Positions 1 to 64,000 of a DNA stretch of 64,000 nucleotides are shown piece by piece (the first letter of the stretch is position 1; each line of letters begins with the position of its first letter). Made by a program: the position numbers and the translations under genes. The stretch comes from Ranitomeya imitator (taxonomy: Eukaryota), in contig NC_091290.1 in assembly GCF_032444005.1 (NCBI RefSeq), positions 20,646,001 to 20,710,000 of the forward strand, in the 5' to 3' direction. The notes under the pieces were generated by a model. It made no database searches and had not been told where the DNA came from. It worked only from the letters and a program-made list of their open reading frames with translations.

Positions 1-439
1 GAGTATTTTATTAACAGCAGGCGGGCGCACAAGGGGTGGGAGGGGGGTGGGGACAGGGATCTTTATTTAAAACACGAAAATACAAAAAAAAAAAAGGATT
101 TTTCATATCTTCTTTCCAGCAAACGCTGCTGCAGAGAAGATATGAATAGCGGCTTTAGCACCAGATGCAGGGGACAGCGCTTATCTCTAGCGCTGTCTCC
201 TGCATGCTCTGTGTGGTACCCAGTCGGCACACGGGCGGCACACGTGTGCGGCACGTGTGCCACGCGGATGGCCTACGTGAGCTCACGGACACGGATAACT
301 CTGGTACCGATTTTTTCGGTACCGGAATTATCTGGACGTGTGAGACTGGCCTTATGGTGTCTAATGAAAAAACAGTAACTTTATGATGATATATACACTT
401 TCAGCTGTTTGCGGGAAGCTGAAGGCGAGGGACATGACC

Positions 440-783
440 AAACACCGGAATGTAAGTATGTAGTGTTTGCTTTTTTACATTTACAACGGTAACCAGGGTA
501 AAAATCGGGTTACTAAGCGCGGCCCTGCGCTTAGTAACCCGATATTTACCCTGGTTACCAGTGACGACATAGCTGAATCGGCATCACACACGCCGATTCA
601 GCGATGTCAGCAGGAGATCCAGCGACAAAATAAAGTGCTGGACTTTCCCCAGCGACCAACGATCTCCCAGCAGGGGCCTGATCGTTGGTCGCTGTCACAC
701 ATAACGATTTAGCTAACGATATCGTTGGTACGTCACAAAAAGCAACGATATCGTTAACGATATCGCTATGTGTGACGGTACCC
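440..783. mobile_element. Partial MITE with a long internal hairpin
   Basis: Ends gtgtgacggtaccc|tta; near-perfect hairpin ~487-558; left boundary approximate. Confidence 0.7.
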
Positions 784-978
784 TTACAGTTAAGTGTTTG
801 GATTTTGGGAATTTTCATTTGCATTTTTAAAAAAAACAATTATTCCCTCCTTCACAAAATGAATGTACAGTACATGAAATGGAAAAGCAGTTGATTGTGA
901 ATAGCAAGCTTGCTGTTTCTGTCTGACACTGATTTCAGATTTTTTTTTGTGGATTGCTGCTGCTTCCTAGTGCATTAA

Positions 979-2243
979 CTCCTTAAAGGGACACTGTCAC
1001 CTGAATTTGGAGGGAACAATTTTTAGCCATGGAGGCGGGGTTTTTAGGTGTTTGATTCACCCTTTCCTTACCCGCTGGCTGCATGCTGGCTGCAATATTG
1101 GATTGAAGTTCATTCTCTGTCCACCATAGTACACGCCTGCGCAAGGCAAGATTGCACCTTGTGCAGGCATGTACGACGGAGGACAGAGAATGAACTTCAA
1201 TCCAATATTGCAGCCAGCATGCAGCCGGCGGGTAAGGAAAGGGTGAATCAAACACCCAAAAACCCCGCCTCCATGGCTGAAGATTGTTCCCTCCAAATTC
1301 AGGTGACAGTGTCCCTTTAATGACCGCTAATATGTCTTTTTACTGACCTGAGATATAAGAGAATAGCCTCCCCATACAGGTGACAATCCAGCAGCTGTCG
1401 GTTGTACACTATAGCTGACAACTTGCTGCATCAGCCACGATCGGTGTTGGCACCGTCCATGTCTTTTTAACCCCTTAGATGCTGCTGTCAATAGTGACTA
1501 CATCATATAAATGGTTAACAGTGTGTGAGTGCTTCCTTTTTAACCCCATCGGCACCCTGAGATCATGATTGTGTGGTCCTGATGTTTGCCATGGTAGTCA
1601 CGGCCAAATAACGGCCTTAGAGTCTGCCGGCCACAGTGGCCTGTTCAGAAGTTATCAACATTTAGGTGGTAAAAATAAACTTTTTCATTCCTGAAAAGCA
1701 TCTGAAGGGTTAATAAACTACTTGATAGCAGTTTTCAATATTTCGAGGGGTGCTGTTTTTAAAATGGTATCATTTTGGGGGGTTTTCCAATATATAGGAC
1801 CCCCAAAGTAATTTCAAACCTGGATAGGTCCCTAAAAAAAGAAATTGAGTAAATTTTCTTGAAAAAAATAAAAAATGACTTCTACATTTTTAAACCTCCT
1901 AAAATGCGAACAAAATAAACGACTATTTTACAAATGGTGCTGATGTAAAGCAGACATGAGAGAAATGTTATTTACTAATGTTTTCATATGGTATGACTAT
2001 CTGGATTAAATCATTCAAAGTTTGAAAATTGCTATTTTTTTTTTTACATTTCTATCAAATTTCTAATATTTTTTCTATAAATAAATACAAAACATATCAA
2101 CCTTAATTTACCATTATCATAAAATAGAATGTGACATGAAAAATAGTCTCAGAATTAGTGGGATCAGTTGAAGCGTTCCAGAGTTATTACCTCATTAAGT
2201 GACAGTAGTCAGAATTGTAAAATTTGGCTTGGTCACTAAGGGG
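979..2243. mobile_element. piggyBac-like non-autonomous element
   Basis: TTAA-c(t)cctt...taagggg-TTAA ends; reverse-complement homologue of 43689-44644. Confidence 0.7.
987..1316. mobile_element. TTAA-flanked foldback MITE (T2-MITE-like)
   Basis: agggacactgtcacctgaatttggaggg ... ccctccaaattcaggtgacagtgtccct; TTAA on both sides; inverted over its whole length. Confidence 0.88.
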
Positions 2244-3003
2244 TTAAAAATGAAGAAATAAAAATGTATACCGTAATTGCATTTCAAATTCAGCAGGAAT
2301 TTTTGCTTTTTTTTCTACAATATAACTATTTTTATTGTACATCATACATTCAGCAAGATGAATGCCATATACACCATATCACTGAACAATCACACTGAAT
2401 TTGGCCCCTCTGCTGTAACCTCCCCTAGTTTGCTCTCTCCTCTCACATCTATTGAATCTCCTCTGTATAAGGCTGTTGGTCTCAGCTGTCAATCTTTAGT
2501 AGCGCACTTCCCTAGGCAAGCATGAACCCAGAGAGTAGCGCACTCCCGAAGATATTGGACTAGAATAACCCTTGAAAGTGTATTTTCAACTTTGAACACT
2601 GTCTATAGTTTGTACATAGAATATTTTTTCAAAGGTTGCGTTAATTACAGAATCTTGTACAGCTTGCATTAGACCCTACAGTTACATGTACTTCTCTTCT
2701 CTTCTCATTTTAATGCCAACAGAAAGCTTGTTGCTACACTCCTATGATATGGAGGGGCATTTACTTATGTTTTTACATGAAATTATTCAGGATTTTCCAT
2801 ATTTTTTAGGCTCGGGTCACCTCTGGGGAAAAATAATACCTCTTCGCAACCCTATTAGATAATTTTATCCAAATGGCCCAATTGCCTAAAAAGCACAATA
2901 CACATTACCTAAAAATTATAGAAAATTCTTTTTTTTGTTAGCTGTTAGCAACAGAATCTTACTGTACTCCTCGCCGTACTGTGTGAACTTTTAAAGCACT
3001 TAC

Positions 3004-3099
3004 CCTCGACCCTCTTTCGATATCACGTTTGTGGAAATATTTTTCGGATCTTCCTGAATTTCTCTTACACAGCTGATTTCTTCAAGTTCACAATTTAAT
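3004..3099 (-). CDS. Cytoplasmic exon L3 (96 nt, phase 2-2)
   Basis: tttccttgcag|A...GG|gtaagt; [31 protein letters not shown]. Confidence 0.8.
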
Positions 3100-6000
3100 C
3101 TGCAAGGAAAACTCAGGTTGATCTTACAAAAAAACACAACAGCTAAAAACTAGTAAAAAGAAACGATTCCTACACAATAGACACTACCTATAAATCACTG
3201 TCGGTTATTAGCGTCAGAATCTTGACCACAATGTGTGAACTTGTCTTTGTACTCACCCCCAACTCTCTTTCGATTTCATGTTTGTGGGAATCTTTGTTGG
3301 TTTATCCTGGAATTCTGTCTCACAGTTTAGTTGTTCAGGTTCACTGTTCAACCTGAAAGAAGGACTTGAGTCAGATTGTTACTTTTCACCCATACTCTGT
3401 ATTCAAGAGTTTTACTCCTGATTATCTACACCCTGTATTTTAAATGGGTTCTCCCAGAATGTGATAAAAATGGCCCGGTCACATGATTCAAACTTAGCCC
3501 ATTTATTTTACTTTAAAGAATAAAAAGGGAGTGGTGTAAGTGGTTTTTGCACAACTATTCTAACACCACATGAGGTAGAAATGTATATATCATTAGAAAA
3601 TTGCATACGAAAATCAATTTTTACATTAAAGTTTGTTGATTTTATCTTTTTTTATGTAGTGAGCCACCAGAATACACACATGAGATCAACACATCACTTT
3701 TTGGCCAGTGAGTCCTACTTCACCCCCCACCCAATACATACATTGATTGACAAATGTCCTGCATGAGTTTATACACAGGTTAAGCCGCTACACCGCTTGA
3801 TTTCTTATTTTTCAGCTGTAACTCACCTCTCCTCCTCTTCAGTATTGCCATTTTCATTTTTATGGTGGTCACTGCGTGTTTAAAAATTACATCTTTATTT
3901 TGCAGGTCAGTGTGACTACATTTACACTAAACTTATATGCTATAGTTTTTTTTTTGTTTTCTACATTTAGACAATAATAAACTTTAAAAAAAAGAAAAAA
4001 ATGTTTTATGCCACCATATTCCGTGATCTATACTTTTTTATTTTTCCATCAGTGGAATTGTGTACATGTACCATTTTGGTGTACATACAGTCTTTTACTG
4101 CTTATTATTCAATTTTAGAAGCAGACAATGTAACCAGAATAATACTATTCTATTTAAATAGCTCTGAGGTTTTTTTTAGATGCCACGTTGCCCGTTATTT
4201 TTTATTTTTCATGTACATTTTTTTTACAAATTGGAAACAGGAGTCGAATCAAACGTTTTTTTTTAGTCACACTACATATCTTTAATCCTCTTTTACTTGG
4301 TAGGACAATACACTGCAAAACTTATATTGCAGCGTAAATTCTTTACAGTGATCTTCTATTAAAGGGTTATTCCATGGGAAAACATCTCACACAGGGAGAC
4401 AGTAGGAAAAAACTGTAGCAAAACTTATGGTGATAACACTATGTATAGCATTGATAACCCCAAGATCCGATATACATGTACACTTGTAAAAACTGCTGAA
4501 AGTGTATATATCATCATAAAGTTACTGTTTTTTCATTAGACACCATAATGCACATTTCTTTAGCTTACGGTCACCCCCAGTAGAGAATGAGAATTTACCT
4601 CTGGGCAACCGTAATTATATACAAATGACAAAGAATATGTACAAACACAATTCACAATACCTATAAATAAGTATTAGAATCTTACTTTGTCTATGGCATA
4701 ATGTGTGACCTCGTTCTACTTACCCCTTACGCTCTCTTGATTTTTTACTTGTAGAAATCTTTGATGGTTCGGCTTTTGCTTGACTCAATAAGACAGGGCT
4801 TTTGCAGCTGAGTTCTTTAAGTTCACAGTTCAACCTGCAAGAAGAACTGAAGTTGATCTCAGAAAAGACAAATGACCAGGACTTATTTGTGATTTTTTAA
4901 GTCACCTTTCTTTTTTTACATTGTTGATTTTATTTTGCTGAAATGATTTAGGCCAATTTAATCAAAATGATACACGTGGTTAATTAATGTTGCGCAAAAT
5001 AAAATAAATGCCCTTTATTTTTTTGTCTTTAACCTGTTTGGTGACTTTCCAGCACAAAAAAAATGCATGTTCCACTAAAATTATGGCATGCATAAAATCG
5101 CTCCGAAGTGGGAATGGAGTACATTTGCGACAAATATGGCAATTTTTCATAAAAGTCGCAAATTATGAAACAGCTAAAAACATTAAGAAACACTAAACTG
5201 AAAAACAGGCAAACACACCAAAAAGTAGGCCAAAAAGTCACAAATATTGTATCAGGTCCAAACTACCGTATTTAAAAAAAAAAGTAATACATAATATATA
5301 TAAATCACTGTTAACATAAAAAATGAGCCACCGACCCGCTGAATATAAAATTAACAAACTGCTCAGCTTGAGTATAAAATCAGTTACACTACTCCCTGAA
5401 TATAAAACTAAGCAGTGGAGCTTCCACAATATAAAATAAAGTCACTTATTCTGCCTTCTGAATATAAAAATGAATCATATGTGCCCCCTGAATATACAAT
5501 TAAACCACTGTGCCCCTGAATATAAAATAAGCAACTATTGTTAGGACTAGCGGAACGCACCAAATAATAAGACAGATAGAGTATGGTGCGTTCGCAGCCC
5601 GGGGTCCACCGTGCAGAGATGGAACCTGCTGCCAAGTAATGACGGACTATATGGCGGTACAAAGAATACACACACGGGTTAATCTCACCCTGTGTGAAGG
5701 AAGCGAACCCCGTTGCGTCACAGGGCCGCGGTACCGCACCAAGAGCGCAAGCAAGGAGTCTCAGAACTCAATCACAAGACACAGGATTTGAGTACATAGA
5801 CCTCATGCGCTCGACACCGCTACTGGGGTGTCCGAGTGACAGCAATAGAAGCACGAGAGTGCATGCAGTGCCGCACTGGCGAACGCCACTAACCACCCAG
5901 GCTTGGGTCGGGAAAGCGCTGTGAAAGCGCACGGCACCGCACTGGCGGTCACAGCAATAAGACGCTGTATTGTGTGTTTACGTGCTGATGGCTAAGTCGG

Positions 6001-9000
6001 GCGCTAGATAGCAATCCTTCATTCGCGACCAGTCAACAACACTAGGAATGGGAATGATTTAGGAGCTTACATCCATCGACACACACACACATTATCAAGT
6101 CTATACTAGCGCATGGCCGTGCGGTCATGCGCAGCTTATATAGTTGCAGCACGTTCAGGACCTTCCAATAAAGGTCCAATGGGAAGCTGCTACCGAAGTT
6201 TTGCCCTTTCAGGACCTTCCTGGAGGACCAATGAGATGTGCTGCAGTACCTGAGCATGTGACCCTCGATCTCCAATGGGAGATCTTGCCCTGGGCATGCT
6301 CAGAAAGAGAAAAGCAGGACTTAGCCCCAAAAGCATCTGCTCGCCGCTGCCCAACACTGACTTCAATGGCAGAAGCAGGAAAAGCAGCAGTAACTCTTTG
6401 TACAGAGTGATACTGAGCAAGACGCTGGGAACGATGTCTCTGCTGAGCAGACTCTACTGCGGCAGGAGAAGAATGGGAGACCGCTGCAGAGATGGCTCGA
6501 GAGTCCCCCTGTGCAGAAGTGGGAACTCGACACCTAACAACTATACCCACTAAATAAAAAAAGCAGCTTTGCCCCTTCAATACAAAAATTAAGTCACTGT
6601 GTCAATTAGGATAAGTAATATCCAGGTTAGAAAATTACACAAAAAAGTTTTTCAACCTAAATGTTTGTTGTGGGTTTTATTTATTTATTTATTTTATAAA
6701 ACTAGCCAACACAATGTACTTGACTTTACTGAACATGTTTCTGTGAGCCATAATTCCCCTGGCCATGTACAATGTCTTGTGCATGCATTTGTATACGTAT
6801 ACAAAAAGACACATATTATATTGTACATTATTTTTTTCTTTTACAGTTACAGTTACTCACCTCTCCTCCTCTCCAGCATTGTTGATTTTTAGTATAGACG
6901 GAACACTGTGTGGTGCAAAAAAAATGACACGTTAGCTTTCTTCTGCAATCAGTATAATTACTCTACATTTATATGCTGTCGTGTATGTGTTATTTCCTAC
7001 ATTTCAGACAATAAAACACATATAAAAGAATAGTTTGGTCTGTGTCCTATAATTTTATATTTTTTTATTGTTGAAGCTGTTTGAAAGCTTCTTATTCTTT
7101 TGCAGAGCAAGCTGTCTTTTTTTACTTGTACCATATTTGGGTACATGCAGGTTTTTGATCACTTATTATTCAATGTTTTGACAAGCAATGTGGCAAAAAA
7201 AATAATAATGATCTTATATTTAATTTAGTTCAGGCTTTTATGGATGCCACGGTACTGGTTATTTTTTATATATATTTTTATTTGACAAATTGGAAAATGT
7301 GGTTGAATGAAATATTTTTTTTCTAGTTCCACCAGAGGTCTTAACCCTGTGATTGTTGTATTGCTAGGACAACAAGCTGCAAAACTTCTCTGTCACAGCG
7401 TATATTGCTTATAGATGATCTCCCGTTAATGGGTTATTCTGAACTAAGCAAATTATAATCTATCCTAAACCATTAACAGAACTCTGAAATGCCACCAAGA
7501 CACCACCCCTGTAACATGCAGCCCTTTACTCACTAACATCACCACAATTTATGACTGTGACCCCTCATGGATTAGTCTTCACCTTTTCAATTATCTGAAA
7601 TATTTGTTTATTACGTGGGATTCCTTGAGTCTTTACATTTGGATCACAGAAAAAAATGCATTATCAAACAATTGTGATAAATAAGTCTGATTTTACCTTT
7701 TTTTCCGCCGTAATCCGATAGCAGCGAGTACAACGGCGGCAACAAAAACTACTACAGCTCCTACTATGATGCCTAAAATTAAAATTTATGACAAAACAAA
7801 AATGAACACACATATATACTGTTATACAACAGTATAGAAATATCAAGTTACTTGTATCAGAAGTCAGGATACCATTCTGTTTTAATGGAGATACTTCATA
7901 CATACAAATTGGAGAAGTGATACTTATATCAGTATATGAACATAAATATTTTAAATATGGTATCTTAAGGTCGGTAACCCACAGTCTTAAGGAGCCCACA
8001 CACGTTAGACAGTAGTTGGCCAAAAACCTTCAATCTTTAGCTATTAGTGATGAGTGAGTATGCTTGTTACTCGAGATTTCCGAGTATGTTCGGGTGATCT
8101 CCGAGTATTTTGGGCGTACTCAGAGATTTAGTATGTGTCGCCACAGCTGCATGATTTGTGGCTGCTAGACAGCCTGAATACATGTGGGGGTTGCCTGTTT
8201 GTTAGGGAATCCCCACATGTGTTCAGGCTGTCTAGCAACCGCATATCATGCAGCTGCGGCGACACAAACTAAATCTCAGAGCATGCCCAAAATACTCGGA
8301 GATCACCCGAACATACTCGGAAACCTTGAGTAATGAGCATACTCGCTCATCACTAATCATTATCTCAGATGCCTGTTACCTTTATAGAGATTTTGTTGTG
8401 TTATTAAAGATTGTTGCCTCTCAGTGAGTTAAGACATATTAAACTGTTTCTGGTGCCCATTTATGTTTTGCAAATTTATCTAATGAAGGCAACTGTGTTC
8501 ATACTACTTAAAAGGGCACACCACCGATAGTGTGCACCCAGCCATACTGATTATATGTAGTGATGAGCGAGTGTGCTCATTACTCGGGTTTTCCGAGCAT
8601 GCTCGGATGGTCTCTGAGTATTTTGAGCATGCTCATAGATTGTTTGAGTCACTGCGCTGCATGATTTGCAGCTGCTAGACAGTCTGAATACATGTGGGGA
8701 TACCCTAACAAACAGACAATCCCTACATGTATTCAAGCTGTCTAGCAGCCGCAAATCATGCAGCTGTGGTGACTCAAACAATCTCTGAGCATGCCCAAAG
8801 TACTCGGAGACCACGCGAGCATGCGTGGAAAACCCGAGTAACGAGTACACTCGCTCATCACTAATTATATGGCCTAATGCCTAACTTACTCTAGAAATGT
8901 GACTTCTCAGAGAATTGTCTACAAAGGATACATTTTTACCTACTTCTCAGCTGAGAGTAGGACTACCTATGGACTCATTTTCTGCCTCTGATTGTTTACT

Positions 9001-12000
9001 GACAGTTAATCAGAAGTTACAGGTTTACAAATATAGATAGTGGGGAAATTGGAAATACAAAATACATCAGAAAGTTACTGAACTTTTCCCTTATACTAAG
9101 AGTAAGCTTTATTTATAGGAAATCAATAAATACTTTTAATGGTAGTGCTATATATAGGCAAATGTTTGCTGAAGGCCCGGGGTCACACGAGCAATGATTC
9201 TCTCATGCAAGAGAATCAGCTCGAGGATGCTAATGACACTTGTTTCAAACTCGGCTAGTGTGATCCAATTCTATTGCATGAAAGAATCGACTTGAGAAAA
9301 AATATCATATCTGCATTGTCCCATAGAATAACATTGGTCCAAGTGCTATCCGATAAAACATATCATGTGCCCTTATAAATATAATATCTACAGCAGTGAA
9401 GCAAAAGAAATGCCTCCTATATCTGTGAAAACCACAATTAATAGAGATATGTAACTATCATGTACCTGTATAAGAAGTTTTCTCATTGCCGATTGTTGAG
9501 ACTTTATTAAGGGATGTGTTGTTTGTCGTAGTTGGTACAGAGAAAGGACCCATGTAGCTTGTGAAAGATGCCAGAGATTGTTCTTCATTGATGATGTCAG
9601 TGTTTGGGTCATACCTAATTTCATTAAAGCCAGCAATGCAAACTCTGAAAATTAATAGATGATTATAATAATTAGTATAGTCAGTTAAAGGAGCAACAAA
9701 GCAAAGCATCACATTTTATATAATAATGTATTTTGGTACTTCTCAGTCATCAGAGTGGGTTCAAGGCACCCCCTTTAAATTAATCCACTGTTCAAATATA
9801 TGAAATATACATGTGTATGTATGTATACAGTATATAAAGTATAATTTTTTTTATATATGCAGTGGAAAAGTGTATATATTGTACCCGTGTTAAGATGCTA
9901 GGTGTTTGTAATATATATACAAAAAAATCAAGAATTATTTCAGAACTTTTACCACCTTTAATGTCAACCATAATCTGTACAATTCAATTGAAAAATAAAT
10001 TGAATTTTTTTGAGGTGGAAAAATAAAATGCAAAAATAATGTGATTGCATACTGTACATATGCATACCCTTAGGCCTGTTTCACAAGTCTTGATATTTCT
10101 GTTACTGGGAAAACCAGTACTGGAGATATCCGTGGTCCGTGTGTGGCATACATATGGCATCCGTGTGCTAGCTGTGTGCCGCATCAGCATCAAACGTACC
10201 AGCACCTGGAAATCAGCGGTAGAGTTTGCACTGTTCCCCGGCTCCAGGTGCTTTGGGCAAATCTTTTCATTGTCCCCTGCTCACGCTGTGATCAGCGCGA
10301 GCAGGGGACAATGTTGAGAGTTGTATTCAGCCCCTGCTATCTACATCAAGTATAAAAAAAGAATAAAATTTAAAAAAACCAATATCCCTCACCTGTCCAA
10401 AGTTGAAAGAATCCATAGTGTCCCACGTTGTAATCCATCTGTGCTACATTTGCTCATCACCATGAGCGGTGGCATGATGCAACCGTTCATGTTGAAGAGC
10501 AAAGGAGAATGATGCGATGCAGAGAGAGTGGGCCCCTGGACCCTAACCCTAGCCCCAACCCTAACCCTATCACTAAGCCCAACACATAGCCCTAACCCTA
10601 GCTCCAACCCTAACCCTAATGGAAAAAAATACAATTTTTAAAATTTTATTATTTTTACCCAACTAAGGGGGTGATAAAGGGGGTTTGATTTACTATTTTT
10701 TGTACTTTGATCATTGTGATAGGATCTATCACAGGGATCAAAATGGAAGAAGATGCCGAGGACCGTGGGATGCAGGAGGTGCCTCAGGTTCCAGGGGGCT
10801 CGGGGTACCCCATTTCTGTCTCCTTTGATGTGTTAGATCATATCAAAGGAGAGAGAAATAAATGGGAAGTCAGACTTGTTTTTTTCGGTTGCTGCTATTC
10901 TGTGAAGTGCCTAGCAGCCAGGCAACCCCCACATGTACTCAAGCTGTCTAGCAGCCGTAAATCATGCAGCTGCGTCAACAAAAATGAAATCTCCAAGCAC
11001 TCACAAATACTCGGAGACCACCCGAGCGTGCTCAGGAAAATCCAACGAGTATTCTCGCTCATCACTAGTAACGCTCAATAATAAGGTCCCTTTTCTGTTT
11101 TGTAAGTTGATGAGCCAGCTGTCAATCTGTGTCGGGGCGTGGTTATAGCTGCCACTCACAGTGTACTAAGCTTTGACTTAAAGGGAACCTGTCACCCCGA
11201 AAATCGCGGGTGAGGTAAGCCCACCGGCATCAGGGGCTTATCCACAGCATTCTGTAATGCTGTAGATAAGCCCCCGATGTTACCTGAAAAAGGAGAAAAA
11301 GATGTTATATTATACTCACCCAGGGGCGGTCCCGCTGCTGGTCAGGTCGGATGGGCGTCTCTGGTCCGCTGCGGCGCCTCCCATCTTCTTTCCATGACAT
11401 CCTCTTCTGATCTTCAGCCACGGCTCCGGCGCAGGCGTACTTTGCTCTGCCCTATTGAGGGCAGAGGATAGTACTGCAGTGCGCAGGCGCCGGAAAGGTC
11501 AGAGGCCCGGCGCCTGCGCACTGCAGTACTTTGTCTGCCCTCAACAGGGCAGAGCAAAGTACGCCTGCGCCGGAGCCGTGGCTGAAGATCAGAAGAGGAC
11601 GTCTTGGAATGAAGATGGGAGGCGCCGCAGCGGACCAGAGACGCCCATCTGACCTGACCAGCAGCGGGACCGCCCCTGGGTAAGTATAATATAACGTCTT
11701 TTTCTCCTTTTTCATGTAACATCGGGGGCTTATATACAGCATTACAGAATGCTGTAGATAAGCCCCTGATGCCGGTGGGCTTACCTCACCCACGATTTTC
11801 GTGGTGACAGGTTCCCTTTAAGCAGCACCTCTATTACTCAAAGCCACAGGCTGCCGCAAGGAATAAAATGTTATCCTGGTAGCCAGGCTTTCAGTGTGGC
11901 TTATGGGCACTTCAGAATGCTATTAACTTGCTGATTAACCCCATATCTATAGGCTAATAGCATTTTTTTATATCACAGCTTCCCTTTAACCTCTTTCCCA

Positions 12001-15000
12001 CCTTGGGCGTATCTATACGTCCCTGTGACCTGGGCCTTATTGACCTGGGACGGATGGATATGTTCAGGCGAACGTTTGTGTACACGGGCTTAAATGCTGC
12101 AATCGAACTTTATTGCAGCATTCTGGGAGCGGACAGAGGGAAGACAGCCCATCTGCCCTTGGATCGGAGACGCCGCGACAATTTGCATAGCGTTGGGATA
12201 CTGCTGCATCTCCATGCAATACAAGCGATCAGCCTGTAAAAAATGATAGTCCCATAGTGGGACAAAGAAAAAAAGTTTTTAAAAAGTTTTTAAGTAATTG
12301 TAAAAATAAAAAAAATAAAAAAAAATATACAGTATTGTACACATAAATAAATATTTGCATGAAAAAAATATGAATAATAAAAGTAAACATATTTGGTATC
12401 ACTGCGTCCAGAATGACACGACCTATGAATCTGTCCCACTAGTTAACCCCTTTAGTGAACACCATAAAACAATAAATGAAAAACAAGGCAAAAAAACAAT
12501 GATTTATCATTATACTGTTGAATAAAAAGTAGAATAAAACACGATCAAAAGACAGAAATAAATAAGCATGGTACCGCTGAAAACATCATCTTGTCCCTTA
12601 AAAAAACAAGCCATCGTACAGCTCCTATCAGCGGAAAAATAAAAAAGCTTGCATGTAAGTATGAGGATACCTGTACTGTAACTTGGGGTCCAGTGGTCCA
12701 TTGAAATAAGAATGAGTCTTCGATTTATCACCCACAATAACACTTAGCGTATTTGACTTCTCAGAACTCATGATGGGTTCTTGTTCAAAGATATAGGTGA
12801 CATACGTGTCGGTAAGATTGTTCTTAAAATCATTGTATGTTTTAGATAAAACACCCCAATTTGGGCGGTTGTCTAAAAAGTAAAATCAAAAGTTTATTTT
12901 TAAAGGATAAGAGGCACCAAATGGGACAAGATCCCTCATAATACAGAAGGTAGCAAACCATCCTTGTGCATGACTTATAAAATATGCTCCCTTACTATCT
13001 CCCACATTTACTACTACTTGAACTGAACTGATCAGACACGCCTCTATGTTCACCATACTAACTGACAGAAGATATGAAGAAGTTGTCTTAGTGCAGAGAC
13101 AGACTGCCGTATTTCTCGTGCGAGAATCGCATCGCACTGCACAGACTGGCCCAGCACCTCTCCTGACCTGAGCAAGACAGCGTGACGGATTACTATGCAG
13201 CTGTCAAGCTCAGGTCAGGAGAGCAGACAGCCAGTACAAGGTTTACGATGCGACTCTCACACGAGAAATACGGCAGTCTGTCTCTGCCCTAATATCTATC
13301 GATGACCAGCACGTAACATTATGTCTATTGTCTATTTCCCCAAATTCTAGCACTTACCATTCATCTCTGTTGTAATTATGGCAGCATACGCCACTATGGG
13401 TTCATTTGAACTAATAAAAGGCGAGAACGTAACGTCTACTGAACCACTGTGTTCAGACGGACTGATCACAATGTTATCAAGCAGCTCTGTGGAAAGATTA
13501 GAGATAAAAATGTTCATTAGATTGAGAATCTGTAATATAGTAATATATTTGTATATTTTTTTACATTAAAAATGCATTCTGTGTAAAAGATCTTAGAAAA
13601 GCAATTAATTTTTACAAATACAATTCATTCTCGATATTGCACTATTTTCCTATTACAGGCTGCTCATGATATAGTTCGCTTAGGGGCTGGCTTCTTCTAC
13701 TCTGGTCCAGCATTTACACATGTTTTTTTTTCTGCAGTAAACAGGTTATCTGTCTGGAGACTGAGGAGGACATATAACCAGGCTCGGACTGGCCCATAGG
13801 GTAACAGGTGTTGTGAATTCTGTGGCTGAGTTCACTTCTGTGGTCACAAGTGGTATTGCAGTCTCTGGGCTTCCTCCCTCAGGTGTTTTGGTGAGCTCGT
13901 TGGCTGCCTTGCTATTTAGCTCCACCTGAGTCTGTCTTCCTTGCTCCTTGTCAATGTTCCAGTGTTGGATCTGAGCTACTGCATCTTTCCTTGGGCCTGC
14001 TGCTCTGCTAGATAAGTGCTTCTAGTTTGTTTTCTGTTTTTTTCTGTCCAGCTTGCTATTGTCTTTTGCTGGAAGCTCTGAGAAGCAGAGGGGTGCACCG
14101 CCGTGCTGTTAGTTCGGCACGGTGGGTCTTTTTGCCCCTTTGCGTGGTTTTCGTTTTAGGGTTTTTTGTAGACTGCATAGTTCTCTTTGCTATCCTCGCT
14201 CTGTCTAGAATATCGGGCCTCACTTTGCTGAATCTATTTCATTCCTACGTTTGTCTTTTCATCTTGCTAACAGTCATTATATGTGGGGGGCTGCCTATTC
14301 CTTTGGGGTATTTCTCTGAGGTAAGTCAGGCTTGTATTTCTATCTTCAGGCTAGTCAGCTCCTGAGGCAGTGCCGAGTTGCATAGGTAGTTGTTAGGCGC
14401 AATCCACTGCTGCTTATAGTTGTGTGAGGATAGATCAGGTACTGCAGTCTACAGAGATTCCACGTCTCAGAGCTCGTCCTATTGTTTTTGGTTATTGCCA
14501 GATCTCTGTATGTGCGCTGATTACTGCACGCTGTGTTGCCTGATTGCCAGCCATAACAGTACAAGGAGCCACACCAATGATTCCCAATAGAGGGAAAAAA
14601 GAAATCCTGACATCATTTTTTTTTCTTAGCTCTGTCTTCGGTCTTTTTTTTCCCCTAGACATTAGAGTGCTTCAGGACACAGCTGTGGACATGGATATTC
14701 AGGCTCTGTGCTCCTCAATGGATAATCTCGTTGTAAATGTACAAAAGATTCAAGATACTATTGATCAGAAATCGATGCTAGAACCAAAAATTCCGATTCC
14801 TGATTTGTTTTTTGGTGACAGAACTAAGTTCCTGAGCTTCAGAAATAATTGTAAGCTATTTTTGGCCTTGAAACCTCATTCTTCTGGTAATCCTATTCAA
14901 CAGGTTTTGATTATTATTTCTTTTTTGCGCGGCGACCCACAGGACTGGGCGTTTTCTCTTGCACCAGGAGATTCTGCATTGAGTAATGTTGATGCATTTT

Positions 15001-18000
15001 TCCTGGCGCTCGGATTGCTTTACGATGAGCCTAATTCAGTGGATCAGGCTGAGAAAAATCTGCTGGCTTTATGCCAGGGTCAGGATGATGTAGAAGTATA
15101 TTGTCAGAAATTTAGGAAGTGGTCAGTACTCACTCTGTGGAATGAATCTGCACTAGCGGCTTTGTTCAGAAAGGGTCTCTCTGAAGCTCTTAAGGATGTA
15201 ATGGTGGGATTTCCTATGCCTGCTGGTTTGAATGAGTCTATGTCCTTGGCCATTCAGATCGGTCGTCGCTTGCGCGAGCGTAAATCTGTGCACTATCTGG
15301 CGGTACTGCCTGAGAGTAAACCTGAGCCTATGCAGTGCGACAGGACTATGACTAAAGTAGAACGGCAAGAACACAGACGTCTGAACAGACTGTGTTTCTA
15401 TTGTGGTGATTCTACTCATGCTATTTCTAATTGTCCTAAACGCACTAGGCGGTTCGATAGCTCTGCCGTTATTGGTACTGTACAGTCCAAATTCCTTTTG
15501 TCCATTACCTTAATGTGCTCTTTGTCATCGTATTCTGTCATGGCGTTTGTGGATTCAGGCGCTGCCCTGAATCTGATGGATTTGGATTATGCTAAACGTT
15601 GTGGATTTTTCTTGGAGCCTTTGCGGTGTCCTATTCCGTTGAGAGGAATTGATGCTACACCTTTGGCCAAGAATAAGCCTCAGTACTGGGCCCAGCTGAC
15701 CATGTGCATGGCTCCTGCACATCAGGAAGTTATTCGCTTTCTGGTACTGCATAATTTGCATGATGTGGTCGTGTTGGGGTTGCCATGGCTACAAACCCAT
15801 AATCCAGTATTGGATTGGAACTCTATGTCGGTAACCAGCTGGGGTTGTCAGGGAGTACATGGTGATGTTCCATTTTTGTCTATTTCGTCATCCATTCCTT
15901 CTGACATCCCAGAGTTCTTGTCGGACTTTCAGGATGTATTTGAAGAGTCCAAGTCTGATGCCCTACCTCCGCATAGGAATTGTGATTGTGCTATCGATTT
16001 GATTCCTGGTAGTAAATTCCCTAAGGGTCGTTTATTTAATTTGTCCGTACCTGAACACACCGCTATGCGCAGTTATGTGAAGGAGTCCCTGGAGAAGGGA
16101 CATATTCGCCCATCGTCGTCACCATTGGGAGCAGGGTTCTTTTTTGTAGCCAAGAAGGATGGTTCGCTAAGACCGTGTATTGATTACCGCCTTCTTAATA
16201 AGATCACTGTTAAGTTTCAGTATCCCTTGCCATTGATTTCTGACTTGTTTGCTCGGATTAAGGGGGCTAGTTGGTTTACTAAGATTGATCTTCGTGGTGC
16301 GTATAATCTGGTGAGAATCAGGCAGGGAGATGAATGGAAAACGGCATTTAATACGCCCGAGGGTCATTTTGAGTATCTGGTGATGCCGTTCGGACTTGCC
16401 AATGCTCCATCTGTTTTTCAGTCTTTTATGCATGACATTTTCCGTGAGTATCTGGATAAATTCTTGATTGTTTACTTGGATGACATTTTGATCTTCTCAG
16501 ATGATTGGGAGTCTCATGTGAAGCAAGTCAGAATGGTTTTCCAGGTACTGCGTGCTAATTCCTTGTTCGTGAAGGGATCAAAGTGTCTCTTCGGTGTGCA
16601 GAAAGTTTCATTTTTGGGGTTCATCTTTTCCCCTTCTACTATCGAGATGGATCCGGTTAAGGTTCAGGCCATCCAGGATTGGACTCAGCCGACATCTCTA
16701 AAAAGTCTGCAGAAATTCCTGGGCTTTGCTAATTTTTATCGTCGCTTCATCTGTAATTTTTCTAGCATTGCCAGTCCATTGACCGATTTGACCAAGAAGG
16801 GTGCTGATTTGGTTAATTGGTCTTCTGCTGCCGTGGAAGCTTTTCAGGAGTTGAAGCGTCGTTTTTGCTGTGCCCCTGTGTTGTGTCAACCTGATGTTTC
16901 TCTTCCGTTCCAGGTCGAGGTTGATGCTTCTGAGATTGGTGCAGGGGCGGTTTTGTCACAGAGAGGTTCTGGTTGCTCAGTGTTCAAACCATGTGCTTTC
17001 TTTTCCAGGAAATTTTCTGCTGCTGAGCGTAATTATGATGTGGGCAACCGAGAGTTGCTGGCCATGAAGTGGGCATTCGAGGAGTGGCGTCATTGGCTTG
17101 AGGGTGCTAAGCATCGCGTGGTGGTATTGACTGATCATAAGAACTTGACTTATCTCGAGTCTGCCAAGCGCTTGAATCCTAGACAGGCCCGTTGGTCGTT
17201 ATTTTTTGCTCGTTTTGATTTTGTGATTTCATACCTTCCGGGCTCTAAAAATGTGAAGGCGGATGCTCTGTCTAGGAGTTTTGTGCCCGACTCTCCGGGG
17301 TTATCTGAGCCGGCGAGTATCCTCAAGGAAGGAGTCATTGTGTCTGCCATCTCCCCTGATTTGCGGAGAGTGTTGCAGAAATTTCAGGCTAATAAACCTG
17401 ATCGTTGTCCGGCCGAGAAACTGTTCGTCCGTGATAGGTGGACTAGTAAAGTTATCTCTGAACTTCATTGTTCGGTGCTGGCCGGTCATCCAGGAATCTT
17501 TGGTACCAGGGAGTTGGTTGCTAAATCCTTCTGGTGGCCATCTCTGTCACGGGATGTGCGTGCTTTTGTGCAGTCCTGTGGAATTTGTGCTAGGGCTAAG
17601 CCCTGCTGTTCACGTGCCAGTGGGTTGCTTTTGCCCTTGCCGGTCCCGAAGAGGCCTTGGACACATATTTCGATGGATTTCATTTCTGACCTTCCCGTTT
17701 CTCAAAAAATGTCGGTCATTTGGGTGGTCTGTGATCGCTTTTCTAAAATGGTCCATCTGGTGCCCTTGGTTAAATTGCCTTCCTCCTCTGATTTGGTGCC
17801 TTTGTTCTTCCAGCATGTGGTTCGTTTACATGGCATTCCTGAGAATATTGTTTCTGACAGAGGTTCCCAGTTTGTCTCGAGGTTCTGGCGAGCCTTTTGT
17901 GGTAGGATGGGCATTGACCTATCTTTCTCCTCGGCCTTCCATCCTCAGACTAATGGCCAGACCGAACGAACCAATCAGACCTTGGAAACATATCTGAGAT

Positions 18001-21000
18001 GTTTTGTTTCCGCTGACCAGGATGATTGGGTGTCATTTTTGCCGTTGGCTGAGTTCGCCCTTAATAATCGGGCCAGCTCGGCTACCTTGGTCTCTCCATT
18101 TTTCTGCAATTCTGGGTTCCATCCTCGTTTCTCTTCAGGACAGGTTGAGTCTTCGGACTGTCCTGGTGTGGATTCTGTGGTGGACAGGTTGCAGCAGATC
18201 TAGACTCAGGTAGTGGACAATTTGACCTTGTCCCAGGAGAAGGCTCAGCTTTTCGCTAATCGCAGACGCCGTGTGGGACCCCGACTTCGTGTTGGGGATT
18301 TGGTTTGGTTATCTTCTCGTCATATTCCTATGAAGGTTTCCTCTCCTAAATTTAAACCTCGTTTTATTGGTCCGTATAGGATTTCTGAGATTCTCAATCC
18401 GGTGTCTTTTCGTCTGACCCTCCCAGACTCCTTTTCCATACATAATGTATTCCATAGGTCGTTGTTGAGGAGATACGTGGCACCTATGGTTCCATCTGTG
18501 GAGCCTCCTGCCCCTGTTTTGGTGGAGGGGGAATTGGAGTATATTGTGGAGAAGATTTTGGATTCTCGTGTCTCTAGACGGAAACTCCAGTATCTGGTCA
18601 AATGGAAGGGTTATGCTCAGGAAGATAATTCCTGGGTTTTTGCCTCTGATGTCCATGCCCCAGATCTTGTTCGTGCCTTTCATGTGGCTCATCCTGGTCG
18701 GCCTGGGGGTTCTGGTGAGGGTTCGGTGACCCCTCCTCAAGGGGGGGGGTACTGTTGTGAATTCTGTGGCTGAGTTCACTTCTGTGGTCACAAGTGGTAT
18801 TGCAGTCTCTGGGCTTCCTCCCTCAGGTGTTTTGGTGAGCTCGTTGGCTGCCTTGCTATTTAGCTCCACCTGAGTCTGTCTTCCTTGCTCCTTGTCAATG
18901 TTCCAGTGTTGGATCTGAGCTACTGCATCTTTCCTTGGGCCTGCTGCTCTGCTAGATAAGTGCTTCTAGTTTGTTTTCTGTTTTTTTCTGTCCAGCTTGC
19001 TATTGTCTTTTGCTGGAAGCTCTGAGAAGCAGAGGGGTGCACCGCCGTGCTGTTAGTTCGGCACGGTGGGTCTTTTTGCCCCTTTGCGTGGTTTTCGTTT
19101 TAGGGTTTTTTGTAGACTGCATAGTTCTCTTTGCTATCCTCGCTCTGTCTAGAATATCGGGCCTCACTTTGCTGAATCTATTTCATTCCTACGTTTGTCT
19201 TTTCATCTTGCTAACAGTCATTATATGTGGGGGGCTGCCTATTCCTTTGGGGTATTTCTCTGAGGTAAGTCAGGCTTGTATTTCTATCTTCAGGCTAGTC
19301 AGCTCCTCAGGCAGTGCCGAGTTGCATAGGTAGTTGTTAGGCGCAATCCACTGCTGCTTATAGTTGTGTGAGGATAGATCAGGTACTGCAGTCTACAGAG
19401 ATTCCACGTCTCAGAGCTCGTCCTATTGTTTTTGGTTATTGCCAGATCTCTGTATGTGCGCTGATTACTGCACGCTGTGTTGCCTGATTGCCAGCCATAA
19501 CAAACAGGGCAATCCCCTGGTGGACCCCTGTGCAGATCTGTGCCCTCAACCCTCCTCTATGGGCACTACTTGACATAATTCACTTGATTCATTCAGTACA
19601 AAAAAGCAGGATCTCATCATTCATTTACCAAACTACCCAGTTTATGATTATATAGAGATATCGGTAAATTTATGAATGGGGGTAGTGTAAAATTTGTATG
19701 CAGGTGAAAAGTGCCCCTCCCCCCAAAGTCAATGTTACTGGTGGGCCCTTGGCACCCCAGTCTGACACTGCATATAACCCACTGTTAGTACCACTCATAA
19801 TACTGCCAGGAGAGGGGAAATCGGAGCATTTATGGAGACAGATGGAGAAAGCACAGCGAGTGCTTCTTCCTTGGCTATGAGTGACTGCTGAATGCCACAG
19901 TCAGATAGCATTGCTCTATGAAGTTGGCTACAAAGTATTAGACAGAGATACAGATCTGTAATATACCTGTATAAGGAGGTTCCATGGCGCCGATTCTTGA
20001 GATTGCATTAAGAGAATTTATATTTGATCTAGATAATACAGAGGAGGGATCCATATAGTTTGTGAAAGATACCATAGATTGTTTTTCATTAATGGTGTCC
20101 TTGTTTCGGTTATATTTTATATTATTAAAGCTAGCGATGCTAACCCTGAAAATAAAAAAAATATTTTAGTAGTTAGATTGGTCTTCTAACGGAGTCACAC
20201 AGCAAAAATGTTCACTCATAAATATAGCTGAAAGTCCTGCACCTCAAAGCATTATCTGTAATAAGGGTCCTCAAGCTTCATAAGCCGCATATTTCTGTCT
20301 CCTGAGACTTGTAATGCTCCCGATAAGACAGCAAAAGGTGTTCCAGGGGAATCTCCTTCCAGAACTTCATCCAGGGCATTAGTGAGCTCTAAGACAGTCT
20401 GTGGCACTATGTGGTGGCATCAGATGAACTGATATATAATGTTGCAGAAGTTTTCAATTGGATTCATGTATGGGGAGTGTGAGGGACAATGAATGGCATT
20501 AATGCCATTATCATCCAGGAATTGTGTAGACCCTATCCGCATGACGTAGCTCATTGTATTGCAACAGGAGGCAACCAGGTCGGTCAATGGCCCTAAGATT
20601 TTCATTACCAATGACTATCACATGGAGGCTGGCACAACCCTCTAAGTATATTTTCCCCAGAACATCACTTCCAACCACTAAACCAGTCATGCTGGATATT
20701 GCTCCAGGCAGCTTAACATTCACCATGGGATCTCCAGACTCTGTCACGTGTTAAGTGTGAACCTACTCTAACCTGAGAAGATAACAGTGTGGCAATGTTG
20801 GACATTTGGAACATGTCAGTAATGCTGCATGCTGCCTGGTTGTTCTCTTAATTAGAGCAATCTACCAGTACTTTTTAAGAAATGGGCAACAGAAGACTTG
20901 CAGTAATAATGTCTATATTTTGTCGTCCGATGTCTTTCAATGATAAAAATATAGTTATGGTACCTGTACTGTAACTCGGGGTCCAGTGGTCCATTGAAAT

Positions 21001-24000
21001 AAGAGTGAGACTTTGATCCATCTCCCACAAGAACACTTATCATTTTTGACTGCCCAGAGCTCACAATCTGTTCTTTCTCCAATATATAGGTGACATAAGT
21101 GTCGGTGAGCTTGTTCTGAAAATCATTGTATGTTTTAGATAAAATTCCTTTACGTGGATGGTCATCTAAAAAAAAATAGCTTAGATTCATTACATAGAAG
21201 ATACTCTAGCAAACCATGATTGTGTTATAAGATGTGCTCACCTTACATATTTTATGTTTTGGAAAGAACACACTGCCGAAACATTATAAAGGCAATAATT
21301 CTATATGATATTCATTCCCAGCCCAGTTCATGAGACACCCCTCTATTTACACCCTTACTATTTAAAAGGGAAAGAGGTTGCCCTACCTCTATCGATGGCT
21401 GGCATCCTTCAATCGTTCAGTATATCTATAGTGTATTTCAGTAGAAAGCCTAGCTCTTACCGGTCATCTCTGTTGTTACTATAACAGCATACGCCACAAC
21501 AGGTCCATTTGAATTGTCAAGAGGCGAGAACGTAACATCTATTGAATTCCCAAGTTCAGACTGACTTAACACAATGTTGTTTTCAGTAAGACCTGTGGAT
21601 AGATCATAGATAAAATATGTTCATTGGATTGAAAATATCCAAATTTAACATAGTAATATATTTTTAAAATATTCCTTTTATAGTACAATCTTTAAACGGC
21701 CTTTGCTGACCCACAAATGCTAATTAATAACTGTAACATACCCGTAAAAGAAGGTTTCACATAGTCGATTCTTGAGATTTCATTAACAGAATTTATATTT
21801 TTCCTTGTTAATACAGAGGAAGGATCCATGTAACTTGTGAAAGATACCATAGATTTTTCTTCATTGATGGTGTCTGTGTCTGTGTTTGTGTCATACTTGA
21901 TATTATTAAATTCAGCAATACTGACCCTAAAAATCAGAAGATAATTTTATAGTTAGTGTGTTTTGTTAAAGGGGTTGTCCACTACATTCTATAATGCCCC
22001 ACCGATTTAAACCTTGTAAATAAATGTTTTTTTGTAAAAAACCTTTTCTTGTCATCTGTGCCTGTGAGCGGCACTATCGCTGACCGCTCAGTCTGCATCA
22101 CGTGATTCCGGCTGCAGCCGCCACTGATGTCACGTCAAGTTGCAGAATGCCTTGCACCACCTTGGCGTAACCCATTTGTGCTCACCAATGGGGGTGGGTG
22201 GTGATTCACCGCACGTCACAGCCCAGTATCCAGCACACTTGCTGCTAATGAAAGTATAGGAGAGAGGGAAAGTGCACACTGCATGCTGGTGTAATGCTGC
22301 TGCAATGCAGGTAGGTGCAGGCTTCACTAAATGGCAGTAGAGAGGAAGCAGGTCTGCACCTAAACAGAGCTGTCCTGCAGTGAGGCTACCACAGGTGGCA
22401 TCAGAATAGCTAAACAAGCCGGGTCAAATCCTAGACTGTAGTGCAGTACCAAAGGAATCAGCAAATGCGATCAGAGGCAAGCCAGGGGGTCAGTAATGGT
22501 CAGGAGCAGATAAGCCAAAAGACAAAGGACGGAAACAGGTCGGGATACAAGCCAAGTTAAAGCCAGGGAGTCTGCACACTAAAGGGAAGCACTGAGTCAA
22601 GACAGGAATAGGGGAAAACAGCGACACGGGGTCAAACAGCAAATGCAGCAGGACCAATCAGAGCAATCAGAGTCAGCTACAGCAGCACTAAGCAAAAACT
22701 ATAACTGACACAGCCTGCAGGAAGCAGCGGCAGCGATAGTCAACATGAACCCAGACAGAGGCTAAAAAAGGTTAACTCTTGACATGAACAGACCGGGAAA
22801 AAGGGAAGACAGGACTCAAAACACGATCTGGATCATGTTGCTGGACTGTGATGTGCAGTGAAACACCTGCCACAGTCCAGTCAATCAGGATGGGTGCGCG
22901 CTGCTCACAGGCACAGATGGTAACTAGAGGTATTTATAGAAAATAATTGTTTACAAGGGGCATTATAGAATAAACTCTAATAAGGGAATGACAAAAGAAA
23001 AATGTTCACATTCTATAGCTAGTGCAAAGCATTACCACATCAATGCATCATCTGTAACATGGGGTTCATAAGCATCACAAGCCATTTATATTGCTTTTTT
23101 TTAAGGGCGTCTTATGCAGTACAGCCTGGGTGCAACTGAGACTTCAGTTCCCCCCCCCCCCCCCCCAAAAAAAAAAAAAAAAAATCCATTTTTCACATTG
23201 AGATAATTTCTTTGTGCAATGTTCAAATTAATAAACCATACATCAGATCTCAATGAAGGAAATATTCAAATTGAACATTACTATTGACAGTCAATAGGCA
23301 ACAAAATTATCAGCCCAATGAGGCTGTATTCCAAATCACCCCCCACACCAAAGTAAAATATTTCTATCATAGATCTGCGTGAATTTCATCATGGTCACTC
23401 AAAATGTGACTCAGTAGTGTATATGGTCCCACATGCTAGTATCCAATCCCCTCAACATATGGGTAAGCCCCTAATGAGACAGCAGATGATGTCCTGGGAA
23501 ATCTCATCTCAGGCCTCCAGACCTCGATCAGGTAGTAAGTGAGCTGCAAGAAAGTATGTGAAGCTATGTGGCAGCATCAGATTATCTCAATTGGATTCAT
23601 GTCTGGGGAATATGAAGGCCAGTCAATAACATCAATGCCTTCATTATACTGCAAATACAAATTCGGGCCATATAATGCCGGTCATTTTTCTACACTAGAA
23701 GGAACCAAGGTCTTACAATATCTCTAAGGATTTTGTCAGCAAACTACCATTGACCCTCACATGAAGGTTTACAGAACTCTCCAATGATATGTTTCCCTAG
23801 ACCATCATTAACCCATTGCTGAACTGGCCATGCTGAATGATTATGCAGGCAATATAATGTTCACCATGGTGTCTGTAGACTCTTTCATGTCTGCCAAGGG
23901 TTCATTGTCACCTGCTCTCATCTGAGAAGAGAACAGGATGGTAATGGACCTGCGTATTCTGGCATTTTCTGTTGAATATCAATCAGCCTGCATGATCCCG

Positions 24001-27000
24001 CTACATAACGTCAGGCCCTCATTCTTTCCATGAAGCCGTTTTCTGACAGCATTTTCTCAAATACGCATACCAATAGCCTGCTGACGGTAATATTATGGGA
24101 CTTTAGCAGTGCTCTTCCTTTTCTTCCATGCACAAAGGAACAGATAGCACATCTATTGGATTGATGCCTTTTTATACCTTTTTCCAGCTTTCTTTACGTA
24201 ATGGCTCATGTTGTGATATCTGCTTGCATGGACGTGACATATTCGAGGAACTTGATTACCTGGATTACCTATACAACTTGATGGGCTTTAGTTACTGCCT
24301 CATGCTACCAGCAGTGACAAGAACACTAACAAAATGGAAAAATAGAAAAGAATCAGTAAGGAAGGTTAACCCCTTAACGACCGCCGATACGCCTTTTAAC
24401 GGCGGTAGTTAAGGGTACTTAAACCATAACGCCGTTAATTAACGGCGCTGTGGAAAAAGTGTATAGCGCCCCACAGAGTCAGATTTTCTCCGGGTTTCGG
24501 CTGCCAAGAGTAGCCGGGCCCCCAGAGAATATGATTCGGGTCATTTTTTACCGACTCCCGGGTTGCGATCGCCGGTAATTAACAGTTTACCGGCAGCCGC
24601 AAAAAAAAGTGCAATTTGCTATTTAATTTCTCTCTCCTCTGATGTGATCGCACATCAGAGGAGAGAGAAATAGGGTCCCGATCCCCCCGGTACTTACCGG
24701 AGTCTCCCGGTGTTCCTGGGTCCTTCCACTTCCTACCCCATGGGCACTGACATCTTTACCCGGAAAAAAATGGAGGGCGCATGTGTAGTGTGCCTGCTGA
24801 GATCTGCCGGCCGATAAACGGCAGATCTTGAGGTCTCGGCTGCCAGGGGTAGCCAAGACCACAAAGTACATAATTCGGGTCAGTTTTTACCGACCTGGTT
24901 TTGCGATCGTCGCTACTAACAGTGTAGTGGCGGCTGCAAAAAAAAAGCCCGATGTGCCATGTACTTTCTCTCTCCTCTGATGTGATCGCACATTAGAGGA
25001 GAGAGAAATAGGGTCCCCGATCCCCCCTTCATACTTGCCAGTGTCTCCAGGTGCTCCTCGGCCCTCCTGCTTCCTCCGGTGGGCGCCGCCATCTTGATCA
25101 GGGAAAAAATGTCGGGCGCATGCGGAGTGCGCCTGCCGAGATCTGCCGCAGGCACCCGGCAACAATAGGAAGATTTTTCCTATTGGTTAATTTTGGTCAC
25201 TGTGATAAACCATACAGTGATCAAAATAAAAATAATTGTAAATAACCCCCCCTTAGTTAGGGAAAAATAATAAAACAAAAAAAAAATTATTTATTTTCAT
25301 TTTCCCATTTGGGTTAGGGTTGGGGCTAAAATTAGGGTTAGGATTAGGGTTGGGGCTAAAATTAGGGTTAGGGTTGGGGCTAAAATTAGGGTTAGGGCTA
25401 GGGTTGGTCTGCATTCCAAAACGACGCTCCTTCCCTTTTGAGCTCTGCCGTGCGTCCAAACAGTGGTTTACCCCCACATATGGGGTATCGGAGTACTCAG
25501 GACAAATTACACAACAACTTTTGTGGTCTAATTTCTCCTGCTACCCTTGTGAAAATAAACATTTGGGGGTGAAAAGATCATTTTTGTGGAAAAAATGTGA
25601 TTTTTTTATTTTAACGGCTCTACGTTATAAACTTCTGTGAAGCAGTTGGGGGTTCAAAGTGCACACCACACATCTAGATAAGTTCCTTATGGGGTCTAGT
25701 TTCCAAAATGGTATCACTTGTGGGGGGTTTCCACTGTTTAGGCACATCAGGCGCTCTCAAAATGCAACATGGCATCTGATCTTAATTGCAGCCAATTCTG
25801 CAATGAAGACGTCAAATGGCGCTCCTTCTCTTCAAAGCTTTGCCGTGCGCCCAATCAGTGGTTTACCCACACATATGGGGTATCGGTGTACTGAGATAAA
25901 ATTGCACAACATCTTTGGTGGTCTAATTTCTCCTGTTACCATTGTGAAAATAAAAATTTTGGGGTGAAAAGATCATCTACACTTAGTCCTCTGACATCTT
26001 TTAATAATAGAAATATAGTTATGGTACCTGTACTGTAACTCGGGGTCCAGTGGTCCATTGAAATAAGAATGAGACTTTGATCCATCTCCCACAAGAACAC
26101 TTATCATATTTGACTGCCCAGAACTCACAATCTGTTCTTTCTCCAATATATAGGTGACATAAGTGTCGGTGAGCTTGTTCTGAAAATCATTGTATGTTTT
26201 AGATAAAATTCCTTTACGTGGATGGTCATCTAAAAAAAAATAGCTTAGATTCATTACATAGAAGATACTCTAGCAAACCATGATTGTGTTATAAGATGTG
26301 CTCACCTGCCACATTTTATGTTTTGGAATGAACACACTGCAGAAACATTATATAGGCAATAATCTAATATATAATTGCCTAGAATACTACTTCCTGCAAT
26401 TTGTGCCAACTTCCGTGGCTTTGTCCGGAGCTAATGTCCGGAGCTAATGTCCGGAGCTAATGTCCGGAGATAAGTGACGTCAACAGTGTCCAGTGTCTGA
26501 TTGGTTGCCGCCTGCTGCGAGCGACCAATCAGAAACGTGCCGTACTGTGACACACTCCGCCCGCCATTTTGGTGTGATTTTTGAATTTTTACCTCACAGC
26601 AAGTTTCTACTGCGTGGAGGCGGGCCCAGTGACGTTGCTCTTCAAGCTCCTGCCGAATTTCGTCAAAAAAATGATAATACCATTTACCAAAACTATATAT
26701 ATTTAGTTGTGAAGTGGTTCAGTGACATTTTCACACCAATTTTGAACTTTTGTTTGGTGTTTTCTCCATATACTGCCTATTATTTTTGTTCTTTCTTACT
26801 ATTATTTATTAATTGTATTATTCTTACATTTGAATAAATAAAGTATATATGGATTCTAGACTCCCGATTCTTTAGAATCGGGCTGCCATCTAGTTCTATA
26901 TGATATTCATTCCTAGCCCAGTTCATGAGACACCCCTCTATTTACACCCTTACTATTTAACAGGGAATGAGGTTGCCCTACGTCTATCGATGGCTGGCAT

Positions 27001-30000
27001 GCTACATTCATTCAATATATCTATAGTGTATTTCAGTAGAAAACCTAGCTCTTACCGGTCATCTCTGTTGTTACTATAACAGCATACGCCACAACAGGTC
27101 CATTTGAATTGTCAAGAGGCGAGAACGTAACATCTATTGAATTCCCTAGTTCAGACTGACTTAACACAATGTTGTTTTTAGTAAGACCTGTGGATAGATC
27201 ATAGATAAAATATGTTCATTGGATTGAAAATATCCAAATTTAACATAGTAATATATTTTTATACTATTCCTTTTATAGTAAAATCTTTAAACGGAATTTG
27301 CCACCCCACAAATGCTAATTGATAACTGTAACATACCCGTAAAAGAAGGTTTCACATAGTCGATTCTTGAGATTTCATTAACAGAATTTATATTTTTCCT
27401 TGTTAATACAGAGGAAGGATCCATGTAACTTGTGAAAGATACCATAGATTTTTCTTCATTGATGGTGTCTGTGTTTGTGTCATACTTGATGTTATTAAAT
27501 TCAGCAATACTGACCCTAAAAATCAGAAGATAATTTTATAGTTAGTGTGTTTTGTTAAAGGGGTTGTCCACTACATTCTATAATGCCCCCACTGATTTAA
27601 ACCTTCTAAATAAGTGTTTTTGTAAAAAAAACTTTTCTTGTCACCTGTGCAGTGAGCGGCACTATCGCTGACCGCTCAGTCGGCATCACGTGATTCCGAC
27701 TGCAGCCGCCACTGATGTCACGTCAAGTTGCAGAATGCCTTGCATCACCTGGGCATAACCCATTTGTGCACACCAATGGGGGTGGGTGGTGATTCACCGC
27801 ACGTCACAGCCCAGTATCCAGCACGCTTGCGGCTAATGAAAGTATAGGAGAGAGGGCAAGTGCACACTGCATGCTGGTGTCATGCTGCTGCAATGCAGGT
27901 AGGTGCAGGCTTCACTAAATGGCAGTAGAGAGGAAGCAGGTCTGCACCTAAACAGAGCTGACCTGCAGTGAGGCTACCACGGGTGGCATCAGAATAGTAA
28001 AACAAGCCGGGTCAAATCCTAGACTGTAGTGCAGTACTAAAGGAATAAGCAAACACGGTCAGAGACAAGCCAGGGGGTCAGTAACGGTCAGGAGCAGAAA
28101 AGCCAAGAGACAAAGGACAGAAACAGGTCAAGATACAAGCCAAGTTAAAGCCAGGGAGTCTGCACACTAAAGGGAAGCACTGAGTCAAGATTGGAATTGG
28201 GGAAAACAGCGACATGGGTTCAGACAGCAAACACAGCAAGAACAAACAGAGCAATTCCAGTCAGCTACAGCAGCACTAAGCAAAAATTATAACTGACATA
28301 GCCTGCAGGAAGCAGCGGCGATAGTCAACGTGAACCCAGACAAATTCGGGCCATATGATGCTGTGCGTTTTTCTACACTAGGAGGAACCCAGGTCTTACA
28401 ATAGCTCTAAGGATTTTGTCAGCAAAGGACCGATGACTCCCACATGAAGATTTACAGAACTCTCCAATTACTGTATATGCTTCCCAAGACCATCATTAAC
28501 CCAGGCCCTCATACATTCCATGGAGCCATTTTCTGACAGTATGTTCTGAAACACGCATACCAATAGCCTGCTGAAGGTAATATTATGGGACTTAAGCAGT
28601 GCTCCACCTTTTCTTCCCTGCACAAAGGAGCAGATAGCACATGTACTGGATTGATGCCTATTTATGGCAATTTTCAACTTTCTTTACATATTGGCTCATG
28701 TTGTGATATCTGTTTGCATGGACATGACATATTCGAGGAACTTGATTACCTGGATTACCTAATACAACTTGATGGGCTTTAGTTACTGCATCATGCTACC
28801 AGCAGTGACAAGAACACTAACAAAATGGAAAAATAGAAAATAATCAGTCAGGAAAGTTAAATAGATTTTAACTCTTTGGACCAAGGCTGGCGAATGGCGA
28901 AACCATTCCCTTTTTGGGAGTTGTTTTGTTGTTGTCCCTTTCATTAATTCCAGACCAAGTGAAATTAATTCACAATCGCTTGTGCTTTCTAACTGTGCAG
29001 TTTGATATCCCTGAAGTGTAATTGACTTGGGCCTATGCTGTGATATGCAAATGTTCTCTTAATCTAATGAGCAGTGTATCGATAAACCATCAGTGCTTTA
29101 TAAGAAGTAGGCATCAGATAACTTGGAAAATCAATAGCTAGACTTAGTCCTCTGACGTCTTTTAATAATAGAAATATAATTATGGTACCTGTACTGTAAC
29201 TCGGGGTCCAGTGGTCCATTGAAATAAGAGTGAGACTTTGATCCATCTCCCACAAGAACACTTATCATATTTGACTCCGCAGAACTCACAATCTGTTCTT
29301 TCTCCAATATATAGGTGACATAAGTGTCGGTGAGCTTGTTCTGAAAATCATCGTATGTTTTAGATAAAATTCCTTGAGGTGGGCGGTCATCTAAAAAAAA
29401 AAGAGTTTAGATTCATTACATAGAAGATACTCTAGCAAACCATGATTGTGTTACAAGACGTGCTCACCTGACATCTTTTTATATTTTGAAATAAACACAC
29501 TGCAGAAACATTATAAAGGCAATAATTCTATATGATATTCATTCCCAGCCCAGTTCATGAGACACCCCTCTATCTACACCCATATTATTTAACAGGGAAA
29601 GAGGTTGCCCTACGTCTATCGATGGCTGGCATGCTACAATCGTTCAAAATATCTACAGTATATTTCAGTAGAAAGCCTAGCTCTTACCGGTCATCTCTGT
29701 TGTTACTACAACAGCATACGCCACAACAGGTCCATTTGAATTGTCAACAGGCGAGAATGTAACATCTATTGAATTCCCTAGTTCAGACTGACTTAACACA
29801 ATGTTGTTTTCAGTTAGACCTGTGGATAGATCATAGATAAAATATGTTCATTGGATTGAAAATATCCAAATTTAACACAGTAATATAATTTTATACTATT
29901 CCTTTTATAGTAAAATATTTAAAGGGAATTTGCCAACCCACAAATGCTAATTAATAACTAACTTACCCGTAAAAGAAGGTTCCACGTAGTTGATTCTAGA

Positions 30001-32308
30001 GATTTCATTAACAGAATTTATAGTTTTCCTTGTTAATACAGAGGAAGGATCCATGTAACTTGTGAAAGATACTGTAGATTGTTCTTCATTGATGGTGTCT
30101 GTGTTTGTGTCATACTTAATATTATTAAATCCAGCAATACTGACCCTAAAAATCAGAAGATAATTTTATAGTGTGTTTTGCTGTAGGAGTTGTCCACTAC
30201 ATTCTATAATGCGGCCACTGATTTAAACCTTGTAAATAAGTATTTTTATTATTATTGTTTATTATCAGTGGCGTAGGAAAGGGGGTGCGGGGGGGGCGGG
30301 CCGCCCCGGGCGGCACAATGTGGGGGCGGCTATCAGCGCGGCTGCGCGCACTCATTCTCTGCTCCTTCCTCCCAGCATTATGAGGACTGGAGCAGAGCGC
30401 TGGCAGTGCGCGCGGCCGTGCAGAGTTGCTGGCTGCAGTGTAGCAGGGGCACACAGTCACACACGCTGTGACTCACCCCCGCACCTGCAGTCAGCAGCAG
30501 AAGCTCCGATCCCGCCCCTCCAGCAGCGTCACAGCTCTCACAATGTGAAGAGCCATGGAGGGGCGGGGCTAAATGTCGGGGGCGGAGCCACGGACAAGCA
30601 GGAAGAAGAGGCAGAAGGAAATATGAAAATCAGAGCGGGAGACAGAAAAGATGTGAGAACAGAGACAGAAAACAACAGAGAGGCAAGACACAGGTGAGAA
30701 GTATATATGTATATACAGTGGGGCAAAAAAGTATTTAGTCAGTCAGCAATAGTGCAAGTTCCACCACTTAAAATGATGAGAGGCGTCTGTAATTTACATC
30801 ATAGGTAGACCTCAACTATGGGAGACAAACTGAGAAAAAAAAATCCAGAAAATCACATTGTCTGTTTTTTTAACATTTTATTTGCATATTATGGTGGAAA
30901 ATAAGTATTTGGTCAGAAACAAAATTTAATCTCAATACTTTGTAATATATCCTTTGTTGGCAATGACAGAGGTCAAACGTTTTCTGTAAGTCTTCACAAG
31001 GTTGCCACACACTGGTGTTGGTATGTTGGCCCATTCCTCCATGCAGATCTCCTCTAGAGCAGTGATGTTTTTGGCTTTTCGCTTGGCAACACGGACTTTC
31101 AACTCCCTCCAAAGGTTTTCTATAGGGTTGAGATCTGGAGACTGGCTAGGCCACTCCAGGACCTTGAAATGCTTATTACGAAGCCACTCCTGCGTTGCCC
31201 TGGCGGTGTGCTTTGGATCATTGTCATGTTGAAAGACCCAGCCACGTTTCATCTTCAATGCCCTTGCTGATGGAAGGAGGTTTGCACTCAAAATCTCACG
31301 ATACATGGCCCCATTCATTCTTTCATGTACCCGGATCAGTCGTCCTGGCCCCTTTGCAGAGAAACAGCCCCAAAGCATGATGTTTCCACCACCATGCTTT
31401 ACAGTAGGTATGGTGTTTGATGGATACAACTCAGTATTCTTTTTCCTCCAAACACGACAAGTTGTGTTTCTACCAAACAGTTCCAGTTTGGTTTCATCAG
31501 ACCATAGGACATTCTCCCAAATCATCCAAATGCTCTCTAGCAAACTTCAGACGGGCCCGGACATGTACTGGCTTAAGCAGTGGGACACGTCTGGCACTGC
31601 AGGATCTGAGTCCATGGTGGCGTAGTGTGTTACTTATGGTAGGCCTTGTTACATTGGTCCCAGCTCTCTGCAGTTCATTCACTAGGTCCCCCTGCGTGGT
31701 TCTGGGATTTTTGCTCACTGTTCTTGTGATCATTCTGACCCCACGGGGTGGGATTTTGCGTGGAGCCCCAGATCGAGGGAGATTATCAGTGGTCTTGTAT
31801 GTCTTCCATTTTCTAATCATTGCTCCCACTGTTGATTTCTTCACTCTAAGTTGGTTGGCTATTGCAGATTCAGTCTTCCCAGCCTGGTGCAGGGCTACAA
31901 TTTTGTTTCTGGTGTCCTTTGACAGCTCTTTGGTCTTCACCATAGTGGAGTTTGGAGTCAGACTGTTTGAGGGTGTGCACAGGTGTCTTTTTATACTGAT
32001 AACAAGTTTAAACAGGTGCCATTACTACAGGTAATGAGTGGAGGAAAGAGGAGACTCTTAAAGAAGAAGTTACAGGTCTGTGAGAGCCAGAAATCTTGAT
32101 TGTTTGTTTCTGACCAAATACTTATTTTCCACCATAAAATGCAAAAAAAATTATAAAAAAAACAGACAATGTGATTTTCTGGATTTTTTTTTCTCAGTTT
32201 GTCTCCCATAGTTGAGGTCTACCTATGATGTAAATTACAGACGCCTCTCATCTTTTTAAGTGGTGGAACTTGCACTATTGCTGACTGACTAAATACTTTT
32301 TTGCCCCA

Positions 32309-32360
<52 letters not shown>

Positions 32361-35300
32361 CATCATTGTCTAAGGGTCGCACTTCCGTCTTTCTGTCTGT
32401 CCTTCTGTCTTTCTTTCTTTCACGGATATTCATTGGTCGCGGCCTCTGTCTGTCGTCGCTGATTGGTCTCGGCAGCTGCCTGTCATGGCTGCCGCGACCA
32501 ATCAGCGACGGGCACAGTCCGATTAGTCCCTCCGCTGCAGTCAGTGCCCGGCGCCTGCTCTATACTCCCCACAATCAGCGCCCGCTCCATAATCCCCTCC
32601 AGTCACCACTCACACAGGGTTAATAGCAGCGGTAACGGGCCGCGGTGTAATGCACTCCGTTACCGCTGCTATTAACCCTGTGTGTCCCCAACTATTTACT
32701 ATTGATGCTGCCTATGCAGCATCAATAGTAAAAATATGTCATGTTAAAAATAATAAAAAAATGAAAAAACCTGCTATACTCACCCTCCATCGCCTTTCCC
32801 GCTCCTCGCAACGCTCCAGTGCCCGCTCCATGCAAGCGGCAGCTTCCGGTGCCAAGGATGGTATGTGAGAAGGACCTGCCATGACATCACGGTCATGTGA
32901 CCGCAACGTCATCACAGGTCCTGCGCTCATACCAACCCTGGGACTGGAAGCTGCCTCGTGCGATACAGGGCCAGAATTCATCAGAGGGTGAGTATATGTT
33001 TATTTTTTATTTTAAGTCTGTATACTACGTGGCTCTGTGCTGTATACTCCATCACTGGGCAATATACTACGTGGCTGGGCAATATACTACGTGGCTGGGC
33101 AATATGCTACGTGGGCTGTGCAATATACTACATGGCTGTGTTATATACTACGTGGCTGGGCAATATGCTACGTGGGCTGTGCAATATACTACATGGCTGT
33201 GTTATATACTACGTGGCTGTGTTATATACTACGTGGCTGTGCTATACGCTATGTGGGCTGTGCTATATACTGCGTGGGCTGTGTTAAATGCTATGTGGCT
33301 ATGCTATATTTCTCTGCTGTATCTGCATCATGAATCATGCTATGTGTTAAAGGGGGGGCCCACTGAGACTCTTTCGCCCGGGGCCCTCTAAAACCGCGGC
33401 CGGCGCTGCAGCTCTTTAACGCTATTGACGTGCGGGCCCGCGCCCGTACGTCAATAGTTAACAACAGCCACCAGCCATTTGGAGGCTGGCAGCTGAAGTC
33501 GGCCGCAGCGCACACGTCGACGGCTTCTGACGTCATTGTCAGTCGCCGGCGAGTGCACGCTTCAGCTGCGTGGAGAGAGCAGGAGCGCGGTCAGGTAAGC
33601 AGAACTTGTTTTTTTTTTTTTGCAGACCCTATCATGTGTGCTGCCCTATTTTTGGTAACCTTTATGTGTATTGAGCCGAGGGGGGGGGGGGGGGCGCCAA
33701 ACTCGGGAGCAGCCCCGGGCGGCAAAAGCTCTAGCTACGCCCCTGTTTATTATTATAGTATTATTATAGTATTATAATATTATTTTTATAAATTCCTTTT
33801 GTTGTCATCTGTGCCTCTGAGCGGCGCTATCGCTGACCACTCAATCGTCATCAGGTGATACCGCCTTTTGCCACTGATGTCACGTCAAGTTCCTGAATGT
33901 CTTACATCACCTGGGCGTGATCCATCAGCGCACACCCATGGGGATGGGCGGTGTTTCACTGCACATCACAGCCCAGTATCCAGCGCGCATCACAGCCCAG
34001 TATCCAGCGCGCTTGTGGCTAATGAAAGCATAGGAGAGAAGGAAAGTGCACACTGGATACTGGGCAGTGATGTGCTGTGAAACACCGGCTACAGTCCAGT
34101 CATTCAGGAGGGGTGCGTGCAACTGGGTCACGCCCGGCTCCTGCAATGCATTTTGGAACCTAATGTGACATCAGTGGATGTCAGCGGCAGCTGCAGCCGG
34201 GGTCAGGTGATGCCGAGTGAGAGATCAGCGATAGCGCGTTCACAGGCGCAGATGACAACTAGAGGTATTTATAAAAATAAAGAGGTTAAGAGATTTTAAC
34301 TGTTTGGACCACCACTGGTGAAAACCATTCCCTTTTTGGGGGCTGTTTTGTTGTTGTCTCTCCACTTGTTGTCACTTTCATTAGTTCTACGGCAAGTGAA
34401 ATTAATTCACAATCGGTTGTGCTTTCTAACTGTGCAGTTTGATATCCCTGAAGTGTAATTGACTTGGGCATATGTTGTGATATGCAAAAGTTCTCTTAAT
34501 TTAATGAGCAGTGTATCGATAATCCATCAGTGCTTTATAAGAAGTAGGCATCAGATAACTTGGAATATCAATATCTAGACTTAGTCCTCTGATGTCTTTT
34601 AATATTAGAAATATAGTTATGGTACCTGTACTGTAACTCGGGGTCCAGTGGTCCATTGAAATAAGAATGAGACTTTGATCCATCTCCCACAAGAACACTT
34701 ATCATATTTGACTGCCCAGAACTCACGATCTGTTCTTTCTCCAATATATAGGTGACATAAGTGTCGGTGAGCTTGTTCTGAAAATCCTCGTATGTTTTAG
34801 ATAAAATTCCTTCATGTGGGCGGTCATCTAAAAAAAAAAACAGATTAGATTCATTGCATAGAAGATGCTCTATACACACCATGATTATGTTATAAGATGT
34901 GCTCACCTGACATTTTTTATATTTTGGAATAAACAGACTGCAGAAACATTATAAAGGCAAAAATTCTATATAGTATTAATTCCCAGCCCAGTTCATGAGA
35001 CCGCCCTCTATTTACACCCATACTATTTAAGAGGGAAAGAGGTTGCCCTACGTCTATCGATGGCTGGCATGCTACATTCATTCAATATATCTATAGTGTA
35101 TTTCAGTAGAAAGCCTAGCTCTTACCGGTCATCTCTGTTGTTACTACAACAGCATACGCCACAACAGGTCCATTTGAATTGTCAAGAGGCGAGAATGTAA
35201 CATCTATTGTATCCCCAAGTTCAGACCGACTTAACACAAGGCTGTTTTCAGTAAGACCTGTGGATAGATCATAGACAAAATATACCGTATTCCAAATTTA

Positions 35301-38300
35301 GCATAGTAATATTTTATTATACTATTCCTTTTATAGTAAAATCTTTAAAGGAAATTTGCCAGCACCCAAATGCTAATTAATATCTGTAACATACCCGAAA
35401 AAGAAGGTTCCACATAATCGAGTCTTGAGATTTCATTAACAGAATTTATAGTTTTCCTTGTTAATACAGAGGAAGGATCCATGTAACTTGTGAAAGATAC
35501 TATAGATTGTTCTTCATTGATGGTGTCTGTGTTTGTGTCATATTTGATATTATTAAATTCAGCAATACTGACCCTAAAAATCAGAAGATAATTTTATGGT
35601 TAGTGTGTTTTGTTAAAGGGGTTGTCCACTACATTCTATTATGCCTGGGGAATATGAAGGACAGGCAATGACATCAGTGCCTTCGTTATACCGGAACAAT
35701 GAACAAATTTGGGCCATATGATGCCTGGCATTTTTCTGCACTATGAGGAACCCAGGTCTTACAATGGCTCTAAGGATTTTGTCAGCAAAGTACCGCTGAC
35801 TCTCACATGAAGGTTTACAGAACAATCCAAAGATATGCTTCCCTAGACCATCATTAATCCATTGCCCAACTGGCCATCCTGAATGATTATGCAGGCAATA
35901 TAATGTTCACCATGGTGTCTGTAGACTCTTTCTTGTCTGCCAAGGGTTCATTGTGACCTCCTCTCATCTGAGAAGAGAACAGGATGGTAATGGACCTGCA
36001 TATTCTGGTGTTTTCTGTTGAATGTCAATGAACCTGCATGATTCTGCTACATGACGTCAGGTCCTCATTCATTCCATGGAGCCGTTTTCTGACAGTATGT
36101 TCTGAAACACGCATACCAACAGCCTGCTGAAGGTAATATTATGGGACTTTCGCAGTGCTCCTTCTTTTCTTCCTTGTGTTAAGGAGCAGATAGCACATCT
36201 ATTGGATTGATGCCTTTTTATGGCAATTTCCAGCTTTCTTTATGGAACAGCTCATGTTGTGATATCTGCTTGCATGGACGTGATATCTTCGAGGAGCTTG
36301 ATTACCTGGATTAACTATACAACTTTATGGGCTTTCATTACTGCATCATGCTACCAGCAGTGACAAGAACACTAACAAAATGGAAAAATAGAAAAGAATC
36401 AGTCAGGAAGGTTAAAGAGATTTTAACTGTCTGGACCACCATTGCTGAAACCATTCCATTTTTGGGAGTTGTTTTGTTGTTGTCTCTTTCATTAATTCCA
36501 GAGCAAGTGAAATTAATTCACAATCGCTTGTGCTTTCTAACTGTGCAGTTTGATATCCCTGAAGTGTAATTGACTTGGGCATGTGCTGTGATATGCAAAT
36601 GTTCTCTTAATCTAATGAGCAGTATATCGATAAACCATCAGTGCTTTATAAGAAGTAGGCATCAGATAACTTGGAATATTAATAGCTAGACATAGTTCTC
36701 TGACGTCTTTCAATAATTGAAATATAGTTATGGTACCTGTACTGTAACTCGGGGTCCAGTGGTCCATTGAAATAAGAGTGAGACTTTGATCCATCTCCCA
36801 CAAGAACATTTATCATATTTGACTGCCCAGAACTCACGATCTGTTCTTTCTCGAATATATAGGTGACATAAGTGTCGGTGACCTTGTTCTGAAAATCCTC
36901 GTATGTTTTAGATAAAATTCCTTGAGGTGGGTGGTCTTCTAAAAAAAATTAGCTTAGATTCATTACATAGAAGATACTCTAGCAAATCATGATTGTGTTA
37001 TAAGATGTGCTCACCTGCCATTTTTTTAAATATTTTGGAATAAACACACTGCAGAAACATTATAAAGGCAATAATTCTATATGATATTCATTCCCAGCTC
37101 AGTTCATGAGACACCCCTCTATTTATACCAATACTATTTAACAGGGAAAGAGGTTGCCCTACGTCTATCATTGGCTGGCATGCTACAATCATTCAATGTG
37201 TCTACAGTGTATTTCAGTAGAAAGCCTAGCTCTTACCGGTCATCTCTGTTGTTACTATAACAGCATACGCCACAACAGGTCCATTTGAATTGTCAAGAGG
37301 CGAGAACGTAACATCTATTGTATCCCCAAGTTCAGACTGACTGAACACAATGTTTTCAGTGAGACCTGTGGATAGATCATAGATAAAATATGTTCATTGG
37401 ATTGAAAATATCCAAATTTAACATAGAAATATTTATTTTTATACTATTTATTTTACAGAAAAATCTTTAAAGGGAATTTGCCAACCCACAAATGCTAATT
37501 AATATCTGTAACATACCCGTAAAAGAAGGTTCCACATAGTCGAGTCTTGAGATTTCATTAACAGAATTTATAGTTTTTCTTGTTAATACAGAGGAAGGAT
37601 CCATGTAACTTGTGAAAGATACTATAGATTGTTCTTCATTGATGGTGTCTGTGTTTGTGTCATACTTAATATTATTAAATCCAGCAATACTGACCCTAAA
37701 AATCAGAAGATAATTTTATAGTTAGTGTGTTTTGTTAAAGGGGTTGTCCACTACATTCTATAATGCCCCCACCGATTAAACCTTCTAAAAAAGTCATCTG
37801 TGCCTGTGAGCGGTGCTATAGCTGACCGCTCAGTCGGCATCACACGATCACGGCTGCAGCCGCCACTGATGTCATGTCAAGTTCCAGAATGCCTTGCATC
37901 ACTTGGGCGTGACCCATTTGCTCACACACATACGGGCGGGCGGTGTTTCACCGCACTTCACAGCCCAGTATCCAGCGCGCTTGCGGCTAATGAAAGCATA
38001 GGAGAGAAGGAAAGCGCATTCTGGATTCTGAGCTGTGATGTGCGGTGAAAAACTGGCCACAGTCCAGTCAATCAAGAGGGGTGGACGTGAAGGGTCACGG
38101 CCAGGTCATGCAAGGCATTCTGGGACTTAACGTGACCCAGCGGATGTCAGCGGCAGCTGTAGCCGAGGTCACGTGATGCCAAGAGGTTGTTGTCACTTTC
38201 TTTAATTCCAGAGCAAGTGAAATTAATTCACAATCACTTGTGCTTTCTAACTGTGCAGTTTGATATCCCTGAAGTTTAATTGACTTGAGCATATGTTGCG

Positions 38301-41300
38301 ATATGCAAACGTTCTCTTAATTTAATGAGTAGTGTATCAATAATCCATCAGTGCTTTATGAGAAGTAGGCATCAGATAGCTTGGAATATCAATATCTAGA
38401 CTTAGTCCTCTGACGTCTTTTAATAACAAAAATATAGTTATTGTACCTGTACTGTAACTCGGGGTCCAGTGGTCCATTGAAATAAGAATGAGACTTTGAT
38501 CCATCTCCCACAAGAACACTTATCATATTTGACTGCCCAGAGCTCACGATCTGTTCTTCCTCGAATATATAGGTGACATAAGTGTCGGTGAGCTTGTTCT
38601 TAAAATCGTTGTATGTTTTAGATAAAATTCCTTGAGTTGGATGGTCATCTAAAAGTAAAACTCAATAGTTTACACTTATAAAATTGAAGATCCAAAATTG
38701 ATACAGGTTTTTTATTTTTTACTACTTGTTTACAGGACAAAATGTTTCTTTCTGTACCATTTTGGGGTATGTGCGTTTGTACTGCAGTTTGCGGAAGACC
38801 TTGCCAACACAACCAGAAGAAGGGGTTAAATTGTTAGTTGATAACAATGAAATTTGTGAGATTCGCTGAAATAATTTGTAGCAGAAGACTGATATGTTGA
38901 TAACTATTTGGTAGAGGAGAACTGCCTCCTAAGTTAGTAATGGCTGGCATTAGGCAATAAAATGTAATATCTAAAGCAGTGTTTCTCAACTCCAGTCCTC
39001 AAGACCCCACAACAGGTCATGTTTTCAGGATTTCCTTAGTATTGCACAGGTGATAATTTCGTCACCTGCTCAAGCATTAATTCCATCGCCTATGCAATAC
39101 TAAGGAAATCTTGAAAACATGACCTGTTGTGGGGGTCTTGTGGACTGGAGTTGAGAAACACTGATCTAAAGGGTCCTCTCCTATGGACAACCTCTTTTCA
39201 TCTGATAAGTCTCCTTGCAATTAGCCAGATATGAGTGGTCATAGAAATTGTTCAAGATGGTAAATAACGAATTAATGAATGCAAAATAATAGTTATTAAA
39301 GTTCTAAATATTTGAAGCCCCTTTCATGAGACATTTTTAAGTAATGTTCACAAAATTTCCCTATCCTCTTGGATGATAGTTTCCGCTGCACTTTCCTGTT
39401 GCTCTCTGATTTTGATGATATGGCCCTTGGTTTACACCACACAGGGCATATAAAGTTGTTGTCCTACATCTAGAGATGGCTGGCATGTTACAGTACAACA
39501 TGTCTCCTGTGTATTTCTCTAGAAAGTCTAGTCCTTACCATTTGTCTCTGTTGTTACTACAACAGCATACGCCACTATGGGTCCATTTGAACTATTAAAA
39601 GGCGAGAACATAAGGTCCATTGAATCACCGAGTTCAGATTGACTGATCACAAAGTTGTTACTGGGCAGACCTGTGGAAAGATTATGGATAAAACGTATTC
39701 ACTGAATGGAGAAGTTTTGCCATAGTTATACATTTTTATACTATTTTCTTTACATTAAATTTCTAAAGGACTGAGTTACTTTGGGTCTCAAGAAATGTAC
39801 CCTTAACAGATATGTATAACTTGGAACCCCACAATCACTAGATTGGAAGTTCTGAGAGCCTTATATTTATTATACTGCACTCATCGCAAGGAGAAGTGCA
39901 AATAGAGAAATGACGGACGAGCACTCGGCCACTTCATTCAGAGTCAATGCAGCTGACGCACACAGTGAAGTACAGTGCTCCTTTTTTCCGTCAGTCCGAT
40001 TGACAAATGAGTGGTTGAATATCTAGAAATGCATTGGTAAAACTCAAAACCTCCTTCCGTGATGCAACTGGTAAAAAATCTACATGAAATAGTAGTATAA
40101 ATTATATCAGACTTTCTGATAGGACGTCCGAGGTCAGATCCCCTGCTTTGATGCGGGCTTCGGTGGTTTTGAACAGCTGACATGTGCTCACAATAGCGGC
40201 GGGTGGAATCGTGATTCACCCGCCACTATTAACTAGTTAAATGCCGCTGTCAAATGCTGACAGCGGCATTTACCTACCGCTTCCGGCCATCGTGCTGGAA
40301 ATGAGCGCATCGCTGACCCCGTCACATGATCGGGGGTTAGTGATGTGTCGGCATAACAACCAGAGGTCTCCTTGAGACCTCTATGGTTGTTGATGCTGGA
40401 TTGCTATGAGCGCCACCCTGTGGTCGGCGCTCATAGCAAGTATGCAATTCAGCTACATAGGAGCGATCTGAGCTTCGCTCCTATGTAGCAGAGCCGATCG
40501 AGTTGTGCCAGCTTCTAGCCTCCCATGGAGGCTATTGAAGCATGGCAGAAGTAAAAAAAAAATGTTTTAAAAAAATATGAAAAAAAAAAATATATATAAA
40601 AGTTTAAAACACCCCCCTTTCACCCCATTCAAAATAAAACAATAAAAAAAAATCAAACCTACACATATATGGTATCGCCACGTTCAGAATCGCCCAATCT
40701 ATCAATAAAAAAAGCATTAACCTGATCCCTAAACGGCGTAGCAAGAAAAAAAATTGAAACGCCAGAATTATGTTTTTTTTGGTCACCGCGGCATTGCATT
40801 AAAATGCAATAACGGGCAATCAAAAGAACGCATCTGCACCAAAATGGTATCATTAGAAATGTCAGCTTAGCGTGCAAAAAATAAGCCCATATCCAACCCC
40901 AGAACACGAAAAATGAAGACGCTATGGGTATCGGAAAATGGCACATTTTTTTTTTTTTTAGGAAAGTTTGGAATTTTTTTTCACCACTTATGGTGAGAGA
41001 TATGGTGGAGATAAAAAATAACCTAGACATGTTTTGTGTCTATGAACTCGTAACGACCTGGAGAATCATAATGGCAGGTCAGTTTTAGCATTTAGTGAAC
41101 CTATCAAAAAAGCCAAACAAAAAACAAGTGTGGGATTGCACTTTTTTTTGCAATTTCACCGCACTTGGAATTTTTTTACCGTCTTCTAGTACATGACATG
41201 CTAAAACCAATGATGCCGTTCAAAAGTACAGCTCGTCACACAAAAAATAAGCCCTCACATGGCCATATTGACGGAAAAATAAAAAAGTTATGGCTCTGGG

Positions 41301-41896
41301 AAGGAGGGGAGCGAAAAACGAAAATGAAAAAATTAAAATACCCCGGGTAATGAAGGGATTAAAATTATGGATATAAGAAAGATACCTACTAGCCTATGAC
41401 AGCACAACAATGGCTGGCGGTCCTAACTTAATAAGCAGGTTTGGTTCACATTGATCCAATATGTATGAGGAACTTTCAAAATTAAATATTAAATATTAGG
41501 GACTGGTAACAAGATGGTTATCCTTACATCATATTACCTAATATTCCACTTAAGAAATGTGATTACATCCTGTGAGAAATCAGCTTTTCTAGATGCATTT
41601 TTAGTCACCCCTCAGCTAAGAGCAGGACTAGCTGTGTAAATGTTTGCTAATTGTAAACTAGTACATTCATTAACAGCAACCAAAAAAGTGGGGGGAAAAA
41701 TGAAACACAAACTACCGTATATTAGAAAGTTGCAGCAGTTTCATTTACAATGTTATTAAGCTTTATTTTTACAAAAACAGAAAACTCTGAATGTAGCGTA
41801 TGTCTGTAATATACCTGTATAAAAAGTATCTACAGGGTCGATTGCCGAGATTGTATTAAGAGAAGTCATATTTGTTTTAGTTATTAAAACACTTAG

Positions 41897-41935
<39 letters not shown>

Positions 41936-44900
41936 TATAGATTACCTTTTATATTTTTCTCAGTTATTAAAGAGTAAGGACCCATGTAGTCTGTGAAAGA
42001 TAGCAGAGATTGATCTTCAATGATGGTGTCTGTGGTTAGGTCATATTGGATTATATTAAAGCCAGCGATGCTGACCCTGAAAATCAAGAAATAAATATCA
42101 TAGTTAGTATGGTCTGTTAAAGGAAACACAGAGCTAATACAGTCATGTTTATATCCATAGCTATAAGTCCTGCACTTCAATTCTGGGACCTCTCAGACAT
42201 TACAGTGTAGGTGCTTCTGAAACCGCTGCACCCTAATATTACTCCATTGTGCAGATTGCTGCACTCTTCAGTTTGTTTATAATACAGTACTGTCTCCAGA
42301 CCCCAGAGCATAATAAATGTAATATGTTAAAAATTAAAAAAAATCCTTGTACGCACCTCACCACTCACCTCTCCAGCCCCTCCGCTCCTCACCGTCACCT
42401 GTCTGGTCCACATCCCATCTTCAGATCATCGGTGCTCAAGGTGAAATCCCCGGGCTTCTTACACTGGGCCGGAATTTCCAGTTTTGATGAAGCATGAAAG
42501 GTTGCAGCATAAGTACATCACGGCGTGAGGGATTTCATTGCGTGTAGGGATTTCAGTACCCATAACGGTGATCTGAAGATGTGGCGAGGACAAAACGGGT
42601 GATGGCGAGGAGCGGAGGAACCTGTTAGGTGAGCAGTGAGGTAAGTATACAGTTTTCTCTATTTGGAATGTTATAAATATAAGGATGGTACCTGTACTGT
42701 AACTGGGGATCCAATGGTCCATTGATATAAGAATGAGTCTTTGATCCATCTCCCAGAAGAACACTTATCTTATCTGACTTTGCAAAATTTGTGATCTGTT
42801 CTTCTTCAAAGATATAGGTGACATAAGTGTTAGTTAGATTGTTCTTAAAATCATCATATGTTTTAGATAAAATTCCGTGAGGTTGGTGATCGCCTGAAAG
42901 GGAAAATCAACTATTTAGATTTTTAAAATTAATCACATTTAAAAGGGACATGAGCCCTGATTACTGATTACATAGAAGATAGCAAACCACCGTTGTGTGT
43001 GCCTTATAATAAGCGCTCCTATAATTTTCTACATTTTCTAATACACATTCTGAAGAGAGTTTATAAAGGCTATGAACAATTCAATGCATTGGCTTCTATG
43101 ACTGAAATTGGCAACAGGGGAACAGTAAATATTTCAATAATGTTTTCCACTGGAAGAAAAAATGGCAAACAGCCATGACAACATTTGGTATCTTTCAAAT
43201 CCTACGTGACAAAATAACTTACTGAGGTTCAAATCTAACTTTAATTTCTTTGCATCATATTTTATAATAAAATCTGGATTTTATAATTCCCAGTCGTTCT
43301 CAGTAACATCAAGCCATGAAGAAATATTCAGGAAGCCCTCATTTACTTTAACCTATGGGAAAGCTTATAAGTATAGTAGCCATTTCTACTATGTTTAAGA
43401 CATTTTGAAAAATGTATTCTTTAGGGACTAATCTAGTTGTAAAGTTGTTTTCACTTCCAGGTGCTATCAGGGACTTATTTTTTTTTTGTTTGCTATTAGG
43501 CTAAGCTCTTATCAGCAAGTAGTTGCTAACTGTCTGTTCTGTGGTGCGAAATTCTCTACCACTTCAGAGCACTCCTGGCGGCAATTTTTCTATTTCCTGT
43601 GATGTCACTTCCACACAGCAGTTCCTTATTTTTTGCTCAGCTATGCTGATGGTGCGTCACTGCCTTCTCTTTTTGCTATCTTTGTTAACCCCTTAGTGAC
43701 GGAGCCAAATTTTTGAAATCTGACCAGTGTCAATTTATGTGGTAATGACTCTGGAATACTTCAACAAATCCCAGTGATTTTGAGATTGTTTTTCATGACA
43801 CATTATACTTTATGATAATGGTAAATTTAGGTTGATATGATTTGTGTTTATTTATAAAAAATATCAGAAATTTGAGAAAAATGTTAAAAAATTAGCAATT
43901 TTCTAACTTTGGATGATTATCCCTTTAATCCAGATGGTCATACCACAGCAAACCATTAATAAATAACATTTCCCACATGTCTGCTTTACTTCAGCACCAT
44001 TTGTAAAATGTTATTTTATTTTGTTAGCATTTTAGGAGGTTTAAAAATGTAGCAGTAATTTTTCATTTTTTCAAGGAAATTTGCAAAATGTATGTTTTTA
44101 GGGACCTATCCATGTTTAAAGTGCCTTTAGTGGACCCCTATATTGGGAAACCCCCAAAAGTGATACCATTTTAAAAACAGCACCCCCTGACATATTGAAA
44201 ACTGCTGTCAGGTAGTGTATTAACCCTTCAGGTGCTTTTCAGGAATTAATGCAAAGTGGCATGACAGAAATGAAAATGTGTATTTTTACTACCTAAATGT
44301 CTCTAACTTCTGAACAGGTTACAACAGCCGTCAGACTGTAAGGCCGCTATTTGGTCATGAATTGTCATGGCAAACATCAGGACCACACAATCATGATCGG
44401 AGGGCACCAATTGGGATAAAGAGGAAGCCCCCACACTGTTAACCATTTATAATGATGTAGTCACTATTGACAGCAGCATCTAAGGGGTTAAACAGATTTG
44501 GACGGTGCAAACACTGATCGTGGCTGATACAGCAAGTTGTCAGCTATAGTGGACAGCCGACAGCTGCTGGATTGTCACCTGTATGGGGAGGCTATTCTCT
44601 TATATCTCAGGTCAGTTAAAGACGTATTGGCGGTCATTAAGGGGTTAATGTAAAACATTATTTACATACTGCAATTTGCATGACTATTTGCCTATGACTT
44701 TTTCTTTTCCAGAAATTTGAACAATGAACTTTAAGATCTTTTTATTTACAGTAGGTTCTATCATTTCCCCTAGACTTGATTACAATGTGTTCATACTTAT
44801 GGAACGGTTTTGAGCGCTGAACTACATTTCTCCTTCTCTAGTCTGTGTTATGTGTGCTATGTGATATCCATGGTTTGTTAAATTTTTCACAATGCTTAAA

Positions 44901-47900
44901 TGAAAATGGAATTGATAAGAAAAGAGAAACACTACTCGATATTTATCATCCTAATTCTTCAGTTTTTAGAAATATCCCATATGTGGCTATAATGTGAAAA
45001 TGTACTCACATGTAGGCCTCTAACATATAGGAGCACATTGTGGATTTTGTGGTCTTCTTTTAATTTGGATGTTTTTCCAGCACCAGTATACATTGACGCA
45101 GTGTTTAAAGTGTCAACATGTAAGCGATCAAAACCAAAAAGATCCAGTTTTGAAAACTACACCCCCCTATGAATTTACCTACTGAGTATTTTACCACACA
45201 GTTCTTTGAAAGAACTAAAAATAACTGGTTTGGGAAAATGGAAAATATTTTTTTTCTGATTTCTTTAAGATGTTTTAATGACAAATTTCTCATTTTCTCA
45301 CTGAATCATAGCAGAAAACGTACCACAAAAACATGAATAATAATAATAAAAAATATATATTTTTGGGGAATATGTAAATCTTTTAGTTTTTTTTTTAAAT
45401 TAACACCGAAATAAGAGATGAAAATTAGTAGCTTTATTACAGTCACATAAAATTATTTTCTGAGGAAAGCATCTATAAAGCGAGTCCTAGCAACTGAATC
45501 TATTTAAATATTGGATATCAGAGAACTTTTTACTATACATTTTTAAATATATCATTGTCTTTATTTTATGTATGTTGTCTAATATATGGTTATACATATT
45601 GTTGGATAATCACACCTAGAAGTGGGGTATGTGGGCAGCCATACGCGCCCATCTCTCAGGCTGCCTGTAAAACCTGACCCAGGTGCACCATACAGTCCTC
45701 TTAGTGCTACGTGCACTAGAGCAATATTCTAGGATGGCATCACAGATGACCACCATCTCTGCGATACATACGTACCTCCCATCAACTATATGTATGGTAA
45801 CTGCCTTATATACCTCCCCCTCTGCCTAAAGTCATGGTGTTTGGCACCTTCTACTACTAGACAGGGGATTCTCGATAGGGCATTGGCTTCCAGGCTCTGT
45901 GTTTCACATGGAAGCTGAAATTTTGCAGGGCTAGAAACGAGTGGGTGACCCTAGCATTTTTTCCCTTTTTCTCCCTCATACACCTGAGTGCGGCATGGTC
46001 TGATACCAATTTAAATTTTCACCCTAACAGACAGTACCATAATGTGCCCACTGCCCACTTTGTAGCCAAGCATTCTTTTTCCACTATGGAGTAATTTTTC
46101 TCAAACATGGACAACTTCCAACTGCAGAACATCACAAGGTTTTCCTCTTTGTTAACTTCCAGAGGGTCAGTTTCAGTTCCTGTGAGACCACCTCAGCTTC
46201 CGGGGTCCACTTAGCCATAGCCGTCAACAGGGCTGCTATCAGGGTAAAGCTAAGTATAAAGCTTCGGTAGTAGCCCTTGATGCCAAGAAATTCCCTGACC
46301 TGCTTCTTTGAGAGCGGCTGCAGCCAACTCTGGATCGCTTCCACATTATTTATTTGTAGTTTTATGTCACCTCTTCCTACAACTTAGCCCAGATACTTGG
46401 CTTCCTGCATCCCAATTGCACACTTCTTAGTTTTGATGGTAAAGCCTGCTTTCCTTAGGGCGTCAAGTATTGCCTGAACTTTGCTAAGATAATTTCCCCA
46501 GTCTTGGCTGAACATGACGATTTAATCTAAGTAGGCCACTGCATACTTTTTATGGGGTGCTAAGTTCATGGCTCTCTGGAAAGTTTCCGGAGCTCCCTGT
46601 AACCCAAGTGGCATTCTGACGTACTGATAACACCCGTCTGGGGTCAAGAAGGCCGTTTTTTTCCTTGGGACATGGGCATTTGCCAATATCCTTTTGTGAG
46701 GTCAAAAGTGGTAATGTACCTGGCTGGCCCTAGCCTTTCAATCAGTTCATCTACCCTGGGCATTGGGTAGATGTCAAACTTCAAGACCTCATTGAGCTTC
46801 CTGTAGTCATTGCAGAATCTCCACTTGCAATCAGGTTTTGAAACCAGGCCAATCGAACTAACCATTCACTCTTGGACTCCTCAATGCCTCCGAGTTTCAA
46901 CATATGACTTCCATGGATATTAGCTCTCGTCGGGCTTCGGAAATTTGATAGGTCTTCAAATTCACCCTCACATAGGGTTCCATCAGAACCTTGCATTCTA
47001 TCCCCTTTGTACTCCCTGGTAATTCCGAGAACAGGTCCTTGTTCTGCTGCAGCAATTCCTGACACTGCTGTTTTGGGGCCTTCAACAGTGTCTCTGCTAT
47101 CGCGACTCCTTCAACTGTCAGGTTCTGGCTTAACCAGCATACATGGAGTTTAAACTGGCTCTCTGTCTTGCCACGGCTTGACGAGATTGACGTGGTTGAC
47201 CTGGTAGGGCTTACATCTTCTCGGTTGATTAATCTTGTAATTCACTTAACCAAGCTTTTCCACCACCTCATAAGGCCCTTGCCACTTGGCCAGGAACTTA
47301 CTCTCCATGGTTGGAATTAGTACGAGAAATGGCTTCCCAGTGCTGAATTGCCTTCCTCCGGTCCACCGGTTGCAGACTCCAGCTTGAGCTTCTTGTGCCT
47401 GGAGAAGATGTCCTTTTACGATGGGTATCACCTTCGCAATCTTCTCCTGCATCTGAGTGACATGCTTGATGACGTTCTGGTGGGGTGAGACTCCGCCTTC
47501 CCAGGTTTTGTTCTTTATATCAAGGAAATCCCACGGATGTCGGCCATACAGAAGAGAACCCAGTAGAGGCCTATGGAACCTCCTGGATATAGAACAGCAG
47601 ATACAAAGTCTCTTGTTAGCCAATCCTGGTCACACAGGCTGGATAGCATCCAGTACACAGCTCAGCAACTGTGAAGTAATATAATTAGGATTGCTAAGAG
47701 ACAAAACAATAAAAAAGCACCAGAGTGGTAAATGAAAGACCTGAACCACATTATGCAAATTTACGACTGTTCCATGACTATCTTTTGTAAGCTTCCACAT
47801 GGCCCCAAGAGGGGATACCCCAGCCATTTTACACTTCTGTATAATCCCTACATACTGTGTATGTCTCAAAAGAGTTATCCCTTACCATTCATCTCTGTTG

Positions 47901-49079
47901 TTACTACGACAGCATACGCCACTATGTCTCCATATGAAGCATGAAAAGGCGAGAACTCAACAGACATTGAACTGCGGAGTACAGATGGGTTATTCTGAAC
48001 ATCGTTATCTGGTAGACCTATGGAGAGATCTGGATAAAACATGTTCATTGGACTGACAATCTGTAAGTTAACAAATTATTATATTTTTACATTATTTGCT
48101 TTACTTTAAATTTCTTAAAGACTGAGCTAATGTTAGCCTCACTGGGATTTAAACTAAAAATAAATTAATCAATTTTCCACACAATACACTGTTTTCAGTT
48201 GACATTAGTCTAATGAATATGGGGCCTATAAGTGTTAGAGACCGGTGACTAGAGTTGAGCGAATATATTCGGAATCGGTCACTGAATTTGCCATATTTGT
48301 GCCATATTGGTACCCTATTCGTGCCGAATTCATGTTTGATGATCGGTTCCAAACATATTTGGTAATTTCTACTCTCACTGACTCTAATGCCGTTCGGCTT
48401 TGTTCAGCCAATATTGAAAAAACAATCATGAGTGGAACCGAATTTTGAAAAATTAGCTCAGCTCTACCCGTGATGTGTTGTCATTGCTTCTATCGCATGA
48501 CTTAATACTCTACTTACAGAGATTATGTTTTATTTATATGTGAACCATAAAACTCTTTTACTGAATGTATCTTACAGTATATATGGAAAGTGACTGCTTT
48601 ATAAGTATAATATCTGTCATATACCTGTGTAGATAGATTCCTCGGACCCGGATGTAGAGATGGGATTAATAGAAGTTGTATTTGTCTTACTTATTAACGA
48701 GTAAGGACCCATGTAGTCTGTGAAAGATACCAGAGATTGATCTTCAATGATGGTGTCTGTGGTTAGATCATACTGGATAATATTAAAACCAGCGATGCTG
48801 ACCCTGAAAATCAGACGATGATTATTGTAGTTAGTGTGGTCCGTTAAATGAGTGATAAAGTAAAAATGTTCACATTCCTAGCGAGAAGTCCTTCATCTCA
48901 GTGCATTACCTGTTATAGGGGGTCTCCTTCATTACAAGCCTTATGTGAGGCTTGTAGGCAGTAGGGTTTAGATCCAAATCTAACCTCTGCATCTCTATAA
49001 AACGAGACTACTCATACTTATTTATTACTCCAAATAGTATTATTCTTTCTATTTTTATAAATATAAATATATAAATTGA

Positions 49080-49130
<51 letters not shown>

Positions 49131-51284
49131 TACTTCACAAGAACCAAACATCAGAAGAATTGGTGCAAAAATATCTAAATCTCATCATATGATCTATGTA
49201 AAGCGCCATAATAATAAATAATAATATAAATATAGTCAGGATACCTGTACTGTAACTGAGGATCCAGTGGTCCATTAAAATAAGAATGAGTCTTTGTTCC
49301 ATCACCCACATGAACACCTATCTTTTTTGACTGCGCAAAACTTGCTATCTGTTCTTCCTCAAGGATGTAGGTGACATATGTGTCCGTCAGCTTGTTCTTA
49401 AAATCGTCATATGTCTTCAATAAAATCCCTGAAGGTGGGAGATCGGCTAAAATGGAAAATGAATACGTTAATTTTTTTTACATAACTGGAAGCAAAATGG
49501 ACAAGAGCCTTCATAACATAGAAGGTAGCAATCCATGATTGTGCATGCCATATATATTATGCTCCCCTATCACCTGGTATTATATAGTTACAGAGATGGA
49601 AAAAAGCCCTCGGTCCATCAAGTTCAGCCTTTCTCCACCAATTATTTTTTTTGGTTACCAAATTAACTAATTAACTATAACCCACAATGTTATGTGTATT
49701 GAGGAAATCATCCAGTCCTTGTATAAAAGCTGTTATAGTGTCTGCCATTACTGCCTCTTGTGGTTGGCATTCCACAGTCTGACTGCTCTAACTGTAAAGA
49801 ACCCTTTCCTATTTAGCTGTCAGAATTGCCGTTCTTCCACCCGTAATGACTGCCCCCTGGTCCTTAGCATAGTCTTTGGACGAAATAAGTCCTGTGAGCT
49901 CCTTTGTACTGACCACGCATACATTTATACATATAAACAAGATCCCCTATGAGGCGTCTTTTTTTCTAAGCTAAAGAAACCCAACTTTTTCAACCTCTCA
50001 TCATATGAGAGGCCTTCCATCCCTTGTAATAATCTAGTTGCCCGCCTTTGAACTGACTCTAATTTCTGAATGTCCTTTTTTAAATGTGGGTCCCAAAACT
50101 GGATCCCATGGTCTAGATGTGGCCTCACAAGCGATTTATAAAGTGGTAACAATACATTGGGATCGTGGGATTTTATCTCTCTTTTTATACACCCTAAAAT
50201 TGTGTTTGCTTTTGCAGCTGCTGCCTGACATTGAGTACAGGTGCTCGGCTTACTTGAAACCAGAATCCCCTGTCCTTCTCCTGTTCTGTATCCCATGTAT
50301 ACTCCCATTTAATGTATATGGAGCTATAGGATTACTCCATCCTAGGTGCATTAGTTTACATTTATCTACATTAAACTTCATTTGCCAAGTGTTTGACCAA
50401 ATTCTCAGTTCTGAGATAAAATCTGTGTTCAGTGAAGACAGACATTCCCATTACTGAGATAGAAGATGGCACCTGCCATTTTACAAAACTATATATTTGG
50501 GGGAACTGAAGAGCTTTTTTAGTTTTGGAAAGGCAATTCTGGAAAGGCTTTCCCATAAACTTCATCATTTTAACCCATTATCCACCTATGTCCTTTTTTA
50601 GGGACGCCTAATCTTTAGCTTCTAGCAACTAAGATTTTATAATTTTTATAATTAGGTCCAATTTTTTGTGTTGTGTTTGTAAAATGAATGTTTTCAAAAT
50701 AGGAAATCATGTCATTGTCATTTTTAATTGAATATTGGGACGCCCTTATCTGAAAAATCCGTACTTGTAAAAATTTGAATTTGGCAAGTAATGGCTTAAC
50801 AATTGATCCAGCAAGTATTTTAGGAAATTTGTTAACCCTTCGAGTATTTCTCGGTAAGAAAAGCAAAGTCGAGATTAATTTAAACAATTAAAACAGCACT
50901 CTTCAAGGAATTTACATGTGCCGACTATTTTCCCACAGGTTTGTTTTAGAATTAATATCGAATGAGGTGTGAAAACGAATATTATTTCTAATTTATGAAG
51001 ATTATTTAGTGCCAACATTTTCTTTTTCACATGTGTTAGGAGGAAAAGCACCACTACTAGAATTGTTACGTAATTTTCCAAAGTACCGTAATTCCCCATA
51101 TGTGGTTATAAACTGCTGTGTGGGCACCTGGCAGGGCTAAAAAAGAAATCAGTGTTAATTCATTTTTGTGTTGTGATGATTGACTGTTTTCTGGACATTT
51201 AATAAAGTGTTCCCTGTTTGTTACAAGAACCTTGTGCCAATGTGAATAGTACAGCACCATGGAATCAGTGGTGCTATATAAATA

Positions 51285-51318
<34 letters not shown>

Positions 51319-54300
51319 TATGGCCAAAGCGCTGATTCCCTCCGTAGGCCATGTCTGTATTGCCGAGCCCCTAAAATACCAGAACAGCACAACCTGCCAA
51401 ATAGTGACCTATTTTCAAAGCTATACAAATGAGAGAATTCTCCTAAGAGAACAGTTTGTACTTTGACCACAAGGACTATTCAAAGAATTTTAAACAATTT
51501 TTAAATGAAAAATTATATTTTTCTCAATAATGTTTTGTTTTCAGGCAAGTTTTTTTTTTTTTCATTTTAAGAAAAAAGAACCAAACACATGTTTCACAAT
51601 TTCTCTCATATATGCCAATACTCTATAAGTGAACGTAAACTGCTATTTGGCTCAGGGCTAGGAGCGTAGCAGTCATTCTGACCCATCACTGTTTTCCAGA
51701 AATTATTCTGCAATATCTTGTGCAATTGAAAAATTGCAGTTTTACCAGTTAGATATGCCATTTCACTGACCAATATGATTCGCACAGATTCTACCACTGT
51801 AAAACACAGCTCTCTAAATGGTGTGCTTTATTTGCTTGCTTTAAAAGCTCCGATACCGGAGGTCATAATGTTTATAAAACATTTCTCCGAAAATGTACGA
51901 CATACTGTACGTTTCATAATTGTACTTTGTCAGTCCATTACAGTCTACGGCTCTGACGAGTGGCGTTTCCAAATATATTAACGTTTTTTCACCAGACTTA
52001 ATGGAGAGATCGTGATAAGAAAAGCCCTTAAACTCTGCAGCACACAGGGTATAGTAAAGTTTTTTGGGGAAGTGTTGATTGAAAAAAAAAAATAGCAATT
52101 CCATCACTGTTTCTTGGGGTTTTGGTTTTATAGCGTTCACCATGTGACATGTTAACTTTATTATGCAGGCCATAAGAATTACGGTGTCATGAACAAAAAA
52201 AATACACTTTATCTACTAAAATGCATTTTGTGTTATTCTCATCTGAAAGTCCCAACTTTTTCATTTTCAGTCAACAGAGGGCTAAGAGGTAATAAATCCC
52301 ATCTGTGTCACTAAACACTCTACTCTGAGAGAGAGAAGTGGCCAAAAATGCACAAGAGAATAAAACTAATAAAAAAAATAACAATTTTATTAAATTTAAA
52401 CACTAAATTAGACATACAGAAAATGATTGAAACAAAACAAATGCCTCTAATGTGAGGGACGCTGCTGGCTAAGGACCCCATTAAACACACACCTTGTAAT
52501 GATAAGTACACATTAACAATCGAAAGAATAGAGGTAGCTTGCCTATCATGGCCAGTATAAAAAGCCTCAAAAGAAAATGAATGCTTAAATTGCTGGTGCT
52601 TGAGTAGGTTTATACTGGTCAGTGGCATATATTTGAATGCATGCAGATGTATCAAGGCCCAGATGTATCAAGGCAACAGCCTCAATGTCCTGAGACACTG
52701 CTATTTGCTAAAGGAACATGCCACCATTACAAGCCTAAATGAGTCAATGTGCCTGCATAACGTGCTGCTACTCAACATAAGAAAAAGGGCTAAGAGTCAT
52801 AGAATATTACCTTTAGTGTGTGTGCGGTGTACGAGCTGCGTCCCTCCACCACAACGCATGTTTCGTCCCCACTTTTTCACGCCCCCCTCCAGATTTTATG
52901 TTTGCTAGTTCTGCACAACTTTAATCTTTTTTTTGTTGCCATATTCCAGGAGCCATAAAGTTTTTTTTGTTTTTTTCCACCTACAAATCTGTATGTGGGC
53001 TTGTTTTTAGCAGACAAGAATTTGATCAAATAGTACTATTTCCTATTCATATGAATATCATGTGATTATCCAGGTTAAGGAGTGAAGATCTTCTCTATGA
53101 ATGTGATGAGTGTAGGAAGAGACCAGCCTATGATGAGAGCTGCTCGTGTAGGCCAACAATGTGAGAGTGAGACAGCTATTGTGAAAGAAAAAGCCATGTG
53201 TCATGGAGTGCATGGATAATGGTGAGAGCTCTGGAAGTGAACTGAGGAAGGGAAGAGTCCTGAATGTAGTGTAAGCGAAATTCTGGAGGATGAAATGTGG
53301 CCTGACATGTGTTAGTATACAGAGTGGGTCATATATGGGGAAAAACCTGGGTGGGCCATGTATATGGATACACCTAAATAAAATGGGAATGGTTGGTGAT
53401 ATCAACTTCCTGTTTGTGGCACATTATTATATGGGAGGGGGAAAACTTTTCAAGATGGGTGGTGACCATGGAGGCCATTTTGTAGTTGGCCATTTTGGAT
53501 GTATCTTTATGAATGGCCCACCCAGGTGCATCCATATAAATGGCCCACCCTGTATAGTATATTCTAATAACTGTAAAAATGTTAAGCACTGTTTAAAGAC
53601 TAGGCCTCTTATTGAGTAAAGTCCAAAGACTGTCTTGAGAATAATTTCACCCTGCCGCAAGACAGTCCCCAACCAGTGCTATACTACAGTACTGTATAAA
53701 CAGCAGCTATATACCATCCGGCGCTCCCCTCACATACACCATAGAGTTATCCCTTACCATTCATCTCTGTTGTTACCACGACAGCATACGCCACTATGTC
53801 TCCATAGGAAGCATGAAAAGGTGAGAACTCAACAGACATTGCACTATGGAGTACAGATGGGTTATTCTGAATGTCGTTATCGGATAGACCTATGGAGAGA
53901 TCTGCATAAAACAAGTTAATTGGACTGAAAATCTGTAAATTAATGTGGCATAATATTTTTTTTGCTTTTACCGTATATATAGTGGATAGTACTGTTTCTG
54001 CGTTTCCCATGCTTCCTCCCTGCAGTTGTTTTATACAGATGGAAAGCAAATAGTGTTCTGGTCATCCAAGCTACCACTGCATTTAAAGGGAACTTGTCAC
54101 CCCAAAAATCGAAGGTGAGCCCACCGGCATCAGGGGCTTATCTACAACATTCTGTGATGCTGTAGCTAAGACCCCGATGTATCCTGAAAGATGAGAAAAA
54201 GAGGTTAGATTATACTCACCCAGGGGCGGTCCCAGTTCTGTTCTAGTCCAATGGGTGTCGCGGTCTGGTCTGGGGCCTCCCATCTTCTTACGATGACGTC

Positions 54301-57300
54301 CTCTTCTTGTCTTCATGCTGCGGCTCCGGCGCAGGCGTACTTTGTCTGTCCTGTTGAGGGCAAAGCAAAGTACTGCAGTGCGCAGGTGTCGGGAAAGGTC
54401 AGAGAGGCCTGGCGCCTGCGCACTGCAGTACTTTTCTTGACCCTCAACAGGGCAGACAAAGTACGCCTGCGCCGGAGCCACAGCCTGAAGACAAGAAGAG
54501 GATGTCATCGTAAGAAGATGGGATGCCCCAGACCGGACCGCAACGCCCATCGAACCAGAACAGAACCGGGACCGCTCCTGGGTGAGTATAATCTAACCTC
54601 TTTTTCTCATCTTTAAGGATACATCGGGGACTTATCTACAGCATTACAGAATGCTGAAGATAAGCCCCTGATACCGGTGGGCTTATCTCATGTTCGATTT
54701 TGGGGGGGACAGGTTCCCTTTAAAGTCTATGGGGCTGATGCAGACATCCAAGTACAATGCTCGTTAGTTTCCTTCAGCCTGTAGACAGGTGGATGGTTGC
54801 AGCTGCATGTGTCGTGGCCGTGTCACTATCACAGCACATGCATGGAGAGCCCAACAAACAGGCTCTCCATGCATGTGTTGTGACTGTGACACAGCCGCGA
54901 ATCATGCAGCTGTTGCGCCGATCAGCTGATTGGCCGGTGCTATCCAGGAAGCCTGATTTCCCACTGCAGCTTATTCGGCAAGCGCTAGACTTAGCCGAAT
55001 AAGAGGGAACCCGAGAAAATTCGCTCATCTATACTTGTGACCAGAACAGTCAATCAGCCTCCTCCAAATGAAAAGCAACTTTCCAATTTGAGGTGTTCTT
55101 CTTAGAACTAGGCTGATGGCTTCATTTGGCGGAGACAAACTTGTCATAATACTATATAATTACTATTTATACTACGATATTACTATATACACAAAATCAT
55201 GTCCCCAACAAGTTTTAAAGTATAGATAAAGTGGCCAACTCCTTTAATCTAATGAGTATATAACCTTTAAACATTAGGGACATGTGATGTGACGCGTTGT
55301 CCATGCTCATATCGCGTGACCTAATGCTCCAATTACAGAGATTAGGCCTTATTCATATTGAAGCAGAAAACCCATTTAATGAATATTCTTGAAAAAAGGG
55401 AAAGTGTCTGCTTTATAAATATATCTACTGCAGTAAAGCAAAAAACAATGCATCCAGTATCTCAGAAAATGAATAAGTTACAGATATATTTATGTCTCCT
55501 ATACCTGTATAAGTAGATTCCACAGAGCTAATTTCTGAGATTGTATTAACAGATGCTACATCTGTTTTAGTTATTAAAGAGTAAGGACCCATGTAGTCTG
55601 TCAACGATACCAGAGATTGATCTTCAATGATGGTGTCTGTGGTTAGGTCATACTGGATAATATTAAAGCCAGCGATGCTGACCCTGAAATTCAGAAAAAC
55701 ATTATTGTAGTTAGTGTTGTCCGCGAAAGTGGTGCCAAAGTAAAATGCTATTTCATTCACATTTGTATCGTGAAGTCATTCACCTCAATGCATAACCTGT
55801 GGGGGTTCTCTAGCATCGCGCACCATATGTTCTGTCTTCTAGAAGCCCCCAGGCAGCAGGGACTGAATGCAACTGTAACCAATGCACCTCTCTAAAATGG
55901 GTCTACTTTTATTATCATTCAAAATATTATATAATTATATACACCATATTCCAAATTATTATACAAATTGGATTTAAGTGTCATAAAGATTTAATTGTTT
56001 TGTTTTTCAAATAAACTCATGGATGGTATTGTGTCTCAAGACTCAATGGATCACTGAAATCAATCTTAAACACATGTGATAATTAGTTTTCCAGGTGATT
56101 CTAATTAAAGGAAAGCTACTTAAAAATGATGTTCCACATTATTAAGCAGGCCACAGCTTTCAAGCAATATGGGAAATAAAACGGATCTCTCTGCTGCTAA
56201 AAAGCGTTAAATAGTGCAATGCCTTGGACAAGGTATGAAAACATTAGATATTCTACGAAAACTTAAGAGTGATCATCATACTGTGAAGAGACTTGTGATT
56301 GAAACAGAGCACAGACAGAATTCATGCAGATAAAGGCATAATGAGGAAGGTTTCTGCCAGACAAATTCATTGGATTAAGAGAGCAGCTGCCAAAATACCA
56401 CTACAAAGCAGCAAACAGTCATTTGAAGCTGCTGGTGCCTCTGGAGTCTCTCGAACCTCAAGGTGTAGGATCCTTCAAAGGCTTGCTGTGGTGCATAAAC
56501 CTACTATTCTGCCACCCTAAACAGTGTTCACAAGCAGAAACGGTTGCAGTGGGCCCAGATAGATATGAAGACTAATTTCCAAACAGTCTTGTTTACTGAT
56601 GAGCAACCCTGGATGGTCCAGATGGATGGAGTATTGGATGATCGGTGGATGGCCACCATGTCCCAACAAGGCTGCCACGTCAGCAAGGAGGTAGAGGAAT
56701 CACATTTTGGGCCGGAATCATGGGGAAACAGCTGGTAGGGCCCTTTAAGGTTCCTGAAGGTGTGAAAATGACCTCTGCAAAGAATATAGAATTTCTGACT
56801 GACAACTTTCTTCCATGGTCTAAACAGCAGAAACATGCCTTCGGGAGCAAAATCATCTTCATGCTGACAATGCACCATCTCATGCTGCAAAGAATACCCC
56901 TGAGTCATTGGCTGCTAGGGGCATAATAGGAGATAAACTCATGGTGTGGCCACCATCTTCACCTGACCTCAACCCTATAGAGAACCTTTGGAGAATCATC
57001 AAACAAAAGATCTATGAGGGAGGGAGGCAGTTCACATCAAAATAGCAGCTCTGGGAGGCTATTCTGACTTCATGCAAACAAATACAAGCATAAACTCTCC
57101 AAAAACTCACAAGTTCAATGGATGCAAGAATTGTGAAGGTGACATCAAAGAAGGGTCCTATGTTAACATGTAACTTGGCCTGTTAGGCCATGTTCACACA
57201 GTGCGTTTTTTTCTGTGGAACCGCAGCGTTTTTGCCGCTGCGGTTCCGCAGCTGTTTTCCATGCAGGGTACAGTACAATGTACCCTATGGAAAACAGGAA

Positions 57301-60300
57301 CCACTGTGCACATGATGCGGGAATCGGGAAAAAAAGCCGCGCTGAATAGCCGCGGTAAAAAAGAAGTACCATGTCACTTCTTTTTTCGGAGCCGCAGTGG
57401 TTCTGCACCCATAGACCTCCATTGTGAGGTCAAACCCGCAGTAAAACCCGCAGATCAAAAATATATCTGCGGGTTTTATTGCGGTTTGTGGTGCCGAACC
57501 GCTGCAGCAGGAAGTGCGGGGAAGCGGGCGGAAGTGCGTGGGCGGAGTGTGGCTGCCCCGATCCCACCCCCCATGCTCCGATGCCCCCCCCCCCGTGCTC
57601 CAATGCCCCCCCCGTGCTCCGATGCCCCCCGTGCCCTAATCTCCCCCCCTTATACTTACCCGGCCTCCCGGTGTCCGTCCGGCCGTCTTCTCCCTGGGCG
57701 CCGCCATCTTGCAAAATGGCGGGCGCATGCGCAGTGCGCCCGCCGAATCTGCCGGCCGGCAGATTCGTTCCAAAGTGCATTTTGATCACTGAGATAGGTT
57801 ATATCTCAGTGATCAAAATAAAAAAAATAGTAAATGACACCCCCCCCCTTTGTCACCCCCATAGGTAGGGACAATAAAAAAATTAAGAATTTTTTTTTTT
57901 CCACTAAGGTTAGAGTAGGGGTAGGGTTAGGGGTAGGGGTAGGGGTAGGGTTAGGGTATTTTCAGCCATTTTAACCCTAAAAAACTTCCTAGAAAACACA
58001 CAGACTCTGCATAGAAAACTGCATAAAAAAACGCATCAAAAAAACGCACCAAAAAAGCACCAAAAAAAGGACCTGCGTTTTCTGCAAAGAGCTGCGGTTT
58101 CAGTCCTGAAAAAAAAAGGAGGGAAATCAGGAACGTGTGAACATACCCTTAGGAGGTTTTTGGAGTTAAATAGCTTTTTTGTTCAGTGAATGTGACCTCC
58201 TAATGCTGCAAATTCCACAAATGAGCATTTTCAGTTCTTTAAAACCAAATGTTTAGAGATTCTACTGTGCCTCATAATTTGGAGCAGTGCATTGTGAGTT
58301 TGTATTCATTTTGGAGATTATACTGTTATCATTGGGAGGTTTCTTCAATAAAATTCGATGTATAATCTAACGGGTGATGACTTTTATTAGACTGACTGTC
58401 ATTTGCACCAACCATTTAGGAAAATCCAAGAAAAATATTTGCATAATAATTTGGAACCAAAATCTCCAAAATCTGTCTTTTAAAGTTAAAAACTTAGTGC
58501 GGGTACCTGTACTGTAACTCGGGGTCTAGTGGTCCATTAAAATAAGAATGAGTCTTTGTTCCATCACCCACATGAACCCCTATCTTTTTTGACTGCGCAA
58601 ATCTTGCAATCAGTTCTTCCCCAAGGATGGAGGTGACATAGGTGTCGGTCAGCTTGTTCTTAAAATCGTCATAGGTTTTCGATAATATCCCCTGAGGTGG
58701 TTGGTCAGCTAAAATAGAAATAGGAGTTTACATTTTTTTACATAACTGGAAACAAAAGGGACAAGAGCCCTCATAACATTAGAGGTAGAAAACCATGATG
58801 GTACAATCCTTATAAATTGGGCTCACCTACTACCTGGTACCTTTTCTAATACACGGCAGCAATCTTATAAAGGATATGAATGGTTATAAAGAGGTGCTCA
58901 TTATAACCATTTTTCACTTAAGAGATGAGGATTCTAAACAAGGGTCCCCCACTATGAATTCAGAATTCCTAAATAATATGTATGTATAGAGTGTTTTAAA
59001 CTAGACATTTAAATGTGATGTTCTTAGTGAAAATTTTCGTCACAATGTGTGAGCCCATCTGCCATGTCTAGGACTCTACACAAACTGTATACTTGTATAA
59101 CATAGCAATCACCTCTGAGCGCTTCTCTGACTGTGATGGGCAGGATCAGCATTGCCCACTTATGGAGTGGAGGAAGAGACCGCTCTATGAAATGAGCTGT
59201 CCCTGTAGGCCAAGGATGTGCTAGAGAGAGAAAGCTGTAAGAAAAAGCCAGCTCTGTCATGGAGTGCATGGGCAAGGGTGAGAGCTGTCCGGAGGTGAAC
59301 TAACGGAGGAAGAGTTCCATTGCAGAGTGTGAGGGAAATTATGGAGGCTGAAATGTGGCCTGAACATTGTTCATTGTACATTTTTTTGTTTTGCAACAAC
59401 TGTGTTCCAAAAACTGTAAATATGGTAAAGTTTAAGGACTATGCCTCTCATTGAGTGAAGTTATCACTTCTCACAGGCTGTCTTGTGAATGCTTTTACAT
59501 TGCCATAAGAATATAGTCCCCAACCAGGGACATCCTACAGCTCTTACCGTTCATCTCTGTTGTTACTACGGCAGCATACGCCACTATGTCTCCATACGAA
59601 GCATGAAAAGGTGAGAACTCAACAGATATTACACCATGTTCATTGGGTTGTGAACCTGTAAATTAACATAGTATCATATTTTTATATTATTTGCTATACT
59701 TCATTCTCCTTAAAAACTGATTTTATGCTAATTTCAGCTTTAGAAGGACTTAAGAGTAAAAACATGTTGATCATCTATCCACAAAACACAGTTGACTGTA
59801 GCCCCCGACCTTGAGAGCCACAAGATCTCTAGAGTTTCTGAGCATACCATACTTCTTTCCTACAGCCATTGTATAGAGATGAGATGCAAATAAAATGGTG
59901 TTCATCCAAGCTGACGCTGATTTCAAAGTTTATGCAGTAAAGCAAAAAAACAATGCCTCCTATATCACAGAAAATGAATAAATAATATATATGTTTATGG
60001 GTCATATACCTGTGTAAGTAGATTCGACTGAGCCAATTTTTGAGATTGTATTAAAGGAAGTTAGACTTGTCTCAGTTGTTAAAGAGTAAGGACCCATGTA
60101 GTCTGTGAAAGATACCATAGATTGATCTTCAATGATGGTGTCTGTGGTTAGGTCATACTGGATAATATTAAAGCCAGCGATGCTGACCCTGAAAATCAGA
60201 AGATGATTATTGTAGATAGTGAGGATTATTAAAGGAGTGGCAAAGTAAAAACATTTACTGTCACATTCATAGCTAGAAGTTGCAATTTTACTAATAAGCA

Positions 60301-62966
60301 ATCACCCCCTTTATGAATTGGTAGGTTGTGAGTGGTTGTCTCATCATTACTGTGCATCGGTGTTGCCATCATCTTTATTATATGGGTTTGCTGCATCTTG
60401 ATGCCCTTTCTGTCTATGATAATATCTTCTAGGCCCCCCAGGCAGCAAGACCTGGGTACAGCTTAAACCTCTGCACCCCTATGAAATAACCAATATATTT
60501 TACTTATTTCACCATGTATTATTATTGTTTTTATCTTTATAAATACAATCTACCAGTACTTAGAAAGAATTGGAATAAAAATAACAACGTCTTGTTCTCT
60601 GAAGTTTTTAATGTTACATATATAGTGATAGTACCTGTACTGTAACTGGGGATCCAGTGGACCATTAAAATAAGAATGAGTCTTTGTTCCATCACCCACA
60701 CGAACACCTATCTTTTTTGACTGAGCAAAACTCATGATCGATTCTTCTTCGAGGATGTAGGTGACATAAATGTTGGTTAGCTTGTTCTTAAAATCATCGT
60801 ATGTTTTAGATAAAATGCCATCGGGTGGGCGGTCGTCTAAATAGGAAAATTAAAAATTTACATTAATTTACCATAATAGGCACAGAAAGTGAGAAGGACC
60901 CTCATGTAGAAAGCAGCAAACCATCACTGTGTGTTCTTAATAAATTGTGCTCCTCCACCATCTTCTTCCTTTTTTACTACACACTTAGCAGTCTGGCTAA
61001 GAGGTGAGGATCTTAAAAAGGGACTCCCATTATTAATTCAGAATTCCCAAGTAGTCTATATGCAAAAGTCTTGTATAAACTACAAATTTAAATGTGAGTT
61101 TTTTTAGTGAAGATTTGGATCACAATGTGTAAGCTCATCTGCCATGACCAGGCAATCTCATTCAGTTAGTACCCTATACTAATGTTATACCTCTCTTGGA
61201 CCTAAACCTCCTTCAGATGTACTTAGTATGGATATTGCGGCAGGTGGACTCACTCAGCTGCTCCCCGAGGTAGACACAGGAACCCTTCGTATTAAAGTCT
61301 CTGGGTGGTTTATTGCTTCATAAACCACAAAGCAAAGTAATAACACAAAACAGCCTTTCTGGCATAAATGAAAATAAAAAGTCTATACAAACAGTCCTTC
61401 CCAGTAAGGCTCCAGCCCTATGGGATGCAACACACTTCAACTCCAGAATTCCTTGCCTGAGGAGGTAGTGATGGCGAAATCAGTCGAGGGGTTCAAGAGA
61501 GGCCTGGATGTCTTCCTGGAGCGTAATAATATTGTGTCTTACAGTTATTAGGTTGTTTAGAAGGAGGTAGATCTGATGGAATATAGGCTGATCTGGATGG
61601 ACAAATGTCTTTTTTTGACCTTGCTAACTATGTTACTATGTGTTAGGTCTCGAGTTCCCACTTCTGCACAGGAGGAATCTCGGGCCGTCTCCGCTGCGGT
61701 CTCCCATTCCTATCCAGCCGCAGTGGAGTCTGCTCAGCAGGGACGTCGGTCCCAGCGTCTTGCTCGGTCTCGCTCTGTACAGAGAGTTACTGCTGCTTCT
61801 TCAGCTCCTGCCATTAAAGTCAGTGCTGGTCAGCAGCGAGCGGACTTCTCTGGGACTAAGTCCTTATTTGCGCACACTGAGCATGCCCAGGGCAAGATCT
61901 CCCGTTGGAGATCGAGGGTCATGTGCTCAGGATCTGCAGCGCATTCCATTGGTCCTCTTGGCAGGTCTTGGAAGGGCAAAGTTTCTGTGGCCACTTCCTG
62001 TCCTGCAACTATATAAACTGTGCATGACCGCACGGCCATGCGCTAGTGTACAATTATTATGTGTGTGTGTAGATGGATGTATGTCGATGGATGAAAGCTC
62101 CTAAATATCCCTCCCTAGAGTTGTTGATTGCTCGCGGATGATGGTAGCTCTCTAGCGCCCCACTATCCATCTGTATGTTACACACATCACAGCGTCCTTT
62201 AGCTGTGCCTGCCAGTACGGCGCTGTGCGCTTGCCTTGCGCTTTCCATACCCAAGCCTGGGTGGTTAGTGGCGTCCGTCAGTGCGGCATCGCACGCACTC
62301 TTGTGCTCTTATATTACTGTTAAGGTTCTTTTCACACCCAGTTGCGGTGTTGTGCCAGCAAGGGTCTAATCGGACTTCAATCCCTTTTGGGGTTAAGTTC
62401 GCTGACTACTTGCTCGCGCTCTATGTGCGGTACCGCGGTCCTGTGACTTAACAGGATCGCTTTCTTCACGTTGGGTGAGGTTTAACCCGAGTGTTTATAC
62501 TTTTAGTACCGCCATATAGTCTGCCATTTACTAGCAGCGGGTTTCGCCTGCACGGTGGACCCCGGACTGCGAACGCATCTATATCATCTTTCTTGGTGCG
62601 TTCCGCCAGTCCTAACACTATGTTAACTCCTGCCAGAGCTTGCGTCTGGAGACTTCATTCCTCCAAACAGAGATGAAAAACACAGCCGTTGGACATTTAA
62701 CTATGCCAGCCACACCCTTGAGATAGTTATATGGCGAGTGGGTGTCCCTCCCTTGTCTCACCTACTCACCAAAAACCCCAGACTCTTGTAATGACTGGTA
62801 GAACCCCCTTCAGCATATAGTATTCTGGAGAGAAACTTACCGGTCATTTCTGTTGTTACAACGACAGCATACGCCACTATGTCTCCGTAGGAAGCATGAA
62901 AAGGTGAAAACTCAACAGATATTGCACCACCAGATGGATCAGTCTGAATGTTGCTATCTGGCAGAC
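3004..62966 (-). CDS. PTPRJ-like: Multi-exon PTPRJ/CD148-like type I membrane protein (partial, 5' end outside window): 11 tandem juxtamembrane-domain modules + TM + non-catalytic repeat tail
   Basis: 39 exons with AG/GT boundaries, compatible phases and no internal stops. Module motifs [23 protein letters not shown] / [16 protein letters not shown] / [13 protein letters not shown] / VCIAGF / SFTSY resemble, from memory, human PTPRJ VKFSGFEASHGPIKAYAVILTT / TYEDFKKGASDTYVTY / YYNGKLEPLGSYR / ACVAGF / SFSRY. Orthology is not established. Confidence 0.88.
3257..3352 (-). CDS. Cytoplasmic exon L2 (96 nt, phase 2-2)
   Basis: tctttcag|G...GG|gtgagt; [31 protein letters not shown]. Confidence 0.8.
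3827..3871 (-). CDS. Cytoplasmic short exon S2 (45 nt, phase 2-2)
   Basis: acacgcag|T...GAG|gtgagt; [14 protein letters not shown]. Confidence 0.78.
4724..4834 (-). CDS. Cytoplasmic exon L1 (111 nt, phase 2-2)
   Basis: ttcttgcag|G...GG|gtaagt; [36 protein letters not shown]. Confidence 0.8.
5539..6539. mobile_element. Solo LTR (1001 bp)
   Basis: tgttagg...cctaaca termini with 5-bp TSD ACTAT; homologous in reverse orientation to 61641-62617. Confidence 0.85.
6861..6905 (-). CDS. Cytoplasmic short exon S1 (45 nt, phase 2-2)
   Basis: ccacacag|T...GAG|gtgagt; [14 protein letters not shown]; paralogous to 3827-3871. Confidence 0.78.
7697..7772 (-). CDS. Transmembrane exon (76 nt, phase 1-2)
   Basis: aattttag|GC...AAAG|gtaaaat; [21 protein letters not shown] followed by basic stop-transfer RRKK. 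Confidence 0.9.
8045..8355. mobile_element. MITE with tagtgatgag termini
   Basis: Foldback tagtgatgagtgagtatgct ... gagcatactcgctcatcacta; further copy at 8558-8863 and a half copy at ~10905-11067. Confidence 0.8.
8558..8863. mobile_element. MITE with tagtgatgag termini (second copy)
   Basis: tagtgatgagcgagtgtgctc ... gagtacactcgctcatcacta. Confidence 0.8.
9466..9644 (-). CDS. Module 11 exon C (179 nt), membrane-proximal
   Basis: AG/GT flanks; [59 protein letters not shown]. Confidence 0.9.
10073..10720. mobile_element. MITE fragment with internal (ccctaa)n-like repeats
   Basis: tta|ggcctgtttcac terminus related to the element ending at 351; right end not defined. Confidence 0.55.
11182..11817. 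mobile_element. TTAA-flanked foldback MITE (T2-MITE-like)
   Basis: agggaacctgtcacc ... ggtgacaggttccct; TTAA TSD; long internal inverted symmetry. Confidence 0.88.
12671..12872 (-). CDS. Module 11 exon B (202 nt)
   Basis: AG/GT flanks; [32 protein letters not shown]...[11 protein letters not shown]. Confidence 0.9.
13091..13289. mobile_element. Short foldback MITE
   Basis: gtgcagagacagactgccgtatttctcgtg ... cacgagaaatacggcagtctgtctctgccc; TA-flanked. Confidence 0.75.
13358..13486 (-). CDS. Module 11 exon A (129 nt)
   Basis: ctttccacag|AG...AATG|gtaagt; [42 protein letters not shown]. Confidence 0.88.
13809..19502 (+). mobile_element. Full-length Ty3/Gypsy chromovirus LTR retrotransposon (Tf1/sushi-like)
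   Basis: 750-bp LTRs at 13809-14558 and 18753-19502 (TG...CA; only one mismatch noticed by eye), flanking direct repeat AACAGG, polypurine tract just before 18753, internal gag-pol. Confidence 0.97.
14691..18773 (+). pseudogene. gag-pol polyprotein with one premature stop (TAG 18201-18203)
   Basis: CCHC knuckle [14 protein letters not shown], protease FVDSGA, RT YLDDIL, RNase H DAS, integrase HHCC and DDE, then GPY motif and chromodomain ([10 protein letters not shown]...YLVKWKGY) in the same frame after the stop. Start codon uncertain. Confidence 0.92.
19967..20145 (-). CDS. Module 10 exon C (179 nt)
   Basis: AG/GT flanks; [59 protein letters not shown]. Confidence 0.9.
20964..21165 (-). 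CDS. Module 10 exon B (202 nt)
   Basis: AG/GT flanks; nearly identical to module 9 exon B. Confidence 0.9.
21461..21592 (-). CDS. Module 10 exon A (132 nt)
   Basis: AG/GT flanks; [43 protein letters not shown]. Confidence 0.9.
21742..21926 (-). CDS. Module 9 exon C (185 nt, +6 nt in-frame duplication)
   Basis: AG/GT flanks; [37 protein letters not shown]...VKPSFT. Confidence 0.9.
21969..22975. mobile_element. Old TTAA-MITE just upstream of exon C, co-duplicated in modules 5-9
   Basis: ttaaaggggttgtccactac start also at ~27557, 35615 and 37739; inverted arms gtcatctgtgcctgtgagc / gctcacaggcacagatg; boundaries approximate. Confidence 0.6.
23390..24340 (-). mobile_element. Degraded Tc1-like remnant, co-duplicated (also ~20330-20830, ~28340-28830, ~35640-36380)
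   Basis: Paralogous blocks; the 20420-20611 copy translates to DDNG...[12 protein letters not shown] (SPDLNPIE-like). Confidence 0.55.
24370..25970. mobile_element. piggyBac-like element with its right end lost
   Basis: Starts ttaa|ccccttaacgacc at a TTAA that is uninterrupted in paralogous introns (28857, 36411). Contains (gggtta)n. No right TIR. Confidence 0.65.
26028..26229 (-). CDS. Module 9 exon B (202 nt)
   Basis: AG/GT flanks; [32 protein letters not shown]...[11 protein letters not shown]. Confidence 0.9.
26363..26893 (+). mobile_element. Non-autonomous Helitron (531 bp)
   Basis: 5' TC and 3' CTAG ends, hairpin cccgattct-tt-agaatcggg (26863-26882) near the 3' end, inserted between A and T with no TSD compared with empty paralogous sites (e.g. 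~21295). Internal gtccggagctaat repeats. Confidence 0.85.
27056..27187 (-). CDS. Module 9 exon A (132 nt)
   Basis: AG/GT flanks; [43 protein letters not shown]. Confidence 0.9.
27337..27515 (-). CDS. Module 8 exon C (179 nt)
   Basis: AG/GT flanks; [35 protein letters not shown]...VKPSFT. Confidence 0.9.
29189..29390 (-). CDS. Module 8 exon B (202 nt)
   Basis: AG/GT flanks; [32 protein letters not shown]...[11 protein letters not shown]. Confidence 0.9.
29688..29819 (-). CDS. Module 8 exon A (132 nt)
   Basis: AG/GT flanks; [43 protein letters not shown]. Confidence 0.9.
29967..30145 (-). CDS. Module 7 exon C (179 nt)
   Basis: AG/GT flanks; [35 protein letters not shown]...VEPSFT. Confidence 0.9.
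30716..32311 (-). mobile_element. Tc1-like DNA transposon (DD34E) with long TIRs, frameshifted transposase
   Basis: TIR cagtggggcaaaaaagtatttagtcagtc... (~200 bp) at both ends, TA flanks. Transposase 31943-30932 with [22 protein letters not shown], broken by a frameshift near 31520. Confidence 0.95.
32312..32358. repeat. (TA)n microsatellite
   Basis: Directly abuts the Tc1 TIR; other (TA)n runs at ~41900-41930 and ~49083-49127; (AAT)n at ~51284-51315. Confidence 0.95.
33020..33305. repeat. Minisatellite (~20-nt atatactacgtggctg(gg/tg)ca units)
   Basis: More than 10 degenerate tandem units inside the composite element. Confidence 0.85.
34626..34827 (-). CDS. Module 7 exon B (202 nt)
   Basis: AG/GT flanks; [32 protein letters not shown]...[11 protein letters not shown]. 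Confidence 0.9.
35126..35257 (-). CDS. Module 7 exon A (132 nt)
   Basis: AG/GT flanks; [43 protein letters not shown]. Confidence 0.9.
35395..35573 (-). CDS. Module 6 exon C (179 nt)
   Basis: AG/GT flanks; [35 protein letters not shown]...VEPSFS. Confidence 0.9.
36737..36938 (-). CDS. Module 6 exon B (202 nt)
   Basis: AG/GT flanks; [32 protein letters not shown]...[11 protein letters not shown]. Confidence 0.9.
37237..37365 (-). CDS. Module 6 exon A (129 nt)
   Basis: AG/GT flanks, 3-nt deletion; [42 protein letters not shown]. Confidence 0.9.
37517..37695 (-). CDS. Module 5 exon C (179 nt)
   Basis: AG/GT flanks; [59 protein letters not shown]. Confidence 0.9.
38447..38648 (-). CDS. Module 5 exon B (202 nt)
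   Basis: AG/GT flanks; [32 protein letters not shown]...[11 protein letters not shown]. Confidence 0.9.
38977..39163. mobile_element. hAT MITE (187 bp)
   Basis: TIR cagtgtttctcaactccagtcc / ggactggagttgagaaacactg; 8-bp TSD ATCTAAAG. Confidence 0.88.
39539..39670 (-). CDS. Module 5 exon A (132 nt)
   Basis: AG/GT flanks; [43 protein letters not shown]. Confidence 0.9.
41946..42076 (-). CDS. Module 4 exon C, shortened (131 nt, phase 2-1, new donor)
   Basis: [43 protein letters not shown] then AAAG|gtaatc. The original donor at 41814 would give 262 nt, out of frame and with a stop. Confidence 0.7.
42692..42893 (-). CDS. Module 4 exon B (202 nt)
   Basis: AG/GT flanks; [32 protein letters not shown]...[13 protein letters not shown]. 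Confidence 0.9.
43689..44644. mobile_element. piggyBac-like non-autonomous element
   Basis: ttaa|ccccttagtgac ... gtcattaagggg|ttaa. Confidence 0.75.
46110..47600 (-). mobile_element. Degenerate Gypsy pol fragment with integrase before RT (Gmr1-like)
   Basis: Integrase C-terminus ([17 protein letters not shown], 47246-47600) precedes RT ([48 protein letters not shown]). Stops and frameshifts present; ends approximate. Confidence 0.8.
47886..48017 (-). CDS. Module 4 exon A (132 nt)
   Basis: AG/GT flanks; [43 protein letters not shown]. Confidence 0.9.
48625..48803 (-). CDS. Module 3 exon C (179 nt)
   Basis: AG/GT flanks; [59 protein letters not shown]. Confidence 0.9.
49245..49446 (-). CDS. 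Module 3 exon B (202 nt)
   Basis: AG/GT flanks; [32 protein letters not shown]...[11 protein letters not shown]. Confidence 0.9.
49585..50400 (-). mobile_element. 5'-truncated CR1 LINE (RT C-terminus + 3' end)
   Basis: [17 protein letters not shown]...[12 protein letters not shown]...[24 protein letters not shown]...[17 protein letters not shown]; ends approximate. Confidence 0.88.
53758..53889 (-). CDS. Module 3 exon A (132 nt)
   Basis: AG/GT flanks; [43 protein letters not shown]. Confidence 0.9.
54087..54719. mobile_element. TTAA-flanked foldback MITE, same family as 11182-11817
   Basis: agggaacttgtcacc ... gacaggttccct; TTAA TSD. Confidence 0.85.
55505..55683 (-). CDS. Module 2 exon C (179 nt)
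   Basis: AG/GT flanks; [59 protein letters not shown]. Confidence 0.9.
55942..58457 (+). mobile_element. Degenerate Tc1/mariner element, DD37E (TRT-like), interrupted by a MITE
   Basis: TIR ttccaaattattat(a/g)caaat at both ends; transposase remnants FTDE and DNAPSH...[15 protein letters not shown] (37 aa between D and E); several frameshifts. Confidence 0.8.
57186..58148. mobile_element. MITE (PIF/Harbinger-like, tentative) nested in the DD37E element
   Basis: TIRs ggccatgttcacac / gtgtgaacataccc, TTA on both sides, internal (gggtag/gggtta)n. Confidence 0.7.
58507..58708 (-). CDS. Module 2 exon B (202 nt)
   Basis: AG/GT flanks; [32 protein letters not shown]...[11 protein letters not shown]. 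Confidence 0.9.
59548..59655 (-). CDS. Module 2 exon A, shortened (108 nt, phase 1-1, alternative acceptor)
   Basis: The paralogous acceptor is deleted. ttaatttacag|GTTCACAA gives in-frame [35 protein letters not shown]; donor gtaag. Confidence 0.7.
60010..60188 (-). CDS. Module 1 exon C (179 nt, phase 2-1)
   Basis: AG/GT flanks; [36 protein letters not shown]...ESTYT. Confidence 0.9.
60635..60836 (-). CDS. Module 1 exon B (202 nt, phase 1-2)
   Basis: AG/GT flanks; [32 protein letters not shown]...[13 protein letters not shown]. Confidence 0.9.
61440..61640 (+). mobile_element. CR1 3'-end fragment
   Basis: ggaggtagtgatggcgaaatcagtcgaggggttcaagagaggcctggatg... ending in an (actatgtt)n tail. 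Confidence 0.65.
61641..62617. mobile_element. Solo LTR (977 bp), same family as 5539-6539
   Basis: tgttagg...cctaaca termini, 5-bp TSD CTATG, inserted in a CR1 tail. Confidence 0.85.
62841..62966 (-). CDS. Module 1 exon A (126 nt, phase 1-1)
   Basis: ttatgcag|GT...ACCG|gtaagt; [41 protein letters not shown]. Confidence 0.9.
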
Positions 62967-63078
62967 CTGCATAAAACATATTTATAGGATTGAGAAATAT
63001 GTAAATTATCACAGTAATATATTTTTATATTCTTTACTTTAAAATCCTTAAACATTGAACTAGTAACAATAACAGTAA

Positions 63079-63403
63079 GGCTACGTTCACACTAGCGTTG
63101 TGCGCCGCTGCGTCGGCGACGCAACGCACCGAAAAACGCGTGCAAACGCACGCAAAAACGCTGCGTTTTTCGACGCGTGCGTCGTTTTTTGACGAAAATC
63201 GGACGCAAGAAAAATGCAACTTGTTGCGTTTTCTTGGTCTGACGCTAGCGTCAAAAAAAAAGACGCACGTGTCGGAAAACGCAACAAGCAAAAACGCATG
63301 CGTCCCCCATGTTAAACATAGGGGCGCATGACGCGTGCGTCGCCGCTGCGTCACCCGACGCTAGCGCGACACACACTAGCCGAACGCTAGTGTGAACGTA
63401 GCC
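63079..63403. mobile_element. Foldback MITE (Harbinger-like, tentative)
   Basis: ggctacgttcacactagcg ... cgctagtgtgaacgtagcc. Confidence 0.78.
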
Positions 63404-63551
63404 TTACCAATGTAATATTTTTATAATACTCATGAAAACAAGAATCTATATAATATATCTTATCAGAGATAAAATTCGCTTCATTCTCCTCCTGGTCTTA
63501 TATTCAATTCTCAATAAACTCAATTCACAGATAAAATCTGTCTTCAGTTAA

Positions 63552-64000
63552 GGTACCTTCACACATAACGATATCGTTAACGATATCGTTGCTTTTTGTG
63601 ACGTAGCAACGATATCGTTAAGGAAATCGTTCTGTGTGACAGCGACCAACGATCAGGCCCCTGCTGGGAGATCGTTGGTCGCTGAGGAAAGTCCAGAACT
63701 TTATTTCGTCGCTGGACTCCCTGCAGACATTGCTGGATCGGCGTGTGTGACACCGATCCAGCGATGTCTTCACTGGTAACCAGGGTAAACATTGGGTTAC
63801 TAAGCGCAGGGCCGCGCTTAGTAACCCGATGTTTACCCTGGTTACCAGCGTAAAAGTAAAAAAAAAAAACACTACATACTTACCTACCGCTGTCTGTCCC
63901 CGGCGCTCAGCTTCTCTGCACTCCTCCTGCACTGGCTGTGAGCGTCGGTCAGCCGGAAAGCAGAGCGGTGACGTCACCGCTCTGCTTTCCGGCCGCTGTG
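63552..64000. mobile_element. MITE running off the window end; same family as ~440-783
   Basis: ggtaccttcacacataacgatatcg terminus; internal palindrome gtaaccagggtaaa...ttaccctggttac. Confidence 0.75.

Follow-up and report, generated by a model that had tools for sequence, protein, structure and literature searches.

Background

CD148/CD45-type receptor protein tyrosine phosphatases (PTPs) are believed to work partly by the sheer size of their ectodomains. In CD45 (PTPRC), ectodomain length is varied by the skipping of symmetric exons; the region so varied is mucin-like and N-terminal, and this receptor, which is not of the R3 subtype, carries two PTP domains. PTPRJ (CD148, DEP-1 or PTP eta), a type I membrane protein, has a single PTP domain; one PTP_tm domain (PF18861) lies behind its ordinary FN3 repeats, and it keeps the motifs WPD (general-acid loop), KNRY (phosphotyrosine recognition) and YxN. 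In R3 receptor PTPs, the juxtamembrane domain is an enlarged FN3 domain with the intron phase code 1:1:2:1:2 (PMC5336234). The C-terminal YxN is the phosphorylation and docking motif of R3 PTPs of the PTPRJ/H/O/B type, and the Asp of the WPD loop is conserved throughout R3 PTPs except in PTPRQ and a few invertebrate sequences (PMC5336234). PTPRQ itself combines a very long ectodomain of mixed FN3 types, one juxtamembrane domain and an altered WPD loop (WPE), its substrate having moved off phosphotyrosine (PMC5336234).

Here, I show that a locus of the frog Ranitomeya imitator shares the R3 layout and intron phases of PTPRJ and departs from it in carrying 14 PTP_tm modules and no ordinary fn3, 11 of these modules lying in the 64,000-nucleotide stretch analysed (the window). 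It is very probably a fast-evolving neobatrachian PTPRJ paralogue with a 14-copy PTP_tm ectodomain, a non-canonical PTP domain and a surface role that would depend on length.

Results and discussion

On the minus strand, between positions 9466 and 62966, 33 exons repeat the order A-B-C 11 times, each bounded by AG and GT and matched in phase. The exon types were first marked by three direct-repeat families of 11 copies apiece, and alignment of the copies gave the conserved acceptors and donors. Joined, the exons yield a stop-free 5,565 nt, so that the triplet count, open length and end coordinates of the original prediction are reproduced exactly. Exons A measure 108-132 nt, exons B 202 nt and exons C 179-185 nt, with the exception of C4 (131 nt). 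Introns enter A in phase 1, separate A from B in phase 1 and B from C in phase 2, and leave C in phase 1; each module is therefore symmetric, and copies could be gained, lost or skipped in splicing with the frame intact. The RefSeq protein P0001 matches the spliced product at 100%, differing only at A3 and A4, where its acceptor lies 12 nt upstream.

Module 1 of the window (60010..62966), which is module 4 of the 14 in the protein, comprises A 62841-62966, B 60635-60836 and C 60010-60188 and matches P0001 residues 573-741 at 100%. It is followed by module 2 (55505..59655; a short A of 108 nt at 59548-59655, B 58507-58708, C 55505-55683) and by module 3 (48625..53889; A 53758-53889, B 49245-49446, C 48625-48803), which is absent in its entirety from isoform X5. 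Module 4 (41946..48017) has A at 47886-48017 and B at 42692-42893; its C exon (41946-42076) is broken by a (TA)n insertion, and the frame survives only because of a new GTAAT donor (41946) beside the insertion. The former 3' tail of this exon is stranded at 41816..41887 on the same strand, now intronic and outside every exon, where tblastn matches module positions 140-163 (E 8e-21). A tblastn search with the module found no extra or dead module copies in the introns of the window, and five transposon-like intronic ORFs gave no Pfam match.

Modules 5 (37517..39670; A 39539-39670, B 38447-38648, C 37517-37695) and 6 (35395..37365; A 37237-37365, B 36737-36938, C 35395-35573) are succeeded by module 7 (29967..35257; A 35126-35257, B 34626-34827, C 29967-30145), module 8 (27337..29819; A 29688-29819, B 29189-29390, C 27337-27515) and module 9 (21742..27187; A 27056-27187, B 26028-26229, C 21742-21926, the last being 185 nt long by two added codons). 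Module 10 (19967..21592) has A 21461-21592, B 20964-21165 and C 19967-20145. The membrane-proximal module 11 (9466..13486; A 13358-13486, B 12671-12872, C 9466-9644) is the most divergent, with about 60% amino acid identity to the others.

A TM exon follows the array at 7697..7772 (minus strand), as had been proposed, entered in phase 1 and left in phase 2; the hydropathy scan and the sequence show a hydrophobic 21-mer and then RRKK, at P0045 residues 2436-2460. The exon table thus gives the phases 1:1:2:1, found 11 times, with the TM exon left in 2, which is the R3 pattern. Beyond it, exact mapping of P0045 peptides places the first cytoplasmic exons within 2190..6907 (minus strand), with approximate ends 6860-6907, 4723-4836, 3826-3870, 3256-3354, 3003-3098 and 2190-2234; they open a cytoplasmic array of repeat exons of about 32-38 aa, the last listed being a cassette present in isoform X1 only. 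At the other end, the gene runs past position 64000, as expected, with three further modules and the N-terminus upstream; the window thus takes in most of what codes for the ectodomain.

RefSeq already models this gene as an 'uncharacterized protein' with six isoforms of 2,830-3,335 aa (XP_069594636-41). The predicted protein, of type I membrane topology, holds the 14 modules, the TM segment, a cytoplasmic run of about 16 short repeats and a single PTP domain, and at over 3,000 aa it bears out the expectation of more than 2,000. Cysteines and N-glycosylation sequons are almost absent from the ectodomain (about 2,400 aa), the sequons numbering 8 against 33.6 +/- 5 expected from composition, or 0.33 per 100 aa versus 3.2-6.1 in relatives (3.4 in Kogia PTPRJ).

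The identification of one triplet with one PTP_tm domain holds, the Pfam matches being collinear with the exons (profile positions 1-24 in A, 28-92 in B and 94-124 in C). Exon B alone reaches 54-58 bits (E 2e-15), above the PF18861 gathering score of 26.3 bits; a profile search finds the anticipated repetition as 14 PTP_tm stretches across the full protein (1,430 bits), in which ordinary Pfam fn3 has zero matches. Pfam matched nothing in the N-terminal 120 residues, and in the cytoplasmic repeats it gave a weak DUF2666 match but none that convinces. It had been supposed that the stalk domain was amplified rather than the FN3 domains. A three-exon juxtamembrane unit has indeed been multiplied, but the contrast with FN3 falls away, because the stalk is itself an enlarged FN3-type domain (PMC5336234); what was amplified is therefore one FN3 subtype and not a non-FN3 domain.

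A structural model of a single module (module 8) has a pLDDT of 80, with low confidence over the last 23 or so residues, and has its best fold matches in the membrane-proximal domains of PTPRJ, PTPRB and PTPRV, followed by PTPRM FN4 and uroplakin 3. It lies closest to the one membrane-proximal domain that PTPRJ has in human, mouse and chicken (34% identity to human residues 822-974; TM-score by query 0.72). As modelled, the module is an FN3-type beta-sandwich, so that the ectodomain appears to consist of FN3-type domains only, apart from about 110 N-terminal residues without domain assignment. The tandem-pair model (modules 7-8, alignment of 15 rows) has a pLDDT of 36, too low to bear on whether the geometry is flexible or, as first proposed, rod-like. 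The ectodomain may be pictured as a string of beta-sandwich modules of about 145 aa, most with low-confidence linkers of about 20 aa. The same enlarged membrane-adjacent beta-sandwich occurs in the ectodomain of uroplakins 3a/3b and in PTPRM FN4 (R2B) (PDB 8a17, 8jj5_C; Swiss-Prot models), at 12-16% identity, in single copy per protein and with other partners and cytoplasmic parts. Membership in the uroplakin 2/3 family was considered and rejected, the likeness being one of fold, set against a 14-module array with a PTP domain.

The duplication units take in the introns, at 85-96% identity, which suggests unequal crossing-over. By this route the three-exon PTP_tm unit would have been multiplied in tandem to 14, replacing all ordinary FN3 repeats. 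Every module differs from every other, at 3-28% of nucleotides; between modules 8 and 9, identity is 97% in exons and about 96% in introns. From start to start, modules are spaced 1.7-9.3 kb apart, with introns that vary in length and in inserted elements. The dN/dS ratio is below 1 in every pair, at 0.26-0.38 for pairs within modules 1-4 and 0.34-0.76 for those within modules 5-10; for the youngest pairs, values of 0.5-0.76 on few changes may reflect relaxed constraint. In the module tree, the Ranitomeya modules form one clade, within which eight pair 1:1 with an orthologous R. variabilis module over short distances and young copies of the two species show no one-to-one pairing; module 11 occupies its own branch, paired with R. 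variabilis module 16.

Evidence of transcription comes from Logan contigs of 60-120 nt, from runs guessed to be RNA, and gives neither expression level nor full-length isoforms; runs X19 and X20 are identical data filed twice. The RNA-like contigs cover exons only (B5 and C5, for instance), and all sampled words of B8 are present in run X5; run X6, from another species, covers one intronic repeat only on the stretch examined. A-to-B and B-to-C joints fall at the predicted boundaries with GT..AG, ending exactly at 37237 and 35572/3 in module 6 and at 35126 in module 7. Since the aligner splits joints across near-identical modules, these establish the types of junction and not which modules are joined; past the 35126 joint, the sequence fits the beginning of B8 better than that of B6 or B7. 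Two joints that go back were put down to cross-mapping between near-identical modules, back-splicing having been considered and rejected.

The RefSeq isoforms skip modules in register, one in X5 and about three in X6, in analogy with the exon skipping of CD45. It might be argued from this that the array is a pool of cassettes, from which each transcript takes few modules or in which some exons are dead, the 2,400-aa ectodomain being a maximum of the gene model. The damage to C4 would fit, as would a run X5 joint linking the B5 end with the C6 start (a one-module in-register skip unless it reflects cross-mapping), and so would the lack of any directly seen C-to-next-A (module-to-module) junction in the 60-120 nt contigs. 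Such a pool is nonetheless unlikely, as all 33 exons have an open frame and AG/GT sites, dN/dS stays under 1 for every pair, eight modules have kept orthologous partners in R. variabilis, and four of the six RefSeq isoforms hold every module.

The single Y_phosphatase domain is coded beyond the window (P0001 residues 3043-3274), and with the single-pass TM segment it gives the protein the R3 architecture. Among solved PTP domains, the nearest is that of PTPRJ (288-293 bits), followed by PTPRB (233), PTPRH (199), PTPRO (186) and PTPRQ (175); PTPRQ, the more distant match, is the source of none of the R. imitator modules. In a PTP-domain tree built without PTPRB, PTPRH and PTPRO references, the gene falls in a long-stemmed, frog-only clade (100/100), separate from the one that holds alligator and whale PTPRJ, and is therefore a PTPRJ paralogue and not an orthologue.

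The catalytic Cys and Arg and the Q-loop are kept, and together with the R3 architecture and the proximity to PTPRJ they would suit a fully active CD148-like phosphatase whose long ectodomain served kinetic segregation, that is, size-based exclusion from close contacts. The remaining motifs make this very unlikely: WPD has become WHQ, KNRY has become KNRQ and the P-loop reads HCRTGTGR, whereas the 15 canonical relatives in the alignment keep both WPD and KNRY, and among R3 PTPs the WPD Asp is otherwise conserved apart from PTPRQ, whose substrate is changed, and a few invertebrate sequences (PMC5336234). No YxN motif is present in the last 60 residues, where such motifs number one or two in canonical relatives (typically YQNT and YENL). 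The loss of WPD and KNRY is common to the orthologues of Phyllobates, Bufo, Anomaloglossus and Engystomops (100/100 clade). Judged by motifs only, the domain would have lost catalytic activity, and the analogy with CD148/CD45 is weakened because neither the WPD Asp nor the KNRY Tyr is present. The cytoplasmic part of this paralogue would be a phosphatase of weak or non-canonical kind, or a scaffold that binds phosphotyrosine, rather than a CD148-like enzyme, and the protein would owe its action chiefly to ectodomain length, serving at the cell surface as a spacer, barrier or coat whose length is tunable by evolution and splicing.

That mis-assembly or false duplication inflated the array is barely credible, in spite of the near-identity of modules 8 and 9 and of an older R. 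imitator assembly that gave fragments only (P0002, P0007 and P0046, with P0002 reaching no more than 84% identity to that modelled now), for the modules all differ mutually, their introns and spacings are unlike, exon words are present in independent runs, and the independent R. variabilis assembly holds 16 modules, including the eight 1:1 partners.

Two further unnamed RefSeq models, R. variabilis LOC143806508, the orthologue, and Lithobates pipiens LOC143929620, resemble the R. imitator gene in their PTP_tm array, TM helix, degenerate PTP domain and scarcity of sequons and cysteines. The original prediction of a lineage-specific paralogue is thus upheld by the frog-specific clade and the proximity to PTPRJ, but the gene is not confined to this lineage, R. 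variabilis having 16 modules and L. pipiens 28. In the tree, the L. pipiens modules group apart, in a clade shared with the one module of Rana temporaria, which indicates that the ranid array was amplified independently. In the annotated model of the Phyllobates orthologue, a Thr-rich mucin-like insert stands in place of modules, and Bufo gargarizans has a long ectodomain of ordinary FN3. The eta-like R3 paralogues of Rhinatrema (XP_029438325) and Rhinophrynus (KAM4723203) are alike in having one PTP domain and an ectodomain of about 1,900-2,000 aa, but theirs consists of 19-20 ordinary fn3 and a single PTP_tm, and their catalytic motifs are canonical. A Pelobates protein has two near-identical PTP_tm flanking an fn3; it was weighed as a third independent amplification, but a recent duplication and a model artefact are both possible.

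The literature searched held nothing relevant on a PTP_tm array or on a tyrosine phosphatase of R. imitator; the supposition that no equivalent had been described stands for the papers searched, while models do exist in RefSeq, all unnamed.

Conclusions

PTP_tm, hitherto seen once per protein next to the membrane, can act as a repeat unit, and the locus shows exon-module amplification in clean form: phases are symmetric, units include their introns, and modules are orthologous across species. By its sequence, it also represents a probable new lineage of vertebrate pseudo-phosphatases. The natural series of 1, 2, 14, 16 and 28 domain copies, or of a mucin insert, on a common cytoplasmic part that appears to have abandoned classical catalysis could be used to test size-dependent behaviour of surface receptors.

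More tentatively, and with considerable doubt, neobatrachian frogs may possess giant surface pseudo-phosphatases that descend from PTPRJ and make up a family not yet described, with the length of the ectodomain as the selected and fast-changing trait, reached by at least three routes (PTP_tm arrays arising independently in dendrobatids, with 14-16 copies, and ranids, with 28; the Thr-rich mucin-like insert of Phyllobates; the FN3 repeats of Bufo gargarizans), with a copy number apparently still shifting between sister species and a length tunable by splicing. If so, such a history would speak for a protein that serves as barrier, decoy or spacer where an epithelium or gamete is exposed, perhaps in conflict with pathogens.

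Exon array and domain identity

A repeat search of the window revealed three exon types (A, B and C), each marked by direct-repeat families of 11 copies, and alignment of the minus-strand copies showed an acceptor AG and a donor GT conserved around each type. The resulting table holds 33 minus-strand exons between 9466 and 62966, with AG/GT at every exon, A measuring 108-132 nt, B constantly 202 nt and C 179-185 nt; joined, they yield 5,565 nt free of stops. It agrees to the base with the original prediction of 11 open, phase-matched A-B-C triplets upstream of a transmembrane (TM) exon, the latter being a 76-nt exon at 7697-7772 (minus strand; phase 1 in, phase 2 out) coding for a hydrophobic 21-mer and then RRKK. 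Introns fall in phase 1 before A and between A and B, in phase 2 between B and C, and in phase 1 after C, which makes every 155-173-aa module symmetric (1-1). Only C4 (131 nt) departs from these sizes; disrupted by a (TA)n insertion and a partial duplication, it keeps frame only via a new GTAAT donor, its former tail lying stranded at 41816-41887 (minus strand). A tblastn sweep found no extra or dead module copies in the long introns of the window.

PTP_tm (PF18861), the membrane-proximal domain of PTPRJ, is collinear with the triplet (A, profile positions 1-24; B, 28-92; C, 94-124), exon B exceeding the Pfam gathering score by itself (E 2e-15 to 2e-14). In deuterostome R3 receptor PTPs the FN3 domain next to the membrane is enlarged, and its intron-phase code, 1:1:2:1:2 (Chicote et al., PMC5336234), is exactly that of A, B, C and TM here. 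Module 8 was modelled with AlphaFold from a 46-row alignment (mean pLDDT 80, pTM 0.75; pLDDT below 50 over the final ~23 residues): residues 1-148 form a beta-sandwich, and the module is closest in structure to the one membrane-proximal domain of PTPRJ from mouse, human (822-974) and chicken (TM-score by query 0.72-0.75, identity 29-37%), followed by PTPRB and PTPRV, then by the R2B RPTP membrane-proximal domain and uroplakin-3 ectodomains; the best solved structures are PTPRM FN3-4 (8a17) and the uroplakin complex (8jj5_C). Pfam and fold thus bear out the identification of the unit as the PTPRJ domain, save that it had been set apart from FN3, of which it is itself a variant.

Gene and protein layout

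Searching 1.84 billion representative proteins with a profile built from the 11 B exons retrieved a protein of 3,320 aa matched over 14 stretches, the R. imitator "uncharacterized protein" XP_069594637, whose residues 574-2435 are 100% identical to the spliced product save two 4-aa additions, which arise because RefSeq places the A3 and A4 acceptors 12 nt farther upstream. A signal peptide and a ~80-aa Cys-containing cap without domain assignment precede 14 PTP_tm modules, ordinary fn3 having zero Pfam matches in the whole protein; then come the TM helix, ~16 cytoplasmic repeats and a single PTP domain (residues 3043-3274), encoded outside the window. The repeats (residues 2460-3030; 32-38 aa, one small exon each) are of the type Leu-Asn-Cys/Ser...Glu-Gln...Lys-Ser-Lys-Glu and show no convincing family match in Pfam; their first six exons lie at 2190-6907 (minus strand), the rest past the window start. 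The cytoplasmic juxtamembrane region is a second exon-level tandem array in the gene. Two protein models come from an older assembly of R. imitator: CAJ0967508, a fragment with modules whose identity to the present gene model does not exceed 84%, and CAJ0967506, a distinct 182-aa product with one module (56-64% identical). They represent either this array, in collapsed or chimeric form, or a neighbouring paralogue.

Coding constraint and splicing

Frame and splice sites are intact in all module copies. Pairwise Nei-Gojobori dN/dS between window modules is 0.26-0.38 among modules 1-4 (dS about 0.32-0.40), 0.34-0.76 within modules 5-10 and 0.36-0.69 between groups.

Exon-bearing runs (short-contig data sets, presumably RNA) were retrieved with a single-exon query and their contigs placed on 34626-39670, runs X19 and X20 being one data set deposited twice. 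The X19/X20 contigs (organism A) cover exons and leave introns bare, except one repeat at ~38.85-39.19 kb, and they contain joints whose ends coincide with the donors of A exons (35126, 37237) and the acceptors of B exons (36936+AT, 38648); a contig joint in run X5 connects the final base of B5 with the opening base of C6 and has GT..AG ends. Because modules are near-identical, the aligner divided each contig among different copies, so that the joints show A-to-B and B-to-C splicing with module identity not assignable; no C-to-A (module-to-module) junction was captured in these contigs. RefSeq isoforms differ as well: X1-X4 are distinguished by skipping of cytoplasmic repeat exons, X5 omits module 3 precisely, and about three modules are left out of X6 in register, such skipping being what a symmetric-phase array allows.

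Several introns carry elements of their own. At 38851-39188, between exons A5 and B5, contig depth is very high in 4/4 runs, one from another species, so that this stretch is probably a transcribed repeat of high copy number. Two direct repeats, each at least 300 nt long, 100% identical and 4,944 nt apart (13809-14108 and 18753-19052), with adjoining duplicated ORFs, lie in the module 10/module 11 intron, and 13809-19052 looks like a very young LTR-type retroelement insertion. Modules 3 and 4 have long open, retroelement-like stretches in their introns (minus strand, 45600-47630 and 49928-50308), three pieces of which had no Pfam match at E 0.01, and tandem ~20-nt units lie at 33035-33277 inside the long B7-C7 intron.

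Origin of the array

Three groups of modules can be told apart: 1-4 of the window together with the three copies upstream (75-83% aa identity), 5-10 (77-95%), and the membrane-proximal module 11 alone (~60% to every other). Introns among modules 6-10 also show 85-96% identity, hence the duplication units were genomic segments, a pattern which suggests array growth by unequal crossing-over. R. variabilis has 16 modules, including 1:1 partners for eight R. imitator modules; the youngest copies are not 1:1 (R. imitator protein modules 2-3 and 9-10 vs R. variabilis 2-4 and 10-12), suggesting that copy number has turned over since the two species split.

In a tree of 73 modules, those of Ranitomeya and Phyllobates form one clade, with the single Bufo, Anomaloglossus and Engystomops modules outside. 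Ranid modules form their own clade (100% support), the single Rana temporaria module being sister; Lithobates pipiens LOC143929620 (5,214 aa) has 28 modules, of which 20-22 pair with three of bullfrog. The separate ranid clade implies that the array architecture originated at least twice; the amplification, proposed as that of a lineage-specific paralogue, is not unique to this lineage.

The Phyllobates terribilis orthologue (XP_073514000) has only two annotated modules, separated at residues ~125-440 by ~300 aa of Thr-rich, mucin-like tandem repeats (unit like Thr-Asp-Pro-Tyr-Asn-Thr-Glu-Thr-Thr-Thr-Thr), an alternative route to a long ectodomain. Unlike the module arrays, other amphibian "eta-like" giants owe their length to 19-20 ordinary fn3 domains plus one PTP_tm.

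Ectodomain surface and PTP domain

The R. imitator ectodomain (2,407 aa, XP_069594637 residues 29-2435) has 8 N-x-S/T sequons vs 33.6 +/- 5 expected from its composition (minimum 18 in 2,000 shuffles), a depletion that stands as an observation, module copies being non-independent samples. Density is 0.33 per 100 aa vs 3.2-6.1 in six relatives, and similar in other array proteins (R. variabilis 0.29, L. pipiens 0.49, bullfrog 0.37); array-type ectodomains, at 0.3-0.5, lie roughly ten-fold below single-module relatives (3-6). Sequons are absent from 10/14 modules and Cys from 13/14, cysteine being nearly absent in all array-type ectodomains.

Among solved single-domain chains, the PTP domain is closest to PTPRJ (288-293 bits), ahead of PTPRB (233), PTPRH (199), PTPRO (186) and PTPRQ (175). 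Its motifs are altered (KNRY to KNRQ, WPD to WHQ, HCSAGVGR to HCRTGTGR; Q-loop kept), a state also seen in Phyllobates, Anomaloglossus, Bufo and Engystomops, whose proteins group with that of R. imitator in the PTP tree as a long-stemmed clade with 100/100 support; 15 canonical relatives in the same alignment retain all motifs. The neobatrachian clade keeps the catalytic Cys and Arg in its conserved altered P-loop and has lost the C-terminal YxN motifs, Phyllobates alone having a possible remnant (YYNV). The L. pipiens domain is also degenerate (WTT, HCSSGACR). Among R3 PTPs the WPD Asp is conserved save in PTPRQ, with its changed substrate, and a few invertebrate sequences (PMC5336234). From the motifs, I infer a PTP domain that may be weak, re-specified or non-catalytic; the domain of the clade is a candidate for a pseudo-phosphatase, or for a re-specified enzyme, among vertebrate R3 PTPs.

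Proposed function

The array architecture is present in automated RefSeq models of several frogs, all unnamed, and a literature search found no paper describing it. Beyond the observed exon array and its coding constraint, the domain and gene identity, the mode and lineage pattern of amplification and the degenerate PTP motifs, the protein may owe its action to the length of its ectodomain, serving as spacer, barrier or coat, with that length tuned by module copy number and exon skipping, and its signalling would be non-canonical.
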